Origin: Reclinomonas americana ATCC 50394
Taxonomy: Eukaryota
Assembly: GCA_048213135.1 (NCBI GenBank)
Contig: PS015054.1
Coordinates: forward strand, 85,090-131,490
Direction of reading: 5' to 3'
Length of the DNA stretch: 46,401 nt
Position numbers and translations under genes: made by a program. This document shows positions 1-46,401 of this stretch, piece after piece; the stretch's first letter is position 1; every line of letters starts with the position of its first letter. Below the pieces are notes generated by a model that did no database searches, had not been told where the DNA came from, and was given only the letters and a program-made list of their open reading frames with translations.

Positions 1-94
1 CCGCCGCCGAGCCGGGCGTCACTCGGCGAGGCGGAGGCGCAAAGTCTTCCGCCGCCAAGTCGTCACCGGTGAGCAGTGGAACGTCGCCGTACAT
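1..94 (-). CDS. 5' fragment of a hypothetical protein running off the window edge (MYGDVPLLTGDDLAAEDFAPPPRRV...)
   Basis: ATG at 94 (minus) with an open frame to position 1, preceded by a pyrimidine-rich CTCATTTCTCTC; no homology recognised. Confidence 0.35.
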   Translation of the reverse strand, partial: MYGDVPLLTGDDLAAEDFAPPPRRVTPGSAA

Positions 95-126
95 TGCGAG
101 AGAGAAATGAGACTCAGAATTTCATT

Positions 127-1113
127 TCAATTTCCCGCGCATTCCTCGCGTAGCTGATTGTCAGTGGCGCGTCGACGTCGTGCCGTTTCCAAGTCAGTGC
201 GCAGCTGTCGAATGCGGGGCATGACTGCGTCGATGGCCTCTGCGGCCGAGTGGAAGTAGTCGTGCAGCGCGGTCGCCAGGTACACCGTGCCCTCCATCGA
301 CTCAAAGTCACTGCACGTCACGATCAGTCAGCACACACACACGGGCAGAGGTACGCACGAGCAGTGAGCGCACCATCGCTCCACGGCGTACTGCATCATG
401 CGTACAGCGTACTGGCCGAGATCGTCGACCAAACCGGCGGCCGCTTGCACACGAGCCTGTCGCACGTGGTCGGTGGGCCGGTGAGCAAGTTTGCGCCGCA
501 GACCGGTCAGCGTCTGCCGAGCGTCGCGGTAGGCGCGCCTGGAGGTGACCACCTTGTCTTTCAGGAGATCGGCCACAAGGTCCTCGGCGGGGATGACCAG
601 GCGGTCGGCCACAGTGTTGTAGATGGCCGACTTGTTCAGCGCCTGCGTGCGCGCCTTGTGAGCACTCACTGGCGATGATAGATTTGCAGTAACACTCACC
701 ACTGTGCGCAGGGCGTCGGAGAAGCGTGCCACGGTGTCGTTGCGACACCGAATGGCCACGTTGGAGATGATCTCGGCCACTTGCGTCTCCAATGTCGCCG
801 ACTCTGCGCAAGTTGGTTTTTTGAGCGACGATGGAACTTCTGCGCAAGCACAGAGACGTACGCAACTCAAGCTCTGCTGGGCCATCTCGCGGCCGACGGA
901 GATCATCTGGTGCATGTCATGGCTTGTGTGCACGCAGGCGGCTTTCAGCGAGTCGTATCCGACGGCCTTTCGCACGGGCTCTGTCGACGAGAACAGCGGA
1001 CCGGCAGCAGGAGGCGACTGCGGCGAGCCAGGCGAAGATGCCAGGGGTGGTGGTGTTGTTGTCGTTGTCACTGCCGACAATTTGGGCGTGCGAGGAAAGT
1101 GTGTTGCTGTTTG

Positions 1114-1156
<43 letters not shown>

Positions 1157-1403
1157 GAAAACCAACGACCGCATGCAGTGAATGCACACAACCGGTGAGT
1201 CCGAGTTGCTCTCTGTCTCTCTCGACCAGTTGTCTTCACAGACAGGGTGCGCGAAACTCACCTGCGGCAGACTTGCTGTCGCCGTCGCCATCGACGCCGA
1301 GATGCACAGTGTGCAATGCAGGCTGCTGGCGCAGTGCATGCCATACACTCTCGGCACCGATCTCCGATCGTGTCGGTACTGCACACGACTGCCGACAGCC
1401 CAT
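127..1403 (-). CDS. Multi-exon hypothetical protein with an N-terminal MGCRQS acylation-type motif and a helical, possibly BAR-like C-terminal half
   Basis: GT-AG intron 1107-1261 and further short introns join ORF pieces 1236-1508, 328-1239 and 127-321 in frame; C-terminal amphipathic helices (YRDARQTL...HDYFHSAAEAI...IRQLR). The BAR call is by pattern only. Confidence 0.5.
1116..1152. repeat. (GA)n microsatellite in the intron polypyrimidine tract of the minus-strand gene
   Basis: Perfect dinucleotide run read directly. Confidence 0.95.
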
Positions 1404-1734
1404 GAGGTGCGAGGTGAGTGACGGAGTGCTGGGAGAGGAGAGGAGAGGTGTGCGCCGGAGAGTGATGCAAAAAAGAAAGATGAAACATGCACTTCGAAAC
1501 TCCTGCAAGTGACAGTTGACTTGCCTCTCCGTGATAAATTGTGCGCAAATGCATGATGCATGAATGCCACTTCATCATTTGTGGATCGCCATGTTGCCGT
1601 GTTTTGTCGTGTTTTCAAGTCGAACAAACACGGCAAATATCCGAACACTCCGACATCCTTTTTTTTTTCACTTCACACCTCACACACACGCTGACGAGCA
1701 AAGACGAGTCCAGGCGCTCTCTTCGCTGGACATC

Positions 1735-4627
1735 ATGCCGACAACCGACAACTGCGTCTGCGTGGTAATCTACAATGCAAGCGTCCGCATTTTCGACGAT
1801 GTTGCGTTAACGTTCTCAGCCCACCTCCTCTCCGCCTCCGACCCTGCCACTCACTGTGCTGCTGCAAGTACACAGGATATATCGTCCACTGTGTTCGCGA
1901 TGGACTTTGTGTACAGCGGCATCATCTTGGTGCAGCTGCTTGTCATCATGTTTTTCTTGGTGTGTTCAGTTCTCCCTCTCTCACTCCCTCTCTCCTTCAC
2001 CGCCGCAGCCACTGATTCTCCTGCACAGGTGCGAGCCTACTACAATGCACACTCCAGCACCCAGCGTCGGCCACCGATCAAACCCGAGTACTTTGCATTT
2101 CTGATCATCACCACCCTCCTCTTTGTGATGATCACACTCGAGATGACCATCACCAGTGCCGTTCTCGGCATCGCAGTCCACCATGTGGTGGTCAACGGCG
2201 GCCAGTATCTCATCTTCTCGTACGTGGCGTTCACCATTTGGACGCGACCGCGTGAGCTGGAACAGCGGCAACAGCGCCGCTGTGCCGGAGCCCTGCTCTT
2301 TCACACTCATCGCTTTGATCGACCGTGGTTGTGGACCGGCGCGATGTCCCTGTGCATGACAATCACGTTTGTCGTACTGCTGGTGAGACCGACGCCTTCT
2401 GTGAAGGAGACCAGTTCCCTCATGATCTCCTCCTCAAATGCAACAGAACACGCTCGAGTGGCGGTCGGCATCATCGGTGGCGTACAAGAACAACTTGGCG
2501 GTGTCGATTGTGTTCGAGGGCATCCTGGCCGTCACGGGTCTCGTGTCGTTGGTGCGCGCCACTGTCATGCGCCACGGATCTGGTTCTGGTGGTCGCGGTG
2601 GAGTGACCAGCGAGATGTTGTACTCGCTGTATGTGACCGTGGTGTACTCCACCTCGGTGGCCTACGACGCTTTGCTGTGGAAGGACAACCAGACGGGAAC
2701 CGGGCAAGTCTCCTGCAGCACAGCCTGCAACTACGTGACATCGCTCACCGTCCAGTGCACATGGTGCGTACGACTGAATACTGTTGCTCCCTTCATAATT
2801 ACAACTGTCCTGATAATGTGCCTCGCAGCTTCATGTTGCGTGCTCACGTGCCCACTCGCACGCATAACCCATCTACTCTTCTGATCTTCCCAGGCTGCAG
2901 CGTTGTCTACTTTTACTTTCGCGAGGTCAGCAACCAGGCCGCCAATGCCGAAGAGTTTCATCTTTTCCTCGGGCCCGTCAGCAGCATCAACACGCCGCGC
3001 AGCGCCGTGCGCGTGCAAGACGAGGCGCAACTGACTGCAGAAGAGAGACAACGAGGTGCTCCCAACCCAGTGCTGCACCTGATCGGACCGCAAGGCAGCC
3101 GGAGTGCCACCGCCGGTAATGCGTACGGCACAATTGGACTCACCATGTTGCGTGTGTCGTCGCGTCAGCAACACAACAAGGCCCGTAGAATTCATGATGC
3201 ATGTCGCACAGTCAAGTTATCAACCCTGCAGAAATCAAGCTGTTGACGTACATTGGTGGCGGTGCTGGTGGCATGGGTTGCGTACCTCCTATGTTTGTCT
3301 CCGGCTCTGAGTCCTGACATTCATTTCTCCTGCTCCAGTGTACCTGGCGAGGTGGCGCGGCAGACAAGTGGCGGTCAAGCAGTTCCACTTTCCACTCACT
3401 GGCGCCACCCAATACGATGCGGAGATGCGGGAGGAGATGTTGCGGAGCTTCACCCGTGAGCTGCAGGTGCTCGGATCGCTCCGACATGAAAACATTCTCA
3501 CCGGTGCGTGTCACGCCACACTCATTGCCACTATTTCTCTCTCTCTCACCCCGTCAGCAGTGTACGGTGCCACGTTTGGCGAGGAAAAGGTCGGCATCGT
3601 CACCGAGTACCTCCCTCGACGAAGCCTGTTTGCGGTTCTGGATCCCGAGCGACTGCGACAGGAACCCATCACAGCCAGCATTGCGGTACGCTCTCCACAC
3701 ACACACTAAGCAGGCAAAAGAGGTTGATGGAAGAAAAGCCCATGCGTAACGTGCACAGTTGAAGATCGCCGTCGGAGCCGCCCGTGGTCTCCAGTTTCTG
3801 CACTCCCGCACACCACCGATTCTGCATCGCGACATCAAGAGCGACAACGTGTTCCTGTGCGAAGACTGGGAACCGAAAATCGGTGACTACGGTGTTGCCC
3901 GCGAGGTCACAGGTCACACCATGCTTGCCACACGAGTGGTGAGCAATGTGTGACGACTTGGTTGCCACGCCGTCCGTATTCCTCACATTTCTGAACGACA
4001 CACAGGGCACGCCGTCCTGGATGGCCCGTGAGTTCGCCACTACGTGTGTGTGCGTGCGTGCGGGTGTACATCGTCCCACTGACTCCTGCATCCCCGCAGC
4101 CGAGGTGGCCAACGCGCAGCCGCACCTGCCGGCATCTGACGTGTACAGTTTTGGTGAGAAGGACCCTTGGATACAGGCGCTTGCTCCGAGCTCTCATCGT
4201 CCGAATGCTGCAGGTGTCGTCTTGTGGGAGCTCGCGACCAAGCAGCGCCCATTCGCCAACCTGCAAGCCGTGCGCATTATCAACGAACTGGCCAACGGGT
4301 GAGTGAGAACAAGAAGGCTCGCAGTTTTACGAAGCCTCTCTCCCTCTCACACAAACACATGGAGCAGAGTGCTGCAGTTGCCGCTCGAGCCCGACAACGA
4401 CGGCAGCTCCATTCACCCGCGCTTCCCGCAGCTCATTCGCAGCTGCCTCGCTTTCGAGCCCACCGAGAGACCACAGATATCAGCCGTCGGTGCGCACGTT
4501 TGTGATGCGTGCAGTCCACCGCTCCAAGTAGCCGCTCACTTTCCGTGCACACACAGTGGCCACTCTCGAGTCCATGCAGAGCGATGTCGACGGCGTGGAC
4601 CTCCATTCCGATGCCAGCGGGCCGTGA
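1735..4627 (+). CDS. 7-transmembrane protein fused to a C-terminal TKL-group Ser/Thr kinase (about 14 introns)
   Basis: Seven hydrophobic segments at about 1890-2920. Spliced kinase motifs [64 protein letters not shown]. Stop TGA 4625-4627; start ATG 1735 is the best candidate. Confidence 0.85.
2829..2834 (+). other. 6-nt micro-exon (CTTCAT) in TM7 of the 7TM-kinase
   Basis: Flanked by introns 2764-2828 and 2835-2900 (65 and 66 nt), each with a CTGAT branch-like motif and a CAG acceptor. Confidence 0.65.
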
Positions 4628-4989
4628 AATCAATTCAATCACCTGTGCATGGTTCCCGACAAGGAAGACGATGCCTGCAGAAAGTCGGCCCAGCCACTGA
4701 CAAACACCATGTGGTGCTGCAGGTCGCGAGCCAGCGTCTGCGTCTTCCCCGCGATGCGACTCACGCACGCATTCACCTCACTCAGCAGATGCAACGTCTG
4801 CCATGCCGCACACGCAAGTGAGACGAATGGACACATACACATAAACAGACTCATGCACACCTCTTCCAGTTGTTGCTGCAAGCGTTGTTCCGTGTGCTCT
4901 GCCATTCTCACGATCGTGTGTTGTGTTATGTGTGTGAAAGCGACTTGTGTCCTCTGTGACGCGACACGACGTTGGTTGCTTTCGTTTCG

Positions 4990-6362
4990 ATGGGCGTGTG
5001 CGGGTCAAAGACCAAGAACCAGCCCGCAGAGACGGAGAACGATGGTGCGTACATGCGCCTCTGTGCCTGCGCATGTGTGTGCGTGTGTGTTTGCGTACGC
5101 GTGCTCAACCATCAGCAACACGCAGGCACCAACACCTCCAAGGTGCCGTCCATGACGCCGACTGCCAGTGCACATGCAGGCACGTATGCGCGTTGTGTGC
5201 CTCGACCAATGACTCTCTCTCTCTCACACACACACATTCGCTGACTGCCCGAGCAGGAGCGCACAACGAAGGCGACGAGGATGATGATGTGTTGGCGCAG
5301 CGTGATTCACTACCTCGACAGCACAGTGTCGGGGGTGGTGGTGGTGGCGACAACAACCCCGGAGACACCACCTCTGTTCTGGACACCACCGCTGTAAATG
5401 TGGAGACTTGTGATGACGATGTCGACGACGATGATGATGCCGGAGGGGTTGCTGGTGGCATGTCGGCAATGGGTGGTGCGGCTGGGGCCTCTGGCATCGG
5501 TGGCAGTCACAGTGTGACCAATGCGACTGGCGGGGGCGGCAGCTCGGTGATGTCTGTGTCGGCCAGTGCGCCCACAGACACCTCGTCGGCCATCACCGCA
5601 TCGCACATTGCAGGGCGGAGACCGGTGGGTGCTGTGCGCTTGCTGGATCCGCGGAATGCCACTAGCTCGCTGGATACGGCTGCACTGGGCACAGACCCGG
5701 CTTCCCCGAGCGTGGCGTCGTCGGATGTCGGCACGCCCACAAGTCCCAGTTTCCAGGAGGAGCTGGCGAGAAGACTCGGCGCACCGCCGCCGGGCGCCGC
5801 ACGTCGACGACAGACGGAGATGGCGTCGGGTTGGTGTTGTCGCATGTTCGTCAGTGAGTGGTGGCTTCGCACTCAGTGGCGCTCGGCTGTGCAGGTTCTG
5901 GCCATTCCCCGACCGCACTGCTGACCTCGGCCACCGTCACTCGGGCGCGTCCCTCAAGAGGTCGCACCACCTTTGTTATTCCGTCATCGCTGCGAGTGCC
6001 GGCCCCAGTTTCGTGCAGCCGCACGCGGTGCAGCGCGGCACACTGCAAACGCGGTAGCGTGGTCACTCATTGCTTTTGTTCGTGCAGCAGGATGCAGAGG
6101 TCGCCGGCACACCACCACTCCCAGCCAGAGTATCGTCACCCGCGGCACCACCGCCACCGCCACCTCGAACGTGAGCAGCCACGGATGGCTGACTAAACTC
6201 AGACCAGGGAGGGGCGGAGCGCAGAGGAGGGAGAGTCAGGTGACATGTGCTGTAAAATCAAAAAAGGGTTGCACTGTCACTTCGCGATCTACATGGGGTG
6301 ACGGCGGCGGAGAATCGGTGACTCGTGAGGGGCAGGAGCAGACTGTTCGCCGTGCTCCGTGA
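4990..6362 (+). CDS. Low-complexity hypothetical protein with an N-terminal MGVCGSK myristoylation/palmitoylation-type motif; 3' end uncertain
   Basis: Exons joined by introns starting at 5045, 5180 (GC donor), 5830 and probably 5961; contains FQEELARRLG and WLTKLRP short motifs; no family recognised. Confidence 0.55.
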
Positions 6363-6439
6363 ACTTCTCGACAGCAGTCTCCTCCAGCAGCTGATCCCAC
6401 TTCAGAATCGTCAACAATCACCAGCTCAACATATATTTC

Positions 6440-7565
6440 TCACGCGCAAAACGCCGCACCAGCCACCAAGATTTCCTCTCGTGTGTTCACGCGGGCGACG
6501 GGGGCCGATCCACAAGCAACGACCACCCACTTTCGCCGCCACCTTGCAATCGTACGCGAGCTCCCCGTCAACAGCTTGCGCTCACCTGTCGTCCGCTGCG
6601 GAGGAGTGTCGACGATCTCGCCTCTCGGTGCCTCTCGACGATGACGATGACGATGATGACAGCTTGCGACGTTTGGCTGACGAGTGATCCCCCCTGCCAT
6701 CCGCTTCTGGCGACGGCTCTCGGTTGCGTCGCCGACCCTCAGCATCTGCTGACGCACTTGGAGGCGGAGGTGGAGGCTGAGGAGGTGCACTGGGAGGCTC
6801 CGATGGTGGCGGTGGGGGTGGTGGTGGCGGCGGTGGTGGCGGTGGTGGCATCATGGGCCCCTCGTCCACCGCCAACTTGACAAAGTCGCGGCGACACTCC
6901 GTCGGGAAGAACGTCTGGTACTTGCGAGCGCACCGTGCACAGAAGCGCTTCGTGTAGTACACACTGCAGGTGGGCTGCAGACACACTGGCCGAGCACACA
7001 CCACGCAAGCCGCCGCTGCTCACATCACCAAGAAGCGATGAGCACCGTGCTCCGAAAGGGCACATCAGGAGGAACACGCACCGACGCACACACAAGCCGC
7101 ATCAAACGAGAACGGGTTGCGCAGAATGTAGGCCTCGCTCTCCAGATACTCCATGTTTGGCGCAAAGGGCGGATGTCGGCCCACGTAGTGATACAAAAAG
7201 TCATGGCGACACACCTCGCAGTGCACAGTGCGTTTCTGTTTGCGTGTGAGTGGTGAGGAGTCACGTTGCAATGAGATCATCATCTCCGTCAATCAATCAA
7301 TCACACAGGCGTGGGCCAGACCTGGTGGACTGGAGGTCCTGGTCGTCGCCTGCTGCCCTCGCTTCGAAGATCTGCTTGCCACCTGCTGCTCGGCACGTCT
7401 CAGTCTGGTGTGCACTCACTCGGACGAGCACACACAAACACGCATATGCATACATGCATGCACTCACCGATCGCGATCTCGATCGCGAGTGAACGATCGG
7501 GCTGGTGGTGGTGGTGGTGGGGGTGGGGGTGGGGGTGGGGGTGGTCGATCCCAGCGCGACGACAT
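6440..7565 (-). CDS. CDPF1: Cysteine-rich DPF-motif protein (CDPF1 family) with poly-Pro and Arg/Asp/Ser-rich extensions; last exon uncertain
   Basis: Spliced core CEVC..FLYHYVGRHPP...LESEAYILRNPF...CVVCARPVC..PTCSVYYTKRFCARC...FP.ECR matches the CDPF1 pattern as I recall it. Confidence 0.8.
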
Positions 7566-8052
7566 TCTATTCGTGGTATGGAGATCAGTCCACCGGTGAG
7601 TTGTCCGAACAGCACCAAGTTGTCCATCGCTTTTGGTCGTTTGGGGAGCACTGCGCGCCCGTCTTTCCTTGCGAACACAGTAGGTATGCATGTCTCTGTG
7701 CGTAGAGGCATGCACACTTGTTCTCTGACGAGCGGAACAAGCACTGCAGTCTGCGTATAACACTTCAAGTTTCAAGTTCTCGAACACATGGCCGGAGGTG
7801 GAGCTGGAGCTGGTGGTGCTGGTGGAGCGGGAGCTGGCGGTGCGGGAGGAGCCGGAGGAGCTGGTGGCGCATACGTAGCTGTTGAGTGGTCGATGACTCT
7901 TTTTCGCCCCCACCACTGCGTTGCATGCACTCACTGCGGAATCGAATTTCCTGTGTTTTGTTCGAACTCGTTCACCAATGCATCGGTGGTTTCTGTGTTG
8001 TCGGATGTCTCGCGTCTCGCGTGCATTTTTTCTGCCTGTGATGTATGTGCAG

Positions 8053-8509
8053 GTACCGGCCCGCAGTGCGTACATCGCGTCGAGTTTGCTCTTCTAGCGT
8101 AGATTCTGTTTGCTCGAGGAGAATTTCTCGAACCGGTTTTGTTGCTCACTTTCCCCGTTTGTTTGTGTATGTTCTTGCAGCCTGGGCCACAGCGTGCGTT
8201 CTCACCATTCTGGCCATCATCTTCCCACCGCTCGCGGTGATGTGTGTCGTTGCGTTTCAAGCGCAGTCGCTGCGACGCACAAGATACTGCGTCAATATTG
8301 CTCACTTCACGCAGACCGGATGCGACGCGCATTTCAGCCTGGATCTGTTGCTGACCATTCTGGGCTACCTGCCCGGTGCGTACAGCTGTGCTTTCCCTCG
8401 TATGCCATGGGCGTTTGTGCTCACGATCGACGTCACGCATGCACATGCAGGTCTCATCTACGCTATTGTCATCATATTCTCGGGCCCGCCATCGTCCGCC
8501 ATTGTGTGA
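8053..8509 (+). CDS. PMP3: PMP3/RCI2 proteolipid membrane potential modulator; 5' exon uncertain (possibly the Gly-rich ATG at 7788)
   Basis: Spliced ILAIIFPPLAVMCV|TGCDAHFSLDLLLTILGYLPG|LIYAIVII; stop TGA 8507-8509. Confidence 0.85.
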
Positions 8510-8989
8510 TGTCTCGTGGGGTACACAGTGGCTGTGCGGAAAGCGACGGAGCGAGACGGGATGACCTTCAAGAAAACTTGTAAAGCCGAAGTTCGACTCG
8601 AGCTCATCTGTCCCTCATTTGAGTTTATTAGAGTTGAGGCGCGACAGCCATCTCCATTTTGAACCGAGTCTGCGGTGGTGCGTATTGTGCATGTTTAGTT
8701 ACATAGGGGGTTATATGTGCGTGGGTGATGCTTGCGGCACTGCGCACTTCACTTCTCACCGATGTGTCGATCGATGATGAAAGTGCATGCATGCAAATGG
8801 TGCTCTCAGTCTCTCCCTCTCTCACGACTGTGGGGTTCTGTCGTGCGTCTCTTCTTGCTTCTCCACCGCCGATCAAACTGGCGGGCGGGGCGGGTGGCTT
8901 CAAGGCGATGCTGTGACATCGCTCACTCACCTCCACCTTCTCCCCATCCTTCTCCCCTCTCTCCACCCACACACGTGCAGAAGTGGAGC

Positions 8990-11900
8990 ATGTCACAGCC
9001 TCCACATAAATTGGTGCCGTCGTACGGCGGTGAGAACCCAGGGAGTCACTCGTACCCCATGTTTGGGTCGCCCCCTCCACCACCACTTCCTCCTGTTCCA
9101 CCACCACAACAGCAACAACAGCAGCAGCAACAGCAGCCGCAGATACTCTATCACAACCCACCGGTGCACTTGCTTCACCAGCAGGCGCCATCACAGTATC
9201 ATCTCACTCAGCATCAACATCAGCAACACATGCATCACCACGCAATGCCGCCACCCGAGGTGTACTACTCCTACGCTGGCGACGTATACGCGATGCCTTA
9301 TGACGGTGCGTGTGCTCTTGGCGTGCTTGCATCCCCCCCGTGCTCACCTGCTGGTATCACCGCAGCTGCTGCGTACGCCTGGCCACCGCACGGCGCGTGG
9401 CAGAGTGAGCCACGACAGTCGCGCAACCAATCGAAGAAGTCGCGACCGCGGGCACCGGCGAAGCGGCCGACGCCGCGAGTGAAGAGCATCCAAGATGAGG
9501 CGGAGCCCATGGAGTTGTCGTCACCGGATCCGAATCCTCCCCCGATTCGCTCGAGGAGTCCACCACACGTCTCTGGCAGCAGCGCGTCCAACCCTCCACC
9601 ACAGTCGGGGGCGAAGCGAAGCACGTCGCTGATTGCCAAGTTGGATGCACCGCTGTCGACTCCGCGGCAGCAGTCGCGATCAACCCCAGGTGTTCCGTCG
9701 CCGGTGAAGGGAGCTTCGTCGTCGTCCACGTCAGCTGCCCCTACCAAAGTGGCATTGGCGTCTTTCAAGTCGTCGGCGCCACCGGCACCTCCTTCATCCT
9801 CTTCGTCGGCGTCGTCAGCTCCGCCAGCAGCGGCGAAGCCAGCACAGGAATCGTCGTCCAAGTCATCCGCGTCATCCGCACCTTCGTCTTCTTCGTCATC
9901 GTCGTCAACGAAGCCAGCATCAGCACCGGCAGCGGCGGTGGCGGCGAAGCCAGCACCATCTCCTTCCTCTGCGTCATCGACGAAACCAGCATCATCGTCA
10001 TCAGCCGCGAAGTCGGCACTGGAATCGTCATCGTCTTCTTCGTCATCGTCGTCAACGAAATCAGCATCAGCACCGGCGGCAGCGACGAAGCCAGCACCAT
10101 CTCCTTCACCGGCGTCATCGACGAAACCCGCATCATCGTCATCAGCCTCAGCCAAGCCGGCACCGCAGTCGTCATCTTCTTCCTCGTCTTCGTCGTCAAC
10201 GAAATCAGCATCAGCACCGGCGGCAGCGTCGAAACCAGCATCATCGTCTTCGGCCTCAGCCAAGCCGGCACCGGAGTCGTCATCTTCTTCCTCGTCATCA
10301 TCGTCATCAAAATCAGCCTCAGCACCAGCAGCGGCGACGAAGCCAGCACCGTCTTCTTCATCGGCGTCATCGACGAAACCAGCATCATTGTCGTCCGCCT
10401 CGGCAGCCGCAGCGACGAAGCCAGCATCGGAATCGTCGTCCAAGTCGTCAGCGCCACCCGCATCGTCGTCGTCGTCATCGTCATCAACGAAACCGGCCTC
10501 AGCACCATCAGCAGCGAGGCCAGCACAGGAATCGTCATCCAAGTCATCAGCATCATCCGTGCCGCCGCCGTCGTCTTCTTCGTCGGCCTCATCCACGGGG
10601 AAACCGGCTGGCGGAGAGCCGAGCAAGTCGTCTGCGTCATCGACCAAGACTTCTGCTGCGCCACCGCAGCCGCCACCTGCTTCTGCTGTCAGTGCGGCCG
10701 CACAACCGTCCGCCTTTGTTGGTGCGCCGGGCAAGTCGCTGTCATCGTCAAATAGCAGGAGTGCAATGCCGGCCGTGTCGGTCCCCGCCAAGCCGCCATC
10801 GACAATCACATCAACTGCGACTGCTGTACCCCAGCAGCCGACACCGATCGTCGCCTCAGCCGCCGCTTCTTCCGTGCCTTCTGTGATTGCGACACCGGCT
10901 GTCGCTGGTGGGTTGTTGCCGACAAACGCAGCGGCGGTGATGCCATTGGAGCCGCTGCTGACGGGTCCAGTGATTGTCAACTTTGATTCGTCTTCTGAGG
11001 AAAGCGATGAAGACGAGACCGGTGTCGGTTTCCGTTCCATGGCCACGACCCCCGAGTCTTTGGAGACGGATGAAGATCGTTGCGTGTGCGCGCCAAGTGT
11101 GTCCAGTGGCATTCGAAGCTTCTCTGACCGCAGTCGGCGACACAGGCGTGACAAGTTTTTTGCAGTCGATAAAAGCAGAGATGGAGATCCGCAAGGATGT
11201 TTCGCAACCGCAGCCACAGGCTCTGCCTCCGCTGGGCGCACAGCAACAGCAGCAACAACAGCAACAACAGCAACATCATCCGATCGCTGTGCGTATGACC
11301 GGCACCGACATGTCGAGCATTGCGATGCGTCAGATGGAGCTTGACCGATTGCGGCGTGAGATGGAGCTGAAGCAGCAGGCGCTGAAGCTGTTGCAGCAGA
11401 GGAAGAAGAACACTACGAAAAAACCGGGTTTGTTGTTGCTGGAGGCTTGCAGCGAGCCGTCCGTGTGTTCCTCACGCTACACCAATACAGTGTCGGCCAG
11501 CGTCGAGGCCGAGGTGGCTCCTGTGGTATCCTCATCGGCAGCGGTGACCACGCCGTCACCGTTTGCGTCTCTGGCCGGAAGTGTCGCAGGGCTGACGGAG
11601 CCTTTGAACATGAACGACAATGACCGTTCTCCAGCGTCATTGCTGGCATCGGCGGCGGTACCATCGTCTGCGCCTGTCGAGCAACCCGCATCGGCGCCGC
11701 CAGCGAGAGTACCTCCACCACCAATCGCTTTGCCGGTTCGTCTGGTTGGAGATGTTTTGTTCGTGGTGGTGCGCCTGTGCGTGTTGGTGTTGATTTGTGT
11801 TTTCAATGCAGCAGCGCACGGGAGCTACAAGCGAAGCAACGGGCACTGTGGTGGGTGTGGGAAAACGTTCGCTACAGGAGAGCCAGAGTTCGGATGGTGA

Positions 11901-14694
11901 CAGCGTGCAGTCTGCCACCATCAGCAGCAGCAGCACCACCACCACCACAACTGCCATCACCACCACCACCACCACCGCTGCTGCCGCGGCGGTCTCTGAT
12001 GAAGACGTGCTCGGCGATTTTGAGGAGAACTTTAGCGAGTCCGCCAACAAGCGTACGCGGCTGGCTGTTGAGTCGGACAGTCAGCGCGCCATTATGCGGC
12101 AGCGCTATATTCGGTTGCAATCCGAGTTTGAGCGCGGCGTGCTCGACTTGTGTGATCACAAGCGACAGATGGCGGAGTTGAACTTTGGTCGCATGTCGCA
12201 GCGATATCGTGTCAAGGAACTGCGAGCGCGGCGTGCAGTGCTGGAGATGGAGCTGGACGCCGTGGAGGACATGTTAGAGGAGGAGAAAGATACCCGGCGA
12301 AGGGCCAAGGATACGCTGGCGGAAGTGCAATTGCGATATGCGGAGCAATCGGCGATTCTGAAGCAAGTTCGATCTGAACTCGGTGAGCACTCATCTCTTG
12401 TGATCATGATTTATATACCTTCTGTCTTATTGACGATTGTGCGACCAGAATCCATCCGTGCGTCACTGCTGACGTCGGCGGCTCCACCAGCACCCGCTGC
12501 GAATATTGCCGAGGAGAGTTGCGTTCCACTGTGTATTTCTCGCAAGCCTGAGAGATTCTCGGTCGTTGTAGTCATTTCCCTTGTGCACGCAGGCGCGGTG
12601 GTATCTGGTTTACAGGATGCCTCAGAAATGAGGGTGCGCTTGCTGCGAGAAAAGGCACAGCGTGAGCGATTTTTGCGTCAGCGAGAGCGCGAGCAGCAAC
12701 AGCAACAACTACAACAGCAAGGAGAACAACAACAACAACGGCAACAACAAGGTGCAGAGGAGCCAGCATCAGAGTTGCCAGTGGCGCAGCAAGTCGACGG
12801 GCCGCCGACCGAAGCTCCTCGAGCAGTGGCAGTGCCTGTCGAAGCCGAGCTGGAGTTAGAGGTCGCACAGACTGGTGCCGCTGCCACCGCTGCTTCCACT
12901 GCCTCCACTGCTGCTGCTGCTGCTGCTGCCGCTGCCGCTATTGCAGCTGGTCAGTCGAAGGGGGCGAGAAAGCGGCAGCGCAAACAGCAACGACTAAAGG
13001 ACGCTGCTGCGGCTGCTGCCGCTGCCTCTGCTGCCTCTGCTGCCTCTGCTGCCACTGCGACGACGGCTGGCGGCATGGAGGTGGATGCACAGGCGGCGCC
13101 GGTGGCAAGCACATTGACTGCCTCCGCACCGGCGCCTGACACCCCCATGACACCGGCATCGGATGATAGCACGTCAACGAAATCATCGCCACCAGCGCCG
13201 CCACTAGAGGCTCCCAGTCAGTCGACACAGACAAGTACCCTCCCGGCGATCCCTGCTACCATGGATGTTGACATACCGACACAAGCATCTACAGTGGAGG
13301 TGCTCTCCACCGCGGCTGCGCCACCAGTCAAGCGTGCCGAAGTAAGTGCTTTTCCATTGTGCGCAACGACCGATTTGTTTGCACAGCTCGCTGACACCGC
13401 AATCATGCAGCCGTTGGCGGTCCCGAAATCCGCTTCTCCGCTGCCGGCGGCCATCAAAGTGCCTCCGCCGCCCATTCCTCCTCCTCCTCCTCCTCCACCG
13501 CCACCACCACCACCACCACCAGCCCCGCCAGCTACTGCAGGTGCGCCTCCTCCTCCACCGTCGGCACCGGTGGTGAAGCCAATGGTGGTCGATCGGGTGC
13601 CTGTGCCGGCGAAGCAGCCGCTCTCCCGACTGGGTTCACGACTTGCGCAAAAACGAGAGCTACAGGAGCTGCGAGAAGAGTTGCAAAGACGCGCTGACGC
13701 GGCTGCAGTATTGCGACAGAAGCTGCAACGAGATACGACTAGTTGTGTTGTTGATTGCGTGTGCTTGCTGTTGCATCGCGATGTCTGGTGCTAACATTTT
13801 CCGACCGTCCGCAGCCGGCGAGCGTGTTGAGTCGTTCCTCAAATTCACGCCGAAGAAGAAGCAACTGCCCGTTGGTGCGGCAGGCAGTGCGGGTGCGGCA
13901 GCGGCGGCGGCGGCAGCAGCAGCAGCAGCCGCAGCAGGAGCGCCCGCGGACGCCACAGTGGCGTCTGTTGCTCCGTCCGTTAGCAGCGCCCTTTTGCAGG
14001 TGCCGAGTTCTGCTGGCGCCAGCGCCGCAGCAGGGTCCTCGTCGTCACCGTCACGCCCGATTGTTGCCCGCCCCGATACGCGTTCTACGCTGTCAGACAT
14101 TCGTCTGCGACTGTGGGCGCTGGAGCACTTCCGTCACCTGCACAAGAGCAGCAGTTCCGTTGTGCAGTGGGGATTGGATTGCAAGACTGCTGCTCACGTC
14201 GCGACACAGGTGCACCCAGTTCGCTGGACCCAGGTCGCCATTTCTTTGTCACCTGTGGATCGCTGGTGCTCCCGTTCGCCATGTGCAGCACTCGCTGGTC
14301 GCCTTTTGCGTCAGTCGCACGAATCATCTCTGCTGGTCAGGCTTTCCTGTGACATGGTGGAGTCGTGGCGTGGCACTCACTTGCTTCTCGTTCCGTTGGT
14401 GCAGTGCCGCCGGAGGTCGACGAGTCGGATGCTCGTGTGGTGGCGCGCACCCGCGACGCCCTCGTGGCACTCGCGTCACCACGTTCCACTGTCGGGCGAG
14501 GTTTCCGATTCGCCGACGATGCCGATGCGGGGACTGCGAGCGGTGTCACTGCGCACGACGACACGCCGTCACTCGTGCCTCTCAGCATGCGGCTCATGGC
14601 ACCGACGGCTGCTGAGATGTCTGCACAGTTGACAGCGGCTGCACGTTCGGTATGTTTGCGCTCCCTTGTCGTTGCTGCCACCTTCTCCTTCTCA

Positions 14695-14726
<32 letters not shown>

Positions 14727-17700
14727 GCAGGCCCCACCACCAGCGTACCCACATGAATCGATGTTGCGTGGTTTCCGGAGTTCTCGACTGTTTGGTGAGC
14801 GTTTGCAGAGTGTATTTGGCAAGCACGCTCTTTATCCTGATGGTCGTGTGCTGTGCGTGCTGCAGCCGATGTCATTGGCGATCCGTATGCCGCCTTTGCT
14901 CAAGCCTCGTACAAGATCGATCCGAAGAAACCACTGTGCTCTCGTGATCTGACAGACAAGTGCACCGACCCGTCATGCCAGTATCAGCATCTGAGTCAAC
15001 TCGTACCACCTCCTGGTGTGTCATGTGGTGATGTCCACTGCAATGTGTGATTCGAAAAGCTCCTCACAATTTGCCGGCAGAGTCCACGGCCACCTATGTG
15101 ATCGATGCGGCGGTGGCCGAGTACCTGGCGCAGCTGCCCGAGTCTCAGCAGCTCCTTGCGAAGCGTCTGTTCGAGTCGGAGTTGAAGGACAAGGTGACGT
15201 GCAGCGAAACGACGTGTGTTTGTTGTGCTGCTCGTCATGTGCTACTGCCGCCTGACATGTCACTGGTGGTGGTGGTGGTGGTGGTGGATGCAGAGTCCGG
15301 AGACCGTGTTGCGTGTTCTCGCTGCACACCTGCGTGAGCGTCTGCAGCTCGGCAAAGAGCACGCGATATCCGAGTGGTTGGCGCGATCGAACGAGCACAA
15401 CTCGGAAGCAAGGTTCACCCACCACCGTGATGAGAATATATTTGCGGGATAGCGAGTCTCATTTCTCTTGCATGTGGCATGTACGCAGTCGGAGCGCGCT
15501 GCAAGACGAATCTGCCGCGCCCCGTGTGCTGCATTTGATCGACCAGTTCATCACACAGCAGAAAGCCGTACTCTCGCAAGTGTATCGCACCCGCCCTGCG
15601 CTTGCAGTAGGCACTTCCGCGAGCACAGCCGCAGTCGGCCGCTACTGGAGTAGCGGCGACAGCAGTGGCCGCAGCGGCAGTGGCAGCTCTGCCGGCGACA
15701 GTCCGCCTGTGGATGTCGGGCCTGCCGATACAAGTCGTGCCGCTGGCTACGATGCGCGTCTGCGAGACACTCCCAACGACGTGCCTCTGTGGCTAGAGTA
15801 TGCACTCTCGGTAAGTTTGCTGATCGCTTGTTGTGTGTCATTTTTTCAGTGTGACTGACCCTTGCCTCCGGGGGGTAGATGTTGCCTCCGGCCGAGATTC
15901 TGCAGGAACCGCGTCAGTCGTCGTCAGTGAGTGCACGTCTGGATCGCACTCTTCATGTGCTGTCGCGTGCACTGGAGCGGAATCCCCGAGTTGCCGGCAT
16001 CTGGCACGTGTACATGCAGCTGTACTCGTATCGCGCGAGTCAGGCGCAGTTCACGGAGATGGCGACCACTGCCGTCAAGTACAATCCAAAGGATCCCGTG
16101 CTGCTGCTACGGTGTGTTGTGTCTACTCTTTTGAGTACTGGGTTCTGGTGCTGAGACTCACACGTCGTGTACGCCAACGCAGTTGCGCACTTGTTGGAGG
16201 AACGCTGGAGAGCCGGTGCACCCGGCTGGAATCCCTTTCGACGGAGTTGTTCCACAAGCTTGTCGCCAACCGCGATAGTTGCGGCGCATGCATGGTGGAA
16301 GAAAAGCATCGTGTCCATGGTTGTTGACTGTGCGGCGCAGCGCATCCGCTGGAGCGGTGTCGTCGATCCAAGGTGGCACTCTACCTGGTGCTTGCGCATG
16401 TGCGACTGCTCACCGACGCGTACCGTTTGGGAGACGCGGCTACCTACCTCAGCCGGCATGTGTTGGACCGCTCGGTTTGCATCATCCCATCTGTTCGTGG
16501 TGCAGAAACGTTGCGTGACCGTGGTGCATGTTCTGGTGCAGACACCTGCCAACAAGGTCTTGGTGGATGTCGATATCGCGAATCTTCGGTGCCTTCACGT
16601 CTACTTGCTAGCCGCCGAGCTGGAGCAGGCATCACTTCCGTTTTCTTCTGTGCAGGCGCTTTCGTCTCTCTTCCAGGGGCTGCACGAGCACACGCATCGA
16701 ATGGCCACAGTATTTGATTGTGCTGTCCGCATCGACTGGCGCAACATGTCCAAGACGGCGTGCGTGAATGCACTCGTTCGTCGCACGCTCGAGGAGAACA
16801 CCTTTCGGTGAGCCTGCCAAGTGGCATTCTCTTCCACTTGTGTGTGTCGCTTATGCGCTCGTGTGTGCAGTCTCCCGACCTCGGCAGTGTTGGCCGCCAA
16901 CTGGATTCAGTATGTTGCCGTCTTTGATGGTCACGAGGCCGCGTTGAAAGTCGCCGATCGCTTGATAGAGGCGGGCAGTAGCAGTGCGGCACTCATGCTT
17001 GCCATGCTGATGAGCGAGAACGGCGACGTTGACAGGGCGGTTCGACAACTCTCTTCGTGGCAGAGGAAGAATCCGAGCTCGGTTTGTTGGCCGCCGCTTA
17101 TTTGCAAGACAAAAAATGCGTTGTATGTTGCTCGTTCTCATGTTCGTGGTGGGCAGCTGGCGCTACCGTTCACTCTCGCTTGCTGTGTGCTACGACGAGG
17201 CAAGGACGAAGTTCCGCGGGCCCTTGAGGCGATTCAGCGCTGCGTGCCTCCTGATTTCAAGACCGCACGCGGAGAGTCGGTGGGTGCACACGCGCGCGTG
17301 TGTATGCCTTTGTGTAATCTCCAAGCCCTCATTTATCTTTGCGGTGCAATGACAGCCCGCCTCGGTTGCCATGGAACCGTGTTATGTCTTTCTCGAAAGC
17401 GTGTGGACCAACGGGAGTGGCGTCGCTGCTGCGCCGCAGCAGGCAGCGAGTGGTGGCAGTGCGGCTGCGGCTTCGGCGGCCAGCCCTCCGATTGCCGAGC
17501 ACATTGCCCTGGCCGGTCTCCTGGCAGCACTGTATGCGCTCTTGCGAGAGGACCAGGCGCTCGCGCATGACACGCTTCGCCGCCTCGTTCGCCACCCCAC
17601 ACTGGCCGACCCAGCCAATCAGGCTGCCGCGCAGCTGGTACTCTATGAGTTACGTCGTACCGCGGACACCGTGCGCGTCTGCCTCATCGTCGCCATCAGT

Positions 17701-18753
17701 GCGTGTAACACTGGCGGAGTAGGTATTCGCAGTTTTTGTTGGGCTCTGGTCGTGCAGATGCAATTGACGAACTCGGTGGCGTGCTCTGTGACGAGTCGCT
17801 GGCCGCCGTGGTGTCGCCATCGATCGAGCAGTGGACAGCCTATTCGTACTCGGCTGCCAGTCGACAGTGGGTGGTGGCTGACAGTTCGTTGCTGCTGCCG
17901 TGGCCTCGTCGCATCATTGCGGATATCACGGTTGCGGTTCGTGTGATACCCATGCCTGCGGTTGAGGAGAGATTACAAACGTGTGCTTGCCTTGTCGTGC
18001 AGGATTCGGTGCTGGTCGATGCCATCGGCTGCAGCCTGTCGCGCCTGAACACCACGGCGGCGCTGACGCTATTACGTCGACTGTCGAAGCGACCGCGTGT
18101 GTCACCCCTTCTCTTGTCTCAGTGCGTCGTCTGCCTGCCGTTTCTTGTTGTTTTTGTTGTCTGTTGGTATCGTTGCCTCCTTGCTAAGTTATTTGCTGCT
18201 GCGGCGTCTGCCTTCGTTGCTGTCGCTTTGTCAGTGTTACTGCCCGCTTGTGCGACGTGAGTCAAGTCTCCAAGGCCGTGTCGGTGCTCATCGGTGCCTC
18301 GGAGCGTCTCAGTTCGGAGCACTTGCCGTTGGTGGCGTACTGGTTCGACCCCGTTTGGTTTCACCAGGTGCAGTGAAGCGAGTGTGTCCACGCTAATTTT
18401 GTGCGTCGTAGGCTGGCTATGCTGGTGCCGTTCGTGGGTGAATCAGCCACTGAGTACGTGCCGCGTATCCTGTCGGTCTCGGAACCTTTGTCCACCTCGA
18501 TGCATCGCGCGCTCTCGTGCATACTTGTGCGTTTGTGTGCATGTGTGTGTGCACGCACCCTCGGCACGTCGAGTGTGACTCTCGTTGTTGTGATGCGTGT
18601 GTGCAGGAAATCGAGAGCAATGTGGCGGCTGGGCGGGGTGCGGAGGCTGATGCAGCGCTCCAGCGCACGCAGCAACTCGGCTTCGAGGCAGCCCCTGGCC
18701 TAACGGCTTTGCGGTCGCAGGCTGCTGCGTTGTTGGCGCGCTCGGCACGCTAA
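8990..18753 (+). CDS. ZFC3H1: ZFC3H1/Red1-like nuclear exosome adaptor: long disordered N-terminus, coiled coil, zf-C3H1 finger and HAT/TPR repeats
   Basis: FRSSRL...YKIDPKKPLCSRDLTDKCTDPSCQYQH zinc finger (about 14770-14995), followed by HAT-like repeats (PNDVPLWLEYA, LSRALERNPRVAGIWHVYMQLY); many GT-AG introns; stop TAA 18751-18753. Confidence 0.8.
9830..10600 (+). repeat. Imperfect coding tandem repeat (units about 110-180 nt) encoding SSSTK(P/S)ASAPAAA(T/S)KPAPSxSxASSTKPASSSSA
   Basis: TCAACGAARYCAGCATCAGCACCGGC-like unit starts recur near 9905, 10052, 10196, 10307 and 10484. Confidence 0.85.
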
Positions 18754-19224
18754 GTCTGGGATTGTGTATGTTGTTGTGTTTATGTGTTTGTTATGTATGT
18801 GTGTGTGTATTTGTTGTCTGTGTATGCGTGTGTATGTATGTGTGTGTTGTGTTCGGCGGCATGGCGAGCTGGCTGTTGCGAGTGTCTCTCTGCTGTGCTT
18901 CGCGGCTTGGAAAAGTCGAGTTGCACCATCGGAAGTGACCCACACAATGTCAGCTGCGCAGATGCGTGTGCGTATGTGGTGGTGGTGGTGGTGGTGGTGG
19001 CGGTGGTGGTGGACGGTGACAGGCATGCAGGCTTTCCACACCAATGACGGAGTCGTAGGGAGGGACGCCTGGAGACAGTCAAGTCTGCTCTTCGCCTCTC
19101 TCTCTCTCTCGACGCACGCTTCCTGTGTTTTCGCTCTTTCCCCCCCAATCCCCGCCGTGTCGCGGTGGGAGGACGCACATGCCAGTCACCACGGCCTTCA
19201 GCCCTGTTGACTGTCTGGCTGTGC

Positions 19225-19230
19225 AATAAA
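19225..19230 (+). promoter_or_regulatory. Candidate AATAAA polyadenylation signal for the ZFC3H1-like gene
   Basis: AATAAA in the convergent spacer just before the PEX19-like stop. Confidence 0.3.
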
Positions 19231-19259
19231 AAGTGGAGGAGAGTGCTGACAGATATGCT

Positions 19260-19864
19260 TCAATCGTCTCCTCCGTCCTCTTGTTGGAAGCGCAACTGGG
19301 CCCGGTAGATCACCTCGGGAGGTGGAGCGCCAAACTGCTGATCCATGGCCTCCATCTTGTTGGCAATCTGCGGCCAGTCGTGCGACTCCTGCAACATCAT
19401 GCGCACCACCTCTCCCATGGCCTCCGCCAATCCTCGCAGTCGCGCATTCTCACTCGCCGGCAACCGAGCAGAATTCGCTTCCAGGTACTCCACCAGCTGC
19501 GCACCGTGTCAGACACGCCGACAGAGGCACACCACACAGGGGCACACGCACGCACCAGTTGGTGCATGAACTGCACGGGCAGAATGGTGTGCTGCAATGC
19601 ACTGGCCAACATGGAGTCCTCCACACGAGAGCGCGACGGCACGGCACCCGAGTCCGCTGCGGCCGCAGACGCCGCCTGTGCACGCTCACCAGCGCTCATC
19701 GTCTCTGGCGCCTCTCGCCGTCTCCGCTCTGCCGCTGTCTCCTCCGCCGCAAACACCTCCGACACAATCGCCGCCTCCATCATCTCCTCCTCCGTGGCCG
19801 GCTCACCCTCCTCATCGTCGTCGTCCACCTCTTCCACCGGCACTCGCGTTCTTCTCGCCTCCAT
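19260..19864 (-). CDS. PEX19 C-terminal-domain-like protein (2 exons)
   Basis: Acidic N-terminus, then ILPVQFMHQL|LVEYLEANSARL...ENARL...IANKMEAMDQQFGAPPPEV, resembling the Pex19 helical domain ending in GxPPxE. Confidence 0.6.
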
Positions 19865-19949
19865 CAAAAGCACAGGATCAATCACCGACGCCCTGTCCTG
19901 CGCTTCTGTTAGCTTCGTTCTGTTGTTGTCGCGAGCGCTCACTCCACTC

Positions 19950-22900
19950 ATGAGCGATTATTCGCTTCTGCGTTGCAACGATGTGCCATCGCTTCCGACG
20001 GGAGAGTGGGAGGCTGTGCTGGCCGAGGGTTCCAGTGCACATCGCTTTCTGCACGCGTGTGCATCGACGGCGCCCGCGGTCGGTCAACAGCACTGTGCCG
20101 TCGCATGTGGCTCGACCGTGGTCGTACGCAACGTCAAGGACGGGAGTCGCGTGCTTCTCTCTGTTTCGTTTTATCTTCTTCTTTTGCTGCTGCTTTTGCT
20201 GTTGTTGCGTCGACGCCGACGATGGATGTGCAGAACCACCAGCAGGTGATCACGTGTGTGCGCTTCTCGGTGCACGATCGTGGCTCGCACCTGTTCGCAG
20301 CTGGTTTGTGTGTGTGCGGTAGCTCGTTGAGTGTCTGGCGGGAGGCACTGTGAGTTTCACATTGTGTGCCCTCGCCTATCACAGAGAGTGGATTGCATCC
20401 GACGGTCACCATGTGGCACTTGCCGACGGGCCGAACGCGTCTGCGACTGCAGCGAGCGACAGCGTTGCGTCTCCGAGTGTCATCGCTGCCACGAAGCGAT
20501 TCATCGCTCTCACTGGTGGATGCACGGCGTGCAGCACCGATGGTCGCACGCAGACGACGATTTCGTGCATCGATGTGACCGCGCGACACGTGATGTTTGT
20601 CGAGGGCAACTCGTGTCGCGGACGGCTTTGTGTGTTTGAGATTCTTGAGGACGACATGCTTCGGTGTGATGTGTCGTACGGGTGTCGTGCGATCCCCAGC
20701 TCTCAGAAGACTGATCGTTTTGCGAGCAGATTTTGCGACGAGGCGCACCTCAACAACGAGACTCCCTGTGTCACCGTCCATGTGTTTCCGCACACCACTG
20801 GTTTGCAATCACGCTCTTCCTTTCTCTCTCTCTCTCATTCTCTCGTTCACGTGATCAATCGCAGAGTGCGTCACTGTCGAGGCCGACATGTTAAAGTTCT
20901 GGCGTTTCTCCGACAGCAAGGTCAGCACGTGCACACATGCACACACTCGCGCGTTCTCTTATCACACGAGCCTGACATGCGAGCGGGACCACCAGGGCCT
21001 GATGGCGCTGAGTCGAGTGGCAGTGCGACAATTACGCGCTGCAGAGATTGTCGATTCGTGTGTGGTCGCCGCGCTTGGCATATGTCTGGTGCTGTGTGAT
21101 CAGAGGAGAGTGCTTGCCTTGAACGTAGAGGGGGTGTGTTTATTTGCCGTCGACCAGCGTACATCAACGGTACGTGTTCACATTCCGCCTTGGTTGATAC
21201 TTCGTTGTGTTGACGCGCTGGCAGCTGTCGTGGTCGGGCATGTGTGCTTGGGGCGACTCGCGGGTCGGTATCGCGGACTCTGCGGGAAACATTCACATCT
21301 ATGATGCCGAGCTTACGCAACGGCTGGCCTGTGTTCCAGTTGTGTGACACTCACACATGTACTTACATACGCGTTCTCCTCGTAAACGCAAACTGATGTG
21401 CGCATGTTCTGTAGTTTCCGCGCTTCATGTTTGAGGGAGCGATGGCCGACGGCGCCGCACTCAGCAGTGAGATGTCTTCGTTGCGTGGCACTACTGCGCT
21501 GAGTGTTTCTTCCCATCGTTGCATTACAGTAGCTCATCCAGCTGCTGTAGTGCGCCACTCAGTCTTCCCATTGTTTCCTTGACGGCTGGTGATCACGGCG
21601 TCGGTGAGTGCCTGCTTTGGAGAATGCTGCAGACGCTGGGGTGGTGCTCACTGCGTGTTTCGCAGCGTGTGTGACGTTCAACGATGGCACGCTGATGGTC
21701 GTGGACACGGACACGCACCAGGGTGCGTGTTTCTGAAACTGTGATTGGTAACGAGTTCGTGCGCGCTAACAAGCTTCGCACACACACACATGCACACACA
21801 CAGTCATCGACTGCGTATTCGGCATGTCTCGCAGTGTCAGTGGAGCAATGGTGGCCGCCTCGCCATCTCAGCAGCACGTACTGGCCGTCTCGTGCCGAGT
21901 GTGCGTCTGAGTCGGTCGCCACTGTCGCGTGCATGTCACTGATGCCAACTGCGTGCAGAGACAACATTGTTCGCTTTTTTCGGCCGCTGGTGGAGGTCAC
22001 TGCAAGCGCTCGATGTCACATTCAGCTGCTGGCCATTCAATGTGGTGACATGCCGTGAGTCTGTGAGAGGGGGGGGGAGGGGGAGAAGTTCGTCGAGCCT
22101 CTTCGCCAGTGACTCACTCGCCCATGTGCCTGCTGCAGTTCCGACGCTGGTGTTGCTGCCATGCAGGTACCTTCGTAGGCGCTTGAGTGGCGCACATCAG
22201 CGTACGTGACTGATACCCGTGAACAGTTTCATCCGTCGGCCGACATCCTGTTTGTGGTGGATACGTACGATGTGCTGCGGATGGTCAGCGTACCGTCGGG
22301 AATCGGCAAGGCGGTAGAGGCGGTTCCTCGCGGCTGTCGCGGACTTGCAGTGTCGCCTTCCGGCCGTCTCGTGGCCACACTCTCCGATGACTTTGTGCTG
22401 CGAGTGTGGGAGTTCTCGCGTGGCACCGGCATGAACAAGGTATGTGCATGCATGATGTTTTGTTTCCATTCGTGCCAACATATTTACAATGATGTGTACT
22501 TGTAGATTTGTCAAACAAGCGAGGACGAAGAGCACGCCACTGCTCCGCCGCCTACGTCGGCCGCGGCGGCTGGTGGCTCCGGTCAGGCGCGCGAGTGCAT
22601 TGCCTTTCTCGAATCGCGCACAGCACCGTTTGGGTATGTCCCCACAAAGTATCCCTCTCCCTCTCTCTCTGCTAACGCAAATCATTCATGTGCACTTCTG
22701 CAACACAGGCAGACGGTGGTGGTGTACCAGAGCAGCACTCGCATGTTGACCATGTTGAGCTGTGCGGCCGAACAAGAGGTGTGTCGTTGTGCGCCGTCAG
22801 GCAGCCAGCCGCAGCTGTGTCTCACTGTTGTTGTCGGTGGTGGTGGTGGTGGTTGTAGGCTGCTGCGTTGGGTCGCGTCACCTTGCCAGACGTGATCACC

Positions 22901-25563
22901 GATGTCGTATTGCATGCGTCTGCTTCGTACCTAGTGTGCTGTACGCAGTCAAGGTACCAGTATGTGTGTGCGCGTGTGTGAGTTCCTCGCGAGTGTATCT
23001 AACCACTCTTTGTTCACATCACACAGTGTCGTATATGTAGTGTCGCTGGCCACCTTTGGTGTGTGCGCCCGCGTCGACGTATTGGAGGCGATCAGCAGGT
23101 TGCAGACACCGTCACTCTGGGACCCTGTGCGTTGCATCTATGGATACTCTGGCCTGCAGTCGTACGTGGACGAGTCGGCGTATTCCACATGCGCCACTCT
23201 CATGTGCCTCGACCCGTCGGGCCTGTACGCGTTTGTTGCGTGCCGGCGACGCGATGCCAAGGTGTGAGAGGGGAGCATGGCATGTATCTGTTGGGTGGCA
23301 TTGCGCTGTTGGCTTCTCACTCCGCCGGCCTGGCAGAACCCGACATTCGTGGCGTGCGTTGAAGTTGGCACGGGTCGAGTGCATGCGACGCAAGTTCTCG
23401 GCCCCCTCGTGGGTCTCACGTCTTTGCTGGTGACACAATTACCCGGCGGTGGCGATCTCTGTCTGTGTGCGGTGTCGGCTGACGGCTGCGCACTGTACTG
23501 GCGACTGCCGGATGACATGAGTGCAAGTTGCGAGGGAGCGTGAGTGGACATTTTTTTCGTTGCAAGCAGTTAGTTGACCGGCTACGCGGCACAGACATTT
23601 GGACCATGCTCACGCGAGTGCAAGAGGACGAACGCGTGTGGATGCACTACTCGATTTCGTACGGCTTGGAGGAAGACGAGTTGCCACAGCGCGTCCCTGA
23701 CTCTGCAGCAGCGACGTTGCGTGCGATCTGCCTGCGCGTTATGTGATTTTTGCTTTCACTCACCTCTGTCATAAGCAGGCGTGATGCTCCGTTGTCTCCA
23801 ACAAGTCCGGGTGCTCGAGTGCCACCCCTGCGGAAACTGCCTAGGTGCGCGTCCCCTCTCCACTTTTATTGTGAGGTGGTGTGCTGATTTGTCGATCGCA
23901 GTGCACTGGCCGGCGAGCCCCCACCACTGCTGGTGCCGGAGCCATTCGACAAGATACCGATGCGAGTGGCCGACTTGCACACGCCGGCACCGGCACGACC
24001 GCTGGCGCGCCAATCCCGCGATCAGGCCACGTCGACAACCACCAACCTGCCGGCTCCACCGGTCAACGTTGCTCGGTCTGCCGAATGGGCTCGCGGTCCT
24101 TCTCACGAGCAACAATACGATCGACCGAACACTGCACCAGCGGCTCCTGCTCCTCCTCGTGCCCGATCCCACGGTAGTGTTGCTGCTGAGAGAGGCACAC
24201 TCGCTGGCGTTGGTGTAGCTCACCGCTGTTGTTCCTGCAGACGTACGGCAACCGCTTACCATGCCACTGCCGCGTGCACAGGAGGGTAGGTACGCGATTG
24301 GCGATGAGCGGCCAACTCTCCCCATCACTGTCGAGGAATTGTACAGCACACCTCGCGCTGGTGACATGGAGGTCTGTGGTGAAAGCTTGCTGTGCTTGTT
24401 TTTCGGCTCGGTATTGAGGCCTCTCTGTGTGTTGGCAGGCACCAATGCTGCCACCAGCAGGGACTGGTAACACGGATCCGCTGCTGGAGGGCACGTTTGT
24501 ACTCGAATGTGATGAATATGTACCAAAAAAGTGAGTTCATCGCCGCCCATTGTTTCGCCCCCCATGCATGACCGTCTGTGTGCAGATCTCCCGCTGTGCC
24601 GACTCTCGGTCCGTCTAGTGCCTTCAAAGCATCACCGCCGCATTCCACCTCTGCTGCTCCGGTCGTGCCTCCTCCTGCCCCAGCAGTGTCGTGGAGTGCG
24701 CGGGGTCCGGCCAACCTACACAGCCACGTGCCGCAGACGCGCGATCAAAGGCGGACGCAGGCAACCGCTGCGGCGCCCACGGAAGTGCGCACGGTATTTG
24801 CGTGGCCGGCATCGCACGCTGGTGGTCGAGGTGGCGCAGCTGGGGAAGCAGCAGCAGCTTCGTCGGCGTCCGAAGGCCCGCCCGCCGATCATTTAAGTCT
24901 GCGCCCGGTGCAGTGGATCCCGGAGCGCTTCGCCAAAGCAGCAGCACCTCTTCCGCTTGCCGCGCAGCGGCCTGGCGCCCCACCAGTACCAAGTCGCGTC
25001 GCAGCCTCCACAACATCGCCGCTCTTTGCCGGCGACATGGATCACATCGGCAGTGGAGTTCCGTCGGAGGCGATACCAGAACGACAACTGGTGACCAGTG
25101 AGTTGGCCGCCTTTGAGGATCGGTTACGAAAGCTGGGGCACGGTGAGCGAAGCACCACCGCTAGCGTGTGCTCCATCGTTTCGCTTTGCTGAGAAAACCC
25201 CACGCGCATGCAGCTCTGGACGACTCCAGTGACGAAGAGGACGCCGACGGATCGCGTCCCCGACGCCGCCCGCAGGCCGAAGCCATGACCGTGGCCACAG
25301 CGCTTGTCGATGAGGTTGCGTCTGCTCCACGAGCGAGAAGCGAATCGCACGCCTGCTGTTGTTTTCTCATCGCTATATACACACAGCTTGTCACCTCCGC
25401 GATACCGGCTTTGCAGGCCGATGCGAATTCGCCACCGGCAGCAAAAGAAAGTGGAGGAGAAGGAGAGGCAGGAGGAGCAGATGCTGTGGACGCCGTCGCG
25501 GAAGAAGAGGAAATAGGAGAAGGAGAGGAAAAAGGCGACGAAGAAGAAGAACCGGCCGAATGA
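19950..25563 (+). CDS. WDR62/MAPKBP1-like WD40-repeat protein with a disordered Pro-rich/acidic C-terminus
   Basis: Spliced WD motifs VITCVRFS, HVKFWRF, LAVSPSGRLVATLSDDFVLRVW, LDPSGLYAFVAC and AVSADGCALYWRLP, characteristic of this family; stop TGA 25561-25563. Confidence 0.7.
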
Positions 25564-25606
25564 AATTTCCTGTTTCGTCAATCGCTGTTCTTGTGAAGAG
25601 CGGGGG

Positions 25607-27364
25607 ATGTTGTTGTTCGTGGGCGGCGCTGTTGCGCTGCTGCTCCTCGCGTGGGTACGTGACACACACGCACTATACACACATAATCACACAAGCAGAC
25701 ACACATACGAGCACACGTTCACGTAAGACGCGTGCCACTTCAATTTCGTTAATCGTGTGTGGCCATGGCGACTCTCGTTGCCCACCAACTCCACACACAC
25801 ACACACGCGCACACTCTTCACACACGTACACACATGTGCATCTCTCCTTGTTCTCTCCACCACTCGCTTCGCTGCCTCGTTGGAATAGACCACAAGTCAC
25901 ATTCGTCCACGTGTTCACATTCCTCCTCTCCCTCTCCCTCTCTCTGTCTCTGTCTCTCGCGCAGCTGGTGGTCGGCCTGTGCTCTCGTCTTCGTCACGTG
26001 GATGTGGTCAGCGGGCGGCTGCCGACCAAGGGATTCCAGGTAACAGACGCCAGGACTGGAGTCACCAAGATCGTGGAGGGCGTGCCGCTGCTGCAGTCGC
26101 CGACACTCTCACTCTCCGTCGTCATTCCTGCCTACAATGAGGAGGTGAGAGAAAGGGGAGATAGAGCGATCGCATTCACGCTGTCGCGGGGACCGATCTT
26201 CCGTCTGAACGGTGTTGTTGTTCCGATTGTGGATGAGCAGGAGCGCATCACTCCCATGCTGGAGGAGACTGTCAAGTTCCTGCTGCAGCGCCAGCGTCTC
26301 AACCAGCAGTTCCAGTTTGAGATTATTGTGGTGGACGATTGCAGTCGCGATCTGACAGCCGCCACCGTCGCCAAGGTCCGCTGCGATGCTCCAGTCGCTG
26401 ATTTTTTTCGGATGGCGACCTCATGTGTTTTCTGTGTGCAGTTTGCCGAGGCGTTGCCCGATGAGGTGATTCGCTCGTCCGTCGAGACCGAGTTCATTCG
26501 CGTGGTGACTGTGCGACCGAATGGTGGCAAGGGCAATGCCGTGCGCACTGTTGCGTCTCGTTGCAGTTGCACCTCTCTCCCCTGCAGCGTGTCTTACACA
26601 ATGGATCGCTTCAGGGAGCATTCCTGGCTCGTGGATCGCGCATCTTGATGGTGGACGCCGACGGTGCTACGCGATTCTCGGACCTGGAGTCGCTCGAGAC
26701 GGCGCTGACGCGCGTGGCCAAGTTTGATCGCAACGGCAACGAGAGGGGTATTGCCGTCGGATCGCGACACCACCTGGTGGAGGAGGCCGTGGCCAAGGTG
26801 CGCACTGCATTGTGCTTCTGTGCATGGAGATCATGGCCCGCTCACGTTGTCGATTGCACACAGCGACACTGGTACCGCAACATTCTCATGTGGGGCTTCC
26901 ACTGGGCGGTGCGCTTCTTTGGCGGCGTTCGCGACATCAAGGACACGCAGTGCGGATTCAAGCTGTTTACCCGCGAGGCCGCTCGTGCCGTGTTCCCATC
27001 GCAGCACTTGAAGGTTGCGTTCGTGATCGGGTGTGCTCTCAGTTGTCACAGCGCCCTCAATGTTGCATTTATCGCGCTTTGCAGAGGTGGTGCTTTGATG
27101 TGGAGCTGCTGCGTATCGCCAGGGCGTTTGAGATTCCTGTCGTCGAGGTGTCGGTGAACTGGACTGAGGTAAGAGTGGCGGCGTGGTTTGCTTGTGTGGA
27201 TGCCTGTGACTGACTGTCGCATGATCACGCAGGTCCCCGGCTCAAAGTTGCACGTGGCCACCGCCACAATAAGCATGTTCCTCGATCTGCTCACCATCTG
27301 GTTCGCGTACACCACTGGACTCTGGAAACCGCATCCGCGAGCATCGCTCGAAGTAATCTCGTGA
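25607..27364 (+). CDS. ALG5: Dolichyl-phosphate beta-glucosyltransferase (GT2)
   Basis: N-terminal TM; LSVVIPAYNEE, EIIVVDD, NGGKGNAV, ILMVDADGAT, IAVGSRHHL, DTQCGFKLFTR, RWCFDVELL, VNWTEVPGSKL. Confidence 0.95.
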
Positions 27365-27506
27365 TTAGTAGATATCAACAGAAGTGTGTCGCACGATGCC
27401 ACACTGCCCGACTGTGGTGGCTCTGTGGGGACGAAACTCAATAGCCAGAAAAAATGAAAAACGAAACAATTAGCACACGTATGTAGCCAATGAACATTCA
27501 CTGCCG

Positions 27507-29119
27507 TCAGCGACCGGATGGTACGAGAAGCGAGAATGCAGGGTAACTCCAGTCTTCGAACACGGTGGCACCGGAGTTGCCGGAGGCCACCAGCATCTGT
27601 CGCAGGAGGAGAGTGAGAGGACAGAGATAAGAGTGCCTATATGGAGAAAGTGACCAACCTTGTTGCCAGACTGGAGAGCCAGCGAGTACACAAAGTTGAC
27701 GTGCGTCTCTGCCGAGTGGTCCAGCTTTCCGTTCATCGTCCAAAAGTAAACTGTGCTCTCGTTGCCGGCGCTGATAATCTGTGGCGTGTGGTGGATGAGG
27801 AGCGTGCATAGGTGCAGGTAGGTGCAAACAAAAAGCACCCACCTGTCCGTCGCGTATCGCCACGCTGTTGGAGAAGCTGTTGGTCGGCAACACGGCGCAC
27901 ATGGTGGTGGACCCAGTGTCCCACACGGTGAGGTACGGTGCATCACCGCCGGCCACCTTTTTTTGGCGAAAGGCAGGGAGTGAGAGCAAGACAAGGCAGA
28001 TGATCTCGGCTCGTTGCGGCTCACCACCCAGTTGGCGCCCTCGTCCAGTGCGATGCACGAGACAGCCGGTGCTTGTCCACTGGCGTCACTGGCTTTCAGC
28101 GGAGCCCACGAACGCGTGCAGCGATTGGATCGCAGGTCTGCACCACAATCGTGAGCGGGAGAGAGAAGAGGAGAGACCAGGAGACGGAGGCTGAACACAC
28201 CCCACATGCACACGCTCCCGTCGGACGATCCCGACACCACGGTCGTTCCAGACGCTCCCGGTCGCTGTTCCCACCGCACACAGTGAGCCACACCGCGCAT
28301 CATCTCACGAGCCACGACACTCCCGCACCACCGACATCACAGCCTGCTTGTGCGGCCGCACCGTGTGCTGCAGCCGTTCCGCGTGCACATCCCACACATA
28401 CACCGAGCCATCGCCCACTCCACAGAACGCCAGCGACGGTGCATTCTACACGCGCAGACACACCTCGATAAGGACCGACCAACAACAACAACACCAACAA
28501 AGAGGAAACACGAAACCGCGGCCACTTGCACATCGTAAATCTCCGTCGTCAGCAGCGGCATTCGCGACGCCGGCGACGACAACACGCTGTGCTCTGCTCA
28601 CCATAAGACGAGCGCACACAAAGCCACACACACAAGACATGTGCGAAACTGATTGGTCTCTCGTCGAGTTGTCGCGGCACATGCCACACTGCGACTCCCG
28701 TCTCTCCTCCACTGCTCATCATCCAATCAATGCACGCACACAACACACTCACACATACACTCTTTCAACACACACCTCACAATGCACAAGTGCTCGTCTG
28801 TCTGCGCCTCCACACAGGCGGCGAGTGCATGCACAGCACCATCGTCGACCGCCCACGTGCACTTGGCCGCAGGCGCACTTGTCTCACTCACCGCCACATG
28901 CTCCTGCTCGCCTTCCCCACGCGACTCGTGCTGCTGTCGCCGACTGTGTGCATGTGCAGTGCTCTGTGTGACATGCAGTGAGTGCCACAGACACTCTAGT
29001 GAGAGAAAGAGAGTCTCAACTCTCATTGTCTGCACATCCCACGCCAGCAGTGTGCCATTCGCCGCGCCACACACAAACACAGAGTCGTCACTGGAGAAGG
29101 TCGACGAGAGGAGCTTCAT
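27507..29119 (-). CDS. THOC6: THO complex subunit 6 (WD40)
   Basis: FSSDDSVFVCG..NG.L..W, DGAVHAL, VVSGSSDGSVCMWDLR, NWVVAGG..YLTVW, IISAGN, MLVASGNS...VF..WSYPAFSL in the THOC6 order; start may lie slightly further upstream. Confidence 0.85.
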
Positions 29120-29251
29120 GTCCACTGCTCACAAGAAACAAAATGAATGTCAAATGGTTTCACTTGCGGGACTCCGTCTGTCGCTGTGATCGTAAAGTAC
29201 ATCACAGCGTAGACACAGAGAGAGAGAGGGGGAAAGGAAGGTGCGATGATG

Positions 29252-30670
29252 TCACAGGTTGAGCAGCTGGAGAGCTTGGCGAAGAATAATGTCGCGCGTC
29301 GCCTCCAGCACCGTCTCAATGTTGCGCGTGTCGGTGGCGCACGTGAACTTGCGATACACGGGTCGTACCTGGTCCGATATCTGTGCGCGGAGAACATGTG
29401 AGAGACCGAGAGAGAGAGAACAGTAGAACGTGAGGGGGCGCAACTGGGTTGCGCGAAAGGAAGAGCGATTCGATGTGGGCGGCGCACGCGTCGGGGTCCG
29501 AGTCGCTGCCCTTGTAGTCGGGAAACATCTCGGAGAACCTCGCCTCGCCCGACAGCAGCTTTTCCCTGAACAGGTCGGTCTTGTTGAAGAAGATGACAAT
29601 GGGCGTGCGGGCAAAGAGCGGATTGGTGACCGTCTCCTCAAACAATCTCAACGAGTCCTCCAGCCGGTTCGTGCTCTCGTCCTCCACCATTGTGCAGTCG
29701 AACCTGTCGCGCGCGTTGGTGTGAGTCGCTTCCAATGCAGCACCACCACGTGCGCGCCGCGTGGACACGCAACTCGGAGAGCGAGGTGACAAAGATAATC
29801 GCCGTCACATCGTCAAACACATGAATCCACTTTCGCCGCTCCGCACGCTGCCCGCCGACATCCAACAAGCGGAACGTGAAGCCATCCGACACAAAATTCT
29901 CCTCGGCAATGCCCACCGTCTTCACACGCGCATGCAACACATCCTGCTGCGTCGGCACATAATCCGGCGCACTTATTCTCGCCAGGTTCTCAAAGAAGCT
30001 GCGCAGGGTGAGACGTGTGCGTTTAACAAGACAGACGCCTCCGCGCACGCAACTACTCGGCCGAGTCGCCGACCTGTATCCTATTGCGCTGCTTGTACAT
30101 GAGTCGAATGGCCGGATCCTGCCACAGCAGCGCCATGTCGGCTGCCACCGCCGGCTCCAGTGCTGTGGCCATCTGACTGACCAAATGTGCATCACTGATG
30201 GTGGAGATGCGTTCGGCGGCCGCTGTGGCCTCCTCCGAGCTCATGTGACGCTCGAATTTCGCGCACCCCTGCACCAGTGCTCTCATGCACTGAATGGCAT
30301 TCGTGTGCACCACTGAGCGATACTGCGCGCACTCTTCCGGGCCGTACGCGTGCTTGTAGATGATCTTGACTTGGCGGAAGATGGTCGACTTGCCGCTCTC
30401 GCCCGCACCTGCGTGGAGAGTGAGTGAGTGTGCGGGAGTTTGTGTGTGAGTGTGTGAGTGTGTGTCACTCACCAAGCAGCAAGAGCTTCACTTCGCGGTC
30501 AGAGACATCGGACTCTTGCCGTAACGTGCGTGTGATCTCCGCGTCGAGCAGACTCGCAGGTGTCGAGGGTGCTACACACACACACAGAGTGAGACACACA
30601 CAATCAGACACACGCAACCACACACGCATAGAGAGAGAGACACACACACACCGCTTCCACACGCGCCCAT
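29252..30670 (-). CDS. Heterotrimeric G-protein alpha subunit (6 exons)
   Basis: MGACGS acylation motif, [50 protein letters not shown]. Confidence 0.97.
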
Positions 30671-30768
30671 GTCTGCTGTGTCGACGAGCTTCTCGCGCAA
30701 GGCTGTGTGTAGTGTGAGAAGAGTGTGAGTCCGCGAGCACAGTCATTCTGTCACCTTCTCTCACAAAC

Positions 30769-31242
30769 ATGAGCACGAGGGCGCCACTCGTTGAAAGCCG
30801 TCGCCTGCAGAGCCTAAGCACACTAAGCGACCCCTCACTGTTCACAGTGTACTCGGTGAGCTCGCCTCTCTCTCTCTCTCTCTCTCGGTCTGTCACACTG
30901 CCTCTCACTCACTGACTTTGCGCGCAGGTGTCGAGTGGCATGAACCCGACTCGCGCGCGCTTCCACTTGCTGCGTGAGGTGGCGGAGCTTGCGGATGTGT
31001 CGAGTGAGTATAGGCATGTGGTGCCAGCGAGTGGGGAGGACGATGGGGGCGAGGGATCAGTGGACTCGGACGAGGCCGAGGAGGCCGAGAGAAAGGCCAA
31101 GAAGAAGAGTGTGAGTGATGCTGGTGGTGGTGCATCGGCGAGTGGAGTTGCAAGAGAGGGCGATGAGGTGGAGGATGATGATGACGAGGAGGAGGACGAG
31201 GATGAGGATGTGGAGGATGAGGATTGGGCGGAAATGTACTAG
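30769..31242 (+). CDS. Small protein with an acidic C-terminal tail ending EDWAEMY (2 exons)
   Basis: ATG 30769; GTGAG...CAG intron 30856-30927 joins in frame to ORF 30928-31242. Confidence 0.65.
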
Positions 31243-31249
31243 TTGTCTC

Positions 31250-32312
31250 TTATGTCGTCGGCAGGGAGAACACAAAGAGTCGAGCGAGCTGGTTGATGGA
31301 CACAGCAGGTAGAGCACTGCTGCTGTCTCCTTCGCCTCCACTGCTGCTGCTGCTGGCATCGTCGGCTGTGTGCAATGGACATGCAATGAGAATCAGTCTC
31401 TTTTTTTTTCCCTCAGTCAGTGCACGTACGAGTGGTTGCCGGTGGTGGCACGAGCTCACGCACGTCGCACACGACATTCAGTGTCTCGGCCACCTGTCGC
31501 ACGTCGTCCACGCCGACCATGGAGCGCTGCACAAAGGTCAAGAGGAATCGGCGCGCGGCAGTCGTGGCCAGACACGCGCGCACAGTGCGAAGCAGTGCCG
31601 GTAGTGCCGCGGGTTCGTAGCTGCCGGCCGTACACAGAGCCTCAGTGTGGAGGAGGAAGACGGGGGGTGGGGGGAGGAGAGCGCGGAACGCAACATGAGG
31701 TCGGCCCCGACGAGCACATCGACACGCGACACGTCCTTGAGCACCTCCTGCAGCGCCGCCTCGTCGCCCCACGGCAGCTTGCGCACCAGCACGTTATCCC
31801 TGCCGCCACTGTACATGTCAGCGCATGCCCAACGACTTCTCCAAGACAGACGACAGAGACCGATGCGGAAAGTTGAGCTCGACATTGCGCCGCAGCACGC
31901 CCACCGATCCCTCATCGCCATCCGTGAGCACCACCGGCCCTCGCGTCAAGTGTCCACACAGCAGGCCGCACAGACCGACGCCGGAGCCCAACTCCAGCAC
32001 GCCCTCATCGCCCGTCGGAAAAATCTTGTCGCGATCGTCCGCCAGCAACAAATCGCACAGCAATCGCGACGCCGGCCACAGTACACGCGGGACATACGCC
32101 GCCACGTGCTGCAAGTGTCGCGGGAACGTCAGCAGACGAATCGGAGGCACTTGTCGCGACAAGACAATCGAGTGGCATTCGACACTGCCCATAGAATGAA
32201 AGTGAGTGAGTTGCTTTTTGCGATTGTGCATTCGGGCGTACCTCTCGCCGGCATCGTCAAACGCGTCGGCAAGAGCGCCAAAGAGGCCTTCGTCGTCGCC
32301 CACATCGCTCAT
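31250..32312 (-). CDS. Seven-beta-strand protein methyltransferase, METTL21/Methyltransf_16 family
   Basis: VLWPASRLL, VLELGSGVGLCG, VVLTDGD, LRRNVELN, LPWGD and spliced GADLIYEP; alternative ATG at 32333. Confidence 0.9.
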
Positions 32313-32377
32313 TGAGGCACACAATCCGTCCATCAAACGGATCCACTATTTCACCTTTTGTGTGAGAGAAAGAAGCG

Positions 32378-34953
32378 ATGACGCGGGCGGCGACACTGCT
32401 GTTGCTGCTGCTGGCCACGAGCCTCTTGATGGCCGTGCACGTACATGGTGAGTTGTCACTTGTTGTCTTTGTTGTTTTGTGTGTGTGCGCGTGCGGCACG
32501 CGGGATCACATGGGCGCATGCCACCTCCTCAAACTGACTCTTCTCTCTCTTTCTATGCGTGTGTGATTGATTGACAGGCATGTTCAAGGGCGTGTACATG
32601 GGCGTGGAGCGTGTCGAGCCTGGCGACTACTGTTGCGTGCATTGTTGTTGGTCTTGTTTTGTAACTGCTCTTCGTTGTCTCACTTGCTCTCTCTCTCACA
32701 CACACAGACGGGTAAACACGCCGCACTCACACACTGAGAGGCTGTGCTTCATGCTCACTCACTCACTCACTCACTCTCACTCACAGATGGGCGTTTCACA
32801 ATGTGAAGGAGGGCGAGTATCCTTTCCAGGTGACAGTCGTCGGCAATCAAACGTGCAACTCGGTGTTTGAGTGGGACGGCATGTCGCTCTCGCACCTCTC
32901 CTATGATCATCCCGAGTCCAAGGACTGCGAGCATGCGTCATACAGTTGAGCATCTCTTCTTTCTTTCTTACGCACACACATGCTCACTCGGCGACTGACA
33001 CGTGTCCGTTTTTTTCTCTACTTTCTGCAGTGGCGGTGGCTGCGGACTTTACGCGCACTGGTCTCGACGATGTGCTGATCACCAGCATCAAGGATGATGT
33101 TGCGCGCGCGCTCTCTCTCTCACGCACGCCCGCACACACACCTGTCTCTCACAAACATTGGTGCACAGGAGCCTGTCCACGTGATGCACTTTGCGCGTAA
33201 GCTGGTGGTCGATGCTGTGGAGATGCGTGGCGTCAAGAACGGCATGGCCTTCAATCGCGAGGCGGCTGCGCAGTACCAGTTCCTGGCCTCCACGGAGGAA
33301 GGACTCAAGTGCGTTCGATTTTCCTTGCCTGCGTGTGTCCTCGTTGGCTGACATTGCAGTGTGCGCGTCAGGGTGTTCGAGGTGGAGCAGGAGACCAAGA
33401 CGGGCTTCCACGTGGCGAGCAAGGACGCGACGGAGGGCTCGGGCTTTGCGGGCGAGCCGGCGAGCAAGGCCATGCTGGTGGGACCGTACACCTCGCAGCG
33501 TTCCGATGTGCTGGTGGGCTTCCGCCACTACAAGAACATGCGCAACGGACGCTACAAGCTGGTAAACTCCAAGTTCCCGGCGTCGGAGCGCGCCGCCTCG
33601 GCCAATGCGCTCTTTGCGCATGTGGACTTGCGCGACGGCAACCGCAACATGGCGATTATCGAGGCTGACCCTGAGCGTTGCGTTCCTTTTCGTCGTTTGT
33701 TGTTGCACTGCACGTCCGTCTCACACGTGCTGCAACGCAACAGACGGTCAGCGCTTGTGGGTGCTGGAGGACGACACGGAGGAGTACGTGAACGTGGCCA
33801 CGGGTGCCTTTGCCAGCAAGATGAACGTGCAGAGCGTGTGCGTTGCCGATTTCGACAATGACGGCTTCCAGGAGGTGTTTTTGCAGTTGAGTCCCCTATT
33901 CCGCTCACCCTTTCCCCCTCCAGCTTCCTTCCCTTTTTTTCCTTACCCGCATACACGCGCGCGCAGCAACTCGGGTGAGCCGAACCGCATGTTCACGGTC
34001 AAGGACAACAACCTGGTGGAGATCGACGCGGGTGAAGCGGCGGAGCCGGAGCGCCTCGGCACTGGTTGCGCCGTCGGTGACTTTGACGGAGACGGCTACC
34101 AGGAGCTGGTGCTGTCGCACCGCAACGAGACTGCACTGTTGCCGCCCAAGTACATGCGCAAGAGCGTGTACGAGCGCACCTCTGGCAAGGCCGCCTACGA
34201 CGCTATGATGAAGCAGAAGGAGGCGGAGCAGAAGCGCAAGTCCAAGAAGAAGCGCGACGAGGAGAACGGAGTCAACTCTGCGGACGACGAGGAGGAGGAG
34301 GCCAAGAAGAAGAAGGACGAGGAGTGGGTCGACAGCGACAAGGCGCAGGAGGAGAAGAGGAAGAAGAAGAACAAGAAGAACGCCGACAAGAAGAAGTCTG
34401 GCGATGATGACGACGACGCCGCCGCCGGCAAGGACGAGAACGAGTCGCCCAAGATCCGCAGCAATGAGGACGACGATGACGATGATGATGACGACGCCGA
34501 CGACGATTCGGACCCACTTGAGGAGATCTTCTACCACCCCATCACGCTGTACAAGCTGGTCAAGCGCCCCAAGCACCGCCGTATCGCCTTCTTGCCTCTG
34601 ACGCTGATGGGCGCACCGGCTCGCCACGTGTGGGTGCAACTGAAGGACACGGAGGGTGGCGTGCAGACTCGCGTCATTGACACGCACCACTCGCACCTGG
34701 GCGGCGAAGAGGTATGCTGTGAATAGAGTACTGTGTATGTATGTGTGTGCGCTAAGCTCGACAGTCTCTTACCTACTATTCTGATGCATCGCAGCCGATT
34801 GCCAGCTTTGGTTTGGGACCCAAGGCCGCGCTGGAAAAGATCAACCTGATCTACCCCACGGGCATGACCAAGGAGATTGCACTGGCCCTCGACCTCAACA
34901 AGGTGCACCAGATCTCGTACCCGCCAGACGCCATTATCCGCGACGAGCTTTAA
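32378..34953 (+). CDS. CRTAC1-like FG-GAP/VCBS beta-propeller plus ASPIC-UnbV domain protein, with a signal peptide, a K/D/E-rich insert and C-terminal RDEL
   Basis: MTRAATLLLLLLATSLL signal; ADFTRTGLDDV, ADFDNDGFQEVF..N..EPNRMF, GTGCAVGDFDGDGYQELVLSH, PLT..GAPAR, QTRVID....LG.EEPIASFGLG; ends IIRDEL-TAA. Confidence 0.85.
32708..32711 (+). other. 4-nt micro-exon (ACGG)
   Basis: Lies between introns 32632-32707 and 32712-32786; needed to keep the frame (YYGWAFHNV). Confidence 0.8.
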
Positions 34954-35375
34954 AGCGTTTGCTGCTAGTGAATCATTTTTTATCACGTTTCAAAAACAAA
35001 CAAGTATTTTAATTTTTTCGATAGTTTTTTTCTTTTTTCTGCCTCTCGCATATTGCTCTCCACCCAAGTCGTCACAGGAAACACCAAACAACAACAACAC
35101 AGTGGTAGTAATGGTGACGGAGTGCGGCCGGTGCTCAAGTCGACAGCGTGCAAAGCAACGACTCAAGAAACACGTCATTTACACGCATAAAAAACACGAC
35201 AAAGGAGTCACCGGCTCACCACACCACACCACCACACTACTCACTGAAAACCACAAACACAACAACGACAACTAGACCCGACAGACAGGGTGGAGGATGA
35301 ATGGCTACAAACCATTCACGGTTATACGAGTGGATATGTTTTTAGGATTTTGACCGGGATCCGGATTCCGTCCGT

Positions 35376-36882
35376 TCAAGGCGACTGCGGGGCCGCTGCG
35401 CGGGCGGGCCACTGCCAGGACTGCGGGAGAACCTTCTCCACCGCAGACGGCACCGAGCGCAGAATGGGCGGTGAGTGCCACAACAGCGGATCAAAGTCGA
35501 AGGAGATTGTTTGCGGCATATGTCGCGGATGGCCATTCCACGCGTAATACAACTCGTAACAGCGGTGATGGCTCTCCTTCAGCATCTCTTCGACAACCTC
35601 GGCCACGGCCTTGTACATATCCGGTCTGCAGCTCGTGTGAGAGAGAGAGAAAAGGGAGGGATGACGGGGGTAGTAACTCACCGACTCATGCCGCGCTGCT
35701 TCATCTCGGCCACAAAGTCATCAAAGGTCTTCGGGTCGCCGACGTAGCCAACGACCTTCTTGCGGAACTGCAGGTTTTCGTCCAGGGGCGCCACATCCTT
35801 CATGCCGGCGTGATACACGGGCAGCACAACGGGGCTCTTGCGGCCTTCGAGAATGGTGTCGACAATGAGACGGCCGACGCCGAGTCGGCATTTGCGTGGT
35901 TCAGAGTTCTGGTGCACGAAGCCTTCGGGGAAGATGTGGACCCACTCGCCGAGGGCCAGCCGATCCACGGCCGACTGCATCTCCTTCTGGTCCACACCGC
36001 CGCCTCGCCGCACCGGCAATCCCTTCAAGTTGTGGAACACAAACGCAATCGGCTTGGAGGTGAAGCACACATCGGCGGCGGCCAACGCCCACCGAATCAA
36101 CTCGCCATCCGCAATCTGGTTGTAGGGGATCAACGCCATCTGAAACGCCGGCTCATCCACCATTGAATCGTGATTCGACACCGTCAACAGACCGCGCCCA
36201 TCGCGATCGTCCATCATAAGCTTATGCAACCGTGGCAAGTTGTACACCTTCATCTGATTGATGTGCTGCAGAATGAACTTGGCCGTCCATCCCATTGACG
36301 CCATCAGCGTAAACCGCACAACATCCGACGCCACAGAAATCGGTTGGACATCGGGCTTGTCGCTGTTGTATCGCAGTGGGCTGTCACGTGCCAGCACCTC
36401 TTCCTTGCTTCTGTGCATCAGTTCGAATGCATATGACGTCAGCACATGCCACACAGAATAAGGAATGATTCACCAGTTGGCAACGACACACTGAATAGTA
36501 GTGAAGAGTGTGCGTGTGTCTATGAGAGACAATGCCAGACAGGAAGAGGGAGGACACGATGCTGTTGTCTGGCTTAGTAAGGACACGCGAAATGGCGACT
36601 CCATGGAGACACATGTCACCCACAAAAAACACCCCCTCGCACAGAACGCGGAGTTTCGGTGACACTCCGCCACACACTCCGCTTTTCCTCCTCTTCTCCT
36701 ATCTCACTCACTCACTCTGCTTGCCCTCGCTGGTGCTCGTGTTTTACACAACAGAAACGCAACGATGCTTCTTGTGATAGCGAGGCTGCCCATTGATCAG
36801 ACCGCCTCAACGGCGGTTGTGGGAACGAGCCCGACATGGCCGTGGCCATTGGCACGCGGCTGAACAGGCTGCCGAAGAGCAT
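35376..36882 (-). CDS. TAZ: Tafazzin-family phospholipid transacylase; 5' exons uncertain (core 35376-36410)
   Basis: GLLTVSNHDSMVDEP (HX4D), RWALAAADVCF, LPVRRGGGVDQ, GEWVHIFPEG, GVGRLI, VLPVYHAGM. Confidence 0.9.
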
Positions 36883-36962
36883 CTGTCTCCTCTCGCACAA
36901 TGCGCAAACGAACAATTGGTCGACAGGACGGCGGGACGCATCCATTTCCTTTGCTTGATTGC

Positions 36963-39886
36963 ATGGCGGCAGTGACAGGTACGCGCTCTCCTTGCTTCTC
37001 ATCTGCATGCCTCTCCTCTCTCTCTCGCTGACTCGCGCTCGCCAGACTTGCAACGTCGACTTCGCGAAGCCGAACATGCGACGGTCTCGTTGCAAAAGCA
37101 GCAGCACTCGATGCAGCAACGAGTTGCGCGATGAGCGTGAGAGCACGCAACACACACACATTGCACACTGAGATCGCGTCTGCACAGGTCGACGAGCTCA
37201 TGGAGGAACTGCGCGTGACGCGACGCAAGTTGGAGACACAGACACACGAGTTTGACTTGCTCAAGCGCAGTGTTGCGTTGCCTCTGTGCATGCGTGCGCG
37301 TACGTGCTATGTACACACACTCTCTCACACTTCGACACACACACACACAGAGCGAAAAAGTAACGACACAGAAACGCGATTGCGATCGACAACTGGAAGA
37401 GGCGCGAAACTACATCAAACGACTCGAGTCTCGCGTGGCCAAGGATGTGCGAGGCATTCAGCTGGTGGAACGCAGTCAGGTGCGCCTTTTATACACGCAC
37501 TTGCCTCTCCTCCCCTCCTCGTTTCCTCACGCCAACTCTGATAGAACGCGGAACGAAGGGCAGCAGTCATGGAGCGATTGGTGGAGGATCGTGAACAGAA
37601 GGAGGTACAGACGCGAGAGCAGCTGGAGGCCGCGCAACGTGAGATTCGTCTCCTCACTGGTGCGCCGCTTGCCTCTTGCCTCTCTGTCTCCGCTGGTGTG
37701 TGTGGCTCACCGTGCGTTGGCAGAGGCACTGGAGATGAAGGCCGAAAACCTCGGTGTCACCGGCAACTATCGCAGCGTGCTGTTGTACGACATTGCCAAG
37801 CTGCGAGAGCAGAACAGGCAGCTGAATGTGCGCGTGGCGGAGATCCGGATGGAGCGCGACTCGATGACTGAGGAGTTGAAGCAGCAAGCCATGACTGGTG
37901 CGCTTCTTCTTCTCGTCTCTCTCTCTCTCTCTCCTCTCTCTCCTGTCCACAGATGCTGACTGGTGCGGCGTGCACGTGTATTAGTGGCTCGCATGCAGGA
38001 GATTACGCGGAGTGCGGGGGCGGCAGTGGACGAGGCTCGGCAGCGCATGAGCGATGCCGAAGAGGAGTCGAGGCAATCGCAGGAACGACTTGGTGCGGTG
38101 GAGCAGGAGAAGGAGGTGTTGCTGGAGTACATTGAGAAGCTGGTGGAGGAGAGTGCCACGTTCCGCACACGGGCCGAGCATGCTGAGGACGAGGCGCAGG
38201 GGCGCGCAGCTCAGGTTCAGTTGACTCGCAACTCGCCTGTCTCTCTGTCGCTCTTGCTGTCTGAAAACGTATCTCGCGCACAGGCTGCCGATCTGCAGGC
38301 ACAACTCTCGGCGTTGCAGCAACAGAAACGGTCGGTAGAGGAAAAGACGTCGGCGGCGCAGCTTGCACGCGATCTGCACGACAAGTCCACACGGAAAGAG
38401 TTGAAGACTGTTCAGCAACAGGTGTGTGTGCGCTCGTGTTTTCGCATACCTGGCGGATGCCTGACGGGGGGAGTTTTGTGTGTGCTGCACGATGCAGTGC
38501 GCTGAGCTGGAGGCTCGACTGCAAGAGGCGCTTCGTGTCAGTGGCGCACTGCAGCAAGATAATGCGGCACTGCGTACCGATTTTGCGCGTGTTCAGCAGC
38601 AGCAGAATGCAGACGAGATGCGAGTGCGCGAGTTGGCGCTGGCCATGAGTGACCTGCGTCGCGAGGTATACATGTGCTCCACCTTTCCACTCTCTTGTTC
38701 TCGATTCGGCTCAGTTTTGCGCACATACGCACACACAGAATGCCGCGCTGGCCGCGGAGCGCGATCGAGTACAGAGCGAATCGCAAAAGACCGAGGCTCG
38801 ATACCTCGACAAGATGAATCAGTTGCTCACCGAACTGAAGATGGTCATTAGCCAGCGGGACGCGGCCATTGCGGAGGCCAAGTCGCTGGCGGCCGCACGG
38901 GATTCCGCACGGCAGGCCGAGGAAAAGGTTTGCAGTGCATTATCCAACTTGGATCGCTCTATGATTGCATCGCTCACCGATGGATGGATGGGGCAGTCGA
39001 AAGCTGCCGACGATCGTGTCAACGAGGCCGAGCGAACCAAAGTGATGCTGAGACGAGCGCTCGCCACCCAGATCGAAGGTCTTCAGGTGCAGCTCGATGC
39101 CGCACATCGCAGCGTTGACGACCTCAAGGCACGCCTGCACGAGTCCGAGATTGATCGGCAGCGATTGAAAGTTCGTCCTCGGTGGGATGATGCTTGTTTC
39201 GTTCAAGGCACTCACCCCCCCTGTCTCCATCTGCGTGCAGTTGCTAGCTCAGTCCAGGAATCGTGGCGGGTCGCCGACACCGGCAAACATTGATCCGCGC
39301 TCGCCGTTTTCGCAGCTGAGTCCACTCGGGAGCTCCGTTGCCTCGCCGTTCGATCCGTCCGCTGCTGCCGCCGTCGACTCACCAAGCTCGTTGGGTGGTG
39401 AACTCGGCACTGCTCTGGCGGGTGGGCGGAGGAGGAGACGGGCGACCAAGGGCACGCTGCAAGACTCGACACCAACAGGCGACGAGGATGCCGACGAGTT
39501 GGATTTGAGCTCCAACTCCGAGGATGAGTTGGCCGACGATAGTGACGACGACGACGGCGACGATGGACAGCGGGCGAACGGCAACAGGAAGAATGGGAGG
39601 AGTGCAGTCGCCGACGACACGAGCAACGACACATCGACGCACCGAGCCGACGGCAAGCATGTTCGGATAGCAGCGACGGACAGCAACGCACAGCCGCTCG
39701 ATGTGCAGTTTCACATGGAGCAGGGCATGAGCGTGCCGGCTTCAGACTCGGCCGATGGTTTGTGGTGCACTTTGTCTCTTCTTGTCTTTCTCTTTCTGAC
39801 GTGGGGGAGAGGGAGCAGGCGCCTTGAAACCTCTGCGGACGCTAATGGATATTGCCGAGGCAGAGGAGGCCGATTTTTACTCGTGA
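36963..39886 (+). CDS. Long coiled-coil hypothetical protein with an acidic/disordered tail
   Basis: Consecutive GT-AG introns give a continuous E/Q/R/L/A-rich heptad frame from MAAVTDLQRRLRE to AEEADFYS-TGA. Confidence 0.75.
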
Positions 39887-39963
39887 ACAGCAAGCCACGA
39901 GAGAGTGACATAAAAACGTACATGTTTGTGTGTGCGTGTGTACCCAAACTGACACAATCTACT

Positions 39964-42900
39964 TTATTCTCCAAACAACGTGGCTTTGTAGCGGTTCACC
40001 AGCGACTGGAAGTCGTGGTCGTCCTTGCGATCCTGCAGCTTCTCGCGCGTTCTCGATCGCTTCTTCTCTACCACAGGCGCGCTGGCTGCTGCTCCTGCCC
40101 TTGCGGGCGCTGGCGCCGCCGAACGGACCATACGTGGCTTCCTCGTCATGGTGCCTTCCGGCTCACTCGCCACTCGTCTCTCCTCGCTGAAACGGCGGGC
40201 CTTGACCGGCGGCGTTCGATCTGACGAGTTTCTCTCCGACGGCGCGTCCGCACTGGGTGCCCGCTTTCGCTTCGATCCTGCTCCCGAGCCATTTTCTGTC
40301 GCCGTGGGTCGAGCACGACCAGGAGAAGGACCGCCGGCTGCAGCGCCACGTTCTTGCCTCTTGGGCCTCCTATCCTGCTGCTGCTGCTGGTGCGGCTTGT
40401 TGCGCCTTTCGTCACCCGACTTACGCTCCCGTGACGACTCCCTCCGAGCGCCGCCCGCAGGCGACGATGCTGCGACGCCGCCATTCTGCAATGCGGCCAA
40501 TCGCTGCTGACTGCGGTTCCGCCCGATCTCCTGATGCTTTCGCAGCTGCTGGAGAGCCAAGTGATTCTCCACCGCAAACTCGACTGACGGTCACACACGC
40601 AGTGTGAGGCAAAAAAAAGGAAATGTCACAGGACTGCGACGCGAGAGAGAACACGCACCAATTAACCGACGGTCCTTGGAGAAGTACTTCGGGTTGTTGT
40701 TGAGCGCTCGCAAGGCATGCAGTGCGTGCTCATGCTCGGCGAATTCGACGAAACCGAAACCGCGGCTGCGTGGCTCACCAGTGCTCGGATCGATGCGCTC
40801 CGGATCACGCACAATCTTGACCTGCTTGACAGCAGCCTTGCGGTTGCCGCCCTTGGTTTCATGAATCGCGGTCATGCACAGTTGACGGAGTGATGCCTCG
40901 TTGTAATGCACAGGTAGGTTGCGGACGGAGAGACGAGTCTGTTGCACATGGAGAGTGGTGAGGTGGAGAAAGCAGCGGAAGCAGAAGAAGAAGAATAATG
41001 GACGCAACGGTCGAGACAAAGTTGTTGGGGTTCTTCAGCTTCTCCTTCTTCTCCTTCCAGGCGGCCTCACGCTTCTTCATGTCGTACTCAGAGATCTCGG
41101 CAGCAGCCTCGCTGTCCGGCATGATCACTGCGCGTCGCAATTGTGTCAGCAAACAGGAAACGAAATAAGAGTTGGACGCAGTGATATGGCACACGCACCG
41201 CCCTCCTTGGCCAAGTACAAATTGCGGCCGTCGCTTTTCTTGGCCTCGTACTCCTTGCGCTCCTGCTGACGCCGTGCGGCCTCGTCGGAGGAGACGGCCT
41301 CACACAGAATCAAACGGCGACCCGATATTCTCACGCCCATGTCGCCGAGCTCCGTGTCCGTCACTAGGATTTTCTTGTTGCTCAACTTCTCCTTTCTGCG
41401 ATCAGCTGCCTGTTGCTCGAGTGCCTTCTCGGCAGCAGTTGACTGTGCGCAGACACGCACACAGACGATTGAGTAGGAGCTCAAGCAGGTGTGTGAGGGA
41501 GAGAGAGAGCTACTCACCACAGAGAGTGCCGCCTGCGCAGATTCACGCTTGGAGAATTGCACGAATGCAGTGCCGCGCGGATGTCCGGTAACCTTGTCGA
41601 GCACCACACGGCAGTAGGCGACACGGCCGAATTCGGAGAATCTGGCAACGCAGTCAGTCGCCGCCAAGAGATATGAGAAGCAGATCGACAGTGAGCAACA
41701 CACACACACCGCTCCTTCAATTCCTGCTCCGTCACCTCGAAAGGCACATTGCGTACAAACAGCAGTGCACCATCCTCCGCTGAACACAAGCACAAACAGT
41801 CAAACTCGTCAGCCTCATACGTTGTGTGTGGGGAGTAACGGTTCGGCGCAACGAAGATGCTTTGGGCGGGGTTCTGTGCACGTATGGCATGAGTGACTTG
41901 TCGACCACAACAAAACACACGCACAATCTCACACTGTTTCTCACCGTTCGTGGTAGTGGTAGCTTTCGCAGCGGCGGCAGCTACAGCACAGAAAGAAACA
42001 CACACATGAGTGCTTTCAAACCACAGAATGAACGGAGGAGATCGGGAGCGCAACAGCGGTGGTCGACGACATCGTCCGTGTCCATGACCTCGGCCAGTGC
42101 TTCCTGCTCATCAATCACTTCGTCGTCGCTGCCCTCTTCCTCATCTTCGTCCTCCTGCTCGTCATCATCACTGGCATCGCTCCCGTCGTCGCTCTCATCC
42201 TCCTCTGACTCCTCGGCGGCGACTGCATCATCGGCATTCTGCATCTCCTTGTCGTCCTCGTCTTCCTCTTCTTCGCCCTTCTTACTCTTCTTCTTGTTGC
42301 TGCCGTCCACCTCCATGTCGTCGGTCGCACCGCTCTCCTGCAGCATCTTCTCGTACTGCACCTTGGCCAGTGCGTGATCCACGGCAATCGTGCGTCCCAT
42401 GAATTCTGTCGCATTCATGCCAGCAATAGCCTGATATAGCATTCAGTGAAGGGTGATGGGAGGCAGAGCTGCAAAGACGGTCACACACCTCATCGGCCTC
42501 CTCTCGCGTCGACATTTGCACAAAGGCAAATCCACGCAGCCGACCGTCGGCCATGCGCGGGATGTTGGCGTCGACCACGTTGCCGAACTTGGAAAACGCC
42601 TTGCGCAGCTTTTCTTCGCCGCACTACCACCCATCCACACTCGTGAGTCGAGCATGCACCAGGCAAGTGAGCTGCAGAGGCAAAAAACGCAACGTGGAAA
42701 GGCATGTTGCGGATGATCAGACGGTGACCCTTGGTACTGAGCACAGCATCCTGCAATTGGGTGCGAGGCAGTGAGGAAAACACGCAAAAGCACTAAAATC
42801 CCCCTTGCGAGTCATGATACGCACTCCTGTGAAGCGCACGAGAAGCTTGCGAGCGGCACCCAGGGCTTTGCGTCCGTTGAGTTTGGTAACCACTTTCTTG

Positions 42901-43991
42901 GCGACCTCGTCCTTGACGTAGCGCACCGTCACTGCACACACACACGAGTGGCGACAAAGCAAATGAGATCAACACAGTGGGGACGTGATGCTACAATGCC
43001 CGTGCCATCCACTCACCTACATCGTCCTCGAAGTTGACGGCCTCGACAGCACCGTACTTCCGCAGCTTCTTCTCAATGGCTTTGCGATTCTCCGTCACCT
43101 CTTCCTCGCTCAGCCCGGTGATCTTGATGTCACGCAGCTTGATGGTGGGATGGTGAATCTCCCTACCACACAACAACGCGGGCGTCACACAACCATCGCG
43201 GACCATGCACACACACACACAGCTCGACGCAACTCGAGCTTCTTTCGGCGTCTTTCCTTCTGCTTCTCTCGCTTCTTGTCGATCTTGGCTCGACGACGTG
43301 CGGCCTCGGGGGTCTCGCCATCGATAGCCGCTGCAGTGGCCTTTTTTGCAGGCGAGGTGGTCGTGGTGCTCGTCGTGCCCTCGTCTGCAAGAAAACAACC
43401 GACGGAAATAATGAGCGAATGTCGCCCGCTGGTGGTGCTCTGCGTGGAGACACATACCTTCGACTTCTTGTCTGAAGCCACGCGGCTGCGCCCGGTCGAC
43501 CTTGAGCACTCGCCCCAGCCACTCAGTGCCATTCAGCGTCTCCACTGCGGTCACTGCATCGGCCTCCAGCGCACTGCATGCATACCACAAAGCTGCGTGA
43601 GCGTGGCCGCCGATCGGAGAATGCAAGACAACACGAGACGCAACAATTCCACAAAGGCGAATCCCTTGCTCTTGTGCGTCTCTGCACATACAGTACACAA
43701 GTCATCAGCAGAGGAAAGAGCACGGGTGCATGCCGAAACAACCAACCTCGATCGCACACAATGAAGGCGCGCTTGATTGGTGCCACTGCCGCAAAGTACT
43801 CCTCGACTGCACACATCGACACACACACAAAAAAAAAGAGTGAGGACCGGTGGTCACAGGGTCTGTGCATGTGAATGTGCACCAACACTCACACAGCCCC
43901 ATTCTTCTTCCACCACGCAACTTTTCTCATTGTCAGCCGAGAACGGCAGGTTCCGCACAAACACGGTGCACGGCAACTCGAGCTTCGGCAT
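39964..43991 (-). CDS. RBM28: Nucleolar multi-RRM ribosome biogenesis protein RBM28/Nop4
   Basis: RRMs VFVRNLP..SKGFAFVEF, RLIIRNMPF..RGFAFVQM, LFVRNVPF..PRGTAFVQF and RLSVRNLP..SRGFGFVEF; DGRNLYLAKEG, KLKNPNNFVS and ALRALNNNP signatures. Confidence 0.95.
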
Positions 43992-44093
43992 GCGGGCGGC
44001 TCACACAAACACACACTGCAAAAGACTGGACAGATTGATGAGTGCGAGCAACACTGTCCACAGCGATCCTGCACGACTACGTACGCGTAGACG

Positions 44094-45803
44094 ATGAGCT
44101 CGGTGGCGGAGAAGCGCAAGCGGGTTCTCCAGGAGCGCGAGCGCTTCTTCCGTCTGCGCGAAGCCGCTGCCGTGCAAGAAGAGATGACAGGAGGCGCATC
44201 CTCAGCTCCTCCTCCTCCTCCACAACAACAACGCGTTCGCACTCCATCGCCTCCACCACTAATGACAACTGCTGCAGTGCATCAGCCACCACGACGGCGG
44301 ACAGGAGCATCGGGCGCAGCGGTGCGATTGATCGGGGAAGGAGGGGTGTTATTTTCGCGCGCGCGCACGCCAGCTGATATGTGTGTGTTGTTGGCGCGTA
44401 GGCGGTCGATGCGGTACATACGGTGGAGGTACTGGATCGCTTGTGGACGCGCATGGAGGGGCGCATTCGTGAGGAGTTGGGCGTGCAGGCGTCGGCGGCG
44501 GCGCTGTTGCAGCAGCAGCAAAAGTTTCGCGTGCGATGACTTGTCCCTTGTGTTTTCCGCTCGGTCGCCTGACTGTGTGTCTGAGGGCAGGTTGGGTGCG
44601 GGTGGATCGGGTGCGGCGGTGGAGCTGGAGGCGTATCGGTGTGCGATCTGCTTGGAGATTATGGCGCCACCGGAACGGTGCCCGATTCTGTTGACACCGT
44701 GTGGGCACTCGTTTTGGTGCGTGCGTGCGTGTTTGTGTGTGCGAGTACACGTAGCGTGCGCTGAGCGATCGATGTTGATGGTGCTCGGCAGCGATCAGTG
44801 CATGGGTCGGTATCAGAAGCTCGGCAAGGCCACATGCCCAATGTGTCGCACACCAGTTGTGTATGCTGCATCGATGACAAGTTCATATCAACGACTGTGC
44901 TGATCTCTCCACTTCTGCAGATCAAGGCGAGCGCCAAGAACATCTCTCTGAAGCAAATCATCGAGGAGTACATTGTACAGGAGCGGGAGGTGTGTGTGTT
45001 GGCGTGGTGGGAAGCCACTCGTTCATGCGGATGAGTAACCCCTTTCAACGTATCATCGTCAGCACCAACGATCGCTGGCCAACGGGCCACCCAAGACGGC
45101 CCTGCAGCAAATGATATCGAGTGGTGCGCATGGTTCGAGTGCACTCGTCGCCAACGAGCGCATCCTCGAGGCCCTTCGTGACATTCCCGACGAGGAGACG
45201 CAACAGCGGGCACAGAGGTGTGTCTGCAGTCCCCTTGTCGGCACCGAGCATCTCTGTCTCTCTCACACACTCCCATCACGCGTTCAGGTACTTGCAGTCG
45301 TACCGCACCTACAACATTCGATACCAGGTGTTGTCGGACGAGTTGCGCGACACCATGGGCGAGCAGCGACAATCGCGTGAGAGGCACTCGCAGTTGCGTG
45401 CAGCGAGGATGAGGAACGAAGGCCAGCGTGGTCCACTCCTCACACCACTCCTGCAGACGCGAGAGGCAATGTCGCGACGTTGAAGCGCGTGCGGCATACC
45501 TGGAAGCACAGATCCGCTCAATGCAAGACGAACTGGAGATGTTGACGAGCCGGCTGCACGTGATGCACGACGAGGTGACGTTGCATGCCTGTAGCAAAGC
45601 GCATAAAGCGGGGAAGGAACTCAACAACGACCGTCTGTGTTTTGCAGTTGGACGAGGAACAAGCGACGCAGGAAGAGATCGACCAGCGTGTGGATCTGTG
45701 CCAGAGAACACTGACACAGGTCGAGCGAGACCGCGACAAGGCGCGAGTCTTTGTGGAGAACCTGTTCCCCAACCTGGATCTGGATCGCCTGGAGGATGGT
45801 TGA
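44094..45803 (+). CDS. RING-HC finger protein with coiled coils (probable E3 ligase)
   Basis: Spliced CAICLE...PCGHSFCDQC...CPMCR...NISLKQIIE; stop TGA 45801-45803. Confidence 0.85.
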
Positions 45804-46082
45804 CTTACGACGAGTAAAGGGGTGCAGTCCTTGTCCTTGTCGTCCTTTACATACCGACGCCTTACAAGGGCCTTACAACTGAACTGCACGCGGTGAGTGA
45901 GTGCCTACTCCCACATGCTCGCTGCTGTTGTGATCTAGAAGAAGTGGGCAGGAGAGGCAGGCGAGAGTTGTGGAAACCGCCATGGTCGTCAACACACTCT
46001 CACTCGCCCTCTCTCTCCCTCCCTCTTGCATCACTCTCACAGCTTCGGCAGCCATCCCACCACCTCGACACACCGACACACA

Positions 46083-46401
46083 ATGTCACTGCGCGGGTGA
46101 GTCTATTGTGGCACACACACACGTGCGCGCGCTCGTGGGAAGGGAGCGCGGCAAACGTGACTTAGCAGTGAGAGTGTCTGTGTAGATCGTCGTGTTTGTC
46201 GGCGTCGCCTGCCAGTGCCTTGTCGTCGTCGTCGTCGTCACTAGAGGGTTTCAGTTTGCCACCGTTGCCGGCAGACGCGTCGTTGCATTGCAATGGTGGC
46301 GGCAACGCGACAGACGCGACATGCATGCATGCACTGTTGGGTGTTGGACTCTCTCTCTCTCTCTCCTTCTCTCTCTCTCTCGTCTCTACGTACGTCCGTA
46401 C
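46083..46401 (+). CDS. Possible 5' part of a further gene, truncated by the window edge
   Basis: ATG 46083 and a GTGAGT...TAG intron (46098-46185) leading into an open Ser-rich frame; the frame is ambiguous. Confidence 0.25.

Follow-up and report, generated by a model that had tools for sequence, protein, structure and literature searches.

In a stretch of 46,401 nt from Reclinomonas americana ATCC 50394 (GCA_048213135.1 PS015054.1:85090-131490), hereafter the window, we confirmed a second class of 5' splice site. Its consensus is (A or T)/GTTGCGT, the slash marking the cut, and that of the ordinary class is G/GTGNGT. All results come from this one 46-kb window. They show that the sites of the second class, written GTTGNG below, are real donors, that the class is frequent, and that its exon-side preference is shifted by one base. 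The class accounts for roughly 40-50% of introns in the window. Judged from their sequences, the introns are genuine members of the GT-AG spliceosomal type and short in the ordinary way (median 70 nt), with a CTNAY branch-like motif and a CAG end.

A rigid donor motif in the window

A sequence-only reading of this DNA had listed 30 donors of the form GTTG[ACT]G, and the motif was present at all 30 positions, on the strands given (24 GTTGCG, 3 GTTGAG and 3 GTTGTG). The conserved G and T that it had claimed at +6 and +7 were found at 30/30 and 25/30 sites, respectively, with G at +5 in 0/30. Within the heptamer, T3, G4 and G6 were each present in 30/30, and C5 in 24/30, a stronger preference than that for C at +4 of ordinary donors (17/37; p=0.017). 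On both strands of the window, GTTGCGT occurred 39 times, compared with 12.17±3.70 expected from 100 dinucleotide shuffles, none of which contained at least 39 copies. Against an order-3 Markov expectation it was the top 7-mer other than simple repeats, level with ACTCACT/AGTGAGT (z=7.6).

We sorted the 30 sites into four tiers (Table 1). Ten have a junction fixed by homology (tier A), 12 are predicted introns of gene models with a length not divisible by three (tier B), four are predicted introns with an in-frame length (tier C), and four are unused by gene models and carry the motif only (tier D); 20 of the 30 sites, as well as the set of ordinary donors, are thus assigned from gene models or motif alone. 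Among 75 introns predicted by the gene models, 27 began with GTTGNG and 33 with GTRNGY. A relaxed gene model used 26 of the 39 GTTGCGT copies as donors, and in a gene model without donor scoring GTTGCG was already the commonest donor hexamer (8/62). Together with a share of 10 in 20 homology-pinned junctions, the gene-model counts bear out the earlier description of a mainstream second donor class. The described intermixing was likewise found, the same genes also containing GTGAGT, GTGCGT, GTGTGT and GTAAGA donors.

Table 1. GTTGNG sites and ordinary introns used for comparison. Coordinates are positions in the window; entries called candidates give the donor heptamer, and introns on the minus strand begin at the higher coordinate.
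Feature	Coordinates	Strand	Donor (and acceptor)	Intron length (nt)	Tier	Junction or basis
Donor candidate	860..866	-	GTTGCGT	63	C	gene model, in frame
Donor candidate	1801..1807	+	GTTGCGT	75	C	gene model only, in frame
Donor candidate	2835..2841	+	GTTGCGT	66	C	gene model only, in frame
Kinase gene intron	3147..3211	+	GTTGCGT	65	B	frame continuity and gene model only
Kinase gene intron	3277..3338	+	GTTGCGT	62	B	joins IGGGAGGM-(V), read directly from sequence
PMP3 intron	8249..8314	+	GTTGCGT...GCAG	66	A	joins PPLAVMCV/TGCDAHF
Donor candidate	11079..11085	+	GTTGCGT		B	gene model only
Donor candidate	12518..12524	+	GTTGCGT	164	B	gene model, acceptor uncertain
Donor candidate	13742..13748	+	GTTGTGT		D	motif only
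Donor candidate	21339..21345	+	GTTGTGT		D	motif only
ALG5 intron	26550..26614	+	GTTGCGT...TCAG	65	A	joins NAVRT/GAFLARG
ALG5 intron	27014..27084	+	GTTGCGT...GCAG	71	A	joins QHLK/RWCFDVELL
Donor candidate	29014..29020	-	GTTGAGA		D	motif only
G-alpha intron 5	29381..29444	-	GTTGCGC...ACAG	64	A	
G-alpha intron 4	29704..29773	-	GTTGCGT...ACAG	70	A	joins SLSE/FD
G-alpha intron 3	29999..30053	-	GTTGCGT...GCAG	55	A	joins DSAEY/FFENL
Donor candidate	31688..31694	-	GTTGCGT		B	relaxed gene model only; splice would give GADL-I-YEP
FG-GAP gene intron	32632..32707	+	GTTGCGT	76	B	gene model
FG-GAP gene intron	32945..33030	+	GTTGAGC	86	B	gene model
FG-GAP gene intron	33099..33168	+	GTTGCGC	70	B	gene model
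FG-GAP gene intron	33677..33743	+	GTTGCGT	67	B	gene model
FG-GAP gene intron	33886..33966	+	GTTGAGT	81	C	gene model, in frame
Donor candidate	37123..37129	+	GTTGCGC		D	motif only
Donor candidate	37272..37278	+	GTTGCGT		B	gene model
Nop4/RBM28-like intron	40939..41008	-	GTTGCGT	70	A	donor in 18/22 homologues
Nop4/RBM28-like intron	42624..42693	-	GTTGCGT	70	A	donor in 19/22 homologues
Donor candidate, variable linker of Nop4/RBM28-like gene	43227..43233	-	GTTGCGT		B	gene model, 1/22 homologue votes
Nop4/RBM28-like intron	43574..43644	-	GTTGCGT	71	A	donor in 14/22 homologues
Nop4/RBM28-like intron	43807..43921	-	GTTGCGT	115 (gene-model length)	A	donor in 15/22 homologues
Intron	44856..44920	+	GTTGTGT	65	B	gene model
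Ordinary ALG5 intron	26798..26863	+	GTGCGC			-1 G; 32/35 homologues
Ordinary G-alpha intron	30409..30472	-	GTGAGT			-1 G; 17/18 homologues
Ordinary Nop4/RBM28-like intron	41642..41709	-	GTGTGT			-1 G; 22/22 homologues

Junctions fixed by homology

Homologous proteins were aligned to the DNA with a spliced aligner that requires GT..AG and applies a flat intron penalty and no motif scoring. For nine of the 30 donors, which lie in the genes for G-alpha, ALG5 and a Nop4/RBM28-like protein, this motif-blind aligner arrived at precisely the position given in the sequence-only reading, and a tenth, in PMP3, was fixed by Pfam profile coordinates. The motif restoration claimed for the cuts in PMP3, ALG5 and G-alpha is anchored in homology, by spliced alignment or by Pfam.

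Three of the five G-alpha introns belong to the second class, as had been stated. Introns 3 and 4 were each recovered with 18/18 homologues, and in an alignment without any GT/AG rule (P0001) their boundaries and the mRNA were unchanged, with ends GT...AG; the junction at intron 3 was also gap-free in MAFFT. The donor of intron 5 was chosen by 9/18 homologues, which are all the alignments that reach the C-terminus, and its acceptor was split between a 64-nt intron (four homologues) and a 76-nt intron (five homologues). In ALG5, the donor at 26550 was supported by 35/35 homologues, 34 of them with the acceptor of the 65-nt intron, and that at 27014 by 31/35, one homologue choosing 27062 and three alignments ending earlier. 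For PMP3, residues 5-20 of the 22 in exon 1 match positions 2-17 of PF01679, so that exon 1 ends at position 19, and residues 1-20 of exon 2 match positions 20-39; the profile is thus contiguous over the junction, from 19 to 20. In the Nop4/RBM28-like gene, the donor at 43644 lies directly 3' of an RNP1-like ...AFVEF, the upstream exon matching RRM_1 positions 30-45 to its last residue, and the 14 homologues that select this donor support the FAFVEF cut proposed for RBM28.

These junctions bear on the reading of the class as an artefact, whether of wrong gene models or of a systematic assembly error that inserted T into GTGCGT. Although homology leaves 20 of the 30 sites unfixed, it fixes ten junctions, two of them even without the GT/AG rule. 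HGTGCGT occurs 57 times in the window against 48.7 expected, which indicates no systematic conversion of GTGCGT after a non-G base, and a G-to-T error at AG/GTGCGT would interrupt G-alpha with a stop codon (GAG TAG). We regard an artefact as extremely unlikely.

Protein kinases carry GxGxxGxV and VAVK at an established spacing, and the cut at 3277 appears to restore the protein kinase glycine loop. In the FG-GAP gene, the FG-GAP_3 match begins just past the acceptor of the 33677 intron and stops just short of the 33886 donor, and a putative 4-nt microexon (32708-32711) after the 32632 intron is needed for the frame. A Pfam search of both exons flanking the 31694 donor found no family.

Intron features and exon-side preference

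The median intron length was 70 nt in the GTTGNG class, compared with 69 nt in the ordinary class, and no difference in composition was found between these 27 and 33 introns. A CTNAY branch-like motif lay between 5 and 45 nt upstream of the intron's 3' end in 21/27 GTTGNG introns (median 20 nt) and 26/33 ordinary introns (median 17.5 nt), and C occupied acceptor position -3 in 23/27 and 30/33, respectively.

Introner elements, transposons found in some algae and other protists, generate many introns that have a terminal sequence in common. A recent spread of such mobile elements with a GTTGCGT 5' end would fit the rigid common heptamer and the similar lengths (55-115 nt). However, an all-against-all blastn search of 60 intron interiors returned only microsatellite-type matches of 12-20 nt, which crossed both classes; unlike in introner elements, the similarity is confined to the 7-nt donor, plus microsatellites, and length and composition are as in ordinary introns. 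An introner origin is, in our judgement, highly improbable.

On the exon side the classes differ. G stands at -1 in 32/37 ordinary donors and in only 2/30 GTTGNG donors, the latter falling short of the 29% expected from base frequency (binomial p=0.003), and the homology-fixed subsets gave 8/8 and 1/10 (Fisher p=4e-4). The -1 distribution of GTTGNG donors differed from that at ordinary -1 (p=1.8e-9) and resembled that at ordinary -2 (p=0.37). Further shifted comparisons agreed, with p=0.88 for GTTGNG -2 against ordinary -3 and p=0.43 for GTTGNG +8 against ordinary +7. A slide of one base aligns the consensuses, N-A-G-T-T-G-C-G-T over N-A-G-G-T-G-C-G-T, so that G at +1 of a GTTGNG intron falls on the last exon G of the ordinary class and the two consensuses differ only at the following position, where T replaces G. 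Because the -1 base of GTTGNG donors behaves as the ordinary -2 base, these data favour a register shifted by one base and speak against a bulge.

In a bulged-U register, G+1 would pair with C8 and U+2 with A7, one U of +2/+3 would be bulged, and GCGU would pair as in GTGCGT, so that the class would consist of ordinary donors in which a single additional base is tolerated. GTTGCGT is GTGCGT plus one T, and among variants with an extra base T alone is enriched (GTTGCGT 3.15x, GTAGCGT 1.4x, GTCGCGT 1.1x, GTGGCGT 0.86x), which fits a degenerate +2/+3 bulge, a register validated in human (Tan et al. 2016, PMC4856993). However, G at -1 should then keep its pairing with C9 and stay preferred, whereas it falls from 32/37 to 2/30, and the energy of the bulged consensus site is worse than that of the shifted register (see below). 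We consider the bulge quite improbable as an account of the class.

Pairing with U1 and models of recognition

Pairing energies were calculated with the canonical U1 5' end, AUACUUACCUG (ACUUACCU at the 5' end of a canonical U1 gene), from which the organism's own U1 may differ. The GTTGNG class paired at -1.55±1.72 kcal/mol, compared with -2.56±2.17 kcal/mol for 300 random GT sites and -6.94±2.72 kcal/mol for ordinary donors. At the consensus site the registers ranked as a shift would predict, with +0.1 kcal/mol for the shifted, +2.2 for the bulged and +2.6 for the canonical one, but none was stable with canonical U1, and the unconstrained best duplex placed G+1 on C9 in only 6/30 sites. Since canonical U1 pairs this class more weakly than random GT sites, a shifted register on the textbook U1 is insufficient. 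The routine shifted-register recognition claimed earlier is thus unsupported if read with that U1, and GTTGAGT, the expected best pairer, showed no enrichment in the window (7 vs. 6.0 expected). The sequence-only reading had also named a variant U1/U6 snRNA or altered U1C/Luc7/Prp8 as possible causes. An Rfam search of the window returned no match.

The weakness of canonical pairing points to an adapted U1 5' end in the host or to a second U1 variant. We consider it probable that such a U1 binds both classes in one frame, which for GTTGCGT would lie one base downstream of the cut. The component that first reads the 5' splice site, by default U1 snRNP and presumably so here, would engage both classes in this common frame, and later components would then place the cut at the sole available GU. 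Such a U1 is predicted to have A at position 8, G/C-compatible positions 5/6, or both.

Alternatively, a U1-like snRNA or U1 paralogue complementary to GUUGCGU could serve this class while GTGNGT is read by another U1, so that two specificities would operate in parallel inside one U2-type spliceosome. The GTTGNG heptamer varies far less than the ordinary consensus, which is in line with a dedicated reader, as is canonical pairing below the random GT level. We also paired two what-if 5' ends, which are hypothetical 11-mer constructs and not data: AUACGCAACUG favoured the GTTGNG class (-11.0, against -6.5 for ordinary donors) and AUACGCACCUG did the reverse (-7.1 and -10.75, respectively). The 3' signals are, however, identical in both classes, and because a single adapted U1 resembling AUACGCACCUG would usably pair both, two RNAs are not required. 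A dedicated reader therefore seems unlikely to us.

Weak predicted U1 pairing, together with a core (T)GNGT common to both classes, would also be compatible with recognition by a protein or by U6, U5 or Prp8 without a U1 duplex, TGCGT being a protein-binding or U6-pairing element two or three bases from the cut. Alone, this would leave unexplained both the exact one-base move on the exon side and the restriction of the extra base to T, and it comes without a candidate factor; we judge it very unlikely.

Comparison with known splice-site systems

U12-type introns have a rigid 5' splice site, are interspersed with ordinary introns and use their own snRNAs. The GTTGNG class resembles them as a second class with a rigid donor whose members share genes with ordinary introns, but its branch-like motif and acceptor are as in the ordinary class. 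A U12-type identity was rejected: RTATCCTT occurs twice in the window, neither time at a GTTGCGT site, and 0/7 TCCTTRAY matches correspond to the branch box TCCTTAAC, all being TCCTTGAC or TCCTTGAT. By coordinate and strand, no TCCTTRAY match falls on the sense strand of a listed GTTGNG intron.

Shifted-register mammalian 5' splice sites were reportedly described by Roca and Krainer in 2009, and the register with a +2/+3 bulge at human 5' splice sites is said to have been described by Roca et al. in 2012. In Tan et al. 2016 (PMC4856993), the mammalian shifted register has G/U at +6/+7, all U1 pairs moved by one and the cut at GU, with which the GUUAAGU-type precedent named in the sequence-only reading agrees in kind. 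That paper gives all validated non-canonical registers as 1.5% of 201,541 human sites, among which its Table 3 counts 68 predicted sites of the bulge +2/+3 register, 54 after curation. Like the mammalian shifted register, the GTTGNG class has GT at +1/+2 and a conserved G/U at +6/+7 instead of +5/+6. Unlike that register, which is rare and atypical, it makes up about half of the fixable junctions here, and its consensus is rigid and GC-rich (GUUGCGU), with canonical-U1 pairing under that of random GT sites. With the human bulge +2/+3 register it has in common an extra U beside GU and downstream pairs as in a normal site; that register keeps the -1 G pair, whereas -1 G is lost in the GTTGNG class.

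Implications for splice-site recognition

It is possible, and we put it forward tentatively, that the major spliceosome of this organism has either two parallel 5'-splice-site specificities or one re-tuned U1 whose routine binding is offset from the cut by a base. The two specificities would be a GUGNGU reader and a U1 or U1-like RNA with a 5' end complementary to GUUGCGU, predicted to carry A at position 8 and G/C at positions 5/6; nearly half of the introns would then depend on a recognition RNA not known from any eukaryote. If there were a single re-tuned U1, the U1 register and the choice of cleavage site would be uncoupled genome-wide.

The GTTGCGT donor motif is over-represented

The sequence-only reading had named 30 donors beginning GTTGNG, and all 30 carry GTTG[ACT]G on the strand assigned to them, with C at +5 in 24, A in three and T in three. 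The heptamer GTTGCGT occurs 39 times on the two strands of the window (G+C 58.5%); dinucleotide shuffles gave 12.17±3.70, and none of 100 reached 39. Among 7-mers outside simple repeats, it ranked first relative to an order-3 Markov expectation, tied with ACTCACT/AGTGAGT. The enrichment was confined to T as the "extra" base: GTTGCGT was 3.15-fold over-represented, and the values for GTAGCGT, GTCGCGT and GTGGCGT were 1.4-, 1.1- and 0.86-fold. Neither GTTGAGT (7 vs. 6.0 expected) nor GTTGTGT (18 vs. 19.4) was enriched in the window.

Over the whole window, the most over-represented 7-mers are (CT)n, (GT)n and (CA)n runs (e.g., 32740-32786 and 30580-30650), and many introns are filled by such runs together with ACTCAC repeats. 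Raw counts of GTGAGT are confounded, since its reverse complement is ACTCAC.

Protein homology fixes 10 of the 30 donors

We examined donor use with our own protein-to-DNA spliced aligner, which admitted introns only at GT..AG under a flat penalty and left splice motifs unscored. For the G-alpha gene, 18 homologues were aligned: donors 29773 and 30053 were each chosen by all 18, the ordinary GTGAGT donor 30472 by 17, and donor 29444 by all nine alignments that extended to the C-terminus. When one homologue (P0001) was aligned without any GT/AG rule, the introns at 30053 (55 nt) and 29773 (70 nt) were again removed and the mRNA was unchanged.

Genes identified in the window
Gene	Position	Strand
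TM-receptor-like TKL kinase	1735-4630	+
PMP3	8181-8510	+
Pex19-like	19260-19951	-
ALG5	26076-27340	+
WD40-like gene	about 27500-29100	-
G-alpha	29252-30670	-
FG-GAP gene	32378-34953	+
Tafazzin	35305-36418	-
Coiled-coil gene	37200-39886	+
Nop4/RBM28-like	39964-43991	-

For ALG5, 42 homologues were found, and we used the 35 with 220 residues or more. Donor 26550 was supported by 35 of 35 and donor 27014 by 31, with 27062 chosen in one and an earlier stop in three; the ordinary donors 26798, 27169 and 26145 received 32, 31 and 27 votes. A GTCCGC donor at 26376 (+) was chosen by 20 of the 35 homologues (26394 by nine and 26367 by six), and it seems to be either a weak non-consensus donor or a junction of ambiguous placement within a variable loop. 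The Nop4/RBM28-like gene was aligned to the first 22 proteins of 650-1150 residues in a list of 150 homologues. Its GTTGCGT donors 43921, 43644, 42693 and 41008 received 15, 14, 19 and 18 votes, its ordinary donors 42488, 41709, 41198 and 40658 received 20, 22, 19 and 16, and a GTTGGT donor at 43746 received 11. Donors in the variable linkers scattered, with one vote of 22 for 43233 and six for 42054.

Pfam scanning was performed on open pieces of the window. In PMP3, residues 5-20 of the 22-residue exon 1 matched positions 2-17 of the PF01679 profile, and residues 1-20 of the next exon matched positions 20-39; the two exons are therefore contiguous over donor 8249. The two methyltransferase-like exons at donor 31694 matched no Pfam family. 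Cutting the kinase gene at 3277 gave a 22-residue segment with the known spacing of glycine loop and lysine. Five distant homologues gave no confirmation of this donor, as the glycine-loop exon lay beyond their alignments, and PDB searches with both exons were uninformative on the junction.

Spliced alignments and profile coordinates thus fix 10 of the 30 GTTGNG sites. The sequence-only observation of a GTTGNG donor class is confirmed. Among the other 20 sites, 12 were used in our gene models with an intron length that is not a multiple of three and four with an in-frame length; four (13742, 21339, 29020 and 37123) were assigned on the motif alone.

In the FG-GAP/ASPIC-like gene, a putative 4-nt microexon (ACGG, 32708-32711) lies within 32632-32786 (+), between a GTTGCGT intron of 76 nt and an intron of 75 nt that opens with GTAAAC at 32712. 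The frame closes only with these four bases, and the gene model reached the same solution.

The best homologues of the window genes show 44-65% identity over single exons, and those named are spread over unrelated groups of eukaryotes (a green alga, Mucorales and other early fungi, plants and a tunicate). Searches of protein and metagenome collections found no close relative. A metagenome scan with a tafazzin exon returned 33 loci with a top identity of 43%, which indicates that no close relative is present there, and an atlas search confirmed the identity of tafazzin and added nothing further.

GTTGNG donors make up about half of the homology-fixed junctions

Among junctions on which at least half of the homologues agreed, 10 were GTTGCG[TC], eight GT[GA]NG[ACT] and two others (GTTGGT and GTCCGC). 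When donors were left unscored, GTTGCG was the donor hexamer that the gene finder used most often (8 of 62). Under a two-component donor prior, 75 introns were predicted, and those of at most 130 nt comprised 27 GTTG[ACT]G and 33 GT[AG][ACT]G[ACT], model-based counts that are partly circular because the prior contained the GTTGNG class. A relaxed run used 26 of the 39 GTTGCGT sites as donors, in agreement with the excess of about 27 above chance. Candidate donors of the class absent from the sequence-only reading were predicted at 25315, 45393, 42054, 14763, 21480 and 23716.

Self-training of codon usage from G-alpha drifted into low-complexity frames, and an amino-acid prior was substituted. 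EM over all 137 GTTG[ACT]G sites yielded an acceptor matrix that settled on CTGCAG, and donor self-training from a k-mer table ended in memorised singletons; both were discarded. Four predicted donors (39171, 39758, 43746 and 27658) have T at +3 yet G at +5 (GTTCGT, GTTTGT and GTTGGT twice) and belong to neither main class. Both strands of the low-complexity stretch 9200-11400 have several open frames, with overlapping genes predicted on each, and the GTTG[CT]G "donors" within it at 9427, 10706 and 11208 (-) are doubtful.

The shift extends to the exon side

Of 37 ordinary donors, 32 follow an exon that ends in G; among the 30 GTTGNG donors, the final exon base is A in 14, C in five, G in two and T in nine. 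These exon positions are unbiased because donor scoring drew on intron positions only, and the difference held among homology-fixed donors (-1 G in 1 of 10 GTTGNG vs. 8 of 8 ordinary; Fisher p=4e-4). The -1 distribution of the class differed from the ordinary -1 (p=1.8e-9) and not from the ordinary -2 (p=0.37); likewise, its -2 resembled the ordinary -3 (p=0.88) and its +8 the ordinary +7 (p=0.43). A slide of one base therefore brings the two consensuses into register, NAG-T-TGCGT over NAG-G-TGCGT, with the first G of the intron in the place normally held by the last G of the exon. The earlier proposal of a mainstream, one-base-shifted donor class is thus supported by both the -1 counts and the share of homology-fixed junctions.

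The geometry is that of the "shifted register", which Tan et al. (2016, PMC4856993) describe for a rare kind of human site. A simple bulged register, in which one U is extruded, should retain the -1 G pair, and the near-absence of -1 G in the class argues against it.

GTTGNG sites pair poorly with canonical U1

Duplex energies were computed with ViennaRNA for the canonical U1 5' end in the form given by PMC4856993 (AUACUUACCUG). Ordinary donors averaged -6.94±2.72 kcal/mol (n=37) and GTTGNG donors -1.55±1.72 kcal/mol (n=30), and 300 random GT sites paired more strongly than the latter (-2.56±2.17 kcal/mol). By register, the GTTGNG consensus site scored +0.1 shifted, +2.2 bulged and +2.6 canonical. 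The class prefers C at +5 more strongly than ordinary donors do at +4 (24/30 vs. 17/37, p=0.017), and its A variant, GTTGAGT, would be expected to pair better with canonical U1, yet is not enriched. From the weak pairing, the C preference and the unenriched A variant, we infer that the RNA reading these sites is other than the textbook U1 5' end.

Either a re-tuned U1 or a further variant could fill this role. With hypothetical U1 5' ends, ordinary and GTTGNG donors scored -10.75 and -7.07 for AUACGCACCUG, and -6.47 and -11.01 for AUACGCAACUG. Rfam models at the gathering threshold gave no match across the window. Judged from sequence, the best-supported mechanism appears to be recognition in the shifted register, with an adapted or second U1 as the reader.

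The two intron classes are otherwise alike

GTTGNG and ordinary introns were alike in every 3'-side and bulk property compared. Median lengths were 70 and 69 nt (Mann-Whitney p=0.67), base composition showed no difference (27 vs. 33 introns), a CTNAY branch-like motif was present in 21 of 27 and 26 of 33, and C stood at acceptor position -3 in 23 of 27 and 30 of 33.

We also considered other origins. All-against-all blastn of intron interiors returned only microsatellite matches that crossed both classes, so the introns do not form an introner family. Systematic insertion of a T during assembly is not the cause of the class, since HGTGCGT was found 57 times against 48.7 expected. A search of the window for U12-type signals found none at GTTGNG sites.

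Separately, the U12-type 5' motif GTATCCTT occurs twice, at 32817-32824 (+) and 12307-12314 (-), probably by chance (0.33 copies expected; two reached in 8 of 100 shuffles); the copy at 32817 lies within a coding exon (EYPFQ) and is not followed by a TCCTTAAC box. TCCTTRAY sites (TCCTTGAC/TCCTTGAT) number seven in the window against 2.7 expected, with at least seven in 1 of 100 shuffles, and we found no meaning for them.

Significance

Few features of eukaryotic gene expression are as conserved as the U1 5' end and the GURAGU-type donor. To our knowledge, off-register U1 binding is known only in mammals, as a rare exception. In the human figures given in PMC4856993, validated non-canonical registers combined account for 1.5% of 201,541 sites, and the +2/+3 bulge register for 68 predicted sites, whereas about half of the homology-fixed junctions in this window belong to the GTTGNG class. 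Full-text literature searches for the motif strings returned no splicing report, and a concept search nothing relevant; logos in figures or supplements would escape such searches, and an earlier description may exist in those parts of a genome paper.

Gene finders trained on one donor matrix will overlook GTTGNG introns or set them in the wrong place, and our own gene models required a two-component donor; systematic errors may therefore exist in the annotations of this lineage. A genome with the conserved positions displaced by one base in about half of its donors would be a natural experiment, and so would donors whose pairing with textbook U1 does not exceed that of random GT sites. Such a genome would reveal how cleavage-site choice works apart from U1 pairing and how snRNAs co-evolve with splice sites.

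Follow-up and report, generated by a model that had tools for sequence, protein, structure and literature searches.

Described departures from the ordinary U1 register

A shifted (+1) register of U1 has been described at atypical human 5' splice sites (Roca and Krainer 2009, as presented by Tan et al. 2016, PMC4856993); in that account the first G of the intron takes the pairing place of the exon-final G, the pairs are displaced by one, the cut stays at the GU and the exon end is left unused, all of which would also apply to the donors considered here. The human register is a rarity, whereas here a discrete heptamer is found in roughly a quarter to two fifths of the traced introns. The human model site, GUCAAGU, has two mismatches after G+1 compared to one in GUUGCGU, and the register proposed here is inferred from sequence alone with an assumed U1 arm. 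Another human register, with a bulge at +2/+3, was predicted for 68 of 201,541 sites, 54 after curation (Roca et al. 2012, in Tan et al. 2016, PMC4856993). Its sites, as described there, also start with GUU and continue with a word that fits U1 when one U is skipped; however, the human bulge keeps the -1 G pair, whereas here this G is missing in 25 of 27 donors and the modeled bulge is favored only with it.

In Archamoebae, U1 arms have co-evolved with atypical donors (Roy and Bowser, bioRxiv 10.1101/2022.06.08.495308). The likeness lies in a lineage-specific donor, GUGCGY, whose +4 is C, and in a U1 arm altered to match it (ACGUAC in Mastigamoeba); that preprint, in the parts used here, describes a single donor class, in the ordinary register, and mentions no extra base, whereas here there are both an extra base and a second class. 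M. balamuthi is credited with 3.4 introns per gene averaging 137 bp (PMC8136499), whereas the introns here measure about 70 nt and are far more numerous in each gene. The two major 5' splice-site classes, U5-type AG//GU and U6-type //GURAG, associated with left- and right-handed LUC7 (PMC9803359, PMC11732430, PMC11842720), share with the present case a trade-off between exon-side and intron-side information; as these sources present them, they keep the same register and form a continuum, whereas the classes here are discrete and offset by one base. A literature search on the motif with splicing and on noncanonical registers, outside subscription journals, found no such donor class described in any organism.

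Two kinds of intron in Reclinomonas americana

The window, meaning the whole 46,401-nucleotide stretch of Reclinomonas americana ATCC 50394 that was analyzed, is shown by tracing to hold two discrete kinds of predicted GT-AG intron. The ordinary kind reads G/GTGNGT (a single slash marks the exon-intron junction), with a nearly obligatory exon-final G, G at +3 and +5, and a free +4 (A 9, C 8, T 8 and G 1 in 26 donors). The second reads N/GTTGCGT(N)C, with an almost invariant intron word and an exon-final base at background composition. Position +5 is C in 25 of the 27 traced GTTGnG donors (p = 3e-6 against the ordinary +4) and +9 is C in 16 of them (p = 0.001), the latter having no counterpart in ordinary donors. 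All 27 begin with GT, the traced 3' ends are (C/T)AG, and no difference separates the two kinds in length (median 70 vs 72 nt), in phase, in the CTCAC resembling a branch site or in the CAG acceptor.

On both strands, GTTG[AC]GT occurs at 46 sites compared to 18.9 +/- 4.3 expected, a number reached in none of 100 shuffles. GTTGCGT alone carries the excess (39 vs 12.0 +/- 3.8 expected, 3.3-fold, reached in 0 of 200 shuffles); within the window neither GTTGAGT (7 vs 7.8 expected) nor the looser GTTGNG (150 vs 150.8 expected) is enriched. The second donor class is thus one narrow word, GTTGCGT, with the rare variants GTTGAGT and GTTGCGC also used as donors, as verified for the GTTGAGT at 33886. 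Of 31 copies of the donor word inside predicted genes, 28 are on the sense strand, a figure that is partly circular as the gene finder uses the donor word.

Several lines of evidence support the GTTGCGT donors as likely real intron starts. In scoring donors the gene finder took only intron positions +3 to +9 into account, and 25 of the 27 donors were used in all 12 parameter runs; the donor at 32632 was used in 6 of 12, and that at 33886 is supported by homology alone. A branch-site-like CTCAC before CAG (trained motif TCTCAC) is the consensus of the 21 introns that could be aligned out of 27, in which CTCAC and CAG lie 55-75 nt downstream of the donor. Removal of introns yields continuous protein at 8 GTTG-class and 10 ordinary junctions, gapless against homologues or consistent with motif spacing; the other 19 of the 27 rest on the gene finder, which erred at several other junctions that homology corrected. 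The initial annotation had counted 30 GTTGnG donors; the class is real and found at the places given there, with 27 donors supported. The introns traced in genes with homology or motif evidence are:

3277..3338 (+): GTTGCGT intron after exon-final G (exception), kinase gene; 12/12 runs; exon end IGGGAGGM, then VYLARW, with Y at Pkinase profile position 16
3939..4005 (+): ordinary intron G/GTGAGC, kinase gene; next exon GTPSWMARE aligned to CTR1 GTPEWMAPE
4154..4213 (+): ordinary intron G/GTGAGA, 60 nt, in frame without stop, kinase gene; by homology to CTR1 kinase, DVYSFG, 20 extra residues, then VVLWELAT, aligning to SFGVILWELAT
29999..30053 (-): GTTGCGT intron, exon ending in TA (-1 A), G-alpha gene; 12/12 runs; DSAEY/FFENL continuous by tblastn with 6 of 91 homologues
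29704..29773 (-): GTTGCGT intron, -1 A, G-alpha gene; 12/12 runs; continuous with homologues
29381..29444 (-): GTTGCGC intron, -1 A, G-alpha gene; 12/12 runs; loop two residues longer than in homologues, only plausible
30409..30472 (-): ordinary intron G/GTGAGT, G-alpha gene; KLLLLG/AGESGK continuous
33677..33743 (+): GTTGCGT intron, -1 C; 12/12 runs; alignment to homologues gapless but weak
33886..33966 (+): GTTGAGT intron, -1 A, 81 nt, in frame without stop, CRTAC1/ASPIC-UnbV-like gene; 27-residue insert missing from all 7 homologues compared (7 of 28 found), spliced form gapless
34712..34794 (+): ordinary intron G/GTATGC; spacing to PIASFGLG as in homologues
43807..43921 (-): GTTGCGT intron, -1 A, Nop4/RBM28-like gene; gapless junction in alignment with 12 homologues
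43682..43746 (-): intron G/GTTGGT after G, T at +3, G+5 and T+6 in ordinary register; FIVCDRE/THKSKGF keeps the 9-residue homologue spacing
43574..43644 (-): GTTGCGT intron, -1 T, Nop4/RBM28-like gene; GFAFVE/FALEADAV gapless
42624..42693 (-): GTTGCGT intron, -1 C, Nop4/RBM28-like gene; IIRNMPFH/CGEEKLRK gapless
42431..42488 (-): ordinary intron G/GTGTGT; EEADE/AIAGMNATEFMGR gapless against 17 homologue residues
41981..42054 (-): GTTGCGC intron, -1 T; 12/12 runs; low-complexity region, beyond homology check
41642..41709 (-): ordinary intron G/GTGTGT; ELKER/FSEFGRVAY fits homologue spacing
41443..41517 (-): ordinary intron G/GTGAGT, after an exon skipped by the gene finder (FSEFGRVAY...AALSV, found by tblastn)
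41128..41198 (-): ordinary intron G/GTGCGT; NLYLAKEG/VIMPDSEA gapless
40939..41008 (-): GTTGCGT intron, -1 C, Nop4/RBM28-like gene; NPNNFVST/TRLSVRNLP gapless
40584..40658 (-): ordinary intron G/GTGCGT; SKDRRLI/VEFAVEN gapless

The remaining GTTG-class introns were traced by the gene finder, in 12/12 runs unless stated:

804..866 (-): GTTGCGT intron, -1 A
1801..1875 (+): GTTGCGT intron, -1 T
2835..2900 (+): GTTGCGT intron, -1 T
3147..3211 (+): GTTGCGT intron, -1 T
8249..8314 (+): GTTGCGT intron, -1 C
11079..11133 (+): GTTGCGT intron, -1 C
12518..12660 (+): GTTGCGT donor, -1 A, 3' end uncertain, weak acceptor score
23235..23336 (+): GTTGCGT intron, -1 T
26550..26614 (+): GTTGCGT intron, -1 T
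27014..27084 (+): GTTGCGT intron after exon-final G (exception), glycosyltransferase-2 gene; gene finder alone
31621..31694 (-): GTTGCGT intron, -1 T
32632..32836 (+): GTTGCGT donor, -1 T, 3' end uncertain; 6/12 runs
32945..33030 (+): GTTGAGC intron, -1 A
33099..33168 (+): GTTGCGC intron, -1 T
37272..37371 (+): GTTGCGT intron, -1 T
45393..45456 (+): GTTGCGT intron, -1 A

Two other candidate identities were rejected. Minor (U12-type) introns have the donor consensus /RTATCCTT, and all 27 donors read GTTG(C/A)G; an introner-like mobile family was discarded on a mean column identity of 31% among 21 introns, in which only the donor, CTCAC and CAG are conserved.

The other 23 GTTG[AC]GT sites are preceded by T in 10 cases, C in 9, G in 3 and A in 1. 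Some are donor-like within genes beyond the gene finder's models at 13-25 kb (e.g., 20326, 20464, 21480 and 23716), and the site at 25315 is a possible third donor after G.

The exon-final base

The -1 base of the 27 GTTGnG donors is A in 9, T in 11, C in 5 and G in 2 (3277 and 27014), which reproduces the G and C counts of the initial annotation and revises its division of A and T (14 and 9). Ordinary GT[AG] donors follow G in 23 of 26 cases, compared to 2 of 27 in the GTTGnG class (Fisher p = 1.1e-9), and at the junctions fixed by homology or motif spacing the contrast holds (10/10 vs 1/8, p = 2.5e-4); the dependence of donor class on the -1 base that the annotation had put forward for checking is therefore present in the window. 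In the kinase gene, re-tracing gave the same 9 of 10 ordinary donors after G as before (1960, 2383, 2764, 3504, 3686, 3939, 4154, 4299 and 4490, with 3939 and 4154 being the only ones checked against a kinase structure sequence); the tenth, at 4046, lies inside a GT repeat. Ordinary donors lacking the -1 G are rare (3 of 26, and none of the 10 checked), and the single checked GTT donor with an ordinary-register G+5 and T+6 (GTTGGT at 43746) has G at -1.

The support is thus for a -1 G in about 88-100% of ordinary donors and for no such preference in GTTGCGT donors. The class does not avoid G: only 15% of non-motif GTT sites here follow G (168 of 1089), so that 2 of 27 is no depletion (binomial p = 0.19), and the earlier wording that these donors almost never follow G amounts to no more than the background level. 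A is found in 9 of 27 compared to 20% in the background (p = 0.08). The exon end does appear freed from the need for a final G, as the annotation had suggested, while the register proposal from which it derived this is only partly supported. Its reading of the cleavage position at 30053 was borne out: after an exon end of GAG TA, where the homologues call for Y (TA+C), inclusion of the G would give TAG, so that cleavage before the G is required.

Pairing with U1

Nearest-neighbor pairing energies were calculated for four assumed U1 5' arms, none taken from this organism, in the ordinary, shifted and bulged registers; no U1 or other snRNA was found in the window. Better pairing in the ordinary register, which would have spoken against a shift, was not obtained: with non-G exon ends it is unfavorable under all four arms (+0.9 to +1.0 kcal/mol). 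The shifted register gives +1.7 to -7.5 kcal/mol for GTTGCGT sites, dependent on the assumed arm and flank. For non-G ends and arms with G at position 5, the shifted register gives -0.2 to -7.5 kcal/mol and the bulged -0.1 to -5.3 kcal/mol; where either pairs, shifted is ahead by 0.1 to 2.2 kcal/mol, except that with the textbook arm and a neutral flank, under which no register pairs (+0.4 to +1.8 kcal/mol), bulged is ahead by 0.1. The models would therefore rule out the ordinary register and slightly favor the shifted over the bulged one, the shifted register being best under the assumed arms that pair when -1 is not G.

Positions +3 to +7 form the core helix of the shifted and bulged registers alike, and with U or C at -1 the best 'shifted' structures lose the G+1 pair; an A at -1 adds about 1.3 kcal/mol, and does so in the shifted register alone. 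At 3277 and 27014, where -1 is G, the bulged register is favored over the shifted by about 5-6 kcal/mol whichever of the four arms is assumed. The ordinary GUGCGU after a non-G exon is predicted to pair better than the shifted word under every arm (-1.2 to -9.1 kcal/mol); thus, neither a slide of the motif explains the extra T, nor does U1 affinity alone explain the class.

A proposed shifted helix and its alternatives

The reading preferred here is that GTTGCGT is a start signal read one base further into the intron by the same major spliceosome that would remove both intron kinds, which we regard as an even call. The helix with the U1 5' arm would lie one base further in and would pair +3 to +7, as against +2 to +6 in ordinary donors; the place that their exon-final G occupies would fall to the first G of the intron itself, the exon end would take no part in recognition, and cleavage would still fall before the sole available GU. 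The shifted helix would have a mismatch or unpaired stretch at +2, and a fixed GCGT would follow because every other position must then pair. The fixed C at +5 would predict a U1 with G, rather than U or pseudouridine, at arm position 5, as reported for Mastigamoeba; by itself the free ordinary +4 gives no pointer to such a G, and the C at +9 lies outside a U1 helix of the usual length, both of which count against the shift. With a fixed +5 against a free +4 in ordinary donors, the motif is more than the ordinary one slid along. The sliding of AG/GTRMGT to A/GTTGMGT proposed by the initial annotation accordingly fits the unfavorable ordinary register and the lacking -1 G, and does not fit the unenriched GTTGAGT, the fixed +5 or the C at +9. 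Its preference for a true register shift over a degenerate consensus is partly supported, the modeled margin of the shifted over the bulged register being small.

A bulged U, possible but on the unlikely side, would let G+1 and U+2 pair normally with the extra U at +3 (or +2) flipped out and GCGU pairing like the usual +3 to +6, the word being kept only where coding needs forbid an exon-end G. Such a register is validated for human sites among the 54-68 predicted cases presented in Tan et al. 2016 (PMC4856993), shares its core helix with the shifted one and is the better fit for 3277 and 27014; yet a -1 G would stabilize it as in ordinary donors, by about 5 kcal/mol, and should be selected, whereas G is at or below background. 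It is also the slightly weaker register for non-G ends, except with the textbook arm and a neutral flank, and gives no account of why non-G exons do not carry the better-pairing GTGCGT. Near invariance over seven positions, compared to variable ordinary donors, together with the bias at +5 and +9, could instead point to a separate recognizer, in which U1 reads G/GUGNGU and a second U1-like snRNA or one-base U1 arm variant (ACGCAAC) reads GUUGCGU through seven Watson-Crick pairs, commits about a third of the introns and cleaves one base upstream relative to the helix. The hypothetical arm would bind GUUGCGU at -10.3 to -11.8 kcal/mol whatever the -1 base, compared to -3.3 to -9.0 for ordinary donors; the window holds no snRNA for it and the variants GTTGAGT and GTTGCGC are in use, making this explanation unlikely.

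Decidedly unlikely is a local form of the exon-side versus intron-side split (U5 loop 1 against the U6 ACAGA box, with left- and right-handed LUC7) with no special register, in which an exon G would no longer be needed once the intron word is strong. The anticorrelation of exon- and intron-side matches reported for animals, plants and yeasts (PMC9803359, PMC11732430, PMC11842720, as far as these sources were used) and the unconstrained -1 base would suit it, but those classes keep one register, whereas here an extra base and a single discrete heptamer are seen, and the scarcity of ordinary donors lacking G leaves no continuum. That many GTTGCGT sites are not donors, or have boundaries elsewhere, so that the -1 pattern is background at chance matches, is very improbable: about 12 of 39 matches are expected by chance, the -1 composition does equal background, the gene finder mis-called junctions and a search for RNA reads gave none for the window, but the 8 fixed junctions, the word enrichment, the 28:3 strand bias and the spacing of CTCAC and CAG all oppose it.

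Implications

It is the -1 result that tells a displaced helix apart from one that is only bulged, and the shifted reading makes a direct prediction in the G at position 5 of this organism's U1 arm. If the two-recognizer reading were true, it would represent a second, major-type, lineage-specific 5' splice-site recognition system. The shifted reading would account for the failure on this genome of standard gene finders trained on G/GTRAGT and, if true, would provide a natural setting in which to study how the cleavage position is set after U1 binding. Displaced U1 registers are rare exceptions in humans; a genome with a fixed displaced word at a large share of its introns would demonstrate that such a register may serve as a routine code.

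Gene content of the window

The window is eukaryotic nuclear DNA of 46.4 kb with a G+C content of 56–61% and densely spaced short introns, and gene identities come from homology searches and from Pfam matches to open frames (68 long ones and a further 150 shorter):

~1735-4627, + strand, TKL-type kinase
6585-7292, - strand, CDPF1-like gene
25765-27213, + strand, glycosyltransferase-2 gene
29252-30629, - strand, G-protein alpha subunit (G-alpha)
31250-32333, - strand, Methyltransf_16 gene
32580-34953, + strand, CRTAC1/ASPIC-UnbV-like gene
35376-36418, - strand, acyltransferase
39964-43991, - strand, Nop4/RBM28-like four-RRM protein

The best relatives of these proteins are taxonomically scattered at 50–71% identity; the named sequences closest to the Nop4-like protein come from green algae and early-diverging fungi (~50%), and no protein of the same organism was found among the collections searched. 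PDB searches gave no match for the methyltransferase exons and none, at the threshold used, for the kinase open frame holding the region of donor 3277, which Pfam then placed. Neither an snRNA nor any other Rfam family reaches its gathering score within the window. A first metagenome query returned no related DNA; a second returned 80 G-alpha loci, all of them distant (at most 76% in one segment) and without an excess of GTTGCGT. A GTTGCGT at an exon end in one of the metagenomic loci (L074) was considered as a donor and rejected, the motif there being coding sequence.

Other parts of the window are less readily assigned. A long open frame at 9499-10752 (+), with GC3 of ~0.85 and the opposite strand also open, matches no family; its translation is internally repetitive, hydrophobic and Ser/Thr-rich, with units like VIVVNE(A/I)SISTGG. 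The stretch 13000-25000 (+), where T strongly outnumbers A (AT skew to -0.27), carries TPR/HAT-like and WD40-like exon fragments with codon bias much weaker than in the other genes; gene models there are fragmentary, and GTTGCGT sites lie outside them at 14763, 20326, 20464, 21480 and 23716. GT/CA-rich simple sequence is plentiful (GTGTGT 185 against 56.5 expected, GTATGT 29 against 8.1), and as the donors at 4046, 41709 and 43218 lie inside GT runs, sequence does not single out the exact GT cleaved at them.

Junctions fixed without reference to the exon-final base

Introns beginning GTTGnG, mostly GTTGCGT (the GTTG class), were compared with ordinary GT[AG] introns at junctions fixed by homology or motif spacing. 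Comparisons used 6 of the 91 G-alpha homologues found, 7 of the 28 CRTAC1-like homologues and 12 of the 150 Nop4/RBM28-like homologues listed, the last picked by summed blastp score among those longer than 600 residues.

30053, -, GTTGCGT, G-alpha; DSAEY/FFENL continuous in homologues
29773, -, GTTGCGT, G-alpha; fixed by homologues
30472, -, ordinary G/GTGAGT, G-alpha; fixed by homologues
33886-33966, +, GTTGAGT intron; start of a 27-residue in-frame stretch absent from 7/7 CRTAC1-like homologues compared
34712, +, ordinary G/GTATGC; spacing of CRTAC1-like homologues kept
43921, 43644, 42693 and 41008, -, GTTGCGT; Nop4/RBM28-like alignment gapless across each
41198 and 40658, -, ordinary; Nop4/RBM28-like alignment gapless across each
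41709, 41517, 42488 and 43746, -, ordinary, all after G; placed by tblastn and frame reading, replacing four gene-finder errors

The kinase CTR1 sequence fixes donor 4154 and supports donor 3939 (both +). G precedes the kinase donor 3277 (+), where the upstream exon closes with IGGGAGGM and VYLARW opens the following one; the Y falls at position 16 of the Pkinase profile, and by the profile consensus this junction would exactly fill the glycine loop. At 30053 the exon ends TA and inclusion of the intron's G would create TAG; cleavage before the G, as initially annotated, is required there, the homologues calling for Y. Donor 43746 (intron 43682-43746) reads G/GTTGGT, with T at +3 and the G+5/T+6 of the ordinary register kept; not every GTT donor belongs to the displaced class. 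Across the checked junctions G is the last exon base (-1) in 1/8 GTTG-class and 10/10 ordinary donors (Fisher p = 2.5e-4).

Two of the introns on the + strand, 33886-33966 (81 nt) and 4154-4213 (60 nt), are multiples of three free of in-frame stops, so that a retained copy would add 27 or 20 residues to the protein without truncating it. The GTTGCGT intron 33677-33743 (+) ends in ...GCAACGCAACAG, with ACGCAAC at 33735-33741 just before the acceptor; as this is exactly complementary to the intron's own donor word, the two intron ends could pair.

The exon base before the donor

The wider donor set was obtained with a dynamic-programming gene finder using two codon tables, whose donor score is a two-component mixture restricted to intron positions +3 to +9, so that no exon base enters it; from 29 seed introns the mixture picked out a TGCGT component unaided. 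Sixty-four introns were called under 12/12 parameter settings (25 GTTGnG, 37 GT[AG] and 2 other), with -1 G in 2/25 GTTGnG and 22/37 GT[AG] donors (p = 4e-5), and restriction to lengths of at most 120 with both signal scores at least 1.5 gives 2/23 against 15/18 (p = 2e-6). The final finder mis-called 43759, 42478, 41705 and 3894, read through the in-frame introns at 33886 and 4154 and was fragmentary over 13–25 kb; since such errors push ordinary donors toward background, the contrast is if anything understated. Glycosyltransferase homologues amounted to a single match, and donors 26550 and 27014 rest on the gene finder.

Merged with the checked junctions, the 27 GTTG-class donors have A 9, T 11, C 5 and G 2 at -1, and the 26 ordinary donors G 23, A 2 and C 1. 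The claim of the initial annotation that GTTG donors rarely follow G while ordinary donors usually do thus holds as a contrast between classes (2/27 against 23/26, p = 1.1e-9); as a depletion of G it does not, since G precedes only 168/1089 (15%) of the non-motif GTT sites in the window and 2/27 is no departure from this (p = 0.19). The spectrum of the GTTG class is close to the background before non-motif GTT (A.20, C.27, G.15, T.38), apart from a possible slight surplus of A (9/27, p = 0.08). What the class lacks is the strong preference for G at -1; G is not avoided. The classes do not differ in phase (10/7/8 against 9/9/4) or median intron length (70 against 72 nt), and the GTTG class is not a repeat family, as GTTGCGT, CTCAC and CAG are all that 21 aligned introns have in common.

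Outside the traced set, 23 GTTG[AC]GT sites have T 10, C 9, G 3 and A 1 at -1. At 25315 (+), upstream of the glycosyltransferase gene, GAG/GTTGCGT has a CAG acceptor 77 nt downstream that keeps the reading frame of the open frame around it; this may be another GTTG-class donor preceded by G, the third.

The GTTGCGT word and the ordinary motif

The loose pattern GTTGNG is not enriched in the window (150 against 150.8 expected), whereas GTTG[AC]GT is (46 against 18.9 +/- 4.3; 0/100 shuffles reach the count). In 200 shuffles the excess resolves into one word, GTTGCGT (39 against 12.0 +/- 3.8), with none for GTTGAGT (7 against 7.8) or GTTGGGT (5 against 4.7). GTTGCGT occurs 34 times after A, C or T against 9.6 expected, and 5 times after G against 2.4, a count reached by 18/200 shuffles. 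A motif-level comparison made without gene models gives -1 G in 27% of 141 GTG[AC]GT matches and 5/46 GTTG[AC]GT (p = 0.026), a weak test as most of the 141 are non-donors in GT-rich DNA; on stratification by downstream acceptor score -1 G rises to 7/14 for GTGMGT and is 0/8 for GTTGMGT, with an acceptor model too weak for reliance.

The further claim, that the whole motif has slid one base into the intron, is not supported in its plain form: the GTTG class differs from a displaced copy of the ordinary motif. Ordinary donors read G/GTG-N-G-T, with G at +3 in 23/26 and at +5 in 26/26 and a variable +4 (A 9, C 8, T 8, G 1), whereas the counterpart of this base in the GTTG class, +5, is C in 25/27 (p = 3e-6). 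The GTTG class also has C at +9 in 16/27 against 29% background (p = 0.001), with no such preference at +8 or +9 of the 26 ordinary donors. The likeness of GTTG-class -1 (A 9, C 5, G 2, T 11) to ordinary -2 (A 8, C 5, G 1, T 12) is uninformative on a slide, as both equal background before G.

U1 pairing and alternative explanations

Pairing was modelled with ViennaRNA nearest-neighbour energies and unmodified U. Four U1 arms were assumed, namely the textbook AUACUUACCUG (Tan et al.), a variant with G at position 5 after Mastigamoeba ACGUAC, and two hypothetical arms.

Modelled pairing of donor words (kcal/mol)
GUUGCGU after non-G exon, ordinary register, every arm: +0.9 to +1.0
GUUGCGU after non-G exon, textbook arm: no stable register, +1.7 to -1.5 by flank and A at -1
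GUUGCGU after non-G exon, G at arm position 5: shifted -4.2 to -7.5, bulged -3.3 to -5.3
GUUGCGU after G exon, all four arms: bulged ahead of shifted by about 5-6
Non-G exon with ordinary GUGCGU: -1.2 to -9.1, stronger than for the shifted word whichever arm is used
GUUGAGU against GUUGCGU, textbook arm: GUUGAGU favoured by about 3-6, opposite of observed

Better pairing in the canonical register, which would have spoken against a shift, is not seen with these assumed arms. A shifted U1 helix, one base further into the intron, is the best available reading, unproven and with about an even chance of being correct; the shifted register as such is described by Tan et al. 2016 (PMC4856993), who credit it to Roca and Krainer 2009. 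A helix in the usual place with the U at +2/+3 bulged out would have the +3 to +7 core in common with it, and the modelled energies differ little; the shift is favoured mainly because the preference for -1 G is missing, and the bulge, predicted at 68 and curated at 54 of 201,541 human donors in that source, is rather unlikely. A dedicated second recogniser is less probable again. A U1 helix of the usual length does not account for the C at +9. In these models U1 affinity alone does not explain the extra T after non-G exons, where ordinary GUGCGU pairs better. A general trade-off between exon side and intron side is improbable; two major donor classes are described in PMC9803359, PMC11732430 and PMC11842720. 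That the pattern is an artefact of tracing is very doubtful. The literature searched, with subscription journals outside its coverage, contained nothing relevant on GTTGCGT in splicing.

Roy and Bowser (10.1101/2022.06.08.495308) report that U1 arms have co-evolved with donors in Entamoeba and Mastigamoeba, and that Micromonas and Thecamonas have donors with a pyrimidine at +4; an extra-base donor class is not mentioned in the sections consulted. The observation stands as a contrast between two donor classes, and if the U1 of Reclinomonas americana reads GUUGCGU, the modelling predicts a G at position 5 of its arm.
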